NCBI GenBank assembly: GCA_964019335.1
Contig: OZ025716.1
Span: forward strand, 372,001 to 436,000
Length of the DNA: 64,000 nucleotides
Direction of reading: 5' to 3'
Source: Diplonema japonicum
Lineage: Eukaryota > Protista > Euglenozoa: Diplonemea
Below are positions 1 through 64,000 of this stretch, one piece after another. Positions within the stretch are counted from its first letter, which is position 1. Every line of letters starts with the position of its first letter. Made by a program: the position numbers and the translations under genes. Under the pieces are notes generated by a model. That model was not told the origin of the DNA. It ran no database searches and saw only the letters and a program-made list of their open reading frames with translations.

Positions 1-844
1 CGAAGTTGCAGAGGACAGACTAACAGCTAACAACCTTACAATGTTAAGAGCTGTCCTTCCCTCAAAAACTGCACTTTTCTCAACTGGACTTACGAAAAGC
101 TTTCGTGGAACTACCGGCAAAAATGGCCAAAACTTAAAATGGCGACTTTCAAGGTCATTTTGGTTGGCCTCCAAAAAAAAGAAAAAGATTTTTTTTGGAA
201 AAGAAATTTTGGTACTTCCTTGGAACTCACCGTTCTTTCGTCCGACATATGGATTTTTTGAAAAAAAAAAAAATTCAATGAACCTTTGAGCATTTTTTGA
301 CATTTTTTTCCCCTAGCCCCCTGTAATCCCTTTGAGACATAGGGCGGGTTACTTAGCGAATATAGAGCGTTTAATATCAACAGGAAAGTCGGCAGTGGGA
401 GTTTTCCTTTTTTTTTTTTTCTTCAAGGGGCGACTCACAGAGACTTCCTTTAGCTCATATATTTCTTCTTGTTTTTTTTTTGGGAGGAGAGACCCCTGCG
501 GACGGGGCCAAGAGGGTCAAGTCGCTCACGTAAGGCTGCAATAGGCGTCATCAGGAGACAGATCTTCGCATCAAGACAGACAGCGCAAAAACTACAGGAG
601 TTGAAAAGGACATACAAGAAAGACCGCGTGTCGAAACTACGAAAAGCTTTAAAGGCGACAATAGGAACGAAGGCCATCTATGCTCCAGAAGGGATTGTCT
701 TTTACTATGAGTTTTTTTTTTTTTCCTTTCGAGAACGGGTCTTTGACTTGTCTAAGCAAAAGGGGAACGTTGTTGATACATAAACTTATAAACTTCTCCA
801 GGTTTTCGGCACGTACAAACAACGGTCAATTCCTCTTTATATTC

Positions 845-2070
845 TTTTTTTAGCTCAACTTGCTCCGGGAGAAAGAAAAGAAAAATAAACGAAAAACTCC
901 TGTTCTTTTTAAATTGTTGCTGGAACAAGTACAACTTTGAAAAAGAAATGTTATTTTGCAAGAAAAAAAAGAAGATTAGAGGCAGCTTGTCCCGTTTTAT
1001 CCCTACTGTAGGTGAAAACGACTTGCAATGCCGGCTCCTTTTTTTTTTCTTTTTCTTTTTTTACTTTAGAAATACCTCGCATTTCTCCCCCCCTTCTTTT
1101 TGTTTGTCATAAAAGAAAAGTTGTAAACATACCCTGTATCAGATTCCGCCCGGTGTACACCTTCACCTGCCCTGTCCTCTTTGCAGGCCGGAATACTCTG
1201 AAGCGATGCTATACGTAGGGGAGCAAGAATCTTATTTTTTTGCAACTTGTCGGTCTCTTATGTCCATGAGCATCCACAAGGCCAGAAACTAATAGATATC
1301 GTCCACAGTGAAGTCAAGTCTGGGTTGTGGTACTTGCAAACGGTGCAAAGAGTTTTCACAAACCCCATTCAAAATGAACAGCTTGAAGAAATCCTTGTCC
1401 TGCCCCCCCCCCCCCCCCCCCCCCATGTGCCCCGCTACTTCTTTTGCGTAACCTGCGTAATTTCGCTCTCCCATGGCATATTTTCACTCTTCTCGTCACT
1501 ACTGTACGGTGCAGTACTGCTCATCTGAGCTTTAGTGCCACCAAAAACTGGTTTCGAGAGTGTTTTTGGAGGTTAATCTAGGGGCCAAAAGTGATTTTCG
1601 ATGGAAAGGAAAATCGCGGACACAACGTTATTCTGTAAGGGTATGGGTTGTGTGGTACTTCAAATGCCTATACAATTTTTTTTTTTTTAATTTTTTTGAT
1701 CGCTAGATATCTAGCGCTTCGTCCTTTTATGGTTAAAAAGAATGTCTTTTAACCTTTTAACTCAGCTTGCTCCGGGGAAAGGAAATGAAATAAATAAAAA
1801 GAAATAGAATTACCTTTCTAACCCCTTCTTATTTCTTTTTTTCTTTCTTTCTTTCTTTTTTTCTTTTTTTGCGGGAACAAGTAAGCAAACTTTGAAAAAA
1901 CGAATTTGTTATTGCAAAAAGAGAAAATAAAAAAGAAGAAAAACAATCGTTGTTCGTTTTATTAAGGTTTTTATTCTTCTTTTTTTTCTTTTTTTTTTTT
2001 TAATTCCCTTTTTACTTTAAAAACATCTCGCTGTCCCCTTCTTTTCTATGTCAGAAAAAGAAAAGGGAAA
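845..2070. repeat. Degenerate direct repeat, ~280-320 bp units at ~845-1120 and ~1755-2070
   Basis: Colinear shared blocks in both units: ctca(a/g)cttgctccggg; ggaacaagta...aactttgaaaaa; tttttacttta(g/a)aaa..ctcgc; tgtca(t/g)aaaa..gaaaag. Confidence 0.6.
1530..1736 (-). mobile_element. Possible solitary piggyBac-like terminus
   Basis: Minus strand reads TTAA|CCATAAAAGGACGAAG, resembling the CCCCTAAAGGCCCG TIR of the element at 16489. It is followed by a perfect 16-bp palindrome CGCTAGATATCTAGCG (1701-1716). No partner end found. Confidence 0.3.
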
Positions 2071-2161
2071 AAAAGCTTGTGTTTCTTCTTTCTTCCAACA
2101 GAACATCCTGTGCCGACCCCTCTACTTTGCTCCTTTCAACTATTGACGCTGATCTGAAGCC

Positions 2162-3010
2162 ATGACACACGAGTGGTCCCGCCTTCAATTCCCTTGCTCA
2201 TTTATTATTATTACACCATTTAGCAAGACAACCTTGCACAACCCTACACAGGAGTTGACGGTGCCAAGTTTAGTTTGGTACAAGTGCAACGGACTTAAGC
2301 ACTTCGATGGGGATGCGATTGTCCCAGAAGTACTCAAATGGCTTCGCATGCTGCAGTGGAGCTCACGTAGTTGACAAACCGGATCCGAGGGTTTATATAT
2401 TCCTGCAGACCCACTTTCGCATCGTGTGACAAGGTACGCTTCATCCACGAGCAGACGAGGACAAGAAGGAAGGCGGCTTTGTAAAGATAACTTGTCCGCC
2501 ACGCTGCAAGAGGCACATCGTTACAAAGACAACCTTTTCAAGCTTCCATTCAAGAATCTCGTGGAATATCTCTTCCTCATAAAGCAGGTCGGCATAGCTC
2601 TGCACAAAAACCTCGACAAGAAGACCTCCTCAGTTTCGTACTATCTTGCCGCTGCAGTCTCCGATTACTACATTCCTTGGGAGGACCTGGCTGAGCACAA
2701 GATTCAAAGCCGTTCGGGAGATTCCACATTGTCGCTTACTTTCAACAAGACGCCCAAGGTGCTGGGGCATATCAACACCATTTGGTGTCCGGGGTGCATG
2801 ATGGTCAGTTTTAAGCTTGAAACAGATGTGTCGATATTAAAGGACAAGGCGCTTCAGTCCCTGGATCTTTACAAGGGCTTCCTCTGTGTGGCAAACATCC
2901 TGCAAACTTACAAGAAGGAGTGCTGGATGTATTCCGGGGCCGACCCGTCGCGTGCTGGACACCACATTACCCTCCGAGGCACCGACATTGAGGTACATAT
3001 AAATATATAA
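2162..3010 (+). pseudogene. Disrupted coding-like segment, unknown product
   Basis: Two consecutive coding-composition ORFs (2162-2374, 2426-3010) split by a stop. The final TAA runs into a long A-rich tract. No family recognised. Confidence 0.3.
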
Positions 3011-3229
3011 AAAAAAAAAAAAAAAAAAAAATTAAAAAAAAAAGAAAATTAAAAAAAAAAGAAAATTAAGAGTTGCAGTAGAAACGAGATACACAAGATT
3101 CTAAAGCCGACAATCTTACCACACAAACGTGCCTTTTTTTTTTTCCTCTTCAGTCTGTGTTTCTGTTTTTCAACCTTGTGTGCAGTACTGTCGTCTTTTA
3201 CTTTTATCTCGTTCTCTTTTTTCTTGACG

Positions 3230-3620
3230 CGGCCGCTACAATTGCCAGGCTCAGGAACGAGGAGACCCCCCCAACCTTTGTCACTGCAGTGGCAAGGACC
3301 AGGCCGGACTACATCCTACTCAACAAGGTTGCGGCACACACGCCGAAGGACTGCGAGACGGTCGACATCGGGGTTCCCTCACACCATGCCCTTAGACTTA
3401 GGCTAGGGGTGACAGTGCTCAAGCAGGCGACCTACCGGTTCTCCATCCCCAGGCAGATTACCCCGGCTCCAGCCGGGCATAGACGCCCCCCGCCCGCGGA
3501 CCTCCTTCAGACTCTGACTTCTTTTAAGGAGCTGGGGACATGGACAGCGCTTACCAGTTCCTTTCCTCGATATGCGAACGGCACCTACTGGGAACGTCAA
3601 GGGAGAGCTTTAATCCGAGC
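3230..3620 (+). mobile_element. Non-LTR retrotransposon remnant (C-terminal part of APE-type endonuclease)
   Basis: PTFVTAVARTRPDYILLNK...VDIGVPSHHALRLRL resembles the PTF...xRxDYIL...SDH ending of LINE APE domains. No plausible start; boundaries approximate. Confidence 0.5.
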
Positions 3621-4008
3621 TACCTGGGGCGAGGGACTCTCGCCTTGTGAAGAGGGTGAGGACATCCAAGTGAGCGCGCGTGTAATAGGCCGGGTGATAG
3701 AACGCATCCACACCAGTAAGGGCATAGCGCCCCTCATCCCAGCTGCGTCAGTAGTTTCTGTCCACTCCCTACGCACGTTGGGTTACTACAACAGCTCCGT
3801 AAGGGGCTACTCCTCTAGACCGGTATTCGCCTCCCCGACGACCAGCCACATCCTTGAGAGACAACTGTACAACTATTGTGTTAAACCACTGCCACCACGC
3901 GTGAAAATCATACGATCTTATTTTCACTAAATAAATAGTTATTTTTTTCTTCCCACGGTGTGGTTAAGAATATACTCCCTCCACAGGCGAATCCTAGCTT
4001 GAGAAAAT

Positions 4009-6720
4009 ATGGAAGAAAAGAAGAGCGTGAAAGGGCACATCGAGCGCTTCTCAGCCGCGGTGCACAATGGAACAGAAAGGTTCTTCGAGAAGCTCAGCAC
4101 CCTTGTGGTGAACCACCCGGGAGTGACCATCGCCATCTGCGTCGTCTTCGCCGCCATCATGGCACAGGGCGTGTGGCTCTACGATGAGGAACTCTCTCCT
4201 GATAAACAGTTCACCCCACGTGACAGCCAGGCCGTCAACGAAGAGACCTGGGTGGTCGAGAGGTTCGGGAACAATGACAGAACCGTGTACCTGCAAGTGG
4301 AGGCTGATGAAGGGACGAACATGCTGACGAAGGCCTCGCTGTTGTACATGCAAGAGATGCACGAGTGGCTCCTGTCACAGTCGCTCATCGTGGACGGGGA
4401 GAACGTGACCTACAACGTGGTGTGCGCGAGGTACACTAAAGACGACGATTGCAAGTCTCCTGTCTCTGTTCTGTCCTTCTGGCAGCACAACAGAACCCTC
4501 CTTGAGGCTGACCCGAACCCTCTTTCCACCATCAACTCTGTGGACTGGAGGGACATTGAACCTTCTGGTCCACCCCTCTCTTACTACGTCGGCAGTGATG
4601 CTGTTCGTGATGCCAGTGGGGCGTTGGTGTCGACACGGGCCACGCGTATCACCTACAACCTGAAGAACGAGAAAAAGGAAATTTCTGGTAGTGGCAACGA
4701 CGACCCGCAGAGCAGGTACTTCGAGATCCTGGTTGCTGAGAAGTCTGCTGACAGGCGCTCGGCTGACAGGCAGGCACACAAGGCAGCCTCTTTCATCCGT
4801 ACTTCAGGTCAAGAGAAGCAGGCTAGCAGCAGCGCAATAAGTTCAGATGTCGGCAACCTGATCATGGGCTATGTTCTGATGCTTCTCTACGCTTCCTTCA
4901 TCCTGTCTCGTGGCCGTGCGAAGTACTCCCACTCACTGATTGGCTTAGCATCCGTTGTGTCCATTGGCCTGTCAACCTTCAGTGCCTACGGCCTCTGTTG
5001 GTACATCGGGATCAAGTTCAACACTGTCGTTCAGGTACTTGTCTTGGTGCTTCTCGGTGTTGGGATCGACGACACCTTTGTGATCATGGACTCCTGGTGG
5101 GACTGCTCCGAAATCCCCACAATGAAGGAGAGGATGATTGCGGCCATGAAGCATGCTGGTCCTGCGATCACAATCACATCTGTGACCGACCTCATCGCCT
5201 TCCTTGCTGGGTCCAGCACAGAGTTACCTGCTTTGCGTGACTTCTGCTACTACGCCACAATTGGAATTACGTTTTGCTTCATGTTCCAATGCACCTTTCT
5301 GGTAGCCATTGCATACTTTGACAGTGTGAGGCAGGATCGCGGTAGGTCAGATGTCCTGTGCTGTGTCTCTGTGGATGACGAGACAGGTGTGTGCGTGAAG
5401 ACGGAAGGGTGGACTGAGGGGCAGAGGGGTTTCCAGAACCGTGTTGTTGGGACGTACATGCCACGCCTTGTGCTTGGTACTCTTGTTGGCAAGGTGGTGG
5501 TCATCCTCATCTCTTGCTTCTTCTTCGGGCTTGGCATCTACGGGTGCACTGAGCTGAAGATGAACTTCAATGGCGAGTGGTTCATCCCCGACGGGCACGC
5601 CATCGAGGCAGCCATAGATGTGCGTGACACCTACTTCGCTGGACAGACCCTCCCTGCCAATGTGTACTTCGGTGACATCAACTACCCTCAGGAGCAGGAC
5701 ACGATGTTTGACTCACTTTCAGTCCTTCGTCGGAACAGGTGGGTGGTGGCGAACTCCACCTCATCATGGATGGAGGACTTCCAGCAGTGGGTGAAGAAGG
5801 AACACGTGGCGGACTGGGACCAGTCGGCTGGGAGGATCGTCCCTTCTCAGTTCTACAGGCTTCTTCGTGTGTTCGCCTCGACGGCAACAGGGCCCCGCAG
5901 TGCTTGGCAGCACATCGACAACATCAGGTGGAGCAGCAATGGCAGTGACTCGCTGGTCGCCTCTCGTGTGGGCTTCCTCATCGTTGGTGATGCTCTCGCA
6001 AACGGTGAAAATGCTGTGGACTGCATGGACAACCTTCGTGCTGATCTGTCTGGACCTGAGTTCCCTTGGGCCTTTCCGTTCCTGTTCTGGGAGTCTTACA
6101 AGCTGATGGTCCCAGAGATCACAAGGAACGTGGCCATTGCGGGGTCGTGTGTGTTCGTGCTGGTCACCATCATGATTGCGAACGTACAGCTGGGCCTCCT
6201 CGTGACCCTCGCAATCGGGTGTGTGGACGTGTGCATGCTTGGTTTCATGCCTTTCATCGGTGTTGAGCTGAACGGTGTGTCTGTGATCTGCATTGTGCTT
6301 GCTGTCGGTCTGAGTGTGGACTACAGTGTCCACATTGCAGGGGCCTTCCTTCATGTGAAGTGTGAGGATGGCGATGAGCACAGTGGGAGGACACAGCGTG
6401 CGGCCTTCGCATTATGGAAGATGGGCCCTGCTGTGGTGAATGGGGGGACCTCTACATTCATCGCGATCCTTCCGGCCGCCTTCGCTGTCTCATATGTGTT
6501 TAAGGTGTTCTTCAGGATGTTTGCGTTGATCATCTTCTTCGGGCAGTGGTTCGGGGTGTTCTTGCTTCCGGTGGTGCTGTCGTTGGTGGGGCCTGACCCG
6601 TACCTCACAGCTCCGGAGCTGAATGAGAAGCCTCAGCAGAACCCTCTTCACCCTGAACATGATGCTCCTGTCCAACCACAGAAGCCAGACTGCTCCCCTA
6701 CATCTGTTGAAATGATTTAA
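4009..6720 (+). CDS. Patched/NPC1-like RND sterol-sensing-domain protein, array copy 1 (903 aa)
   Basis: Two (1 TM + large luminal loop + 5 TM) halves. TM4 GVGIDDTF and TM10 GLSVDY (GxxxD) motifs; GPAITITSVTDLIAF and PALRDFC SSD signature; N-glycosylation sequons. No NPC1 N-terminal domain. Confidence 0.93.
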   Translation: MEEKKSVKGHIERFSAAVHNGTERFFEKLSTLVVNHPGVTIAICVVFAAIMAQGVWLYDEELSPDKQFTPRDSQAVNEETWVVERFGNNDRTVYLQVEADEGTNMLTKASLLYMQEMHEWLLSQSLIVDGENVTYNVVCARYTKDDDCKSPVSVLSFWQHNRTLLEADPNPLSTINSVDWRDIEPSGPPLSYYVGSDAVRDASGALVSTRATRITYNLKNEKKEISGSGNDDPQSRYFEILVAEKSADRRSADRQAHKAASFIRTSGQEKQASSSAISSDVGNLIMGYVLMLLYASFILSRGRAKYSHSLIGLASVVSIGLSTFSAYGLCWYIGIKFNTVVQVLVLVLLGVGIDDTFVIMDSWWDCSEIPTMKERMIAAMKHAGPAITITSVTDLIAFLAGSSTELPALRDFCYYATIGITFCFMFQCTFLVAIAYFDSVRQDRGRSDVLCCVSVDDETGVCVKTEGWTEGQRGFQNRVVGTYMPRLVLGTLVGKVVVILISCFFFGLGIYGCTELKMNFNGEWFIPDGHAIEAAIDVRDTYFAGQTLPANVYFGDINYPQEQDTMFDSLSVLRRNRWVVANSTSSWMEDFQQWVKKEHVADWDQSAGRIVPSQFYRLLRVFASTATGPRSAWQHIDNIRWSSNGSDSLVASRVGFLIVGDALANGENAVDCMDNLRADLSGPEFPWAFPFLFWESYKLMVPEITRNVAIAGSCVFVLVTIMIANVQLGLLVTLAIGCVDVCMLGFMPFIGVELNGVSVICIVLAVGLSVDYSVHIAGAFLHVKCEDGDEHSGRTQRAAFALWKMGPAVVNGGTSTFIAILPAAFAVSYVFKVFFRMFALIIFFGQWFGVFLLPVVLSLVGPDPYLTAPELNEKPQQNPLHPEHDAPVQPQKPDCSPTSVEMI

Positions 6721-7282
6721 AATAAAAGCTGGCAAGCCAGCAGGATGTTGTCTAATTTAAAAAAAAGAAAAACATGTTTTTTTTTTTTCAGTGAGGTTTG
6801 TTTACCCAGCTCAAGTCAGCAGGCTTGAACCGCTAAGGTCAAGGCTACTGCAACTTACAACCCCCCTTCACAGGACGGCATGAAAGTTCAAAAGACTATT
6901 CAATGTCCTGTCCAGTATCACCTTCGTCATTTCTTATTTTGCTTACTTTTCCGAAAAGAATAAAGGAAAACAATGTTTCTTTTTTGTTTTTTGTTTTTGT
7001 TTTTTATTCTGATCTCATTTGCTTTTGGAGCAAACCACTGGCTTCAACAAGGAAAGAGAACCCCTTATTTCTTTTTTGTCATTTTCCAATATTATTGGAC
7101 ACCTCTTTATTTCAATTTTTATCTTCGATTTTCTATCTTGGGCAACCTGTGTGTGCAGGTAAGGCAATAGACTTAGATCTACTTTCGAGCTGTTGTGCCC
7201 AGCCAATTCTTTTATTTTCTAATCGCATGCAATTATTCGATATCAATGATAGCATGCCATTGCAGCATTACAATACAACAAT

Positions 7283-10021
7283 ATGGAAAAGGACAAAAGC
7301 ATCAAAGCTCGCCTTGAGCGCTTCTCAGCCGCGGTGCACAATGGAACAGAAAGGTTCTTCGAGAAGCTCAGCACCCTTGTGGTAAACCACCCGGGAGTGA
7401 CCATCGCCATCTGCGTCGTCTTCGCCGCCATCATGGCACAGGGCGTGTGGCTCTACGATGAGGAACTCTCTGAAGAAAAGCAGTTCAGTCCCCGAGACAG
7501 CCAGGCTGTCAAAGACCAAGATTGGGTGGTCGAGAGATTCGGTCATGAGAACAGACCTGTGTACCTGCAAGTGGAAGCGGATGAAGGGACGAACATGCTG
7601 ACGAAGGCCTCACTGCTGTACATGCAAGAGATGCACGAGTGGCTCCTGTCACAGTCGCTCATCGTGGACGGGGAGAACGTGACCTACAACGTGGTGTGCT
7701 CGAAATACACCAAAGACGACGATTGCAAGTCTCCTGTCTCTGTTCTGTCCTTCTGGCAGCACAACAGAACCCTCCTTGAGGCCGACCCGAACCCTCTTTC
7801 CACCATCAACTCTGTGGACTGGAGGGACATTGAACCTTCTGGTCCACCCCTCTCTTACTACCTTAGCACTGATGCTGTTCGTGATGCCAGTGGGGCGTTA
7901 GTGTCGACACGGGCCGCGCGTATCATCTACAAGTTTAAGAATGAAAGGCAGAAACTATCGGGACTAGGAGAGGACGACCCGCAGAGCAGGTACTTCGAGA
8001 TCCTGGTTGCTGAGAAGTCTGCTGACAGGCGCTCGGCTGACAGGCAGGCACACAAAGCAGCTTCTTTCATGCTAACCTTAGGAGAGGAAGAGAAAGCAGG
8101 GGGTGAAGCTATTGACTCTGATGTGAACAACCTGATCTTGGGTTACATCTTGATGTTTGCCTATGCCTCCCTCATCCTGTCTCGTGGCCGTGTGAAGTAC
8201 TCCCACTCACTGATTGGTATCGTGTCAGTTGTGTCCATCGGCTTGTCAACCTTCAGTGCCTACGGCCTCTGCTGGTACATCGGGATCAAGTTCAACACTG
8301 TCGTTCAGGTACTTGTCTTGGTGCTTCTCGGTGTTGGGATCGACGACACCTTTGTGATCATGGACTCCTGGTGGGACTGCTATGAAATCCCCACAATGAA
8401 GGAGAGGATGATTGCGGCCATGAAGCACGCTGGTCCTGCAGTCACGATCACATCTGTGACCGACCTCATCGCCTTCCTTGCTGGGTCCAGCACTTCTTTC
8501 CCCGCCCTTCGTGACTTCTGCTACTACGCCACAATTGGAATCACCTTCGATTTTGTGTTCCAATGCACATTCGTGGTAGCCATTGCATACCTTGACAGTG
8601 TGAGGCAGGATCGCGGTAGGTCAGATGTCCTGTGCTGTGTCTCTGTGGATGACGAGACAGGTGTGTGCGTGAAGACGGAAGGGTGGACTGAGGGGCAGAG
8701 GGGTTTCCAGAACCGTGTTGTTGGGACGTACATGCCACGCCTTGTGCTTGGGACTGTCGTGGGCAAGGTGGTGGTCATCCTCATCTCTTGCTCCCTCTTC
8801 GGGCTTGGCATCTACGGGTGCACTCAGGTGAAGATGAACTACAACAACGAGTGGTTTGTCCCCGAGGGGCACTCCATCAGGGATGCCATGGATGTGCGCA
8901 ACACTTACTTCAACGGACAGACCCTCCCTACTAATGTGTACTTCGGTGAACTCAACTACCCACATGAGCAGGACACGGTGCTGACTGCTGGGTCAGTCCT
9001 TCGCAAGAACAGATGGGTCACTCAGAACTCCACCTCATCATGGATGGAGGACTTCCAGCAGTGGGTGAAGAAGGAGCACGTGGCGGACTGGGACCAGTCG
9101 GCTGGGAGGATCGTCCCTTCTCAGTTCTACTGGCTTCTTCGTGTGTTCGCCTCGACGGCAACAGGGCCCCGCAGTGCTTGGCAGCACATCGACAACATCA
9201 GGTGGAGCAGCAATGGCAGTGACTCGCTGGTCGCCTCTCGTGTGGGCTTCCTCATCGTTGGTGATGCTCTCACCGACGGGCAGAATGCTGTGGACTGCAT
9301 GGACAACCTTCGTGCTGAGCTGTCTGGACCTGAGTTCCCTTGGGCATGGCCATTTGTCTTTTTCGAGTCATTCAAGCTGATGATTCCCGAGATCACAAGG
9401 AACGTGGCAGTTGCGGGGTCGTGTGTGTTCGTGCTGGTCACCATCATGATTGCGAACGTACAGCTGGGCCTTTTTGTGACCCTTGCCATCGGGTGTGTGG
9501 ACGTGTGCATGATAGGCTTCATGCCTTTTGTTGGTGTTGAGCTGAACGGTGTGTCTGTGATCTGCATTGTGCTTGCTGTCGGTCTGAGTGTGGACTACAG
9601 TGTCCACATTGCAGGGGCCTTCCTTCATGTGAAGTGTGAGGATGGCGATGAGCACAGTGGGAGGACACAGCGTGCGGCCTTCGCATTATGGAAGATGGGC
9701 CCTGCTGTGGTGAATGGGGGGACCTCTACATTCATCGCGATCCTTCCGGCCGCCTTCGCTGTCTCATATGTGTTTAAGGTGTTCTTCAGGATGTTTGCGT
9801 TGATCATCTTCTTCGGGCAGTGGTTCGGGGTGTTCTTGCTTCCGGTGGTGCTGTCGTTGGTGGGGCCTGACCCGTACCTCACAGCTCCGGAGCTGAATGA
9901 GAAGCCTCAGCAGAACCCTCTTCACCCTGAACATGATGCTCCCGCGCTACCGGAGAATTCTGATCATTCCCCTACTACGCTGATCCAAGTTGAAATGAAA
10001 GAGACGCCAAGTGAACAATAG
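7283..10021 (+). CDS. Patched/NPC1-like RND SSD protein, copy 2 (912 aa)
   Basis: Same motifs; colinear paralogue of copy 1. Confidence 0.93.
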   Translation: MEKDKSIKARLERFSAAVHNGTERFFEKLSTLVVNHPGVTIAICVVFAAIMAQGVWLYDEELSEEKQFSPRDSQAVKDQDWVVERFGHENRPVYLQVEADEGTNMLTKASLLYMQEMHEWLLSQSLIVDGENVTYNVVCSKYTKDDDCKSPVSVLSFWQHNRTLLEADPNPLSTINSVDWRDIEPSGPPLSYYLSTDAVRDASGALVSTRAARIIYKFKNERQKLSGLGEDDPQSRYFEILVAEKSADRRSADRQAHKAASFMLTLGEEEKAGGEAIDSDVNNLILGYILMFAYASLILSRGRVKYSHSLIGIVSVVSIGLSTFSAYGLCWYIGIKFNTVVQVLVLVLLGVGIDDTFVIMDSWWDCYEIPTMKERMIAAMKHAGPAVTITSVTDLIAFLAGSSTSFPALRDFCYYATIGITFDFVFQCTFVVAIAYLDSVRQDRGRSDVLCCVSVDDETGVCVKTEGWTEGQRGFQNRVVGTYMPRLVLGTVVGKVVVILISCSLFGLGIYGCTQVKMNYNNEWFVPEGHSIRDAMDVRNTYFNGQTLPTNVYFGELNYPHEQDTVLTAGSVLRKNRWVTQNSTSSWMEDFQQWVKKEHVADWDQSAGRIVPSQFYWLLRVFASTATGPRSAWQHIDNIRWSSNGSDSLVASRVGFLIVGDALTDGQNAVDCMDNLRAELSGPEFPWAWPFVFFESFKLMIPEITRNVAVAGSCVFVLVTIMIANVQLGLFVTLAIGCVDVCMIGFMPFVGVELNGVSVICIVLAVGLSVDYSVHIAGAFLHVKCEDGDEHSGRTQRAAFALWKMGPAVVNGGTSTFIAILPAAFAVSYVFKVFFRMFALIIFFGQWFGVFLLPVVLSLVGPDPYLTAPELNEKPQQNPLHPEHDAPALPENSDHSPTTLIQVEMKETPSEQ

Positions 10022-11009
10022 ACAGTTAATGTTCAGGGATTTCTTTTTTAAAAAGCAGTTGTTTCATATCTGTCGAAAAAGTTCTTTTGTTTCTCTACTA
10101 CGCCACTACTATATTTGTAAAATTGTTGTTGTTTTTTTTTTTTTTTTAAATTTATTTTCTTTTTTTATATAGAACTAAGGAGTGTCTCTTGGAAGATACC
10201 TCTTAGGGTGTCTCGAAAGATTCCACATAGAATGGCTTCAAAACGGAATTTGTCGAAAATGAAAAAAGAAGAAACTACCAACCTGCCAGTAGAAGCTCTC
10301 TCTATTGGGTCCCGGTCACATTCCTGAGTTCTTTTTTTTAAAAAAGAAGAAAAAAAAAAAAAGAAAATAGCAAATTTGTGATCCATGCCTTAACGCTTCT
10401 TTTGCACAAATTGACACAGACCGCTGAGGTGCCGTTTGTCCGTTTATGCCCCCCCCCCTTTTTTTTGCTTCCGGGGAAAAAGAATTAAAGATTTAATAAG
10501 TTTTTATTCCCCTCCTTTCACTTCCCACTCCCTTTTTTTTTTTTTTTTTTTTTTTGGGCACCGATACCCACGATGATTTATTATGAACGGGGGACGGACT
10601 TCAAAGAAAAAAAAAACAAAACAAAAAAAAAACAAAAACTATTTGCTTTTGCTCCACTCTTACTAGAGGCCTCTACATGATAACGCGGATTGTATCATTA
10701 TTATCGAGAAGTCCCTTTTAGTCCCCCTTTCTATTTTCTTTTTTATATAACTTCTTCGTGAGTGATCGGAGAAGAGTTGGGAAGAACAACATAAGCCTGT
10801 GCCTTTACCACTACAGGTGAACTGTCGCAGGCCAATTCGTTTCCCCCCCCCATAAATAATCTAGTAGAATTTCTTCTTTTCCCTTACAAGAACAAGTGCC
10901 TGTGCTAAAAGAGAAAAAAGGGGGGAAGGAGGAATAAGTTGACTTGCTGACAGTTTCCTCTTTCCTCTCTATGGCCACGACAGGGGAGTCCGACTCTTCT
11001 TCTTCAAAG

Positions 11010-11110
11010 CCAAGCCGCTCCCCTCACCTAGCACGGCTCCAAATGTAATGTTTCTTTCGCCCAGATGCCGTCCATCTTCTCGCGAGAAGCAGTCAATCAA
11101 TTAGTGTGGA
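11010..11110 (+). mobile_element. Degenerate fragment of the LINE-like 3' end
   Basis: cctagcacggctccaa...aatgtttct..cgcccagatgccgtccatct...attagtgtg matches ~31195-31305 with deletions. Confidence 0.7.
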
Positions 11111-11291
11111 TCTTCTTCTTCTTTTTTCTTTTTTTTAATAAGGTTCTTTTCTTCTTTTTTTTCTTTTTATTTTTCTTGCTTGAACAAAGAAAGACTATGT
11201 ATTGATAATGAAATTGCTATTCTTGGGTGTATCTTCAGAGCTTAATCCCGGCTGTGCACAAAAACAACAAACCAGACTTTTTTTTTTTTAA

Positions 11292-11666
11292 AGGTCCCCT
11301 CGACAACCAAGATCTGCTCACAGAGAAGGCCGCAAGGATGCGATACATCTTGGGTCGCATCCAGAAATGTTCAGCACGCTGTGGAAGGTCAGTCTTCCCC
11401 GCCAACGCCGAATCAAGGGTGCATACCCTTCGACATCTTGGGGGCCCGACGGCACACGGCTACAACAGGAGACCACTCTTCTCCTCGAGCCAAACCCCCC
11501 CCTACCTAGCACGACTCCAAGCAATGTTTCTCGCCCAGATGCCGTCCATCTCATCGCGACAAACAGCCACCGCAGGCACCAGACAGCAACCGCAGAACGG
11601 TGACCGATTAGTGTGAATTTCTACCTGAACAGCACCCCCATGCACACTGAAATTTTATCGAGTTTT
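11292..11666 (+). mobile_element. 5'-truncated copy (~375 bp) of the LINE-like element at 30.0-31.36 kb
   Basis: Near-identical to 30990-31357 and ends at the same point (...ctgaaattttatcgagtttt). Confidence 0.88.
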
Positions 11667-11924
11667 AAATGAGTATACGCCGGAAAAAAGATGCCCCCCC
11701 CCACCCACCCACCCACCCCCTTTGCGAAAAGAAATAGAAATGAGAAAAAAAAAGGGGAACGAACCTTTTTTCATTCTGGGGGGGGGGACTATTTTTTTTA
11801 ACAGCGGGAAAGCAGCATGTTTATGAGCAGTTGAAATAGAATGGATAGTCGAGAAAGGTTCTGGTGGTCCTAGTGGCAGACCATCTGACAGCCCGAAATA
11901 GGGCGAGCAAGAGTGGGAAGAATG

Positions 11925-11973
11925 GCAGGCACCAGATAGCAACACCGCAGAACGGTGACCGATTAGTGTGAAC
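11925..11973 (+). mobile_element. Short fragment of the same LINE-like 3' end
   Basis: gcaggcaccagatagcaacaccgcagaacggtgaccgattagtgtgaa matches ~31263-31308. Confidence 0.75.
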
Positions 11974-12144
11974 TTTTTTTTTGATCAGATTTTAATGCCG
12001 CAATAACATAAGGGGGTCAATGTGAGCACCACGGTTAGCACGGCGACGCAGGCGGTGAGGGTCTCAAGACAGGTCTTGTGCGGCATGACCGGCTTGAAAC
12101 ACAAAGGAGGAACCCGGCAGAGCCCCCAGAACAGGGACAACTCG

Positions 12145-12310
12145 GCTGGTGAGGATAGTTTCATTTAATTAAGGTGGTGGGGATAACATGAAAATATAAG
12201 AAAAACATCAGACAGTTCTTGTGCAGGGCGCCGCCAACACCGGCCTCCTTTAACTCATATATTTAATTAAAACTACTGATGGTGCTGGTGAGGATAGTTT
12301 CATTTAATTA
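12145..12310 (+). repeat. 27-bp direct repeat pair enclosing an 88-bp short element flanked by a 10-bp duplication
   Basis: gctggtgaggatagtttcatttaatta at 12145-12171 and 12284-12310. ATTTAATTAA at 12163-12172 and 12261-12270 flanks 12173-12260, which has a homologue at ~41064-41235. Confidence 0.65.
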
Positions 12311-13167
12311 TGACCACCGATGTAGGTGGGCTGCAAGCACAAGGTCTTCAATCATGTGTACACGTTCAGGAAACTCCATCCCATTTTTTTTTTTTTTTAA
12401 ACTCTGTTTTACAATCCCTGATCTTCGTGTTGTATAGGAAATCCCGATGATACTATTTTTTTCTTCTTTTCTTCTATTTTTTTATCCCCCCCTTCAATCA
12501 GCGCAATCGCCTCGAAAACTCTATTTTTGGCATTGGAAAAAAAAAAAAAAAAGAATTTTTCTTTTTTTCTCTCGCACTGTCAATCAAAGCTCATTGCCGT
12601 TGCTTAGCCACCTTATCCTGTTATTCTTTTGACTGAATGAATGAAATATGAAGGAAAAATATGAACTATTTTAGCGAACTTCTTTTTACCCCCCTTCTTC
12701 TTTTCTGGGCAATGCAGCAAAAAAAAAAAAAAAAAAAAAGAAAAAAAGTTGTTTTTATCCCGTCAGTCACGATATCGATGTACTCGATAAGTAACTTGTT
12801 TTTTTTTCTCTTTTGTTGTCCGCCCTCAACACTTTCCCCTCCCTTTTTCTTGTTTTGGTCCGTCCTTGTTTTTGGAGCTGAGTTCAATCTTTGTATACCC
12901 CAAGTGATATTCTTTATATATACTTTTTATTTCTTTTGCTGAAATACCCCGGTTGCTCGAACTTTTGTTCACTGCCCGCTCAATTTCTTTTGAGTTCCTG
13001 CCATACCTGCCTTTTTAAATGAGTGTAAACCTAACATCCCGGTGGAGAAGCATCTCTTCCTGACTTCTGCGGTCCTTGCAGGGTATAAAAGGTGATCATG
13101 AATTGTACTTCTTATAAGTGTGAGAACAACATTGTTGGGCTCATCTGCTGTTTCGACAGTCAACTGA

Positions 13168-13187
13168 CTCTTCTTTTTCTTTTCAGG
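13168..13187 (+). promoter_or_regulatory. Putative trans-splice acceptor (representative example)
   Basis: Polypyrimidine tract then CAG|G 13 nt before the ATG. Analogous YAG|G (AG ending at 3986, 18923, 22824, 26458, 31394, 37513, 45756, 58768, 59229, 63053) lies shortly upstream of other ATGs. Confidence 0.55.
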
Positions 13188-13199
13188 TTAAAGCAAAAC

Positions 13200-15926
13200 A
13201 TGGAAAAGGACAAAAGCATCAAAGCTCGCATAGAGCGCTTCTCAGCCGCGGTGCACAATGGAACAGAAAGGTTCTTCGAGAAGCTCAGCACCCTTGTGGT
13301 GAACCACCCGGGAGTGACCATCGCCATCTGCGTCGTCTTCGCCGCCATCATGGCACAGGGCGTGTGGCTCTACGATGAGGAACTCTCTCCTGATAAACAG
13401 TTCAGTCCCCGTGACAGCCAGGCCGTCAACGAAGAGACCTGGGTGGTCGACAGGTTCGGGAATGAGAACAGACCTGTGTACCTGCAAGTGGAGGCTGATG
13501 AAGGGACGAACATGCTGACGAAGGCCTCGCTGTTGTACATGCAAGAGATGCACGAGTGGCTCCTGTCACAGTCGCTCATCGTGGACGGGGAGAACGTGAC
13601 CTACAACGTGGTGTGCGCGAGGTACACTAAAGACGATGATTGCATGTTTCCTGTATCTGTTCTGTCCTACTGGCAGCACAACAGAACCCTCCTTGAGGCT
13701 GACCCGAACCCTCTTTCCACCATCAACTCTGTTGACTGGAGAGACATTGAACCTTCTGGTCCACCCCTCTCTTACTACCTTGGCAGTGATGCTGTTCGTG
13801 ATGCCAGTGGGGCGTTGGTGTCGACACGGGCCACGCGTATCATCCACACACTGAAGAATGTGAAAGAGGAGATTTCTGGTATTGGTGACGACGACCCGCA
13901 GAGCAGGTACTTCGAGATCCTGGTTGCTGAGAAGTCTGCTGACAGGCGCTCAGCTGACAGGCAGGCACACAAAGCAGCTCCTTTCATTGTGACAATTGCG
14001 CAAGAAGAAGAGGCAGGCAACGATGCTGTTAACTCTGATGTCAGCAACCTGATCATGGGCTACATGCTGATGATTGCCTATGCCTCCTTCATCCTGTCTC
14101 GTGGCCGTGTGAAGTACTCCCACTCACTGATTGGCTTAGCATCCGTTGTGTCCATTGGCCTGTCAACCTTCAGTGCCTACGGCCTCTGCTGGTACATCGG
14201 GATCAAGTTCAACAATGTCGTTCAGGTGCTGATCTTGGTGCTTCTCGGTGTTGGGATCGACGACACCTTTGTGATCATGGACTCCTGGTGGGACTGCTAT
14301 GAAATCCCCACAATGAAGGAGAGGATGATTGCGGCACTGAAGCACGCTGGTCCTGCCATCACGATCACCTCTGTGACTGACCTTATCGCCTTCCTTGCTG
14401 GATCCAGCACTTCCTTCCCCGCCCTTCGTGACTTCTGCTACTACGCCACAATTGGAATCACCTTCGATTTTGTATTCCAATGTACATTCGTGGTAGCCAT
14501 TGCATACCTTGACAGTGTGAGGCAGGATCGCGGTAGGTCAGATGTCCTGTGCTGTGTCTCTGTGGATGACGAGACAGGTGTGTGCGTGAAGACGGAAGGG
14601 TGGACTGAGGGGCAGAGGGGTTTCCAGAACCGTGTTGTTGGGACGTACATGCCACGCCTTGTGCTTGGGACTGTCGTGGGCAAGGTGGTGGTCATCCTCA
14701 TCTCTTGCCTCCTCTTCGGGCTTGGCATCTACGGGTGCACTCAGGTGAAGATGAACTACAACAACGAGTGGTTCATCCCCGACGGGCACGCCATCGAGGC
14801 AGCCATGAATGTGCGCAACACTTACTTCACTGGACAGACCCTCCCTACTAATGTGTACTTCGGTGAACTCAACTACCCTCAGGAGCAGGACACGGTGATG
14901 AATGCTGGGTCAGTCCTTCGTCGGAACAGGTGGGTGGTGGCGAACTCCACCTCATCATGGATGGAGGACTTCCAGCAGTGGGTGAGGGAAGAGCACGTGG
15001 CGGACTGGGACCAGTCGGCTGGGAGGATCGTCCCTTCTCAGTTCTACAGGCTTCTTCGTGTGTTCGCCTCGACGGCAACAGGGCCCCGCAGTGCTTGGCA
15101 GCACATCGACAACATCAGGTGGAGCAGCAATGGCAGTGACTCGCTGGTCGCCTCTCGTGTGAGCTTCCTCATCGTTGGTGATGCTCTCACCGACGGTGAG
15201 GATGCTGTGGACTGCATGGACAACCTTCGTGCTGAGCTGTCTGGACCTGAGTTCCCTTGGGCATGGCCATTTGTCTTTTTCGAGTCTTACAAGCTGATGG
15301 TTCCCGAGATCACAAGGAACGTGGCCATTGCAGGGTCGTGTGTGTTCGTGCTGGTCACCATCATGATTGCGAACGTACAGCTGGGCCTCCTCGTGACCCT
15401 TGCAATCGGGTGTGTGGACGTGTGCATGCTTGGTTTCATGCCTTTCATCGGTGTTGAGCTGAACGGTGTGTCTGTGATCTGCATTGTGCTTGCTGTCGGT
15501 CTGAGTGTGGACTACAGTGTCCACATTGCAGGGGCCTTCCTTCATGTGAAGTGTGAGGATGGCGATGAGCACAGTGGGAGGACACAGCGTGCGGCCTTCG
15601 CATTATGGAAGATGGGCCCTGCTGTGGTGAATGGGGGGACCTCTACATTCATCGCGATCCTTCCGGCCGCCTTCGCTGTCTCATATGTGTTTAAGGTGTT
15701 CTTCAGGATGTTTGCGTTGATCATCTTCTTCGGGCAGTGGTTCGGGGTGTTCTTGCTTCCGGTGGTGCTGTCGTTGGTGGGGCCTGACCCGTACCTCACA
15801 GCTCCGGAGCTGAATGAGAAGCCTCAGCAGAACCCTCTTCACCCTGAACATGATGCTCCTGTCCAACCACAGAAGCCAGACTGCTCCCCTACATCGGCAG
15901 TTGAAGTAGAAGTAGAAATGAATTAA
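13200..15926 (+). CDS. Patched/NPC1-like RND SSD protein, copy 3 (908 aa)
   Basis: Start placed at ATG 13200 (MEKDKSIKAR, as in copy 2), downstream of a pyrimidine tract and AG at 13185-13186. Same motifs. Confidence 0.93.
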   Translation: MEKDKSIKARIERFSAAVHNGTERFFEKLSTLVVNHPGVTIAICVVFAAIMAQGVWLYDEELSPDKQFSPRDSQAVNEETWVVDRFGNENRPVYLQVEADEGTNMLTKASLLYMQEMHEWLLSQSLIVDGENVTYNVVCARYTKDDDCMFPVSVLSYWQHNRTLLEADPNPLSTINSVDWRDIEPSGPPLSYYLGSDAVRDASGALVSTRATRIIHTLKNVKEEISGIGDDDPQSRYFEILVAEKSADRRSADRQAHKAAPFIVTIAQEEEAGNDAVNSDVSNLIMGYMLMIAYASFILSRGRVKYSHSLIGLASVVSIGLSTFSAYGLCWYIGIKFNNVVQVLILVLLGVGIDDTFVIMDSWWDCYEIPTMKERMIAALKHAGPAITITSVTDLIAFLAGSSTSFPALRDFCYYATIGITFDFVFQCTFVVAIAYLDSVRQDRGRSDVLCCVSVDDETGVCVKTEGWTEGQRGFQNRVVGTYMPRLVLGTVVGKVVVILISCLLFGLGIYGCTQVKMNYNNEWFIPDGHAIEAAMNVRNTYFTGQTLPTNVYFGELNYPQEQDTVMNAGSVLRRNRWVVANSTSSWMEDFQQWVREEHVADWDQSAGRIVPSQFYRLLRVFASTATGPRSAWQHIDNIRWSSNGSDSLVASRVSFLIVGDALTDGEDAVDCMDNLRAELSGPEFPWAWPFVFFESYKLMVPEITRNVAIAGSCVFVLVTIMIANVQLGLLVTLAIGCVDVCMLGFMPFIGVELNGVSVICIVLAVGLSVDYSVHIAGAFLHVKCEDGDEHSGRTQRAAFALWKMGPAVVNGGTSTFIAILPAAFAVSYVFKVFFRMFALIIFFGQWFGVFLLPVVLSLVGPDPYLTAPELNEKPQQNPLHPEHDAPVQPQKPDCSPTSAVEVEVEMN

Positions 15927-16488
15927 GCCTTCAGTTACTTTTCCCTTCGAAATGAATTCTTACCCCTAACCTTTCTCTTGGTTCGCGCAGTTTTGCGTGT
16001 TGCAAGAAGAAGCCATTCCCGTGAAAAGATGAGAAGAAACTTAAAGACACTTGTCCCTCTTAGCTTGTGTTCTTTTTCTTCTGTTCTCGCCTACCATCCT
16101 TCTATCCCGTTTCTTATTTGACCTTTGCTTTAGTGTTTCTTTTTTTAAAATTGTTTTTTGTATATTTTTTTTTTGATATCTTTACCTTGCAGGAAAACTG
16201 AGAACGGCGTAGTTATCAGCCCGGCTGGGAAGAAAAAAGAAGAACAAGAAATATTGTGCGTGTTTTCATTTTTCTCTTCTTTTTTTCCGCTTTTTTCCAG
16301 CCGTGTCGCATCCCTCAAAATAGTTGAAAAGCAAACGATGGGGGTTGGGAGTGAGATCGGTTGTTGTGTGGTGTGACAGTGTCCACACCCAAGAGGACTT
16401 CCGAGTTGTTTTTTCGTTTTCCCTTTTTTTTTTTTTAAATGAAGCGCCAACCTAAGTTTTCGACGTCAAATTTTACATAATATATTAT

Positions 16489-18060
16489 CCCCTAAAGGCC
16501 CGGAGCCTATCTACGGTACCCCCCCATTTTCGCTGTTGCTTTAAATACTCAAAAAAAGGGCAGCATGCAACCATAGGAAGGTGCAAGGAAAGGGTAAACG
16601 GTACTAAAACTTTCAATTCCAGGTGCCAGATTCAGATGGGAACACTTAACTATGTGTGTAAGAAGGGGGTTGAGGGGGTACTTTTTATGTCCGATTTTGG
16701 GGGGTTTTGTCGTGGGGGGTCCGTGGAGTTATGGCTGGGCTAAAAAAGGCAGCATTCAGCCCTATTTGGTGCCCTGAACTGAGGTCAGTCTGGAGACTTT
16801 TTGGGGCTGTGGGATGAAAAAAGCAACTTGTGAGTTTTTTTTCCAGCTGGGGTAGCATACAAGGGTAAAAAACACGTTTTGCATAAGGGGGTTTTGCAAC
16901 AGGGGCACCACGTTTGCACCTTCTTCCGCACCCAGGAACAGCACAGAGCACCCTCCTCACCTTCGTTCCGTTCATCATGGTCTCGGAGGTGTGATTTAGG
17001 GTCAAATCGAGACGTTTTGGGTATTTCTGGATGAGGGAATCCTCATTGCTAGCGTGTTTGCGCTTGGGGGTCGGTGACGGTGTTGTCGGGGGGTGTGTGC
17101 TATCGGTTTTTGGGGTATGGGTGAGAAGCTTGCCAACAAGTTCTTCTTTGAAGCTCGGGAAGCCATAATTTTTGCCACATTCCCTGCTCTTCTTCCAGAT
17201 TATGGAGGAGTTGGCAACACAGCTTTCCAGGACCCAATAAAAAACGACCATGGTCCACTTCCGGGTTTTCATATGCCGAACTCCAGTCCCCTGGAGCTGG
17301 TCTTGCCGGTCAGGGGTCGACAGCAAACCCTTAGGAGTCGACAGCACGCATGACTAGGTCCTGTGTTGTGGACTTCTTGCTGAAAATGTTGAAATTCACC
17401 AGGTAACCGTTTTATGAGTCGCATGTATGTCAACGAATCGGTTTGCTCATTTTCTTAAAAGCCGGGATGGTTAAATTAGAATTTGTTGTCCAGTAGCTCT
17501 TCATGTTCGGTGCCGAGCGTAAGCCCATTAACAGGACCAACCCAAGCCAAATTTTGTACTCTGGGATGGAAAGATTCAGATTCCGCTGTTTTTGTGAATC
17601 GAAACGACCGGTTCGTGGAAGAAACTATGAGCTCAAGTACCGCGTGTGCAAAAAAAAAAAAGATTAAAAACACCCTCCTCATTGGCCGCTTCACCTAGAG
17701 GTGTCCTAAGCCCACCTTTTCACGGAAATGATATGTTTTGGGCCTTTGGGAGTATTTCTCCCACCCAAGCATCGTTTCCGGCCCCTCTTTGACCGCCTCA
17801 TCGTCTTTTTTTTCTTTATCTGACCAGTCGGGGGAGACTCACGTTTTCGCTGCTATTTTGACCATCTGATTTCATTTTAAGCCAACCCTGCCGGTTTCAA
17901 TTAAAACGTAAATTTTAACGCAAAATATAGTTTCAAGATAAATAAACCGCGCAACAATGTCATATTTTGAAGTCCAAGGGCCGTGTTCAAAAAAAAGTAC
18001 TTAGCGAAAAAGCAAATTTTTTGAACTAAGGACAAAAATGTCCGCGCGGGCCTTTAGGGG
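16489..18060 (-). mobile_element. Defective, internally deleted piggyBac-type DNA transposon (1572 bp)
   Basis: Perfect 14-bp TIRs CCCCTAAAGGCCCG (16489-16502 and 18047-18060), with TTAT on both flanks (16485-16488, 18061-18064). Minus-strand transposase remnants: VFNLFF../VLELIVSSTN, DRQDQ, KTRKWTMVVFYWVLESCVANSSIIW, FKEELVGKLL and a Cys-rich tail (RRVLCAVPGC). Confidence 0.88.
16685..17700 (-). pseudogene. piggyBac transposase remnant (frameshifted, central region missing)
   Basis: N- and C-terminal DDE_Tnp_1_7-like motifs lie too close together for a full transposase; stops and frameshifts present. Confidence 0.75.
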
Positions 18061-18379
18061 TTATGATAAAAAGAAAAAGAAGAAAAAGAAAAAAGATAGA
18101 CTTGTCCCGGGCCATGCTTCCCCCCTCCTTCCCTTCGCTAGCTTCGTAACTTACCTCTACATATTTTTTTAAAGAGTGGTCCCAAGTAGGATTTGCCCTT
18201 AAACATCGCCTTTTACAAGAAAGAAGAGCAGGTGCACTATATATGTGCTTTCATTCTAGATTGTTCAGTTTGTCCGAGGAGGCACTTAGAACAAGGATGG
18301 AACACATGTAGCAGCTGCTTCCTTCATCTGGATTGAATTTCATCTTTAAAAAAAAAAAAAAAAACATTTTAAGAAAGCA

Positions 18380-18421
<42 letters not shown>

Positions 18422-18944
18422 AAAAAAAGTTTCTTTTTAAGAAAAAAAAGGTTCTCAAAGAGAGAATACAAAAAATGGAGCACGGTTTTACACTGACCCG
18501 TTTGTCTGTCTTTTCCCCCCTCTTTCTTTTTAGGGTTCAAAAGAATGCTTGTGCGCACAAAAATAAAAGTTTGCAAAAAGAAGGGGAATTGCCCTCTTCG
18601 TTCGGAAGTGAGTCTTGCCGTTGGGCTTTATTCGAAAATAAATCATGTTTTCTGCTTCTTTTTTTTTCTTTTCTTTTTTCCTTTCATTACAATGTGCACG
18701 GGCCAAAAATAACCTTTTTCTTTGTGCTTCAGTGTGATGTGACTCAACTAACTAAGTGCAAAGTAAAAGGCTTTGTTTTAGCCTTTTGCCAAAAACGATC
18801 CTTTTTTCTCCTGTTTTTCTTCTTTCTTCTCCTTTTGTTCTTTCTTTATTATTCTTTTCCCCCCCCTCCTTTTTCTTGGTTTTCTTTTTTTTCCCTTTCC
18901 TTTTAACTTGACTCTTCCCTTAGGTTTTAAGCCCTCTTAACAAG

Positions 18945-21683
18945 ATGACGTCGGAGAAGAAGGACAACAGCATCAAAGCTCGCATAGAGCACCTATCAGC
19001 CGCCTTGCACAATGGAACAGAAAGGTTCTTTGAGAAGCTTGGTGGTCTCGTAGTGAATTACCCGGGAGCGACCATCGGCCTGTGTTTGCTGTTTGTTGTG
19101 ATCATGGCACAGGGAGTGTGGCTCTATGAGGAGGAACTGGCAGCTGACAAACAGTTCACCCCACGTGACAGCCAGGCCGTCAACGAAGAGACATGGGTGG
19201 TCGACAGGTTCGGTCATGAGAACAGACCTGTGTACCTGCAAGTGGAGGCTGATGATGGAACGAACATGCTGACGAAGGCCTCACTGCTGTACATGCAAGA
19301 GATGCACGAGTGGCTCCTGTCACAGTCGCTCATCGTGGACGGGGAGAACGTGACCTACAACGTGGTGTGCGCGAGGTACACTAAAGACGATGATTGCAAG
19401 TCTCCTGTCTCTGTTCTGTCCTACTGGCAGCACAACAGAACCCTCCTTGAGGCTGACCCGAACCCTCTTTCCACCATCAACTCTGTGGACTGGAGGGACA
19501 TTGAACCCTCTGGATCTCCGCTCTCCTTCTATTTAGGAGGTGATGCTGTTCGTGATGCCAGTGGGGCGTTGGTGTCGACACGGGCCACGCGTATCATTTA
19601 CAACCTGAAGAACGAGAAGGAAGATATTTCTGGCGTTGGCAACGACGACCCGCAGAGCAGGTACTTCGAGATCCTGGTTGCTGAGAAGTCTGCTGACAGG
19701 CGTTCGGCTGACAGGCAGGCACACAAAGCAGCTTCTTTCATCCTCACAACTGCTGAAGAAGAAGAGGCAGGCAACGAGGCTGTGACTGCAGATGTCGGCA
19801 AGCTGATCATTGGGTACGTTTTGATGCTTTTCTACGCCTCCTTCATCCTGTCTCGTGGCCGTGCGAAGTACTCCCACTCTCTTCTTGGTGTGGTTTCAGT
19901 CGCTGCAGTCGGTGCAGCCACCTTCAGTGCCTACGGCTTCTGTTGGTACATCGGAGTGAAGTTCAACAGCGTTGTTCAGGTACTTGTCTTGGTGCTTCTC
20001 GGTGTTGGGATCGACGACACCTTTGTGATCATGGACTCCTGGTGGGACTGCTCCGAAATCCCCACAATGAAGGAGAGGATGATTGCGGCACTGAAGCACG
20101 CTGGTCCTGCAGTCACGATCACCTCTGTGACCGACCTCATCGCCTTCCTTGCCGGGTCCAGCACAGAGTTACCTGCTTTGCGTGACTTCTGCTACTACGC
20201 TACTTTCGGTATCCTTTTCGTCTTCTTTTTCCAATGTACATTCGTGGTAGCCTTTGCATACCTTGACAGTGTGAGGCAGGAGCGCGGTAGGTCAGATATC
20301 CTGTGCTGTGTCCCTGTGGATGACGAGACAGGTGTGTGCGTGAAGAAGGACGGGTCGTGGACTGAGGGGGAGAAAGGCATTCAGAACCGTATTGTTGGGA
20401 CGCACATGCCACGCCTTGTGCTTGGTACTCTTGTTGGCAAGGTGGTGGTCATCCTCATCTCTTGCCTCCTCTTCGGGCTTGGCATCTACGGGTGCACTAA
20501 GGTGAAGATGAACTTCAACCAGGAATGGTTCATCCCCGACGGCGATGCCATCGAAGACGCCATGGATGTGCGTGACACCTACTTCAACGGGCAGAGCCTC
20601 CCTGCCAATGTGTACTTCAGTGACATCAACTACCCTCAGGAGCAGGACACGGTGCTGAATGCTGGGTCAGTCCTTCGCAAGAACATTTGGGTCACTCAGA
20701 ACTCCACCTCATCATGGATGGAGGATTTCCAGCAGTGGGTGAGGGAAGAGCACGTGGCGGACTGGGACCAGTCGGCTGGGAGGATCGTCCCTTCTCAGTT
20801 CTACAGGCTTCTTCGTGTGTTCGCCTCGACGGCAACAGGGCCCCGCAGTGCTTGGCAGCACATCGACAACATCAGGTGGAGCAGCAACGGGAGTGACTCG
20901 CTGGTCGCCTCCCGTGTGGGCTTCCTCATCGTTGGGCAAGCAGCAGGTGACGGGCAGGATGCCATCGACTGCATGGACAACCTTCGTGCTGAGCTGTCTG
21001 GATCTGAGTTTCCTTGGGCCTTTATGTTCCTGTTCTGGGAGTCTTACAAGCTGATGGTCCCAGAGATCACACAGAATGTGGCCATTGCAGGGTCGTGTGT
21101 GTTCGTGCTGGTCTCGTTGATGATTGCGAACATTCAGCTGGGCCTCCTCGTGGCACTCATTATAGGTTTCGTGGACGTTTGCATGATAGGTTTCATGCCT
21201 TTCATCGGTGTTGAGCTGAACGGTGTGTCTGTGATCTGCATTGTGCTTGCTGTCGGTCTGAGTGTGGACTACAGTGTCCACATTGCAGGGGCATTCCTTC
21301 AAATGAAGTGTGAGGATGGCGAGGGGCACAGTTCGAGATCGCAGCGTGCCGCTTACGCTTTGTGGAAGATGGGCCCTGCTGTGGTGAATGGGGGGACCTC
21401 CACCTTCATTGCAGTCCTTCCAGCCGCGATGGCGGTCTCATATGTGTTCCAGGTGTTCTTCAGGATGTTTGTGTTGATCATCTTCTTCGGGCAGTGGTTC
21501 GGGGTGTTCTTGCTTCCGGTGGTGCTGTCATTTGTGGGGCCTGACGCGTACCTCACCGCTCCGGAGCTGAAGCCGCGTGAAAACCCCCTTCACCCTGAAC
21601 ATGATGATCCGGTGGCTACTACAACGAAGGGCACGACACCTGTTGATGTTGAAATGGCTGAGGTTAGCGAAGCACATCCCTGA
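18945..21683 (+). CDS. Patched/NPC1-like RND SSD protein, copy 4 (912 aa)
   Basis: Same motifs; carries more private substitutions in TM1, TM3, TM8-9 and the C-terminal region than its neighbours. Confidence 0.93.
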   Translation: MTSEKKDNSIKARIEHLSAALHNGTERFFEKLGGLVVNYPGATIGLCLLFVVIMAQGVWLYEEELAADKQFTPRDSQAVNEETWVVDRFGHENRPVYLQVEADDGTNMLTKASLLYMQEMHEWLLSQSLIVDGENVTYNVVCARYTKDDDCKSPVSVLSYWQHNRTLLEADPNPLSTINSVDWRDIEPSGSPLSFYLGGDAVRDASGALVSTRATRIIYNLKNEKEDISGVGNDDPQSRYFEILVAEKSADRRSADRQAHKAASFILTTAEEEEAGNEAVTADVGKLIIGYVLMLFYASFILSRGRAKYSHSLLGVVSVAAVGAATFSAYGFCWYIGVKFNSVVQVLVLVLLGVGIDDTFVIMDSWWDCSEIPTMKERMIAALKHAGPAVTITSVTDLIAFLAGSSTELPALRDFCYYATFGILFVFFFQCTFVVAFAYLDSVRQERGRSDILCCVPVDDETGVCVKKDGSWTEGEKGIQNRIVGTHMPRLVLGTLVGKVVVILISCLLFGLGIYGCTKVKMNFNQEWFIPDGDAIEDAMDVRDTYFNGQSLPANVYFSDINYPQEQDTVLNAGSVLRKNIWVTQNSTSSWMEDFQQWVREEHVADWDQSAGRIVPSQFYRLLRVFASTATGPRSAWQHIDNIRWSSNGSDSLVASRVGFLIVGQAAGDGQDAIDCMDNLRAELSGSEFPWAFMFLFWESYKLMVPEITQNVAIAGSCVFVLVSLMIANIQLGLLVALIIGFVDVCMIGFMPFIGVELNGVSVICIVLAVGLSVDYSVHIAGAFLQMKCEDGEGHSSRSQRAAYALWKMGPAVVNGGTSTFIAVLPAAMAVSYVFQVFFRMFVLIIFFGQWFGVFLLPVVLSFVGPDAYLTAPELKPRENPLHPEHDDPVATTTKGTTPVDVEMAEVSEAHP

Positions 21684-22855
21684 TCGTTTATTCTCTCTAA
21701 GATCTCTTGTCAGAAGTATGAAGAAAGCACCATGGCCCGGAAAGTACAACAAGGTAAAAAAGAAATTAAAAAAGAGGAAAAAGAAGATGAATTCTCGTTG
21801 CCTTCTTTTTTTTTTTTTTTTTTTGATCTTCCCCCTGCCCCCTCCCTTGATAAGACAACACATTCATGTGCAAACTGCAGGCGGGAGAAATGGTGAGGAA
21901 AACACCCCTTCTGACTGCATATGCCGCTTGTTACAACAGCCTGCCTGACCTCCTGGGGCTGTTGCTCACCAATGCAAGCGTGTTAATTAAGTTAACAATG
22001 TATTGCTTCTCTTATCCACCCCCCCCCCCCCCCTTCCCCGTTTTAACTTCCTTAATCTTACTCTTCCTTTTCTTTTTTTGTATTTTTTTTTTTAAATCCC
22101 TTATTTGCGTAGCGTCCTCCAAACACAAGATGCGAGAAAAAAGAAAAAGAAGAAAGAAAAAAAAAAGAAGACAACGAACAAAAGAACAGAGATTTTTAGC
22201 CCTGCGGTATGCTGTCACTTATGGCCGGTTAGGTGAGGTTTTTGTCATTGTCTCATTTTCATCCCCTCCCACGGGGCAGCCCTCTAGCGGGGGGCTTGTC
22301 CTTGTACTTTGAGTTTCATCTAGCATGGGTTTAAGAAAACGGTTTTTCTTCTTTTTTTCTTTTCCGTTGCACACTTAACGCCAGTGTTGCAATGCAAAGC
22401 TCCATTTTTCTTTTTCTTCTTTTCTTTTTTATAATTTTCTTTTTAATGAACAGAAACTCTTGTCACAAGTAGTTATCAAAAGATCAAGAAGGCTGCGTTT
22501 GTGTGTTGCTAGAAAATGTCTTTACTAGGAAAAAGATTTGCAACCATTTGCGCACAAAAATACGGTATAACTAACCTATTCTTTTTTTTTTGTTCCCTTT
22601 CTTTATTTTAGGTTTTTTTATTTTACAAAACTGTCCATAAATAAAAGATGAGGAAGAAAAAAAAGCTTTTTCTTTTTCTTCTTTTTTTATTTTTTGAACC
22701 TATGAGCACTCCTCTCTGTTTTCTTTTCCAATGCTTGGATGCCTCCCCTTGTCACCCCATTCGGGTACTTTGCACTTGTATTTTACTTATTTTCTCCCGT
22801 GTTTTAACAACCAACGGCATTCAGGTAAAAAGACGCAACAAGAAGCACTGACACA

Positions 22856-25612
22856 ATGGACAAGGATCCAGCTTTAAAGGTCGATGAGGTGGAACAGAGT
22901 GGCTGTAAGTATCGCCTTGAGCGCTTCTCAGCCGCGGTGCACAATGGAACAGAGAAGGCCTTCGAGAAGCTCAGCACCCTTGTGGTAAACCACCCGGGAG
23001 TGACCATCGCCATCTGCGTCGTCTTCGCCGCCATCATGGCACAGGGCGTGTGGCTCTACGATGAGGAACTCGCTTCTGATAAGCAGTTCACCCCACGTGA
23101 CAGCCGTGCGGTGGAAGACCAAGATTGGGTGGTCGACAGGTTCGGCCACGAGGATCGTACTGTTTACCTGCAGACACTTGGCACCGATGGAACGAACATG
23201 CTGACGAAGGCCTCGCTGCTGTACATGCAAGAGATGCACGAGTGGCTCCTGTCACAGTCGCTCATCGTGGACGGGGAGAACGTGACCTACAACGTGGTGT
23301 GCGCGAGGTACACTAAAGACGACGATTGCAAGTCTCCTGTCTCTGTTCTGTCCTACTGGCAGCACAACAGAACCCTCCTTGAGGCCGACCCGAACCCTCT
23401 TTCCACCATCAACTCTGTTGACTGGAGGGACATTGAACCTTCTGGTCCACCCCTCTCTTACTACGTCGGCAGTGATGCTGTTCGTGATGCCAGTGGGGCG
23501 TTGGTGTCGACACGGGCCACGCGTATCATTTACAACCTGAAGAACGAGAAGGAAGATATTTCTGGCGTTGGCAACGACGACCCGCAGAGCAGGTACTTCG
23601 AGATCCTGGTTGCTGAGAAGTCTGCTGACAGGCGTTCGGCTGACAGGCAGGCACACAGCGCTGAAGCCTACATTCTTACAGAGGGCCAAGAAGAAGAGGC
23701 CGGCGACGAGGCGACGGGCTCCGACGTGGCTAGCCTGATCATTGGGTACATGTTGATGTTTACGTATGCCTCCTTCATCCTGTCTCGTGGCCGTGTGAAG
23801 TACTCCCACTCTATTCTTGGTTTAGTGTCAGTTGTGTCCATCGGCTTGTCAACCTTCAGTGCCTACGGCCTCTGCTGGTACATCGGGATCAAGTTCAACA
23901 ATGTCGTTCAGGTGCTGATCTTGGTGCTTCTCGGTGTTGGGATCGACGACACCTTTGTGATCATGGACTCCTGGTGGGACTGCTATGAAATCCCCACAAT
24001 GAAGGAGAGGATGATTGCGGCCATGAAGCACGCTGGTCCTGCAGTCACGATCACCTCTGTGACCGACCTCATCGCCTTCCTTGCCGGATCTGGCACTGCT
24101 TTCCCCGCCCTTCGTGACTTCTGCTACTACGCTACTTTCGGCATCCTTTTCGATTTTGTGTTCCAATGCACATTCGTGGTAGCCATTGCATACCTTGACA
24201 GTGTGAGGCAGGAGCACGGTAAAGCAGACTGTCTGTGCTGTGTCTCTGTGGATGACGAGACAGGTGTGTGCGTGAAGAAGGACGGGTGGACGGAAGGGGA
24301 GAGGGGCATTCAAAACCGTGTTGTTGGGACGCACATGCCACGCCTTGTGCTTGGTAATGTTGTTGGCAAGGTGGTGGTCATCCTCATCTCCTGCTTCTTC
24401 TTAGGAATTGGCATCTACGGGTGCACTAAGGTGAAGATGAACTTCAACAAAGAGTGGTTCATCCCCGACGGGCACGCCATCGAGGCAGCCATGGATGTGC
24501 GCAACAACTACTTCAGCGGCGAGAGCCTCCCTGCCAATGTGTACTTCGGTGACCTCAACTACCCTCAGGAGCAGGACACGGTGCTGAACTCACTTTCAGT
24601 CCTTCGTCGGAACAGGTGGGTGGTGGCGAACTCCACCTCATCATGGATGGAGGACTTCCAGCAGTGGGTGAGGGAAGAGCACGTGGCGGACTGGGACCAG
24701 TCGGCTGGGAGGATCGTCCCTTCTCAGTTCTACAGGCTTCTTCGTGTGTTCGCCTCGACGGCAACAGGGCCCCGCAGTGCTTGGCAGCACATCGACAACA
24801 TCAGGTGGAGCAGCAACGGGAGTGACCTTATCGCCTCCCGTTCGGGCTTCTTCATTGTTGGCAGCACGCTATCGGAAAGCGAGGATGCCATCGACTGCAT
24901 GGACAACCTTCGTGCTGAGCTGTCTGGACCTGAGTTCCCTTGGGCTTTTCCATTCATCTTCTGGGAGTCTTACAAGCTGATGGTCCCCGAGATCACAAGG
25001 AACGTGGCCATTGCAGGATCGTGTGTGTTCGTGCTGGTCACCATCATGATTGCGAACGTACAGCTGGGCCTCCTCGTGACCCTTGCGATTGGATGTGTGG
25101 ACGTGTGCATGATAGGCTTCATGCCTTTCATCGGTGTTGACCTAAACAGTGTGTCTGTGATCTGCATTGTGCTTGCTGTCGGTCTGAGTGTGGACTACAG
25201 TGTCCACATTGCAGGGGCCTTCCTTCATGTGAAGTGTGAGGATGGCGATGAGCACAGTGGGAGGACACAGCGTGCGGCCTTCGCATTATGGAAGATGGGC
25301 CCTGCTGTGGTGAATGGGGGGACCTCTACATTCATCGCTGTGATGCCACTTGCCTTCGCTGTCTCATATGTGTTCTCTGTGTTCTTCAGGATGTTTACGC
25401 TGATCATCTTCTTCGGGCAGTGGTTCGGGGTGTTCTTGCTTCCGGTGGTGCTGTCGTTGGTGGGGCCTGACCCGTACCTCACAGCTCCGGAGCTGAATGA
25501 GAAGCCTCAGCAGAACCCTCTTCACCCTGAACATGATGCTCCAATGGATGTGACAAAGATGTCTGACTACAACTCACCTCTGAGTAATGCGGGAGATGTA
25601 GAGGCAGTGTGA
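22856..25612 (+). CDS. Patched/NPC1-like RND SSD protein, copy 5 (918 aa)
   Basis: Same motifs; shares QTLGTDGTN, GSGTAFP, IASRSGF and VDLNSV variants with copy 6. Confidence 0.93.
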   Translation: MDKDPALKVDEVEQSGCKYRLERFSAAVHNGTEKAFEKLSTLVVNHPGVTIAICVVFAAIMAQGVWLYDEELASDKQFTPRDSRAVEDQDWVVDRFGHEDRTVYLQTLGTDGTNMLTKASLLYMQEMHEWLLSQSLIVDGENVTYNVVCARYTKDDDCKSPVSVLSYWQHNRTLLEADPNPLSTINSVDWRDIEPSGPPLSYYVGSDAVRDASGALVSTRATRIIYNLKNEKEDISGVGNDDPQSRYFEILVAEKSADRRSADRQAHSAEAYILTEGQEEEAGDEATGSDVASLIIGYMLMFTYASFILSRGRVKYSHSILGLVSVVSIGLSTFSAYGLCWYIGIKFNNVVQVLILVLLGVGIDDTFVIMDSWWDCYEIPTMKERMIAAMKHAGPAVTITSVTDLIAFLAGSGTAFPALRDFCYYATFGILFDFVFQCTFVVAIAYLDSVRQEHGKADCLCCVSVDDETGVCVKKDGWTEGERGIQNRVVGTHMPRLVLGNVVGKVVVILISCFFLGIGIYGCTKVKMNFNKEWFIPDGHAIEAAMDVRNNYFSGESLPANVYFGDLNYPQEQDTVLNSLSVLRRNRWVVANSTSSWMEDFQQWVREEHVADWDQSAGRIVPSQFYRLLRVFASTATGPRSAWQHIDNIRWSSNGSDLIASRSGFFIVGSTLSESEDAIDCMDNLRAELSGPEFPWAFPFIFWESYKLMVPEITRNVAIAGSCVFVLVTIMIANVQLGLLVTLAIGCVDVCMIGFMPFIGVDLNSVSVICIVLAVGLSVDYSVHIAGAFLHVKCEDGDEHSGRTQRAAFALWKMGPAVVNGGTSTFIAVMPLAFAVSYVFSVFFRMFTLIIFFGQWFGVFLLPVVLSLVGPDPYLTAPELNEKPQQNPLHPEHDAPMDVTKMSDYNSPLSNAGDVEAV

Positions 25613-26107
25613 GTTCTCTATTTTGAATACTCTAGTTTTTCATGTGTCAGCTTGTGAGACAAGCATAAAACATGCATGCATTGATTAAGCTCTTGAGAAA
25701 GTCTTTGCAGCATGTTTCTTTTGAAAGTCATTTCTGTAAACTAGACACTTGGTACTTCTTTGCTTGGTTACTTGTAAGAACATATCAGTACTTATCTCAG
25801 GCTATGTACTGTATGCACAACTACGAGGTACCGACTCTTTCTTCTTTTTTTTTATGCTTATGTTTGCGAAGGTGTTGACGGGGCCAGAAATTCACCAATT
25901 TTAGACCCGCCAACCGTGGCTACATGGCCATATTTACTTCATGTTGTAGAATCACATTTTTTTTTTTATTATTGATCCCCAAGATTACTTTCTTACCCTG
26001 TGACCATCGTTTTCAGTTGCAGGTTTTCCACCCTTTTCATGGTTGTGGGCATGACTCGAACCATATCTCTTTTTTCTTTTCTTTGCTAGGTAATGGAACA
26101 GGCGATC

Positions 26108-26138
<31 letters not shown>

Positions 26139-26471
26139 TCATTTTTTAGAAAAGAAAAGTAAACGCCTGTATTTGGGAAAACTGCATATTTCTTCCTCCC
26201 AATACAGTATCTGTCCAAAGCTGCAATCATGGGAAACCCCCCCCCCCCCCCGGCATTTTGGCAGCCTCGTAGATATTTAATGCTTTAAGTACATAGAGGC
26301 TACGTGTAGCATTTCATGACGGGGGGCCATACCCAGTAAAGGTATTTCCTTACTTTATTGTACACAAATGAAACCCTTTTCTCTCCTTCTTCTTCTGCCG
26401 TTCTTCCTTCTTCTTCTTTTAACTAACTATCCCTGCTCCTCAAGAATGCACTTTCTAGGTTCTTTACAACA

Positions 26472-29216
26472 ATGGGCAAAACCCAAACTGAAGAGCAGCC
26501 TGCGCAGAGTAATGGATTAACCCATCGCCTTGAACGAGTGTCTGCAAAAATGCACACCGGCACAGAGAAGGGCTTCGGACAGCTCACCATACAGGTAGTG
26601 AACCACCCGGGAGTGACTGTTGCCATCTGCGTCGTCTTCTTCATAGTAATGTTCCAGGGCGTGTGGCTCTACGATGAGGAACTGGCAGCTGACAAGCTCT
26701 TCACTCCGCAAGACAGTGATGCTGCAGAGGACGAGACTTGGGTGGTCGACAGGTTCGGCAACGAAGACAGAACTGTTTACCTGCAGACACTTGGCACCGA
26801 TGGAACGAACATGCTGACGAAAGCCTCGCTGCTGTACATGCAAGAGATGCACGAGTGGCTCCTGTCACAGTCGCTCATCGTGGACGGGGAGGACGTGACC
26901 TACAACGTGGTGTGCGCGAGGTACACTAAAGACGATGATTGCAAGTCTCCTGCTTCTATTCTGTCCTACTGGCAGCACAACAGAACCCTCCTTGAGGCTG
27001 ACCCGAACCCTCTTTCCACCATCAACTCTGTTGACTGGAGGGACATTGAACCCTCTGGTCCGGACCTTTCTTATTACATCAGCAGTGATGCTGTTCGTGA
27101 TGCCAGTGGGGCGTTGGTGTCGACACGGGCCACGCGTATCACTTACAATCTGAAGAACGAGAAGGAAGATATTTCTGGAAAGGGAGTAGATGACCCGCAG
27201 TGCAGGTACTTCGAGATCCTGGTTGCTGAGAAGTCTGCTGACAGGCGCTCGGCTGACAGGCAGGCACACAGCGCTGAAACTTACATTTTGACAGAAGGGG
27301 AAGAAGCAGAAGCTGGTATTGAGGCAGGTCAGGATGACATTGCAAGCTTGTTCATTGGGTACTTTTTGATGCTTTTCTACGCTTCCTTCGTCCTGTCTCG
27401 TGGCCGTGTGAAGTACTCCCACTCTATTCTTGGTTTAGTGTCAGTTGTGTCCATTGGCCTGTCAACCTTCAGTGCCTACGGCCTCTGCTGGTACATCGGG
27501 ATCAAGTTCAACACTGTCGTTCAGGTACTTGTCTTGGTGCTTCTCGGTGTTGGGATCGACGACACCTTTGTGATCATGGACTCTTGGTGGGACTGCTCCG
27601 AAATCCCCACAATGAAGGAGAGGATGATTGCGGCCATGAAGCACGCTGGTCCTGCCATCACAATCACATCTGTGACCGACCTCATCGCCTTCCTTGCCGG
27701 ATCTGGCACTGCTTTCCCCGCCCTTCGTGATTTCTGCTACTACGCTACTTTCGGTATCCTTTTCGATTTTGTGTTCCAATGCACATTCGTGGTAGCCATT
27801 GCATACTTTGACAGTGTGAGGCAGGAGAGCAGTAGGTCAGACTGTCTGTGTTGTGTCCCTGTGGATGACGAGACAGGTGTGTGCGTGAAGAAGGACGGGT
27901 CGTGGACTGAGGGGGAGAAAGGCATTCAGAACCGTATTGTTGGGACGCACATGCCACGCCTTGTGCTTGGTACTCTTGTTGGCAAGGTGGTGGTCATCCT
28001 CATCTCCTGCTTCTTCTTAGGAATTGGCATCTACGGGTGCACTGAACTGAAGATGAACTTCAACCAGGAATGGTTCATCCCCGACGGGCACGCCATCGAA
28101 GACGCCATAGATGTGCGTGACAACTACTTCAGCGGCGAGAGCCTCCCTGCCAATGTGTACTTCGGTGACATCAACTACCCTCAGGAGCAGGACACGGTGC
28201 TGAACTCACTTTCAGTCCTTCGTCGGAACAGGTGGGTGGTGGAAAACTCCACCTCATCATGGATGGAGGACTTCCAGCAGTGGGTGAAGAAGGAGCACGT
28301 GGCGGACTGGGACCAGTCGGCTGGGAGGATCGTCCCTTCTCAGTTCTACAGGCTTCTTCGTGTGTTCGCCTCGACGGCAACAGGGCCCCGCAGTGCTTGG
28401 CAGCACATCGACAACATCAGGTGGAGCAGCAATGGCAGTGTCCTCATCGCCTCCCGTTCGGGCTTTCACATCATCGGCGCACCTTTATCTGACAGCGAGG
28501 ATGCTGTGGACTGCATGGACAACCTTCGTGCTGAGCTGTCTGGATCTGAGTTCCCTTGGACCTTTATGTTCCTGTTCTGGGAGTCTTACAAGCTGATGAT
28601 TCCCGAGATCACAAGGAACGTGGCCATTGCAGGGTCGTGTGTGTTCGTGCTGGTCACCATCATGATTGCGAACGTACAGCTGGGCCTCCTCGTGACCCTT
28701 GCAATCGGGTGTGTGGACGTGTGCATGCTCGGTTTCATGCCTTTCATCGGTGTTGACTTAAACAGTGTGTCTGTGATCTGCATTGTGCTTGCTGTCGGTC
28801 TGAGTGTAGATTACAGTGTCCACATTGCAGGGGCCTTCCTTCATGTGAAGTGTGAGGATGGCGATGAGCACAGTGGGAGGACACAGCGTGCGGCCTTCGC
28901 ATTATGGAAGATGGGCCCTGCTGTGGTGAATGGGGGGACCTCTACATTCATCGCTGTGATGCCACTTGCCTTCGCTGTCTCATATGTGTTCTCTGTGTTC
29001 TTCAGGATGTTTGCGTTGATCATCTTCTTCGGGCAGTGGTTCGGGGTGTTCTTCCTTCCGGTGGTGCTGTCATTTGTGGGGCCTGACCCGTACCTCACAG
29101 CTCCGGAGCTGAATGAGAAGCCGCATGAGAACCCTCTTCACCCTGAACATGATGCTCCTGTTGTTGAGGAGGTAGAAGAGATGAGCCCCACAGCAGAAGT
29201 AGAAAGAACCGTATAG
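26472..29216 (+). CDS. Patched/NPC1-like RND SSD protein, copy 6 (914 aa)
   Basis: Same motifs; colinear paralogue. Confidence 0.93.
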   Translation: MGKTQTEEQPAQSNGLTHRLERVSAKMHTGTEKGFGQLTIQVVNHPGVTVAICVVFFIVMFQGVWLYDEELAADKLFTPQDSDAAEDETWVVDRFGNEDRTVYLQTLGTDGTNMLTKASLLYMQEMHEWLLSQSLIVDGEDVTYNVVCARYTKDDDCKSPASILSYWQHNRTLLEADPNPLSTINSVDWRDIEPSGPDLSYYISSDAVRDASGALVSTRATRITYNLKNEKEDISGKGVDDPQCRYFEILVAEKSADRRSADRQAHSAETYILTEGEEAEAGIEAGQDDIASLFIGYFLMLFYASFVLSRGRVKYSHSILGLVSVVSIGLSTFSAYGLCWYIGIKFNTVVQVLVLVLLGVGIDDTFVIMDSWWDCSEIPTMKERMIAAMKHAGPAITITSVTDLIAFLAGSGTAFPALRDFCYYATFGILFDFVFQCTFVVAIAYFDSVRQESSRSDCLCCVPVDDETGVCVKKDGSWTEGEKGIQNRIVGTHMPRLVLGTLVGKVVVILISCFFLGIGIYGCTELKMNFNQEWFIPDGHAIEDAIDVRDNYFSGESLPANVYFGDINYPQEQDTVLNSLSVLRRNRWVVENSTSSWMEDFQQWVKKEHVADWDQSAGRIVPSQFYRLLRVFASTATGPRSAWQHIDNIRWSSNGSVLIASRSGFHIIGAPLSDSEDAVDCMDNLRAELSGSEFPWTFMFLFWESYKLMIPEITRNVAIAGSCVFVLVTIMIANVQLGLLVTLAIGCVDVCMLGFMPFIGVDLNSVSVICIVLAVGLSVDYSVHIAGAFLHVKCEDGDEHSGRTQRAAFALWKMGPAVVNGGTSTFIAVMPLAFAVSYVFSVFFRMFALIIFFGQWFGVFFLPVVLSFVGPDPYLTAPELNEKPHENPLHPEHDAPVVEEVEEMSPTAEVERTV

Positions 29217-30012
29217 GTTTTAATCTCTTCCCCCTCTCTTTTTCTCTCTTTTCCTTTTTTTCAGCAGAAGTTTCCTACCACAATAGGCTTTTCATTACAT
29301 TCCAAGATTGCTTTGCAGATATATCCGGCAAAATTTTCGAGGTTTTGGAAAGCCTATTGTTTGCGTATCTATTTTTTTCTGCGTACTAACCTCCGATCCT
29401 ATCACCCTGCAAATAAGATTCAGGTATCTATCTCCCTCCCCCCTCCCCCCTTTTTTTTCTTTAATTTTTTTGTTCTGAGCAAAATGAAAAAGAGAGGGAA
29501 GGAAAAAAAAAAGAAAACTGAAAAGTGAGTGCGTGCCTACTGACAAGGTTCTCGGAAAGTGGACTTCAAAGAATCTCCAGGACAGAAATAGTCTGGCCTG
29601 ATAAGTTTCCAAGGCGTTTGTCGGTCGTCACTCTTTCATTTTTTACAGCAATTATATATCTCTGGACTTCTGTAAGACAACTAGTGGCTCTGGAGGCGCA
29701 CAACTGCGATGGTCATTGCTAACGCTTCCTCCCCAGCACAGTAGGCCTCGTTCTGTTTATGTTGGATTCGTCGATTCTTTTTTTCTTCGTCTTTTCTTTT
29801 TTTTGAAAGAAAATGGAAAATAGTGAAAAGAAAGAACCGCCTTTTCCCGTAGCTCTACTTGGGCTCATTTTTTTGCGGCGTTTTTCTTTTTGTAATAAAT
29901 TTGTATTTTCGGAGTGGCAGGAAAGAAGGAAAAAAAAAGATAATTGAATATCCTATAGCCCCCCCTCCCCCCCATTCTTGTTTTTTTCCTCCCTATTTCT
30001 TTTTTGGGGCCC

Positions 30013-31357
30013 CCAGTTCGGGATGAGAAACCCCGTGTCAGTACTGAACGTTCTGCTGCCAGGGCATACGGCACATCCGTTGTCGAAGGTCATCTACGGA
30101 ACGATAAACAGCTTGGTCCGGGAGAGCCTGGCCTCTCCGCGTTTGCGGCAGCGTGTTGGTGAGATCATTGGTCTATACCAGGACCGCGATGACGATGAGG
30201 TGATGGGTCCGATTGGAGTCCTGCGGAACAGATGGCACCCCTTTCTGGGGAAGGGATGGTCCTTTGTACAGCGGTGGGGCAAGCCATCAGACCGGCATTG
30301 CGAAGAGGCTGATCGAGAAGAGATCAACCTTCGTGGGGATGGAGGCAGGGGCGTGCCCGTCCACGAACTATTGGTGGAAAAAGCTCCAGGCCCGGAGACC
30401 GTTGGTGTCCTTTAGGTTGCGGCGCATCATTAGTGGTGCAGTGTTCACGACTCACGAGGGGAGGGTGTGGGGGAGAAAATTGGATGGCCCTGGTGTGGAA
30501 AACCCAGCATTAGCGTGTGACGTTTGCGACCACCGGTCCCAGACAACGACCAGCATGACGGAGCATGCACTGTGGGAGTGCGAGCCGGCAAGGAGTGTGT
30601 TGGAAAGCGAGCAATACGCAGAGGAGAAGGCCTCCCAGCTGCCACAGCCCTTCACGGGATAGTCCCAAGAGGGGCCGACAAAGCAGGGAAAGAACGTGCC
30701 AGGATGGTGCAACAATACCTCCTGAAAGTAGTGACGGTCCGTGACGCCAGAGCAGCGGAAAAAAGCAAGAGAGTGCTCACCTCCAACCCTTGGGATGAGG
30801 TAACGACAGGGAGGCAACATGATGTTCCGTTGCTGAAGGCGAACGGGGCGTCAGGCGCGGTCCTGACCTTTCATTTGAAGAACGTCCTCAAGTGGCTAAG
30901 AGGCCTACGATGGTACGATGGTAAGAAGAAAACTTCCGTCACGACAATGGAACTCGCCATAGACTATGAGCAGACCACCCGCCGGTCATAGGTCCCCTCG
31001 ACGATCAAGACCTGCTCACGGAGAAGGCCGCAAGGATGCGATACATCTTGGGTCGCATCCAGAAATGCTCAGCACGCTGTGGAAGGTCAGCCTTCCCCGC
31101 CAACGCCAAATCAAGGGTGCATACCCTTCGACATCTTGGGGGCCCGACGGCACACGGCTAGACCACTCTTCTCCTCGAGCCAAACCCCCCCCCTACCTAG
31201 CACGACTCCAAGCAATGTTTCTCGCCCAGATGCCGTCCATCTCATCGCGACAAACAGCCACCGCAGGCACCAGACAGCAACCGCAGAACGGTGACCGATT
31301 AGTGTGAATTTCTACCTGAACAGCACCCCCATGCACACTGAAATTTTATCGAGTTTT
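30013..31357 (+). mobile_element. 5'-truncated, frameshifted non-LTR retrotransposon (3' part of RT ORF with CCHC knuckle)
   Basis: CDVCDHRSQTTTSMTEHALWEC is a C-x2-C-x11-H-x4-C zinc knuckle typical of LINE ORF2 C-termini. GC-rich island in an AT-rich spacer; the 3' end is repeated at 11.0-12.0 kb. 5' boundary approximate. Confidence 0.8.
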
Positions 31358-31415
31358 TTTTATATATACTTCTACATTTTTGAACCCACCTCAGGAGGGG
31401 GGCAACACTGCCGGG

Positions 31416-34196
31416 ATGGCTGAGTCACAGAAGCAGCACCCTGGGGGCGGGGGCTTCAAAGATTCATTTGAAAGGTTTTCGGCTTCTGTTCATAAGGGTA
31501 CCGAGTCAGGTTTCGAGAAGCTCAGCACTCTTGTGGTGAACTACCCACAATGGACCATTGGGATCTGCTTAGTCTTTTCAGCCATCATGGCACAGGGCGT
31601 GTGGCTCTACGATGAGGAGATGGCAGGTGACAAACAGTTCAGCCCACGAGACAGCCGAGCCGTCTTGGAGCAGAACTGGGTGGTCGACAGGTTCGGCCAC
31701 GACAAGCGCTTCGTCTCGTCGATGTTCGAAGCCGATGAAGGGACGAACATGCTGACGAAAGCCTCGCTGCTGTACATGCAAGAGATGCACGAGTGGCTCC
31801 TGTCACAGTCGCTCATCGTGAACGGGGAGAACGTGACCTACAACGTGGTGTGCACGCGATACACCAAAAACGATGATTGCAAATTCCCTGTTTCTATTCT
31901 GTCCTACTGGCAGCACAACAGAACCCTCCTTGAGGCTGACCCGAACCCTCTTTCCACCATCAACTCTGTTGACTGGAGGGACATGGAACCCTCTGGCCCT
32001 CATTTAAATTACTACCTTGGCAGTGATGCTGTTCGTGATGCCAGTGGGGCGTTGGTGTCGACACGGGCCACGCGTATCATCTACAACCTGAAGAACGAGA
32101 GGGAGGAGATTTCCGGCGTTGGGGAGGACGACCCGCAGAGCAGGTACTTCGAGATCCTGATTGCTGAGAAGTCTGCTGACAGGCGTGGCTCTGACAAAAG
32201 ATTACACCGTATAGGGACCTTTATCAAGACACTCGCAGAAGAAAATGAGGCTGGAAGGAGTGCTCTCGATGGTGACATCCGGAATCTCATCATTGGCTAC
32301 ATCCTTATGATTGCGTACGCTTCCTTCATCCTGTCAAGGAGCCGCATAAAATTTTCACACTCCTTGTTAGGTTTAGTGTCAGTTGTGTCCATTGGCCTGT
32401 CAACCTTCAGTGCCTACGGCCTCTGCTGGTACATCGGGATCAAGTTCAACACTGTCGTTCAGGTGCTGATCTTGGTGCTTCTCGGTGTTGGGATCGACGA
32501 CACCTTTGTGATCATGGACTCCTGGTGGGACTGCTCCGACGTCTACAGCATGAAGGATCGAATGGTCGAAGCTGTGAAGCACGCTGGTCCTGCGATCACG
32601 ATCACATCTGTGACCGACCTCATCGCCTTCCTTGCCGGGTCCAGCACACAATTCCCCGCCCTTCGTGACTTCTGCTACTACGCCACAATTGGAATCCTTT
32701 TCGATTTTGTCTACCAATGCACATTCGTGGTAGCCATTGCATACCTTGACAGTGTGAGGCAGGCTAAGGGCCGGGCAGATGTCCTGTGCTGCATACGTGT
32801 TGAGGACGAGACAGGTGTGTGCGTAAGGCGCGATGCGAAGTGGACAGAGGCAGACAGGGGCTTTCAGAACCGTGTTGTTGGATCGTACATGCCGAGGGTC
32901 GTGCTTGGGACTGTCGTGGGCAAGGTGGTGGTGCTCCTGCTTTCTGCTTTCTTCTTAGGAATTGGTGTCTACGGGTGCACTCGGGTGAAGATGAACTACA
33001 ACAACGAGTGGTTCATCCCCGACGGGCACTCCATCGAGGATGCTATTAAGGTCCGCGACACATTCTTCGCTGGCCAGAGCCTCTCCACCAACGCCTACTT
33101 CGGTGACTTCGACTACGCCAACTCACAGGATGTGGTGCTCAGCGGTAGTACAGTTCTGCGCAACAACAGATGGGTGATAGAGAACTCGACGATATCATGG
33201 ATGGAGGACTTCCAGCAGTGGGTGAAGAAGGAGCACGTGGCGGACTGGGACCAGTCGGCTGGGAGGATCGTCCCTTCTCAGTTCTACAGGCTTCTTCGTG
33301 TGTTCGCCTCGACGGCAACAGGGCCCCGCAGTGCTTGGCAGCACATCGACAACATCAGGTGGAGCAGCAATGGCAGTGACTCGCTGGTCGCCTCCCGTGT
33401 GGGCTTCCTCATCGTTGGTGATGCTCTCACTGACGGGCAGAATGCTGTGGACTGCATGGATGATCTTCGCAAAAAGCTCCACGGAACAGCCTTTGCGTGG
33501 GCCTTCCCGTTTGTCTTCTGGGAGACATACAAGGAAATGATTCCCGAGATCACAAGGAACGTGGCCATTGCAGGGTCGTGTGTGTTCGTGCTGGTCACCA
33601 TCATGATTGCGAACGTACAGCTGGGCCTCCTCGTGACCCTTGCGATCGGGTGTGTGGACGTGTGCATGCTTGGTTTCATGCCTTTCATCGGTGTTGAGCT
33701 GAACGGTGTGTCTGTGATCTGCATTGTGCTTGCTGTCGGTCTGAGTGTGGACTACAGTGTCCACATTGCAGGGGCCTTCCTTCATGTGAAGTGTGAGGAT
33801 GGCGATGAGCACAGTGGGAGGACACAGCGTGCGGCCTTCGCATTATGGAAGATGGGCCCTGCTGTGGTGAATGGGGGGACCTCTACATTCATCGCGATCC
33901 TTCCGGCCGCCTTCGCTGTCTCATATGTGTTTAAGGTGTTCTTCAGGATGTTTGCGTTGATCATCTTCTTCGGGCAGTGGTTCGGGGTGTTCTTGCTTCC
34001 GGTGGTGCTGTCGTTGGTGGGGCCTGACCCGTACCTCACAGCTCCGGAGCTGAATGAGAAGCCGCATGAGAACCCTCTTCACCCCAACCACTTCAAGCCC
34101 CTTAGCGCGTATTCGGTGAAAGAGACGACCGTGGTGCAAGTTGAAATGGTGGGTAGCAGCGCAGTTCCTGAAGTGAGCGACAGCACATCAGAGTGA
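31416..34196 (+). CDS. Patched/NPC1-like RND SSD protein, copy 7 (926 aa)
   Basis: ATG 31416 after CAG|G at 31392-31395. Same motifs; most divergent luminal segments, but TM8-12 nearly identical to copies 1 and 3. Confidence 0.93.
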   Translation: MAESQKQHPGGGGFKDSFERFSASVHKGTESGFEKLSTLVVNYPQWTIGICLVFSAIMAQGVWLYDEEMAGDKQFSPRDSRAVLEQNWVVDRFGHDKRFVSSMFEADEGTNMLTKASLLYMQEMHEWLLSQSLIVNGENVTYNVVCTRYTKNDDCKFPVSILSYWQHNRTLLEADPNPLSTINSVDWRDMEPSGPHLNYYLGSDAVRDASGALVSTRATRIIYNLKNEREEISGVGEDDPQSRYFEILIAEKSADRRGSDKRLHRIGTFIKTLAEENEAGRSALDGDIRNLIIGYILMIAYASFILSRSRIKFSHSLLGLVSVVSIGLSTFSAYGLCWYIGIKFNTVVQVLILVLLGVGIDDTFVIMDSWWDCSDVYSMKDRMVEAVKHAGPAITITSVTDLIAFLAGSSTQFPALRDFCYYATIGILFDFVYQCTFVVAIAYLDSVRQAKGRADVLCCIRVEDETGVCVRRDAKWTEADRGFQNRVVGSYMPRVVLGTVVGKVVVLLLSAFFLGIGVYGCTRVKMNYNNEWFIPDGHSIEDAIKVRDTFFAGQSLSTNAYFGDFDYANSQDVVLSGSTVLRNNRWVIENSTISWMEDFQQWVKKEHVADWDQSAGRIVPSQFYRLLRVFASTATGPRSAWQHIDNIRWSSNGSDSLVASRVGFLIVGDALTDGQNAVDCMDDLRKKLHGTAFAWAFPFVFWETYKEMIPEITRNVAIAGSCVFVLVTIMIANVQLGLLVTLAIGCVDVCMLGFMPFIGVELNGVSVICIVLAVGLSVDYSVHIAGAFLHVKCEDGDEHSGRTQRAAFALWKMGPAVVNGGTSTFIAILPAAFAVSYVFKVFFRMFALIIFFGQWFGVFLLPVVLSLVGPDPYLTAPELNEKPHENPLHPNHFKPLSAYSVKETTVVQVEMVGSSAVPEVSDSTSE

Positions 34197-34984
34197 GCGA
34201 CTGGTGTTATGGATTCGGATTGATAATTGAGGTCAAGTAACCACCCACCATGTTGAGGGGTACAAAGGGGGACAAAAACAGGGTCACTATCTTTGTGATT
34301 TAATGTTTTCTTTAGTAATCTGGGTAAGGAATTAAAGGGAAAGAAAAACGATGAAGTCCGTCAAGGTAGAAAAAGAAAGAAGTAGAAAGAATAAAAAAAA
34401 GATCTTTCAAATTGGAAATTATGCCCCCCCCCCTCCCCCCCGCCACTCCGTCTTTTCTGTTTTATTTTTTGCTATGCGACATTTGATTCTTCTATTCTGT
34501 TTTTTTATACTTCTCTTTTCCTTTTTTTTTTTTTTTTTTTTTTTATTATTATACTTATCACTTTGATGTGTTTTCTTTTTTTTGTTATCCGGCGAGGGGT
34601 CGGGTTACCTCACAGGGTAGACCTGTTGTAAAGGACCAATTTTCTTTGTAATTACCTTTTTGGTTTAAAAGGTCTGAATATCTTTTTTTTGAAGGAGAAG
34701 TCTAGGTGGGAAGGAGAGAGAAGCATTTTTGTATTCTGTCATGTCCTCAGGTAAAGCGAATGATTGGAGGCATTGAAAATATCGTTTCTTCGACCTATTC
34801 TCAAACTCGGAGGGAGGGGCCGTGGTGTTTCATTCAGCGGCTCAAATTGACATGTGGCCAGAAATGCTCGTATTAGGGCTCCTCCTTAAACTACCATAAC
34901 TCTTATCTCCTTTTCTTTCTTCCACTTTTACTTTCTACGGGACCACAGGGGACTTGGGAGGCTTCGGGGCGAAGTTTCACAAGG

Positions 34985-35455
34985 GTGGCCGCTGTGTCAC
35001 ATACTGCATGGCACCACTAAAATCGAGACAACTTTTTTTTTTTTTTTTTCTTTTCAATTCTTTGTGCATTTCTTTTTTTTTTTTTTTTTTCGTGGGTAAC
35101 TCCTCTTCTTTTATTTCCTTTTGAAAAAAGGCAACACCAGACAAAAAAAAAAAAAAAAAAAGATAGAAAGCGACTTTGAAAACACGCTAAAAAGATGAAA
35201 AACATGTTTAATGTAGGGTTTGTGCCTTCCCCCCCCCCTTTTTTTTTTCTCAATCAGACTAGTCTTTTGGACGTTATTGGGTCAATTTTCGGTTTTTCGC
35301 GTTCCAAAGATTTGGGCAGCATTCAACCCCAAGTTTTTTAAGTGTCTTTTTTTCTATTTTTTTTTTTTTTTTTTTTTAGGGACCGACCCACGGGAGCATC
35401 ATAAGGTAGGCACGCCACGGTGGGCCGTTGCTAACCACTTCGTTCCTATTATAGT
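34985..35455 (+). repeat. Pair of short dispersed repeats, also present at 40953-41397
   Basis: gtggccgc(t)gtgtcacata(c/t)tgcatggcaccactaaa(a/g)tcgagacaact at 34985 and 40953; gggccgttgctaaccacttcgttcctat(t/c)atagt at 35422 and 41364. Confidence 0.8.
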
Positions 35456-35897
35456 GAGTTTCTTTTATTTTATTCATTGTGGATGATCAACGAAACCCTT
35501 AGTCTAAAAACCTGATTTTGTTGCACCTTGGCCTCCTGCTGGGAAGGGGAGGCTCCCCCATACTCATTTTAAACAGCTCAGAGCCGGACAGTTTTCAACA
35601 ATGACCCATGCCAAAACAATTTAAGACTTTTGTGCGTTTTGTTTTAAATTGCTTGACTTGACTCTTTTTTTTTTTTTTTCCTTCTTCTTTTCTTTTTTTC
35701 TTTCCCGAACGGTGAACAATTAGTGAATATAAACAGTAAAAATGGGCCACCCTCTGCGAATTTCTTTTTTTTTTTTTTTTTTCCTCAGGTAATTCATGCT
35801 GTTTTTTTCTTTTTTTTTTTGATTTTCTTTTTGACTTGTCAAGGGAACGTTGCCAACATGTTTCGGGTTACAAACAACGACGAATTCTTCTTTTTGG

Positions 35898-35955
<58 letters not shown>

Positions 35956-36135
35956 AAGAAGGCCAGTTTTTGCATCAGAGAATACCAAGAAAGACCTTAA
36001 GAAACTGGCAAGAAAAAGAGAAGATAACAACACAGCCGAAAAAAGCAAGAAAAAGGCCGAGACCCCAGAAGGGAGAAAGGGGTGGATAAGTAGAGACAAG
36101 GGGGACGTTCCAAACAGGAACCCTCCTTTATCTCA

Positions 36136-36169
<34 letters not shown>

Positions 36170-36200
36170 TGTAAGTATTCGTGCGTTCAGGGTTGACGGG

Positions 36201-36231
<31 letters not shown>

Positions 36232-37041
36232 AACAAAATAATTTTTTTTTGTCAACTTTTCCCCCCACCCACCCACACTGTCCGGGAAATAAGAAAATGA
36301 GGGGGGGGGGAAAAAAAGGGGGAGAAAAATCCCCATTTTATGGTTGTTCCTCGTGCAGCCATTCTTACAGATATGGCCCCTCCCCTCCCCCCTCCCCCCT
36401 AACTTTCCGAAGTGGTACTCGTCTCTTTCTTGTCGTCACTCTGGAAGGTTAGGGGCCATACACACAGTATTGCTGTATTTTTGTACCCCTCCTAGTGCAC
36501 CTCTTGCTGTTCCTGAGAAAGCATTTCCCCCCTCTACCTCCAGGGGGGTGGAGCATATTTGAGATGCCAGGTTATGAACGCTTGGAAGTCGGCAGTTTTA
36601 CTTTAGCACTTTCACTGCATCAGTCATCAGGAATCATAGTGCAGTTGGCCTTTAATCGACACTGGAAGTCTTTTGGCTCTTCCACCTGATTTGATGACTG
36701 GCTGCCTTTTAAGGCCAGCCTTACCCAGCCCAAAGAAAAAAAAAAAAGAAAAAGAAAAAAAGAAAAGAACAAAGAAAGAAAAAGAATAGCCTCAACTAGC
36801 TTCCAGCTACCATCCAAAAAAAAAAAAAAAAAGAAAATGAAAAGAAAAAGAAAAATGAAATTTGTGTGTATTTCTTTTCTTTTTGTTTGCTCTTTTTTTT
36901 TCTTTTCTTTTTTTTCCTCATAAGACTTATACATGGCTTTTCAGTGTTTTTTTTTTTTCTTCTTTTTTTTACTTCTTCTTTTCTCTTCTTTTTTTCTTCC
37001 CGTAGCAACATTTCACGACGATATCCTTCCTTTCCGACAAA

Positions 37042-37325
37042 ATGAGCACCCCTCAGAGGGGCGTTGTGCTGGTTGCAAGCATAGTCTTGAGCGCCTTGTG
37101 GTGACTACGATGAGGATCTCCTGATAAACAGTTCAGCCCACGACCCTAGGTCAAGTGTTCAAGTACTTGTCTCGGTGTTGGGATCGACGACACCTTTGTG
37201 ATCATGGACTCCTGGTGGGACTGCTATGAAATTTTCACGAAGGAGAGGATGATTGCGGCCATGAAGTCACATCTGTGACTACCTCATCGCCTGGATCAGC
37301 TGGTTTTTGAGGACCTGAAGTTTCA
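37042..37325 (+). pseudogene. Collapsed relic of an eighth Patched-like array copy
   Basis: Colinear short blocks of the paralogues, including a ~58-bp exact match cggtgttgggatcgacgac...tgctatgaaat, joined across multiple deletions. Confidence 0.85.
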
Positions 37326-37534
37326 CACACCTACCGCAAAGTTAACCGTCCTCTCGGGCTTTTCGATGTTAAAAAGAAATGCGGGGCTCAGAGGTTAAAG
37401 GCTATTTGCATTTTTTTTATATTTGCGTAGAAATAACTATTTCTTCCCATTTCCCCCCCCCCTTTTTTTTTTTGCTCTGCTACCTTTGCATTGATGACCA
37501 CCACCACCAACAGGAGGAGGGCCTCGCCACAGCA

Positions 37535-39505
37535 ATGGCGGTCCACTACTGCGGCATTTGCATGCAGCCAGTGCCCGAGCTGTCGCCGATGAACCACATG
37601 AACGACCACACAGCAATGATCGATGTGCTGAACCAGTGGTCACAACTGCTGGATCTGCCCGAACAAGAGGAAGAGGCTCTGCAACATGAGCACGAAGAAC
37701 ACTGGCGCAAGGTGTCCAACGAAATGCAAGAGAACAGATGCTCCGCGGAAGAGGCGGAGCTACAGTTGGAAGGAATCTCTTTGCTGTCAAAGCTCCTTCA
37801 CGGGATAGAAAAAGTCACGCTGATCCCATTCGGCTCGTCAGTCATAGGCACCTCTGAGAAAGGGAAATCGGACACAGACGTGTCTGTCTACACACCATCA
37901 ATGACAATGCTGCACTTCACTCTCTCGGGTATTAAATTCAACAAATACGGTCGAATTGTCGGGGAAAAAGGTGCAGAGAGAAAGCGTCTTGAAACGGTGT
38001 ATGGTGTGCACCTGCACATCCCTTCTCCGGACCTCCCCGGGCCCATTCTTGTCGTGGCGAATATCGAGAATGAGAAGAAAGCTCGCGACTGCATCAAGGA
38101 AATCATGCAGCTGCTCCCTGACTACGGCCGCTCCGTTGGGATCACTCGAGAACAGATCCACGCAGACGAAAAGTCCATTCTTAGCTGTGTCAACAGACGC
38201 TTGCAATCCATCCTCCACCCCCCGTGCACACAGTACCTCGACAGACTAAAGATACCCATAATGCGCATTCAAGGCTCCAGTGTGCAGCCGTTAGAAGACA
38301 CACTGCATTTCCCCGATCTGGAACAGGCCGACATTGCCTTGCATCACTTGCAAGCTACACAAAGGTACGGCGACGCCGAACTCCTCAGCCGCGACCTCAT
38401 CAGGTTTCCAAACACAGCAAGCATGCTTGAAGCACTTCACCTGCTGGAATCGAAGGGGATCAGAGTACAAATGGAACTACCGAAGTGCCTAGCGTCCGAA
38501 TGGGACATCACTGCAAGACCGCACTTCGGGCCGCGAAACTCGAAGCTGCTTCGGAAAATACTAGGCTTCGTGGGGGAAACGGCATTGGTGGCGTGCTGCC
38601 TCATCAAAAGATGGGGCAAGCAGCACATGATATCCGACACACGCAGCGGGTACATGTCGTCCTACTCACTAGTCCTGATGTTCTGCTTTTACCTGCAGCA
38701 GGAAGGACATGTAAAATACGTGGGCCACGGGGACGTCACAATGGACAGCACTGATATGCCATCACCCATGACACCCTCAACACTGACGGACGAGGACCAC
38801 AAGCAAATCATGAACCTCACGGTCGGCTTCTTCAGGTATTATACAAAGTTCGATTGGTCGTCCCGTGCGGTGACGCTGGCGGTGCCTCCTGACACAGTCG
38901 TTTCACCTGAACAGCTAGGCTTCACTGAAGAAAGCATGCTCGCAACGCTAGAGGAGCACATCAGCAGCCATGTTCATGGGAACTTTGTTGTGTACGATCC
39001 GTACGAGCACGTCAACACTGCTAGGAGGGTGTCCGTATCGAAGGCTATATATGTGAAAGGAATGTTTAAGCTGACATACTTGATGCTTGTCGGGAAATGC
39101 TGCGCCTCCTCTTACAAGGAACGGCTGCAGTTGTTATTTGAAAGCGATGCCGTTAGCCCTACCTCTGGCGTCCCTTGGCACATGCTTGGTGTGAGGGCAC
39201 CACCCCAAGGGCGTGCTGTGGATGTGAGGAAGCTGTTTCTTCCAGCGCTGCCTCCTCATTTAACTGCTCCTACCGCTGCCGTTCCTATTCTTCCTTTTGG
39301 CCCCTCGGTGGGTCTGCCATCTGCACCAGTGGCTCCTCAGGTGATGCATGTGGCGTACCGAACACCTCCAACAGCAGTCAGAGTAGACCCTGTAGCTTTG
39401 CCCTTGCAGAAGCCCGTCCCTTCGGCTCCGGTCGAAGAGACGGAAAGTTTAGTCGATCTTAACTCGCTGCTTCAAGACCTTCGGGCTAGTGGTGTGTCGT
39501 TCTAA
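37535..39505 (+). CDS. Terminal uridylyltransferase-like nucleotidyltransferase (RET1/RET2/TUT4-like; 656 aa) with C2H2 finger and KH-like insertion
   Basis: FGSS-x9-SDTDV pol-beta motif; third Asp in WDIT; GPRNSKLLR; IKRWGK; GYMSSYSLVLM; FFRYYT.FDW; nucleotide-recognition motif YDPYE..NTARRV. N-terminal CGIC-x11-H-x3-H; IVGEKG GxxG loop; Pro-rich tail. ATG 37535 follows CAG|G at 37511-37514. Confidence 0.88.
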   Translation: MAVHYCGICMQPVPELSPMNHMNDHTAMIDVLNQWSQLLDLPEQEEEALQHEHEEHWRKVSNEMQENRCSAEEAELQLEGISLLSKLLHGIEKVTLIPFGSSVIGTSEKGKSDTDVSVYTPSMTMLHFTLSGIKFNKYGRIVGEKGAERKRLETVYGVHLHIPSPDLPGPILVVANIENEKKARDCIKEIMQLLPDYGRSVGITREQIHADEKSILSCVNRRLQSILHPPCTQYLDRLKIPIMRIQGSSVQPLEDTLHFPDLEQADIALHHLQATQRYGDAELLSRDLIRFPNTASMLEALHLLESKGIRVQMELPKCLASEWDITARPHFGPRNSKLLRKILGFVGETALVACCLIKRWGKQHMISDTRSGYMSSYSLVLMFCFYLQQEGHVKYVGHGDVTMDSTDMPSPMTPSTLTDEDHKQIMNLTVGFFRYYTKFDWSSRAVTLAVPPDTVVSPEQLGFTEESMLATLEEHISSHVHGNFVVYDPYEHVNTARRVSVSKAIYVKGMFKLTYLMLVGKCCASSYKERLQLLFESDAVSPTSGVPWHMLGVRAPPQGRAVDVRKLFLPALPPHLTAPTAAVPILPFGPSVGLPSAPVAPQVMHVAYRTPPTAVRVDPVALPLQKPVPSAPVEETESLVDLNSLLQDLRASGVSF

Positions 39506-39567
39506 AAGAATGAAGAAGAAAAGAGTAATTCTATGCTGATAATATGTTCTTTTTGTTGTTTAAAAAG

Positions 39568-39605
<38 letters not shown>

Positions 39606-42249
39606 GTGCTCGGGGGCACAAAGGTTTTGCAACTATAAAAAAAAAAATCATTTTTTTTTTTTTTTTTCGTTTTTGAAAAGATAAATGTAACAAAAATAAG
39701 AGAAGAAGAAACGAAAAGGAAACAAAGAAAGTGTATTTTAAAAAAAAAAGGGGAAATCCCCCAGTTCTCACCACAGTTTTTTTTCCTCCCCCCCCCCGGG
39801 CTCCCCTGATGACAGCTGCTACGACGGGAGAATGCTTCTTCCTCAAGCCAACACTGCGCTCCAATGTAAGGTTTTGGAGAGGTCTTCTGAAAATCTCCAA
39901 AAACCCAGATTATTTCGAAGGAAGAATATGCAAAATGGTGGGTGCATATCTGACCAGAACTACCAGATGGCCCAGAACTAGTCGGGCTCAGAGCAACGCA
40001 ATTTTGAAATTTCTCAACTTTTTTTTTTGGGGGGGAATTAAAGGGAATGAAAGCCCCCCCCCCCCTTCTTGCTGTCCCGCTGTTTTACTTTTTTATTTTT
40101 TGTATTTTTCCTCTAAAATATTGTTTTGGGACGTTACTTGTTATAACTTTTTTTTTTTTTGTAACTCCTCATATCTCTGAGGTGCTCCAAGCACTACTTG
40201 TTTCTTGATCCACAACGACAGAGATATGAGATTTAGAAAAAGTCTGATTTTCTTTTTCCCTGATGCCCTCTGTCTCTCAGGCGTCTTACACAGACTTCCT
40301 TTAACTCATATAAGGGGGGGGGGGGGGGGGGGGGGGGCGAATAATTCCATCCCAAATAATTCTTTTTTTCCCTTTCTTTCTTCTGCGTTGCCGGAAGGGC
40401 ACCCTGGTGTGTGGACCTGGACCCCTGCAGCAATGCATCAAAAGAGCTCCTTGCGAATCTTGCCCCCTGGACTATTGTGAGTTCGACTACGAAACAGGCA
40501 AAAGGGACATGACATGCGACTATGCAGCGCATTGTCAATCGTGGCATCGTAATATTCCATTCCTGAGCAAGGTCCCGGAGCTGTGCCTTAGCCCACTCTG
40601 CTTCTGTGTGACACCGGTGGCGGGATTGGTCGATAACTGCAACAAAGCGCCGTATCAACGTGGCACTGCCAACCATACACTTTGAAGGAGTCTGACCCTT
40701 TAGACAGTGCAGCACAGGTGTTAGCAGCGGCCTCTCAGACCCCCGCGACCTCCCAGCAACCACCTACCTGGGGGGGAACCTGGCAAGGACACGCGACCAA
40801 GAAGTGCTCTAAGCCCCGCTCCCTGGCAGGCCCAAATAAGTGTATTCCAAATTAAACACCACCCCCTCCACTGCCCAAATTTATATATATTTCAAAAGAA
40901 AAAAAACTGGATGTGGATTCACCAGGCCCCTCAAAGCTTATCTTTCTTTACCGTGGCCGCGTGTCACATATTGCATGGCACCACTAAAGTCGAGACAACT
41001 TCGTCTGTGTTGTTCCTGTATTTTAAAAAGGAAAGGGGGGGGGTTTTTTTTTAAAAGGTTAATATAACATGGAAATATAAGAAGTACATCAGATTTGTAG
41101 CACTCTAGTGGAAGATCGTGTTACAGATGCTCATGGTGACGAACAAAAGCTGCAAGATTGCCGGGTGCACCTAGACAGTGCCCAAGACAGTGCTTGTACA
41201 GGGCGCCACCAACGCTGGCCTCCTATATCTCTTATTTCTTTTTTGTAATAAGCATAGTATCGGGGGGAGCTGATCACCGACAGGTTTATAAAATATCGGA
41301 TTATTAAAGTAAAGTGAACTTTATTTTATTTAAAAAATCAATAGTTATTTTTTTTTGGTAGGCGGGCCGTTGCTAACCACTTCGTTCCTATCATAGTAAT
41401 TTTTTTTTTTAAATACAAATGTGAGAACAAAAAGAAAAAGAAAATGAAAAACTAGAACCCGTCGTCCTTGTGCGTGCACAGAATTAATATTCTACCTTGT
41501 TGGTCTTTACATTGTCCCCCCCCCCCCCCCCCCCTTTGTTTTTTAGCGACAAGTTTAGCAAGAAGTACTGCTCGGTGTTTTGTAAGAGCAAAAAAAAAGG
41601 GGGATAGAAAAGAAGAAGAAAAAAAAAAAGAGTAGCGGTAGCATGCAGTATTTATCCCAGGATTTACTTCGTGTGCTCCAACGAAATGCTGGAAAAAAAA
41701 AAAAAGAAACAACATAGTTCTGTGTGCTGTTGGTGGTCGGGGATCCCTAAGATTCTATGTATAGAAATAAAAGTGCAAAAAAGAAAAAGGAAAATGTCGG
41801 ACTGCCCAAATGTCCACTTGGAGGAAAGAAGAAAAAAAAAAAAAAAAAAAAGAACCCGTGGAAATATAAAGAAGGAATCAGAAGGGGAGAGGGGACGAAA
41901 GAGGGATCATCCTCCATCCGAGGTGTCTGGTGTCTGTATTCTCAAGTGGCAGCTTCTTTACAACCTAAAAGGTATTCCAGGTTTTTTCGCAAATGTGGCA
42001 GGGCAAATATTTGAGGCTAACAAAAATGTCTCTCAAAGTTGAACCCACGCTCAAAGGAGGGGCCGCCAACTCTTTCCCCCTTTTTTTTTCTCTCCACAAC
42101 TCAAAAAAGGTATCATTGATGATACAACCGAACCGGAAAAAAAAGTTTTTTTTTAAAAGGTTTTCTCCTCCTCACCCCCCCTTTCTTTCCTTTAATCCTC
42201 TTTCATTTTTTTTTTGTACGCCCCATCATTTACCTTTTCAAACCACATT

Positions 42250-43200
42250 TTACGGAAGATGGGTCTTCCGTGCTTCAAGCAAGAACTGGGAGGAGAAGTT
42301 TGAGCCCGATAGTGTGAAGAAGAGGAAGACGGTAAAAGTCACACCGGACGCACCAGAGGTCCCCCCCGTCCGTGTAGAGCTACCGCATGATGTGGGGGTT
42401 GAAGTGCCTGATGTGGATGTGGATGTGGATGTGCCAGCAGGCCTCTCGGTCTTGTTCCGTGTGTCAATTTACTTCAGTGTAGCGGTCTCTCTGCTGGACA
42501 TTGTTACGTCTGTCGCCCTTGCAGTGCGGTTCAGCTTTGCCTCCCTCGGCTCGTACCGGTCTGTGGCGTCAGCTGTGATCCTCGCCGTGAACCCACATGT
42601 GCTGACGGTTTATGAAGCGGTGAACGGGAAGGCGCGGTTGTCGCTGGTGGTCCTGAACCAGCTGCACCTGCGGTCTTCCTACTGCACGCTGCAGAGGTTG
42701 ATGCTCGGCAGGGAGAACCCACAGGAATCAAAGGCGGACCGGTTCCGCCTGCAATCCTTGCAAGTGAAAATGATCCTTTCCCTTGCTGTCGGCGTGACGC
42801 AAGCAGGAGGGGGCGGACGCTTTGTCGGTGGTGTCCCTGGCGTCGTCGGGGCTTGTGATAGCGGAGGCGATGGGGGAGTTCACGCTGCGGGAGGGTGCCT
42901 CGGCTGGTATGCGGTGTCTGCATATTGTGTTTTCGCTGCTGTACCAGACGCCCTTGATCGGGGCTTACAGCTATCTCGCTGCGGTGGCTGCAGGGGACAG
43001 CACTGGCTTGCTCTTGTGGTGGCATTTCCGTTAGCTGTCGTCGCCGTCAACTTCGCTGCTATCCGGCTCACGGCAGTATACTACCCCACCTTCACCTCTT
43101 CCCTGAAGCCCCTCACCCTCCTCTCGGATTCCCTCACTTATCTCATCGGCTTTGCGGACTTAAACCTTCCGCATCCCTCCCCCTCCTGAAAGGGGCTGTG
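42250..43200 (+). pseudogene. Disrupted multi-pass membrane protein gene (weak XK-related resemblance)
   Basis: Hydrophobic segments (SLLDIVTSVALAVRF..., VVSLASSGLVIA..., LHIVFSLLY..., LAVVAVNFAAI) alternate between two frames around 42820 and 43010. No in-frame ATG near the start of the GC-rich block. Confidence 0.45.
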
Positions 43201-43830
43201 GAGGCCTATGTCTATGCCTTCCTCGCCCGCCTCGGGGTTGGTCCACTGGCCACTCATCTTCTTCTCGCCTGCCACAGCGCGGCCACGCCTTTGTCGTTGC
43301 ACGATGCTTGAAGTAGGCCTCGGGTGTGCAAGACAGGGCACGCGGGGCTGAGTTACTGGGTCGGTTTTCTCACCTCTCCTTTGTAGGGTTGTTGTCCGAA
43401 TCCTTAGAGGCTTGGTGCCTGCATCCGACACCCATTGTCATTGTGTGATTAATTCACCAGTTGGATTCTCTGACAGCCATTTCCCTATTCTTACATCTCT
43501 TCTTTAGTATCTGTGTCTTCTCGAATGTCTGAGAACACTCCAATGTGTCGTTTGACGACAAACACCCCCCACCCCATGTACTTTATGTTGCACTTGGAGC
43601 CGACTGTGGTGGTCGTACTGAGCGTTTGGCAAGCAATTGCACAAACAGTCTGATGATTTTCTTTATATGGTCGCAGGGTGGCTGTGAACATGCTGGCCGC
43701 ACCTGAGCAGCATCGAGAGCTTGCGGGACAAAAGACCATACAGCGAGCGCTAATACTTTATTTAACTCTTATTAACTCGTTTTATTTTCCCGCACCGCAA
43801 CTTCTGAAGTCACACAAAAAAGCAAGAAAC

Positions 43831-45489
43831 ATGTTATACATGCTGGTAATAGCTTTGGGCCTTGCGAGTGCTGCGAGCCAGTCTGTGACGATCCCAGTGG
43901 AAGGGGGGTCTGTGAAAGGATACACAACACTGGCCCCGCACCAGGCAAGTGTGAAGTACTTGGGAATCCCCTACGCAGAGCCCCCTATCGGGGAGAAGAG
44001 GTGGAGGAGCCCCGTACTAAACACTAAGATGGGCGACGTTGACGCAAAAGAGCTGAACGTTGGGTGCCCACAGCTCTGCCAGCTGCCGCCGATGATCTGC
44101 CCACCGAAGACCAGCGAGGACTGTCTCTTCCTCAACGTGTTCACGCCTCTGAACGCCAAGAAGGGCGACGACCTCCCTATCTTATTCTTCATCCACGGTG
44201 GCAACTTCTTCCAGGGCTACGGCGGGGGCGTCCTCTATGACGGCTCGTACTACGCAAACAGCAGTAATGTCATCGTCGTCAGCGTCAACTACCGACTGGG
44301 CGCACTCGGTTTCCTCAGCGGCTTCGCTTTCGAAGGCAACTACGGCATCGAGGACCAGCAGGTCGCCCTCAAGTGGGTGTGGAAGAACATCGAGAACTTC
44401 GGTGGCGACCCGAACAAAATCACTCTATGGGGACAGTCCGCAGGAGCCATGAGCGTAGCCATCCATATGACCAGTTCTGTTTCAGAGCCGCTTTTTAAAC
44501 AAGGCATCATGATGAGCGAGCCCTTTGCGCTACCCTTCAGGCCTGAGCTGTCTGCAGAGTCTCAGGCACACGCCCTTGCCAAGACACTGAACTGCTCCGA
44601 TTTCGGAGCGCAATGCATGAGGGACAAGACCACCGCAGAAGTTCTTGCTGCTGACCTTAAGGTGGCCACCGATCTGTGGACGGACCTTGACAGCGTGTTG
44701 CACGCCTTCACCCCGTGGGCACCCACCATCAACGGGACGCATCTAGTGGACCCTACGAACGCATTCTACTGGGGCAACGCGCAGGACAAGCCTGTCATTG
44801 TCGGAAACGTCGGCAACGAGGGCAGGATCTTCATCTGGCAAGCTACCCGTAACGCAACGACGGGGCAGGACAAGCCCCTCACGCCTGTGCAGCTAGACGC
44901 GTTGGAACTTGCGGTGTTTGAGGAGAAGTTCGAGGTTGTACACGGCAGATACCCACCGAACAGCACCACGGACAACAAGGAGAGGTGCACGACGCTTGCC
45001 ACGGAGTTCATCTTTGTATGCGCCAACAGGAAGATCATCGAGAACACCATCACAAGGCCTGCCAACGGCCGGAAGACACCGCTTTACTACTACCTTGTTG
45101 ACCGGCCCATGTCCTTTGCGAAGAACGTATGGACGACCGACCCTGAGTGCGACGACTTCACATGCCATGGTGGCGACCTGCCCTTTGCCTTTGCGCAGAT
45201 GTACAACCCAGGGCTCAAGGCGTACGATGTGGCCTTCGATGACGGCGAGATCCTCATGTCAAAGCAGTATGCCGAGCTCTTCAGCTCATTTGTCCACGGC
45301 AAAGCACCTAAGACCAAAGAGGGCCTGGCGTGGGACCCGTATGTTCCTGCGCAACAGAACATAATGCATTTCAAATGCAACTCAACTGCCACCCACACCA
45401 CCATGGCTAACAACGTTATCGCTCCCCGATACGACTGCGACTGGTGGGACACAGCAGTTGACATGTACAACCACAACGGACCCAATTAG
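43831..45489 (+). CDS. Secreted type-B carboxylesterase / cholinesterase-like hydrolase (552 aa)
   Basis: Signal peptide MLYMLVIALGLASA; YLGIPYAEPP, SEDCLFLNVFTP, IHGG oxyanion loop, NYRLGALGFL, FGGDPNKITLWGQSAG nucleophile, NEG acid, CHGGDL histidine. Confidence 0.95.
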   Translation: MLYMLVIALGLASAASQSVTIPVEGGSVKGYTTLAPHQASVKYLGIPYAEPPIGEKRWRSPVLNTKMGDVDAKELNVGCPQLCQLPPMICPPKTSEDCLFLNVFTPLNAKKGDDLPILFFIHGGNFFQGYGGGVLYDGSYYANSSNVIVVSVNYRLGALGFLSGFAFEGNYGIEDQQVALKWVWKNIENFGGDPNKITLWGQSAGAMSVAIHMTSSVSEPLFKQGIMMSEPFALPFRPELSAESQAHALAKTLNCSDFGAQCMRDKTTAEVLAADLKVATDLWTDLDSVLHAFTPWAPTINGTHLVDPTNAFYWGNAQDKPVIVGNVGNEGRIFIWQATRNATTGQDKPLTPVQLDALELAVFEEKFEVVHGRYPPNSTTDNKERCTTLATEFIFVCANRKIIENTITRPANGRKTPLYYYLVDRPMSFAKNVWTTDPECDDFTCHGGDLPFAFAQMYNPGLKAYDVAFDDGEILMSKQYAELFSSFVHGKAPKTKEGLAWDPYVPAQQNIMHFKCNSTATHTTMANNVIAPRYDCDWWDTAVDMYNHNGPN

Positions 45490-45765
45490 ACGTAAGTCTT
45501 TCGAAGGAGCGTCACTCATTATTGTATGGTTTTACTTAACTCCGCCTGTCTCGGATGTGCTGGGTGGGATATTCTCTTCGCTGTGTGTTTCTATTTTTGT
45601 GTGGTGTGTTCGTGTCTCATCTCTTTGGTGCCGGTTTATTTTCCTTTCTTGAGCTTGCCACACTTACTTATTTAGGGTCATGGCTTTCCTTGTCCCTTTT
45701 TTGCAAACGTAGTCTCTTCTTTAAGACCTTCTCTTATTTTACGTACTTACTCACAGGCTTGAGAG

Positions 45766-48700
45766 ATGCGACGGGTATGTCTTGCTGTGCTGCTGTGCAG
45801 TGTTGTGGCGGGCAGCGAGGCGGCGTGCTTGTGGCAGCCAACGCTGAAGGGCCTACTTGCGGGAACAACGAGCAGCTGGTGCACATCACTGTGCGAAGGT
45901 GATGCGACGGTGAGCGCTTGTTCTCTTACTTCCTCCGCTTTGTGCCAGTGCGACACCACTGTACTCAGCGACGCCACGGTGTGCGATGCACGCAGGGAGT
46001 GCGACTCTTCGGGCTTCAACTGCACTTCCTCTGCCTGCATGGCTATCTGCAGTGGAATGAGGTCATGTCAAAAGGGTTTATTCGATTGCAGGTCAAGCGC
46101 AGCTTCTGGTACTTGCACATTAGTTTGTTCAGGTTATCAAGCTTGCACTTCCCTTACTTCCATTCCGCAGGATCAAATCCAGGAGCCGGACACTGGTGTG
46201 GGAAAAAAGACGGGTGAAATAGAGGCTCTGGTCTCGATCCTCCCGATCGCCAGCGCATGCAGCACGCAGATACAGTCCGCTTCCTTCAGCCCTTCAACAC
46301 ATTGTGGGGCTGACACTCGTGAATGCGACATCAGGTGCGAGGGGACCGAGTCCTGTCAAGCGCTACACATGCAGTGCGATGCGAAGGACTCATGTGAATT
46401 CTCCTGCACCGACATCAGGAGCTGTAAGAACTCTGAGTACAAATGCACAGGGAAAGGCTGCAAGGCGACATGCAGTGGAACAGAGGCATGCGCGGGGAGC
46501 GTGATGAACTGGAAGGACGGGGACAACATGGCGAAGCTGGACTGCATGGGAACGCACTCGTGCATGGACGCAACGATTGAATGCCCTACCTCTGGGTGTG
46601 TGGTTCGGTGTGGCGGGTTCGAATCTTGCAAGGGGCTGACACTGAAGTGTCCCTCGAACCTTGCCTCTGGGAAGAAGTGTGAGATCCAGTGTAGTGGTGA
46701 CTGGGCGTGCACTGGTGTTGACAATGCGCACATGTGTGGCGAGGTATCTGCTGTTTGCAGTGGCTATAACGCATGTGGACAAGAACTTCGCTCCAAAGCG
46801 ATTGCCACCGAAGACAGCTGCACATGGGGTGTTACGTCCATGGGCACAAACAAGGGCCACGACGATTTCTCTTGCGGCGTCGTATGTGGCAGCAGAAGCT
46901 CTCTGACCACTGTCGGGTGCAAAGTCGTCACCAGCAACCAGCACTTTGCAGTTGCGATGTCACAATGCAGCAACTGGGGGAGGAAGCCTGAGTTCTTGCA
47001 TTTACAACTTAGCAATGATTGCAAGGTTATGTGCTCTCAAAGTACCGGGGGCGCATGCTCCGCTTACTGCCAGTGTGTCGATGCTTTGTGCGAGTGCAGT
47101 GGTCCAGCACCGGACACCCCTGAGGCCGGGGGGAAACCTGAGTGCGAAGGGCACTGGGAGTCTTCCTCAAGGTACGTAAACGACGAGCACTGCGAGTCGA
47201 CGTGCGCTACGCACGGAAATAGTTCGATATGTAACGATTTGTGCTACTGCAGCATAACCAGCTCAAAAGACTGCCCTGCTGACGAGGTGACTTGTTCCAC
47301 CACCTGCTCGGATCTAGCATGCCAGAACACACCCTATACTTGTGGTGTATCTGAATGCAGTTTCATGTGTACTTCTCCAGAGAGCTGCACAGGTGCCATG
47401 TATACCTGCACTGGGGACAAGTGTAGTGCGCAATGCAATTCCTATCGCTCTTGCTCGGGAGTGGGCCTCAGACTCGAGGGATCGAAGCAGCGCTCTGGTA
47501 TTGACTGTTCGTCCGTGCAGTCGTGCCTGAACGCCGACATTAAGTGTCCGAACACGGGGTGCGTGGTGACGTGCAATGGATTCGAATCCTGCAAAGGACT
47601 CACCCTGAAGTGCCCCTCGGACATCAAGCAAGGCAGCAAGTGTGAGATCCAGTGCAGCGGCGACTCGTCGTGTCTCGGTGTCTTCTCTTCCAGTCTTAGC
47701 GGCTCTGTGTCTGTGGTCTGTGGAGGATACGGCGCATGTAATTCCAATCTGCTACAGCATTTAGGGCACAAGCAGCTGCCCACTTGCAAGGAGTACGAAA
47801 GCACGAACTCCATGGTCACTGCTAAGCTTTGCGACGAAGTATGCCACTCTGATGCGCAAGCCGACCTGTGCCAGAAGTCCTGCAGCTGCAAAGTGTACAG
47901 CAGTATTCCTTCTGTGCCCCCCGCGGTCGGTACGTGCACCACGTGGACCATGTCACCTGAGGGAAGCAAGCTCGGCATAACCGACGAGTACTGCAAAAGC
48001 GTGTGTCGTTACAAGCCTGACTCCGATTTGTGCATCGGAACTGGAGGTGCGCAGCTATGCGCGTGCGGTGATCAGGTGCCGCCAGTTGTTTGCTACAAGT
48101 GGCTCCCCAAAACTGGGGGCTCTGTCACGGAGCAGGACTGCATCGATGGTTGTTCTGAGCCTCCGAGCAATCTATGCAAGAGCGTTTGCGAGAAGAAACA
48201 GGTTGAATGCCCTAGTACCGCAGCACCTGTTGTGCCTACTCTGCCGCCTGTGATAACTGCAGTGCCTGGGAGCTGTTCCTCTTGGATTCCCATTTTGCAA
48301 GCGAGCACCATCAATTGTAATGCAGTATGCAACAGCCCTGTGACAGATGTTGTGTGCAGGCCTGGTCAAGGTGTCGAGCAACAGTGCGCGTGCGTCTCAT
48401 CGACCATCGCACCGACGGATGCACCGGCCACACTGGCACCGCTGACAAGCTGCAAGCATTGGGAGGCAATACCAGGGTCAAACGCCGACTGCTTCACCAT
48501 CTGTAACAATGCGACGACAGAGAGCCTGTGCAGAGATAGCAGCACGTTGGTGACGCTGTGCACATGCGACACGTGCCAAGCATGGATCCCGAAGTCTGGT
48601 GTGTCGCAGGCAGTGTGCAACGCGAGGTGCGTGGAGGGCTTCGACTACAAGCTATGCCACGACGCGTGCACATGCTCGGGGACACCCAGCACACCAGTGC

Positions 48701-49439
48701 CGACATCAGAGGCAACGTTAGCACCACTGCCGCCAGGTGTGAGTGTGTATTTATCGCAGGTGTTGAGAATGGGGCTGCGCCGTGTACTGGGGAGGTTTAA
48801 TACGCAGGAGTTCGAAGCAGCAGCGCTGCAGTTTCTGAGCGAGTACGTGACTGGATTGAGCGTGAAGTGGGTGTGCCCGTCTCAAGGCTGCAACAACTGC
48901 CCAACTACGGCGGTGCAAAAGGTGCGCCATGGGTGTATCAATGCAGGCACTGCAGCGAACGGACGGGGGCTTCGCACCCTGGCAGACGCAACAGACAGCG
49001 TAGTTGTGGAGGCTGTGCTGACGTATAAAACAGGCATCAGCCAATCGGTGTACGAATCGCTGTTGCAGACTGCGCTGGCAGATGAGGTGGCTCGTGGACA
49101 ACAGGGGCAGTCCTCCACGCAGCTTGGCCCTTATGGTGTGGTGTCATATGCCCTCACCGATGCAGAGGTAGTAGGAAGCGAGCCTGCTAGCACACCAATT
49201 CCCACAACACGGCCCCCACCTAGCTCTTCTGATGACTTCGATCAATGGAAGATTGCAGTCATCGCCATGGGCGGAGTGGCCTTCTGCCTGCTCATCTTCG
49301 CCTGCATCGTGGCGGCACGATATTCTCGTTCTCGCAGCCCACCCCTCGAAGAGGTATGGTTTTGTTATTTGAGCAGAACACATGAACAACACAGGAACCG
49401 CCCACCTCCAAGCAAACAGAGAACCCCCTGAAATTGTAG
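45766..49439 (+). CDS. Cys-rich type I membrane/surface protein A (~1210 aa; probable intron 49354-49394)
   Basis: Signal peptide, many CxGxxSC repeats, T/P-rich linkers, juxtamembrane domain, TM IAVIAMGGVAFCLLIFACIVAA. A 41-nt GTATGG...caacacAG intron gives the tail EEEPPTSKQTENPLKL*; the unspliced ORF ends at 49431. Confidence 0.85.
46276..46763 (+). repeat. Cys-rich coding module shared with 51640-52127 and, in part, 53401-53705
   Basis: About 490 bp near-identical between genes A and B; the last ~300 bp (ATCSGTEACAG...VSAVCSG) appear identical in all three copies. Confidence 0.92.
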
Positions 49440-50196
49440 TATTTTCTTTTCTTCCTCTGGCTGTATCCGTTTTGTATGTGTTCATCCCCTCTTTCTTCCA
49501 TGTTTCCCTGTTTTCATCCAGTATAAGTTTTTTGTTTTTTCCTTTTTTTACCAAGCAGCACGAATAGAGCAAGAATAGGAAGATTCATTTCTTTCGTACA
49601 AGCAATCACTGCTTCAGTTAAGTCCCATAGATTCGTTTAAAGCACCTTTGAAAAATTCCTCAGTTTTCTTTTTGTACGATTTGACCGAGCGTTTGACAAA
49701 GGTGTACGGACGCATATTATGATTCTACCTTTGGGACAAGATCGAGGGGAGCGATGGCTATGTTTTGGGCTTAAAGACCTTACAACCAGTTTTTTCCTCT
49801 TTTTACAAATCGTATGAAACCTTTGGCTTTCTGTTTTTTTTTTCTTCTTCTTTCCCCTCTACCCCCCTTCTTCTTTTTTCAAACAAAGATGAGCAAAGGG
49901 GTGTATATGAAATGGTGAAAGAAAGAGGTCCAGACCCTTTGGTCTGTGTCGAGATACTGTATAGGTGCACCTGGTCGCTCCAGTTAGAATAGCTGCGCCC
50001 GATTTCTGGTTGGACCCTTCGTTTATGCATTGAGGGGTTTCTTCGTGCTATTCTTTTTGATCGTCAAACCCCCTTACCCCCCCCCCCCCTTTGTCTTTTT
50101 TAGGGGTTTTGTCCCAGCTGTGTTACTTTTTTTTAAGAGTTACTTTTTCGAAGAGTATTTGCGCATTTTAATAATTTCTAAAAGAACAACACAACG

Positions 50197-53100
50197 ATGC
50201 GCGTCTTGCTGCTGCTTGCGGCGTTGGCCGTGTGCCTAGCGAAGAAGGCGAAGGTGGACAAGAACGCATGCAGCGTAAACCAAGCATGCACGTGCAAAAA
50301 AAACAAGGCCTGCGACTGGGTGTGCGATTCGACACAGGAGTGCAGGGGCGCAAGCATGTTCTGCGATCCGGACAATAAAAATGAGTGCAGCATGAGCTGC
50401 AGCGGGTCCGAAAGCTGCGAGAACGGCCACTACGAGTGCACTGGCGAAGGCAGGTGCTCTGTGCGCTGCACGGGCACTGAGTCTTGCAGGGGTCTCAAAG
50501 AAGACGACACCACCGACAACAAGGACGGCAAAGACGACAAGGACGATAAGGACCAGGGCCCCGTTTCCAACTATGGCATTCACTGTGACAGCGGCACAAG
50601 GTCCTGCGACGTGAAGTGCACTGGTCTCCGTTCATGCTCTGACTCCACTGCGTACTGTGCTTCGTCTTCCTGCGACCTCGAGTGCAGCCACTCCGATGCA
50701 TGCAGCTCTTTTTCGCACACCTGTGTCAGCGGGGACTGCACTGCAACTTGCTCCAAGACCCAGGCATGCATGCTCGCAACTTTCGACTGGTCTAGCGGCG
50801 ATATGTCAAAGCTGTCTTGCTCCGAGCAGAAGTCTTGCAAAGAGTCCACCATCACCTGTTCCAGGACGCAGGGCTGCCGTATAGAATGCCTGGGCACTCA
50901 GTCCTGCTGGGGTATGAGCCTTACGTGCCCCTCGCTGCCTGCGGGAAAGAAATGTGAGATACTCTGTGCCGGGTTCGAGTCTTGCCAGGGCATTACCAGT
51001 TCGAAGGTCTCAGGCACCTGGGACGTCTCCTGTACTGGTGGTAGCGCATGCCACCCTGACCTCCTCCCTGTGGCGTCCACGCCACAGCCGACACCGTCAC
51101 CTACACCAATGCCAACACCGTCACCTACACCTATGCCGACACCTGTACCTACACCTGTGCCCACCAGCACCCCCGACACGGCTGCTCCTCCCGGAAACTA
51201 CCAGTGCCTGTGGCAACCTACGCTGTTTGGTTTGAAGTACACTTCTAGTTGGTGCAATGCGATGTGTAACAACAACTTGTTGAGCGACATTTGCACATCA
51301 AGCATCCCGGCAGTCAAGCTGTGCGAGTGCGAAAAGCTGCAGAACAGCTTACTCACGACGAGCAGGTGCTATGGCTACAGGGGGTGCTACAACGATCGCC
51401 TCCCCTGCACTTCTTCAACGGGGTGCATGATGATGTGCAGTGGCATGGAATCCTGCAGAAAGGCAACTATCGACTGCACCGCATCAAGCCATGGCTGCAC
51501 TGCAGTGTGCTCTGGCTATAGGGCGTGCACGCAGATGACTAGCATCACATCGCGTGATGACTCTGACGATAAGGACAAGAAGGACGACAAAGACGACAAG
51601 GATGACAGCAGTAGCAACATATGTTCTCAATCCACGCGATCCGCTTCCTTCAGCCCTTCAACACATTGCGGGGCTGACACTCGTGAATGCGACATTAGGT
51701 GCGAGGGTATAGAATCTTGCGAAGAGATGGAACTGCAGTGCGATGCGAAGGACTCATGTGAATTCTCCTGCACCGACATCAGGAGCTGTAAGAACTCTGA
51801 GTACAAATGCACAGGGAAAGGCTGCAAGGCGACATGCAGTGGAACAGAGGCATGCGCGGGGAGCGTGATGAACTGGAAGGACGGGGACAACATGGCGAAG
51901 CTGGACTGCATGGGAACGCACTCGTGCATGGACGCAACGATTGAATGCCCTACCTCTGGGTGTGTGGTTCGGTGTGGCGGGTTCGAATCTTGCAAGGGGC
52001 TGACACTGAAGTGTCCCTCGAACCTTGCCTCTGGGAAGAAGTGTGAGATCCAGTGTAGTGGTGACTGGGCGTGCACTGGTGTTGACAATGCGCACATGTG
52101 TGGCGAGGTATCTGCTGTTTGCAGTGGGTACAACTCCTGCACCAGCGAGCTTCTTTCCCTGACTTCTGTTGCCCCCATCACGTGCTCGAACTCGTGGCAG
52201 CCCACAATAGATGGGTCCATCAGAGGTTACGACAATGCTTTGTGCGAGGCTGCGTGCTCTAACGGACAACTAAACGATATGTGCGATCCTACTGGCGTTA
52301 GTGCTACCCTCGCCCCTGACACTAATGCTCCGCCCGCCGCATGCTCGGATTGGGTGCTGCAGGTGGGCAAGATATTCACAGGCAGTTGCAACCTGGTGTG
52401 CAACGACATCTTGCAGAGCGCATTGTGCAGCTCTTTCTGCGAATGTCGTGACACTGGTGCGCCTCTTACCCTTGCGCCACCTGTAGTTGCGCCTACCTGC
52501 AACAATTGGAAGTTCAAGCTTGGTATCGGTCCAGTGTTCATCTCAGGCGACTGCAACAGCATCTGCAGTGGTGTTCTTGACATATCTCTCTGCAAGCAGT
52601 TCTGTGAATGCGCTGAAAAGGCTGTTTATTGCACCTGTTCCACGGGCGCTGGCATCCCTGCGCCTGGGAACGTTGGGTCGCCTACTTCGAAGAGTTGTGC
52701 TGTATGGAAGTCAACGAGCAGCATTGTGCCCCGTGCCGTGTGCGAGGCGATGTGCACAGAGAGCTTTTTGCAGAACGTTTTCTACCTCCCCCGCAAGTGC
52801 ACCGGAGGCAACGAGCTGTGCGGGTGCGATGACCATGCTGTCAAGTGCTACAAGAACGGGAATTGCGTGTGCCATAACAACAAGCCATGCACCTTCCCTT
52901 GCGAGCTAACCAAGAGCTGCTACAACAGCGATATCACATGTGGCAACCGCGACTGTGACGTTGACTGTTCTGGTGATCTCTCCTGCAGCCGGAGCGTCAT
53001 CAGGTGTGCCAACGGCAGCCCTAATTGTGACATTAAGTGCAGCGGACACCAGGCATGCATGATGGAGACTGTTGTTGTAGTGGTTGACGATAAAGACGAC

Positions 53101-55452
53101 AAAGACCACAAGGATGATAAAGACGACAAGGATGATAACGATGACAAGAAGAAGGACGATAGGGATGATAAGGATGACAACAATGACTCGGGGAGCATCT
53201 GCTCCCAGGCGACGGGGACACCAGGCTTCACCCCCGACATGGTGTGCTCGGCGTCCAACACCTGCTCTGTGACATGTGACGGGGTGCTTGCTTGCAAGGC
53301 ACGCAAGGTAGACTGCTCGTCGCCAAGTTGTTCCCTCGCGTGTTCGTCGCACTCCTCTTGCAGGAGTTCCGAGTACAGGTGCAGGGGCGGGAACTGCGAG
53401 GCGACATGCAGTGGAACAGAGGCATGCGCGGGGAGCGTGATGAACTGGAAGGACGGGGACAACATGGCGAAGCTGGACTGCATGGGAACGCACTCGTGCA
53501 TGGACGCAACGATTGAATGCCCTACCTCTGGGTGTGTGGTTCGGTGTGGCGGGTTCGAATCTTGCAAGGGGCTGACACTGAAGTGTCCCTCGAACCTTGC
53601 CTCTGGGAAGAAGTGTGAGATCCAGTGTAGTGGTGACTGGGCGTGCACTGGTGTTGACAATGCGCACATGTGTGGCGAGGTATCTGCTGTTTGCAGTGGG
53701 TACAAGGCTTGCACCGCTGACCTTGGGAGGCTGACGGCAACTGGCTCGGTGCCGACTTGCAAGGAATGGGTGGGCATTGCGAAGTGGGGTCTGCCTGATG
53801 TGTTTTGCGACATCGTGTGCATGGCCGATCCTAGTCAGTCTTTGTGCAGAGGTAGTGTATGCACATGCAAGGGCAGGAATACTGTCCCGCCACCTCCGCC
53901 GGTTGTAGTGACTTGTGCCAATGGCTGGATCGCGACTGCTGACGGTGCTGCTAATGGTGTCACAGAAGCGTGGTGTGAAGCTGTGTGCCCCTTCAGCCTG
54001 GGGCACACTTCATGCACCGGATCTGCAAGGTTCTGCATGTGTCAGCCTAAGGAGACAAACGCCCCTGGAACCCCCGCACCGTGGTCCACCTGTAGCAAAT
54101 GGGTCGGCACTGGTGCAAGCATAACTCATACTGATATCTTCTGCGGCACCATCTGCGGGAACCCTGTCACCAATAGTGTTTGCAACTTAGTGAACAGTGT
54201 CACTGCGTTGTGCATGTGCGGTGACGTCGACCCCTGTGCAGGCACATGGGTGTCCACTGATGCTTCCACTACTGATTCGCAGTGCGCAACGGATTGCTTA
54301 ACAGTTGGAAGTAACAAGAAGTGCAAGGACGTTAACTCTTTGCAAAAGTGCAAGTGCCAGTACAACACAGATGCTCCAGCCACCAGCTCGCCTGCAGCAT
54401 GCTCTACATGGAGGCCTCTGTCGTCCACAAACCTCGCTGATTGCAACTCTCTGTGCAACAACCCCCTCACAGATGTCGTTTGCAAGGCTAGCATCCCCAA
54501 CGTAGTGAGGCTGTGTACGTGTTCAGACATCACCCCTGCACCTGTAACATGCCCGCGGTGGGGCTCGCTCCTGCCTGTGCCTGGTGTGGACTGCGGCGTT
54601 GTGTGCACGAACCCAAAGGTCGACGACGTGTGTTACCCACAGACACAAATCAAACAGCTTTGTACCTGTACCCCTTGCAGTGTGTATGTCCCCTCGGCCA
54701 CTGCACCACAAGGCACCGACTGCGCACAATTGTGCAACGCCGCTGTGCCTTCTCCCTTGTGCTCGTCGCAGTGTGTATGCCAGGGGGTGACAGACGTCCC
54801 TGCCACGCCGATTCCGACAGTGGTGGTAACGCCCGTGCCTCTGACTGGGCTGCTGAGGGTGATCCTCAGAAAGGTGTTCCGGTTCATGATGGCGGCGTTG
54901 TTCAGGTTATTCTCATTAGATGCGTTCCTAGTAACGTTTAGAAGGGCGGCTCAAGCGTTGATAACGAGGGGTACGGGGCATTGGGTGTGTCCCTTGACGG
55001 CGTGCATTGGGGGGTGCCCGAGGACAACGACGTTGAAGTTACAGTTGGGGTGCAGGAGCCACCACCCGAGGAAGGTCACGGAACGTGGGTTCGACGTGCT
55101 GCAGGCCTTCCAGAGTGATGATGGGACAGTGGTCGAGGTCTCTGTGGAGTACCCTGAGGGGGCGGACCAGGCAGCGCTTGATGACCAGATTCAGCAGATT
55201 GTTAAGAACTCCAGTGACCCTGATCTTGCTGCTTACAACATCATCGCATCAGAGGTCGTTGAGACTGAAGTGGTGGCAGAGGTGTCATCTTCCAGCGATG
55301 ACGATTCAACCCCCACATGGGCTATTGTAGTTGCTGTGCTCGGAAGCCTGGTGTGTGTGTGCTGTGCAGTGGGGGTTGTCTTCTTCTGCTGTTGCAAGAA
55401 GAAGCAGCCTGACGACAACTACCCAGACGTCACTGCAGAGACAGAGGTATGA
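50197..55452 (+). CDS. Cys-rich type I membrane/surface protein B (1751 aa)
   Basis: Signal peptide MRVLLLLAALAVCLA; CxGxxSC repeats; three DDK-rich linkers; PTP repeats; TM WAIVVAVLGSLVCVCCAVGVVFF followed by CCCKKK; short tail containing YPDV. Confidence 0.9.
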   Translation: MRVLLLLAALAVCLAKKAKVDKNACSVNQACTCKKNKACDWVCDSTQECRGASMFCDPDNKNECSMSCSGSESCENGHYECTGEGRCSVRCTGTESCRGLKEDDTTDNKDGKDDKDDKDQGPVSNYGIHCDSGTRSCDVKCTGLRSCSDSTAYCASSSCDLECSHSDACSSFSHTCVSGDCTATCSKTQACMLATFDWSSGDMSKLSCSEQKSCKESTITCSRTQGCRIECLGTQSCWGMSLTCPSLPAGKKCEILCAGFESCQGITSSKVSGTWDVSCTGGSACHPDLLPVASTPQPTPSPTPMPTPSPTPMPTPVPTPVPTSTPDTAAPPGNYQCLWQPTLFGLKYTSSWCNAMCNNNLLSDICTSSIPAVKLCECEKLQNSLLTTSRCYGYRGCYNDRLPCTSSTGCMMMCSGMESCRKATIDCTASSHGCTAVCSGYRACTQMTSITSRDDSDDKDKKDDKDDKDDSSSNICSQSTRSASFSPSTHCGADTRECDIRCEGIESCEEMELQCDAKDSCEFSCTDIRSCKNSEYKCTGKGCKATCSGTEACAGSVMNWKDGDNMAKLDCMGTHSCMDATIECPTSGCVVRCGGFESCKGLTLKCPSNLASGKKCEIQCSGDWACTGVDNAHMCGEVSAVCSGYNSCTSELLSLTSVAPITCSNSWQPTIDGSIRGYDNALCEAACSNGQLNDMCDPTGVSATLAPDTNAPPAACSDWVLQVGKIFTGSCNLVCNDILQSALCSSFCECRDTGAPLTLAPPVVAPTCNNWKFKLGIGPVFISGDCNSICSGVLDISLCKQFCECAEKAVYCTCSTGAGIPAPGNVGSPTSKSCAVWKSTSSIVPRAVCEAMCTESFLQNVFYLPRKCTGGNELCGCDDHAVKCYKNGNCVCHNNKPCTFPCELTKSCYNSDITCGNRDCDVDCSGDLSCSRSVIRCANGSPNCDIKCSGHQACMMETVVVVVDDKDDKDHKDDKDDKDDNDDKKKDDRDDKDDNNDSGSICSQATGTPGFTPDMVCSASNTCSVTCDGVLACKARKVDCSSPSCSLACSSHSSCRSSEYRCRGGNCEATCSGTEACAGSVMNWKDGDNMAKLDCMGTHSCMDATIECPTSGCVVRCGGFESCKGLTLKCPSNLASGKKCEIQCSGDWACTGVDNAHMCGEVSAVCSGYKACTADLGRLTATGSVPTCKEWVGIAKWGLPDVFCDIVCMADPSQSLCRGSVCTCKGRNTVPPPPPVVVTCANGWIATADGAANGVTEAWCEAVCPFSLGHTSCTGSARFCMCQPKETNAPGTPAPWSTCSKWVGTGASITHTDIFCGTICGNPVTNSVCNLVNSVTALCMCGDVDPCAGTWVSTDASTTDSQCATDCLTVGSNKKCKDVNSLQKCKCQYNTDAPATSSPAACSTWRPLSSTNLADCNSLCNNPLTDVVCKASIPNVVRLCTCSDITPAPVTCPRWGSLLPVPGVDCGVVCTNPKVDDVCYPQTQIKQLCTCTPCSVYVPSATAPQGTDCAQLCNAAVPSPLCSSQCVCQGVTDVPATPIPTVVVTPVPLTGLLRVILRKVFRFMMAALFRLFSLDAFLVTFRRAAQALITRGTGHWVCPLTACIGGCPRTTTLKLQLGCRSHHPRKVTERGFDVLQAFQSDDGTVVEVSVEYPEGADQAALDDQIQQIVKNSSDPDLAAYNIIASEVVETEVVAEVSSSSDDDSTPTWAIVVAVLGSLVCVCCAVGVVFFCCCKKKQPDDNYPDVTAETEV

Positions 55453-57168
55453 GAAGATGGGGTAGGTAGTCTAAAATTAAATTATTTTCTTAGAAGCCGC
55501 AGCCTGAAGAGCTTAAGGGAGAGCCTTGTGTGTCGTTCCAGGAGGACGTCGTCTGAGCAGGGGGTGAGTTTTTTTTTCTCTTCTTTTTCATTTCTTTTTT
55601 CTTGATGCGTCGTATCGTGATGTAATTTTTCTTCGGTGAGCGCAAGACGCATACCTTAAAAGAATAATTTTCTTTTTCGTTATGTAAACAAGTAAACACG
55701 AAAAGTAAAGAGGTGGTGGCCCTAAAAGCATTGCAACTGGAAAGCACTTGGGCTCCTCTCGTTTCTTCCCTACCCCCCTTCCCTTCCCTTTTGTTTTTGT
55801 TGCCATTCTTCTCGGTCTGTTAGGTGAAGGGAGTTATGACACCTATCCAAGCTTAACACAGAGACAGAACCACGAAAAAAAAAAAAAAAAAAAAAAAAGG
55901 AGGGTTTTTTTTTGTTCCCCCCCTCCCCTCAAGAAGTAACTTCTTATTTTTTGCCATCCGTCTTCCCCCCCCTTGGGGTATCAGATATTGAGGCAGTTTA
56001 TTCTCTTTTTTTTTTTTCCTCCCCTGTCCATTTGTATTTTCAGAAGAATGAAGTTTTTTATTTATTTTCCTCGCAAACCCGTTATGTTATAAGTAAGACC
56101 TTAGTGACACTTCAGCTGTGTTACGGCTCTGTATGAGAAAAACAAATTGTTTTTATCAGTTTTACTCATCAGACACGATTTCTTGAGAGTACCTTCTTCT
56201 TCTTTATTCTCTTTTGGAGCTCACTATCAGCAGCCAACGCCAAAACACATCGCCCCCCTTTTTTTTTTTATAAAAAGTAGCTGTAGCTAGTTTCGGCCCA
56301 TTGTTTTGCAAGATTCTTTTTTTTTTTTAGTTTACATTTTCTTTTTTTGCTCTCCCCCGAAGATTTCAATAGGTAAAAACCCCATTTTTTTTCCTTTTAG
56401 AAATCTCTTTTTTTTATTCCTCCCCCCCCCCCCCCATGTTGCGTTCTGATGTTATTTTCAAATAAGAGAAATCCCTCCTCCTTTGTAAGTGTTTTGGCTT
56501 TTTATTTTATATTTTTATTTTTTTTTCTCCCCTTTCGTCCTCTGGACCGAAGTGACCGAAGAAAGCATCTCTAGTGCCACGAGGCCGCCTTCTTAGGAAC
56601 GCAGGCATCGTGAGCGTTAGTTGATTTTGTACAGGTTTCTTCTTCTTTCTCCTCCTTGATATCCAAACGCTTCTTTTTGGGTGGGGGGGGCATAGGTCAC
56701 CTCTCCCAACCGGCGAAGGCACCAGCCAGAGATAAAAAACAAAAAGAAAACCCTTTTGTCTTTTTGTCTTTTCTAAAGGTTTCTGCCAATGTGATTGCAA
56801 GCGACGAGAAGGAGCACTTTCCTTAGCAGTAATTCAATTTCTTTTTTTTTTTTTTTTTTATCCACGACCCTACATCGTGCGTGGGGTTGAGTTTGACGGA
56901 TCACTGCCTGGCTAGCTCCAGCTGTTTTTCTTTTTTTTTTTAAAGGGCGCCGCCAGGTCCCCTTTAACTCTTACATTTTTTTCTTTCTCTCTTTTTTTTT
57001 TTTCTTTCTCCCCTCGTACACTCTCTTCTCTCTCGACGCCATTTGTTATCTTCCTTCCCATTTTTTTTTAAGGTTTTTAGTGCTGGGCCGAAAAACGGGG
57101 GAAGAAAAAAAAAAAAAAAAACACACACAAAAAAAAAGAGAAAGAAAAAGAGGGGGGGAAAGCTCCCA

Positions 57169-57862
57169 ATGAGCGCCCTGCTCCGGAGGTCACGGGTGCT
57201 GCTAGCAGAGGTACCACAATGGGAGTCTTCTGAACCGAAGTGGAAGCAGGAACGTATGAAGAAGACCACCGCACAACACAACAACAACAACACTACAGAA
57301 CGGCCTGGCAATCCATTCCTGCGGCCGGACCCCTGGCAGATGAGTGATGAAGGGAGAGACGCCAGCAAGAAGTACACAATGGAAGAGATGCAGGAGCGTT
57401 ACGGTGAGGCACCGCACCCCAATCCGTATGCCGTGATTTTAAATTAAACTCACATAATAATTCCCCCAGGACCGACGATGGGTATCTGCCTGTGGACAAG
57501 GTGCCTGATTTGTACAAGTTTGGTCAGGAGGTGTGAAGAGAATGAAAAGAAAAAAAAGAAGAAACACACACACACACACACAACAGGGAGATAAAATACC
57601 CGGCTTAGTAATCATGAAAGACCAGCAAACACCCGTTATAAGAAAGCTGGAGGACTACCCTGGAATCTGGTACTTTCTTGACGGTCACAACACCCACCGA
57701 GCGATCCAGGACTGGGAAAAACAGGCCGAGACAGGGAACATGCTTCCTTGGGACAACACATTCCGTCGGCACAAGCTGCACTTCCGTCTGAGGTACAAAG
57801 CCATTGCCATGTCATACGGCCCTGCCGGGCCCAAGAAGAGCAAAACAAAGCGTGGGAAATAG
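57169..57862 (+). CDS. Mitochondrial ribosomal protein mL54-like, 3 exons (57169-57425, 57470-57530, 57587-57862; 197 aa)
   Basis: Euglenozoan-type presequence MSALLRRSRVLL. GT-AG introns 57426-57469 and 57531-57586 join into one frame. GDKIPGLVIMKDQQTPVIRKLEDYPGIWYFL resembles the mL54 core GLNxxKxGxDPxxxxDxEYPxWLW. Confidence 0.68.
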
Positions 57863-58243
57863 TGATCAGCACGCGTATAACAGGGGGGGGGAGATCGAGT
57901 GTTCTTTTTTTTTTTTTTTTTTTCCTTCATTTTATTATTTCGTTCGTATTTTTCTTTTTCTCGGTTTTTGCACCCCCTCTTTTTTTTTTTTTCCCGCTGA
58001 TCTCTTTTCTTAGGTTGTTTTTTTTGGGGGGGGGTGGCTCCAGTTCGACTACCGCCTGAAGGCTTTTGCATTCCTGAGAACGACAGAAAAATGTTCCTCG
58101 GGGCCAGGCGACGCACATACGCACCTTAAAAGCGTACAAGGACGCTTCGCCCATGTCAGGCGAAAGCCCCAAGTTTTTAATAGAAATTCCAAACGTAGTT
58201 TTTACCCATCTCGCATAAAAGGAAGAAGAAGAAAGGCAACTAA

Positions 58244-58615
58244 ATGTCGTCGCTCACACAGAGGTTCGATGCCCTCGAAGAAGCCAAGAGCAACATGACC
58301 GCGCAGGAGTACAACGAAGCTGGGACACTGCTAATGGAGAAACATGGCTTTTGCAGCGAAAACTGTTTGCAGCTTGCCAGGATGGGTGTGCTGGAGGGCG
58401 TGGAGGCGGAGCTGGAGAAGATCGCGCAACAGAACCCGAAAGACAAGCACGAGGCATGTATGCAACTCGCTCTATCTCTTGTGAGCTGCCCGTCCTCCAA
58501 GGAAGCCTCGGTTACATCAGCTCTTCACAGCATTGCGAGACTTGCCCCCATACTTTCCCAAGAGACGCTTGCCTCCGTTAGGAAGGAGGTCCTTTTCTCA
58601 GTTTGTGAAAAATGA
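58244..58615 (+). CDS. Hypothetical helical protein (123 aa)
   Basis: ATG-initiated, GC-rich coding-like composition between AT-rich spacers; no family recognised. Confidence 0.6.
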   Translation: MSSLTQRFDALEEAKSNMTAQEYNEAGTLLMEKHGFCSENCLQLARMGVLEGVEAELEKIAQQNPKDKHEACMQLALSLVSCPSSKEASVTSALHSIARLAPILSQETLASVRKEVLFSVCEK

Positions 58616-58771
58616 AACTTTGTGGCGCTTTAACAAGCTGCCCCTCTTCGTTTTCCTTTTGAATCGTCGATTGTATAATACTCATTACTCATTGCCGCTC
58701 CGGTTACTTTCTCTCAAATCAACTTTTAACTTTTTTATTGTTGCATATGACTCATCGCACTTGTGCAGGAT

Positions 58772-59134
58772 ATGTCTAGCACAGAAGATTTGTCGGAGGT
58801 GAAGATCCTCCTCAGCCACATCATCCACCCGTCCCTCAAGGGCGGGTCAATGGTCCCCTACACCTACCGTGCCTACGCATTCGACGATGTCCCCGGTGCG
58901 GGGCTCCTTACACTCGTGTCCCTGCTGGCTGGGATCGCTGGGCTTATTGCCCGAAGCAGCCTTTGCTCGTGGCTCGCCTTCTTCAGCATCTTAAGTAGTG
59001 TTGTGGACACCCGACAGTCCGAACGCGACATGAAGCTCATCTGCATCTGCAGCACACTGGCAGTCATGGGGCTCGTCATTGACTATCTGCTGGCCTGGCC
59101 TGAGTTCGTGTGGTGGCCTTTGGTGGTATTGTAA
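58772..59134 (+). CDS. WDR83OS: Asterix / PAT10 (UPF0139) PAT-complex subunit homologue (120 aa)
   Basis: Three short TMs with the pattern DD..LLTLVSLLAGIAGLIARSSLCSWLAFFSILSSVVDTRQSERDMKLI...LAVMGLVIDYL, paralleling Asterix. ATG 58772 after CAG|G. Confidence 0.72.
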   Translation: MSSTEDLSEVKILLSHIIHPSLKGGSMVPYTYRAYAFDDVPGAGLLTLVSLLAGIAGLIARSSLCSWLAFFSILSSVVDTRQSERDMKLICICSTLAVMGLVIDYLLAWPEFVWWPLVVL

Positions 59135-59250
59135 ATAAGAATGGGACAGGATGAAGAAACATACGATATGAAAATAAGGTTATACGTTTTGATTTTCTGA
59201 CGCTTGTATTTTTATCATCACAACAACAGGTCTTGCACCACAACAACACC

Positions 59251-62200
59251 ATGCTTCTCGTCACGCTGGCTGCCGTGGCCGGGATCCCTCTCTTGAATAT
59301 CACAACGGGGTCGAACTGGCCTGCCCCCAACGGGGGCCTCTTCCCGGGTGACGTGCGGGCGAAGGTGGTTGTCCCGAAGAGCACCGGCGGAAAGGTGACG
59401 AGCCAGGTGCAGGTGTGGTGGCGGAGGTCTGACGCGGGCCCCGACAACAAGGGGGTGATGGTGATGGACAGCAGCAACAAGGCCCTCGAGGTGACGGTGA
59501 CGTACGCCACGAGGGACTGCGGGGTGATGGATGTGACACACGAGGACGACGGGACCCCCTTTTACGTGTACTGGCTTCCCCACTACCAGTCGGGTGGCGG
59601 GGCCAACCTCCACTTCCACTGGTACAACTGCACGGAGCAAACGAGGGCGTGCGTCTTGAATTCCGAGCCGACGACGACCGCGACGTGCAGTGCGGTGACA
59701 CCTGGGGCCTCGTTCGTGCAGGGGATCGAGAACAGGCCGAACAACAGGGCGTCTCGGGACCACACCCCGGATGGGCACGCCTTCCACGGGTTCACCCCTC
59801 TCGAGCTGACCGCGACGGCACAGGAGATGGAGGCCCACCACAGCTGGCTTCGGGAAGCAGGCACGACGGTGTCGCTGTTCATGGAGAGCAGGAGGAACCA
59901 TGCTCGCCTCTTCAACTACCTCCCCGCTCTGTGGGCCAGAAAGAACAACCAGACCAGCTTGGTGGTGAGCGCTGCCCCCGGGGAGTACCTCACCTACCAG
60001 GTGGGGTTGTACTCTGCCCAGGGGACCGTGAACGTGACCGGCGTGACCTTCTCTCCCCTCACCTCCTCTGGTAGCGCTCCCACCATCCCCTCCTCCGTGC
60101 AGACCTGCTTCAACCTCGGAGGAACAAGTCAAACAGGTGAACCGTTCAAAAAGCAGTTCTTCGTGAAGGAGCAGAAGGTTGGGGTGATGTGGATGGGGGT
60201 ACAGATCCCGACAACCGCAACCGGGTCCTTCACGGGGACGGTGCAGGTGAGCACGGGCGGGGGCAGCCCCCTCCCTCCCTTGTCCGTGACCGTGAAGGTG
60301 GAAGGGCAGGCTGTGGATGACCAAGGAGACAGCGACATCTACGGGATGAGCAGGCTGAGGTGGCTGGACTCCACCCTGGGCCACGACGACAGCGTGACCT
60401 CCCCGTACACACCGATGACGTACACGACGAACGCTTACGGCATCCTCCTCAGCCTCCTGAACAAGCAGGTGCAGGTCGGTGTGGACGGGATGCCCATGCA
60501 GGCGACGGTGACGACGGTGAAGACGCGCCTTGGGAAGCAGGTGAATGTTGAGACGATGGCGATGGCCTCCCCGATGAAGTTCGTGGTGAAGGACACAAAC
60601 GGTGTTTCTCTGAAGCTGAACGCTGGGGGCGTGAAGGTTGTGAGCCACACAGACGCGGCTGTGGCGTGGGAGGCGACGATGACGGCGACGGCGACGAGCG
60701 GAAGCGTGAACCTGGTTGTGAGGGGAACGGCACACTTTGACTCCTACATCGAGATGTCGATGGTGATCTCTGGGACCGCTGCTGTCGGGGACATCCAGCT
60801 CCAGGCGGCTCCCAAGGATGCAGGGTACATGGCCGGTTGGGGCTTGAGCGGGACTACCTTCCAAGACCTTGAGTGGCGGTGGACGACCGACAAACATGAC
60901 TGCGCGGTGTGGGCGGGCGGCGCCGATGCAGGGTTCATGCTCAAGATCAAGGGGGCTGGTGACGAGTGGAACAACCCCTTGTACAGCAAGGACCAGCCGG
61001 AGATCCCTTTCATCCCCACCTCGTGGGGTGGTGCGAACTCCACGAACGGTGCCTACGGAGCAAATATCACGAACGGGGTCGCGGTTGCGTTCAGCGGCCC
61101 CAGGCAGTCGCTCAGCAAGCCCGTGACATTCTTGTTCGACGTCGCCTTCACGCCTGCTAAGCCCTTCAACATCACGACACACTTCGGCGAGAGGTACTTC
61201 CAGGTCGGCTACGGGACGCAGTACATCTCGCCGCAGGATATTGCCGCCAAGGGCGCCACCGTTGTGACGCTTCATCAGGGAACACCCGATGTGGTGAACG
61301 ACACCCTTGTGAACCCTTACATCAACTACCCCTTTGTCCCCGACACCGTGGAGCTCATGGAGAACTACTCCTCGCAGGCACACGCTCTGGGAATGCGGAT
61401 GAAGTACTACTACACAGTGAGGGAGCTGAGCAACCACGCTGTTGAGTTGTATGCTTTGATGTCCCTGCAAGGGGAGATCCTCACCGACACTGACCCGTAC
61501 GTCGAGCCGCAGTCCGGGTACTGCCAAGATTGGGATTGCCACGGGGGAGACGTGTACCTCCACGAGCACCTGGGAACGAACTACACCTACTGCTGGCAGC
61601 AATCCCTTTCGAATGGGGACTGGGACGCGGCCGTGTGTGACAAGGGCTCGACAAGGTGGTTCAACTACTACATCGAAGGCTTGGCGTGGGCTGTGAGCAA
61701 GGCCCCGCACGTAGACGGCGTTTACTTCGACGGGATCAACTTCGACCACAAGTCAATGAGGAGATTCCGCAAGGTCCTTGACAAGTCAGCCACGGGGAAG
61801 CAGTTCAGCCCTCTCGTCGACATCCACACGGGGAACTTGGGGCCCAAATCGCCCCCTTCGTGCCTGTACATCGCTTACTACGCCCACGCCAACACCCTGT
61901 GGAACGGTGAAGGCTTCCAGTTCAGCAACGGGGAACCGTACTGGTTCGCCGACTACTCTGGCGTGCCGTTCGGTGTGGCGGTCGACAGGCTTGGGGGCAG
62001 CACGAACGACAACTTCCGTGGGATGCTGTACGGGACGACACAGAGGAACACGGGGATCGCGTCTTCTCTGTGGAGCTTCTGGGACACGTACAAGATCCAG
62101 GAGACGGCGATGTTCGGATACTGGGAACCTGCAGCAGACCTTCCCTTCACGCTGGACATCCCGGCAGGGACGCAGATCAAGGTGACAACGTTTCTGAAGT

Positions 62201-62412
62201 ACTCCGAGTTCGCGATTGTGGTGGTGGCTTCATGGGAGGGCGGCGATGTGGATGTGAAGGTTGTCGGAAACAGCACCGCACTGGGCGGGAGCCCTGTCAC
62301 GGCGGTCGCTCCTGCTATCTCGGGGCTGCAGTCCCAGGCGGCGCACGGGAACCTTGCGGCACCCATCAAGGTGGCGGGCAATGCAGGTGTCATCTTGTAC
62401 GTCACGTTGTGA
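59251..62412 (+). CDS. Secreted DUF6067 / GH123-like glycoside hydrolase (1053 aa)
   Basis: Signal peptide; motifs VWWRRSD..P, YVYWLP, SRLRWLDSTLG.D..V..PYTP, NPYINYPF, KYYYTVRELSN, RWFNYYIEGL, DGVYFD, LWNGE, which I recall from bacterial DUF6067 proteins. Confidence 0.72.
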   Translation: MLLVTLAAVAGIPLLNITTGSNWPAPNGGLFPGDVRAKVVVPKSTGGKVTSQVQVWWRRSDAGPDNKGVMVMDSSNKALEVTVTYATRDCGVMDVTHEDDGTPFYVYWLPHYQSGGGANLHFHWYNCTEQTRACVLNSEPTTTATCSAVTPGASFVQGIENRPNNRASRDHTPDGHAFHGFTPLELTATAQEMEAHHSWLREAGTTVSLFMESRRNHARLFNYLPALWARKNNQTSLVVSAAPGEYLTYQVGLYSAQGTVNVTGVTFSPLTSSGSAPTIPSSVQTCFNLGGTSQTGEPFKKQFFVKEQKVGVMWMGVQIPTTATGSFTGTVQVSTGGGSPLPPLSVTVKVEGQAVDDQGDSDIYGMSRLRWLDSTLGHDDSVTSPYTPMTYTTNAYGILLSLLNKQVQVGVDGMPMQATVTTVKTRLGKQVNVETMAMASPMKFVVKDTNGVSLKLNAGGVKVVSHTDAAVAWEATMTATATSGSVNLVVRGTAHFDSYIEMSMVISGTAAVGDIQLQAAPKDAGYMAGWGLSGTTFQDLEWRWTTDKHDCAVWAGGADAGFMLKIKGAGDEWNNPLYSKDQPEIPFIPTSWGGANSTNGAYGANITNGVAVAFSGPRQSLSKPVTFLFDVAFTPAKPFNITTHFGERYFQVGYGTQYISPQDIAAKGATVVTLHQGTPDVVNDTLVNPYINYPFVPDTVELMENYSSQAHALGMRMKYYYTVRELSNHAVELYALMSLQGEILTDTDPYVEPQSGYCQDWDCHGGDVYLHEHLGTNYTYCWQQSLSNGDWDAAVCDKGSTRWFNYYIEGLAWAVSKAPHVDGVYFDGINFDHKSMRRFRKVLDKSATGKQFSPLVDIHTGNLGPKSPPSCLYIAYYAHANTLWNGEGFQFSNGEPYWFADYSGVPFGVAVDRLGGSTNDNFRGMLYGTTQRNTGIASSLWSFWDTYKIQETAMFGYWEPAADLPFTLDIPAGTQIKVTTFLKYSEFAIVVVASWEGGDVDVKVVGNSTALGGSPVTAVAPAISGLQSQAAHGNLAAPIKVAGNAGVILYVTL

Positions 62413-63070
62413 GCAAGAAACAGCGGCACAGTGTTCTTTTCTTTTTTCGAATGCACGATCCCCTCGTTCATTGTGCGTCTTTCTTCTTCTTTTTTCTAAC
62501 GTCCGGCGAAGATGCTGATACATGGGAATCAAGAACCATTTGGCACATGATAGCTTTTCTTGTCCCTCTCCTCCAATCTTCCCTCTTTTTCATAATGTTC
62601 CGACGTTTTGTTTTTTATCGTTTTCTTTCTTCATTCATTCATCCTCGTTTTTTTGTTAAGAAAAGAATCTGTTATTACAGTCGAAGTTCTTTGCTTTGCC
62701 GCAGTTATCCCTGTTGGTCCACCCTGAGCAATGGATGATACGGTGGCTTTGAAGAATACAGGCTAGAAGAAACTATGTTATTCCATTTTCTTTGGGGTTC
62801 ATCAGGCTTTAAGATTCCTCGATCAAGTGTTTTTTATGTTTTTGATGTGTTGATTGTTTCCTTTTTTTCCACCCCTTCCTCAAAGCAAGGGAGAGAGGAC
62901 TTAAAAGATGGCCCCCAAAGAGCCAAGGTAGCTTTGCTTTTCTTCGTAGTCGATCCTTTTCCAGACTAGCGGACGCGAGACCTTTCTTTTGTGGTTGTGC
63001 TCCATTTCGTTACTTTGTCAGCTCTACATTTCTTCCGGGCAGCATTCTTGCAGGTTTCCACAAAAAGAAG

Positions 63071-64000
63071 ATGAGGGAGATTGTCACGATTCAGATCGGT
63101 GGATGCGGTGTAAGGATGGGGTCGAGGTTCTGGGGGGAGGTCATAGAGGAGCGGGGCATCACGCGGGATGGAGAGGGCTTGACCAGCATGGAGAACGGGA
63201 GGCTGTTTGAGGAAGGAAAGAACGGGCGGTTGGTACCGAGGAGCATCATGCTGGACACAGACCCCGCCACCATCGACATCCTGGAAGGGTGTTCGCTGGG
63301 TTCCCTGTTCAGGCCTGACTACAACATTCGGGGCAGTGGCGGGACGGGGAATTTGTATGCTGTGGGACGGTATGAGTGCTCGGATGTGAGGGATCAGGCA
63401 CTGGATGTTCTTCGGAGGCAGGTTGAGACTTGTGATCGGTTGGAAGGCTTCCAGCTGTGCCACTCGCTGTGTGGTGGAACAGGGTCTGGAGTGACGCATG
63501 CGTTGCTCGAGGACCTGAGGCAGTGCTACAGTGACAAGGTGGTGACGACGTACACACACACCGACGCAACCCCGAGGGAAGGGTGGAGCACTGTGCAGAC
63601 CTACAACATGGTGCTTGGGACAAATCCGCTGGTGGAATATGCAGACATGACAGTGTACCTGGATGGTGTGTTGATGAGGAACCAGGCGGTGCAGCAAGGG
63701 ACGAAGTGCTTCGCCCCAGCAGGCAAGCTCATCAACACGGTCTGCTCAGCCGACACCAACATGAGGAAGATCGCAACGAATTTGATCCCCTTTCCGAGAA
63801 TACACTTCTTGACCCCCAGCTACTCCACACCCGCACCTCACGATGACAGCTCTTGTGACACCCTCATGCACAGGGTGGCTGCGAGGCAGAGTTTCCTATT
63901 CCCCGGGGCCGATAACTGTGCCACCACAGCGGCTGTGTTCTTGAGGGGCCCTGACGTAACCGCCCACGATCTGGCTTGCGCCAGCAGGTATACGAGATCA
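63071..64000 (+). CDS. Highly divergent beta-like tubulin (partial; runs off window, absent from ORF track)
   Basis: My translation is open to the window end: MREIVTIQIGGCG...VPRSIMLD...LFRPD...CDRLEGFQLCHSLCGGTGSG...MRKIATNLIPFPRIHFL. Confidence 0.88.
   Translation, partial: MREIVTIQIGGCGVRMGSRFWGEVIEERGITRDGEGLTSMENGRLFEEGKNGRLVPRSIMLDTDPATIDILEGCSLGSLFRPDYNIRGSGGTGNLYAVGRYECSDVRDQALDVLRRQVETCDRLEGFQLCHSLCGGTGSGVTHALLEDLRQCYSDKVVTTYTHTDATPREGWSTVQTYNMVLGTNPLVEYADMTVYLDGVLMRNQAVQQGTKCFAPAGKLINTVCSADTNMRKIATNLIPFPRIHFLTPSYSTPAPHDDSSCDTLMHRVAARQSFLFPGADNCATTAAVFLRGPDVTAHDLACASRYTRS

What the first reader, a model, noticed from the sequence alone, without database searches (positions are those of the whole stretch)
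4009..34196. Seven-gene tandem array of Patched-like sterol/lipid transporters with variation focused at specific luminal sites
Seen: seven intact 903-926 aa paralogues, all retaining both GxxxD motifs and lacking the NPC1 N-terminal domain. Differences recur at the same short sites: post-TM1 (SPDKQF/SEEKQF/AADKQF/ASDKQF/AADKLF/AGDKQF), the pre-TM2 neck helix, post-TM7 (NFNGEW/NYNNEW/NFNQEW/NFNKEW), ALANGE/ALTDGQ/AAGDGQ/TLSESE/PLSDSE, and WAFPFLFWE/WAWPFVFFE/WAFMFLFWE/WTFMFLFWE. Known: in PTCH1 and NPC1 the luminal domains and neck form a sterol conduit, and large Patched-related expansions are best known from nematodes. Inference: a protist repertoire of lipid/sterol transporters or sensors with diversified ligand specificity, independent of Hedgehog signalling.
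Basis: partly seen in the sequence, partly recalled or inferred. Interest (0 to 1): 0.78.

Follow-up and report, generated by a model that had tools for sequence, protein, structure and literature searches.

The report
Diplonemid Patched-like lipid transporter gene array
A marine flagellate carries seven intact side-by-side genes for Patched/NPC1-type membrane proteins; copying between the genes has made most of their length alike but spared the parts predicted to form the base of the lipid tunnel, so each copy likely handles somewhat different lipids.

Summary
Confirmed: seven intact single-ORF paralogues (903-926 aa), each with both GxxxD motifs and no NPC1 N-terminal domain. The predicted fold matches NPC1L1/NPC1/PTCH1 (TM 0.74-0.81). 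Homologues place the window in Diplonema, most likely D. japonicum, whose transcripts carry segments specific to copies 1, 4 and 6.

New here: the array undergoes gene conversion (identical tracts to 494 nt), and silent and amino-acid divergence peak together in the membrane-proximal luminal elements, above all Neck helix 2. The distal luminal insertions are nearly identical between copies, although they diverge as fast as the proximal parts between species: proximal/insertion ratio 2.1-12.5 in 21 of 21 array pairs, 0.8-1.4 in 13 control pairs. A second, distantly related diplonemid gene set shows the same profile (rho 0.61, 0 of 811 shifts), and two smaller cases peak at Neck 2.

Best reading: ion-driven lipid transporters with copy-specific tunnel bases protected from conversion (0.55). 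Main rival: structural incompatibility of chimeras. Substrate untested. The scan had not reported this before.

The parts
4009..6720 (+). Patched/NPC1-type gene, copy 1 (903 aa)
   Evidence: AlphaFold model pLDDT 82.8; copy-specific ALANGE segment in D. japonicum transcript P0049
7283..10021 (+). copy 2 (912 aa)
   Evidence: junction with copy 1 bridged by one unitig, 6675-7338
13200..15926 (+). copy 3 (908 aa from ATG 13200, which aligns with the other starts; upstream in-frame ATG at 13098)
   Evidence: 494-nt tract identical to copy 1
18945..21683 (+). copy 4 (912 aa), the most distinct in TM3 and TM9-10
   Evidence: all 905 8-mers of transcript P0047 occur in array proteins, 392 of them only in copy 4
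22856..25612 (+). copy 5 (918 aa)
   Evidence: start held by unitigs
26472..29216 (+). copy 6 (914 aa)
   Evidence: copy-specific b3-Neck2 segment in transcripts P0001 and P0049
31416..34196 (+). copy 7 (926 aa), the most divergent overall yet sharing a 419-nt identical tract with copies 1 and 3
37170..37266 (+). relic of an eighth copy (33 codons of TM4 onward, one codon missing)
4804..4857 (+). Neck helix 2 of copy 1 (residues 266-283): the highest divergence peak (aa diversity 0.54, pS 0.82)
4375..4632 (+). distal insertion of luminal domain 1 in copy 1 (residues 123-208): homogenised (0.08 within array, 0.67 between lineages)
5731..5952 (+). distal insertion of luminal domain 2 in copy 1 (residues 575-648): homogenised (0.06 within array, 0.70 between lineages)

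Best explanation
The array is seven intact Patched/NPC1-type genes of a Diplonema that exchange sequence by gene conversion, and each likely encodes an ion-gradient-driven lipid transporter whose tunnel base is likely tuned to a different lipid or gating behaviour, which would be why selection removes conversion tracts there. Shown: intact genes, conversion, divergence peaks at the membrane-proximal luminal elements, and recurrence of the profile in other diplonemids. Predicted: the 12-TM fold with two luminal domains. Inferred from PTCH1/NPC1: the TM4 DD and TM10 D triad couples ion flow to movement of a lipid through the cavity enclosed by Linker1, Neck2, Linker7 and Neck8. Inferred from a relative: location at the cell membrane. 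Inferred only: different substrates per copy, and a substrate possibly more polar than free cholesterol.
For: Conversion: identical tracts of 410-494 nt between copies otherwise 84-94% alike; the nearest copy changes block by block; the longest run of shared polymorphic sites exceeds shuffles in 21 of 21 pairs, and in 7 of 21 on silent sites alone at p<0.05. pS ranges from 0.00 to 0.70 along the gene and tracks pN. Proximal/insertion divergence ratio: 2.1-12.5 in 21 of 21 array pairs, at least 3.1 in 6 of 6 pairs of a second gene set, 0.77-1.41 in 13 of 13 control pairs. The second set (P0013, P0054, P0015, P0022) groups with Rhynchopus, far from this array (quick tree). Profiles correlate at rho 0.61, reached by 0 of 811 shifts; neither correlates significantly with between-lineage divergence. 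A near-identical pair has 3 of its 6 differences at Neck2 (p 1e-4). Two Flectonema isoforms differ at 39 sites, all in hairpin-to-TM2 or helix a2'-to-Neck8/TM8. Peaks of divergence under conversion are a described signature of selection on duplicates, as in red/green opsins (PMC3924837, passages). Triad intact in 7 of 7 and in all 16 other diplonemid homologues checked. Four Patched-family proteins of P. papillatum are assigned to the cell membrane (PMC12697944 supplement).
Against: Codon models on the five peak blocks, each with its own tree, give omega 0.25 and no gain of M2a over M1a (LRT 0.0). Mapped tunnel positions vary at 8 of 16 against 274 of 825 (p 0.13) here, and 8 of 16 against 197 of 825 (p 0.02) in the second set; core aromatics F68, F525, F693 and Y288 are invariant in this array. 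No coordinates were available to sort tunnel-facing from buried residues. TM8-12 and the gene ends also carry differences. The second set is taken as one locus only from a shared contig length; tandem order is not shown, and the Flectonema case is Trinity isoforms. One simulation paper reports that blocking the PTCH1 extracellular tunnel did not disrupt function (PMC10446486, passage heading). A Patched-like knockout in Phytophthora sojae had no phenotype (PMC8530017, abstract).
Confidence: 0.55

Rival explanations
1. The copies do the same job (dosage or expression subfunctionalisation). Peaks persist because the proximal elements pack against segments far away in sequence, so a converted piece makes a misfit chimera, whereas the self-contained insertions swap freely.
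For: Omega is about 0.25 in peaks and no positively selected class appears. Mapped tunnel residues are not enriched. The insertions are single contiguous modules in the model, and the same structural logic would hold in every lineage, explaining the repeated profile.
Against: TM8-12, rich in long-range contacts, is homogenised at silent sites as much as the insertions (pS 0.14 against 0.11-0.15). An otherwise almost identical pair still concentrates differences at Neck2. The array is visibly mosaic, so many chimeras are tolerated.
Confidence: 0.27
2. Neutral escape from conversion: stretches that happened to diverge became too unlike to convert, so the peaks feed themselves with no selection for difference.
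For: Silent divergence is highest exactly where protein divergence is (pS 0.82 in Neck2). Gene ends are variable, as expected next to unique flanks.
Against: Peaks should then be random or follow weak constraint. They recur in an independent lineage (0 of 597 shifts with gene ends left out) and do not follow orthologue divergence (rho 0.19, p 0.23).
Confidence: 0.1
3. The proteins are lipid-gated sensors or receptors for external ligands or toxins rather than bulk transporters, with the neck cavity as the binding site.
For: The same cavity binds Hedgehog palmitate in PTCH1 and itraconazole in NPC1 (PMC6952396, passages). The SSD proline (NPC1 P691) is V or I in 20 of 20 diplonemid homologues.
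Against: The charged triad that PTCH1 needs for activity (10.1101/352443, passages) is invariant. The exposed distal insertions, which dock partners in NPC1 and AcrB by the same paper, are the least variable part.
Confidence: 0.07
4. Assembly artefact: alleles or haplotypes laid in tandem.
For: Long identical tracts could confuse an assembler.
Against: Seven copies at dS 0.15-0.56, unrelated spacers, unitigs at similar depth matching several flanks exactly and one bridging copies 1-2, and copy-specific segments in transcripts.
Confidence: 0.01

Closest known systems
PTCH1 (Patched 1)
   Same: Best PDB sequence match (E 4e-56); profile alignment over 850 columns at probability 100; GxxxDD/GxxxD triad; no N-terminal luminal domain; W115, I766 and F1017 positions hold F.
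   Different: About 24% identity; short cytoplasmic loop and tail; TM10 has D, not E; L114 position mostly Q and L427 position E; no Hedgehog or Smoothened link tested.
NPC1 / NPC1L1 / yeast NCR1
   Same: Best fold matches (NPC1L1 TM 0.81, NPC1 0.78, NCR1 0.74); R404 and the luminal cysteines are conserved with fungal NCR1.
   Different: No N-terminal sterol-binding domain or its TM; P691 replaced by V/I; I609, L613 and F403 positions are E, G/S and D/N/K; GxxxDD rather than GxxxDN.
C. elegans patched-related (PTR) family
   Same: NTD-less Patched-like expansion without Smoothened: 24 ptr genes (PMC3078328, abstract start in listing).
   Different: That expansion is recalled as old, dispersed and highly divergent; this one is a tandem array at 77-92% identity under conversion. 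No sequence comparison with PTRs was made here.
Widespread protist NTD-less Patched-like proteins (P. papillatum 'Patched-related protein 9', choanoflagellate and stramenopile homologues, Phytophthora PsPTL, PfNCR1)
   Same: Same size and domain layout; 2348 clusters score at E<=1e-30 against the diplonemid profile, a count that includes NPC1/PTCH-type proteins; named hits include Salpingoeca and Pinguiococcus.
   Different: No tandem array or conversion pattern found in print in five searches. The diplonemid clade has a more polar neck.
Converting duplicates with selected divergence peaks (red/green opsins, RHD/RHCE, protocadherins)
   Same: Low divergence along most of the gene with local peaks (PMC3924837, passages).
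   Different: Seven copies of an RND/SSD transporter, with the peak recurring in separate lineages; the function of the peak is not yet demonstrated as it is for opsins.

Membership tests
Eukaryotic RND / sterol-sensing-domain proteins (Patched-NPC1 group) | SSD (PF12349) and Patched (PF02460) domains | tested here: met
   7 of 7 above cut-off
Eukaryotic RND / sterol-sensing-domain proteins (Patched-NPC1 group) | 12-TM pseudo-symmetric fold with two luminal alpha-beta sandwich domains | tested here: met
   Model of copy 1, pLDDT 82.8; Foldseek TM 0.74-0.81 to NPC1L1, NPC1, PTCH1, NCR1; 0.55-0.57 to Dispatched
Eukaryotic RND / sterol-sensing-domain proteins (Patched-NPC1 group) | Charged triad GxxxDD (TM4) and GxxxD/E (TM10) | tested here: met
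   D354, D355, D771 in 7 of 7
Eukaryotic RND / sterol-sensing-domain proteins (Patched-NPC1 group) | Transport of sterol or other lipid | not testable with these tools
   Needs an assay; inferred from homology only
NPC1/NCR1 proper | N-terminal sterol-binding domain plus a 13th TM | tested here: not met
   No Pfam hit; in-frame stop 2-37 codons upstream of each start. An upstream exon behind an intron was not separately excluded, but a complete transcript ORF starts at the same Met as copy 4.
NPC1/NCR1 proper | SSD proline (P691) and hydrophobic neck residues I609, L613 | tested here: not met
   V/I, E and G/S at these positions; the register at 269 differs by aligner for PTCH1
Patched as Hedgehog receptor | Binds Hedgehog and represses Smoothened | not testable with these tools
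   No genome held to search for Hedgehog or Smoothened; their absence outside animals and near relatives is recalled knowledge
Multigene family under concerted evolution | Conversion tracts and mosaic relationships; paralogues closer than orthologues | tested here: met
   the array forms one clade with an eighth D. japonicum copy (support 96, quick tree)
Gene family under diversifying (positive) selection | Sites with dN/dS above 1 | tested here: not met
   M2a equals M1a, omega 0.25 in 228 peak codons; power is low with 7 sequences and high dS

The most novel reading that the evidence does not exclude
Diplonemids have repeatedly built arrays of cell-surface Patched-like transporters in which a common docking module is kept identical by conversion while a polar, copy-specific tunnel neck selects different lipids, including non-cholesterol or polar-headed ones scavenged from algal prey. 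This would be a natural specificity series for the Patched/NPC1 tunnel.
Probability: 0.3. Interest if true: 0.78.

Novelty: new variant of a known kind. Interest (0 to 1): 0.55.

Why it matters
What PTCH1-like proteins transport and what sets their selectivity is still debated. Seven natural variants that are almost identical in the distal luminal modules and much of the membrane core, but differ at the tunnel base, give a ready-made panel for swap experiments. The repeated profile in other diplonemids points to Neck helix 2 and strand b3 as candidate specificity determinants. It also suggests that an abundant group of marine heterotrophs has expanded lipid uptake as well as its known carbohydrate-degrading enzymes.

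Tried and rejected
Whole-genome copy number and a search for Hedgehog, Smoothened or sterol synthesis genes: no genome held. Positive selection: none detected. Enrichment of mapped tunnel residues: not significant in this array. Surface-antigen or virus-evasion reading: rejected because the most exposed insertions are the least variable. Relaxed constraint as the cause of the peaks: rejected by 13 control pairs. Expression from raw reads: no RNA holder listed, so the only expression evidence is EukProt transcripts, which are Trinity mosaics. Reads were laid on 3000-22900 only; the second half of the array remains unchecked. The tree is the quick IQ-TREE search; the careful search did not finish, and 5 fragmentary proteins of 33 were left out. 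Literature searches for diplonemid+patched, patched-related+expansion+protist+sterol-sensing and Patched+NPC1+paralogs+gene conversion+tandem returned 0 papers. The D. papillatum genome paper has no 'patched', 'Niemann' or 'sterol' in its main text, and PMC7052976 has none either; their supplements were not read and may bear on this. Earlier scan findings: none by sequence, one unrelated by words. No complex prediction was run, as no binding is claimed.

Full report
Observation. The window holds seven stop-free ORFs of 903-926 aa on the + strand between 4009 and 34196, with spacers of 562-3178 bp. All seven match Pfam Sterol-sensing and Patched above cut-off and keep GVGIDD and GLSVD. A 97-nt relic of another copy lies at 37170-37266. 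Core identity between copies is 77-92% aa, dS 0.15-0.56, and dN/dS 0.25-0.34 in all 21 pairs.

Origin and reality. The closest homologues are EukProt transcripts of Diplonema japonicum, then D. ambulator, Flectonema, Rhynchopus and D. papillatum (49%). All 905 8-mers of transcript P0047 occur in array proteins, 392 of them only in copy 4. Other isoforms carry segments unique to copies 1 and 6, and an N-terminal half found in none of the seven, so at least one more copy lies outside the window. Unitigs of public runs laid on 3000-22900 match the flanks of copies 1-5 with no other letters at similar low depth, and one bridges copy 1 to copy 2.

Fold. An AlphaFold model of copy 1 from a 26-sequence alignment has pLDDT 82.8 and pTM 0.75. 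It matches NPC1L1, NPC1, PTCH1, NCR1 and PfNCR1 at TM 0.69-0.81, and Dispatched and MmpL at about 0.57. By sequence PTCH1 is the best PDB hit. The N-terminal domain of NPC1 is absent. I used the model's secondary structure to divide the protein into TM segments, membrane-proximal luminal elements (linkers, sandwich strands and helices, neck helices) and the two distal insertions, following the sandwich-plus-insertion layout described for PTCH1 (10.1101/352443, passages).

Gene conversion. Copies share identical tracts of up to 494 nt (1/3), 419 nt (7 with 1 and 3) and 410 nt (1/2), and a tract of about 140 nt in luminal domain 2 is shared by most pairs. Silent divergence ranges from 0.00 to 0.70 in 20-codon windows and rises and falls with non-synonymous divergence. 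The nearest copy changes from block to block. The longest run of shared polymorphic sites beats 2000 shuffles in 21 of 21 pairs; on the 195 silent sites in invariant columns, 7 of 21 pairs reach p<0.05.

Where the differences sit. Amino-acid diversity within the array is 0.25 in 258 proximal luminal columns, 0.07 in 160 insertion columns and 0.11 in 358 TM columns; between 15 other diplonemid proteins it is 0.65, 0.69 and 0.38. Neck2 (0.54, pS 0.82) and strand b3 (0.49) are the peaks. Because the wide comparison is near saturation, I also used closer pairs. The proximal/insertion ratio is 0.77-1.41 (median 1.07) in 13 of 13 non-array pairs and 2.1-12.5 (median 3.7) in 21 of 21 array pairs. The out-of-window copy is not homogenised in insertion 1 (19-25 differences in 86). 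The pattern therefore belongs to converting copies and is not explained by weak constraint.

Recurrence. Their ratio is at least 3.1 in 6 of 6 pairs. Their window profile correlates with this array at rho 0.61 (0 of 811 circular shifts as high), 0.68 in luminal windows only, and 0.63 with gene ends left out (0 of 597); correlations with between-lineage divergence are 0.10-0.22 and not significant. A second ENA pair differs at 6 of 929 residues, 3 of them at Neck2 (p 1e-4), though its proximal/insertion contrast alone is not significant (p 0.16). Two Flectonema isoforms differ at 39 sites, 28 from the hairpin to TM2 and 11 from helix a2' to Neck8/TM8. A divergent pair sharing another contig length (P0020, P0024) shows no such contrast (0.94). 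Tandem order is not shown for any of these sets.

Relation to the tunnel. [quoted passage not shown] I mapped 16 positions implicated in these papers, in 10.1101/352443 and in PMC10446486 through HMM alignments. Eight vary in the array (64, 67, 90, 273, 339, 345, 549, 689) and eight do not; against 274 of 825 elsewhere this is p 0.13. In the second set it is 8 of 16 against 197 of 825, p 0.02. PTCH1 P155 could not be placed unambiguously and was left out. The aromatic core is fixed while its neighbours change. In 20 diplonemid homologues the L380/L114 position is Q in 11 (L in 118 of 140 wider relatives), the I609 position is mostly E or Q, the L613 position is A, G, S or E, and P691 is V or I in all 20 (P in 90 of 140) (at least two of the 140 are also diplonemids). 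This suggests a roomier, more polar neck than in cholesterol transporters. It is an inference, and the register at 269 shifts for PTCH1 between aligners.

Selection. My codon models on five peak blocks (228 codons, a separate tree per block) give omega 0.25; M2a does not improve on M1a (LRT 0.0). Omega is 0.26 in b3-Neck2, 0.22 in the insertions and 0.18 in the TM core. The peaks are thus old divergence kept under purifying selection, not fast adaptive change. In linkers and necks the copies differ by 21-38%, as much as copy 1 differs from D. ambulator (32%), against 2-11% versus 32% in the insertions. A local peak under conversion is a described signature of selection preserving a difference between duplicates (PMC3924837, passages), but it does not say what the difference does.

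Mechanism. Shown: intact genes, conversion, the peak profile and its recurrence. Inferred: ion-coupled lipid movement, since the triad that PTCH1 requires is invariant. Inferred: cell-membrane location, since four Patched-family proteins of P. papillatum, among them one named Patched-related protein 9 (SVM score 0.40; matched to P0014 by name only), are assigned there, and the paper mentions cell-membrane sterol transporters enriched in rich medium. Best reading (0.55): copies tuned to different lipids or gating, protected from conversion at the tunnel base. Main rival (0.27): same function, with chimeras disfavoured where distant segments pack together. Neutral escape (0.10), sensor (0.07) and artefact (0.01) are less likely. 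The direction of transport is unknown.

Known and new. The proteins belong to a widespread NTD-less Patched-like group of eukaryotes. They work like PTCH1/NPC1 by inference but are not NPC1 proper, and nothing ties them to Hedgehog. Searches found no description of such an array or of conversion in this family; subscription journals and most supplements were not searched. Papers seen: passages of PMC6534611, 10.1101/352443, PMC6952396, PMC10446486, PMC3924837, PMC10161547, PMC2698682 and PMC12697944 (plus its supplement file 1, cut when stored); the first of three parts of 10.1101/508325; the abstract of PMC8530017; term counts only for PMC7052976; listing only for PMC3078328.

Verdict. A real array in a known family with an unreported evolutionary architecture.

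Noticed in passing
window 37170-37266 (+): Decayed relic of an eighth Patched-like copy, 90-94% identical to copies 1-6 over about 100 nt, just upstream of the next gene.
   Followed up: yes
window 16280-18271, ORF 16685-17272 (-): High-copy element between copies 3 and 4 (unitig depth about 100-400 times the unique flanks). The ORF resembles by eye the C-terminal end of a piggyBac-type transposase (recalled); no Pfam hit.
   Followed up: partly
window 11292-11666 and 30990-31357: A 376-bp repeat at 96% identity in two spacers, inside a very high-copy region; probably a mobile-element fragment.
   Followed up: partly
window 3202-3900 (+): A 233-codon open frame upstream of copy 1 in a multi-copy region; no Pfam hit.
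   Followed up: partly
window 37379-39505 (+): Non-canonical poly(A) polymerase / TUTase-like gene, weak Pfam MTPAP and PAP_assoc hits below cut-off.
   Followed up: no
window 43690-45489 (+): Carboxylesterase family gene (PF00135, E 2e-98) about 10 kb from the array; any link to lipid uptake is untested.
   Followed up: no
window 45766-49431 and 50197-55452 (+): Two large cysteine-rich proteins with apparent signal peptides and a C-terminal TM, sharing blocks of 318-495 nt at 97-99% identity, also within one gene: a second case of conversion or domain duplication. No Pfam hit.
   Followed up: partly
window 59251-62412 (+): GH123_N family glycoside hydrolase-like gene (E 6e-188) in a GC-rich stretch, in line with the carbohydrate enzymes known in diplonemids.
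   Followed up: no
P0003, P0050, P0051 (D. ambulator): Isoforms with one body and three different C-terminal tails, which may be a collapsed array in that species.
   Followed up: no
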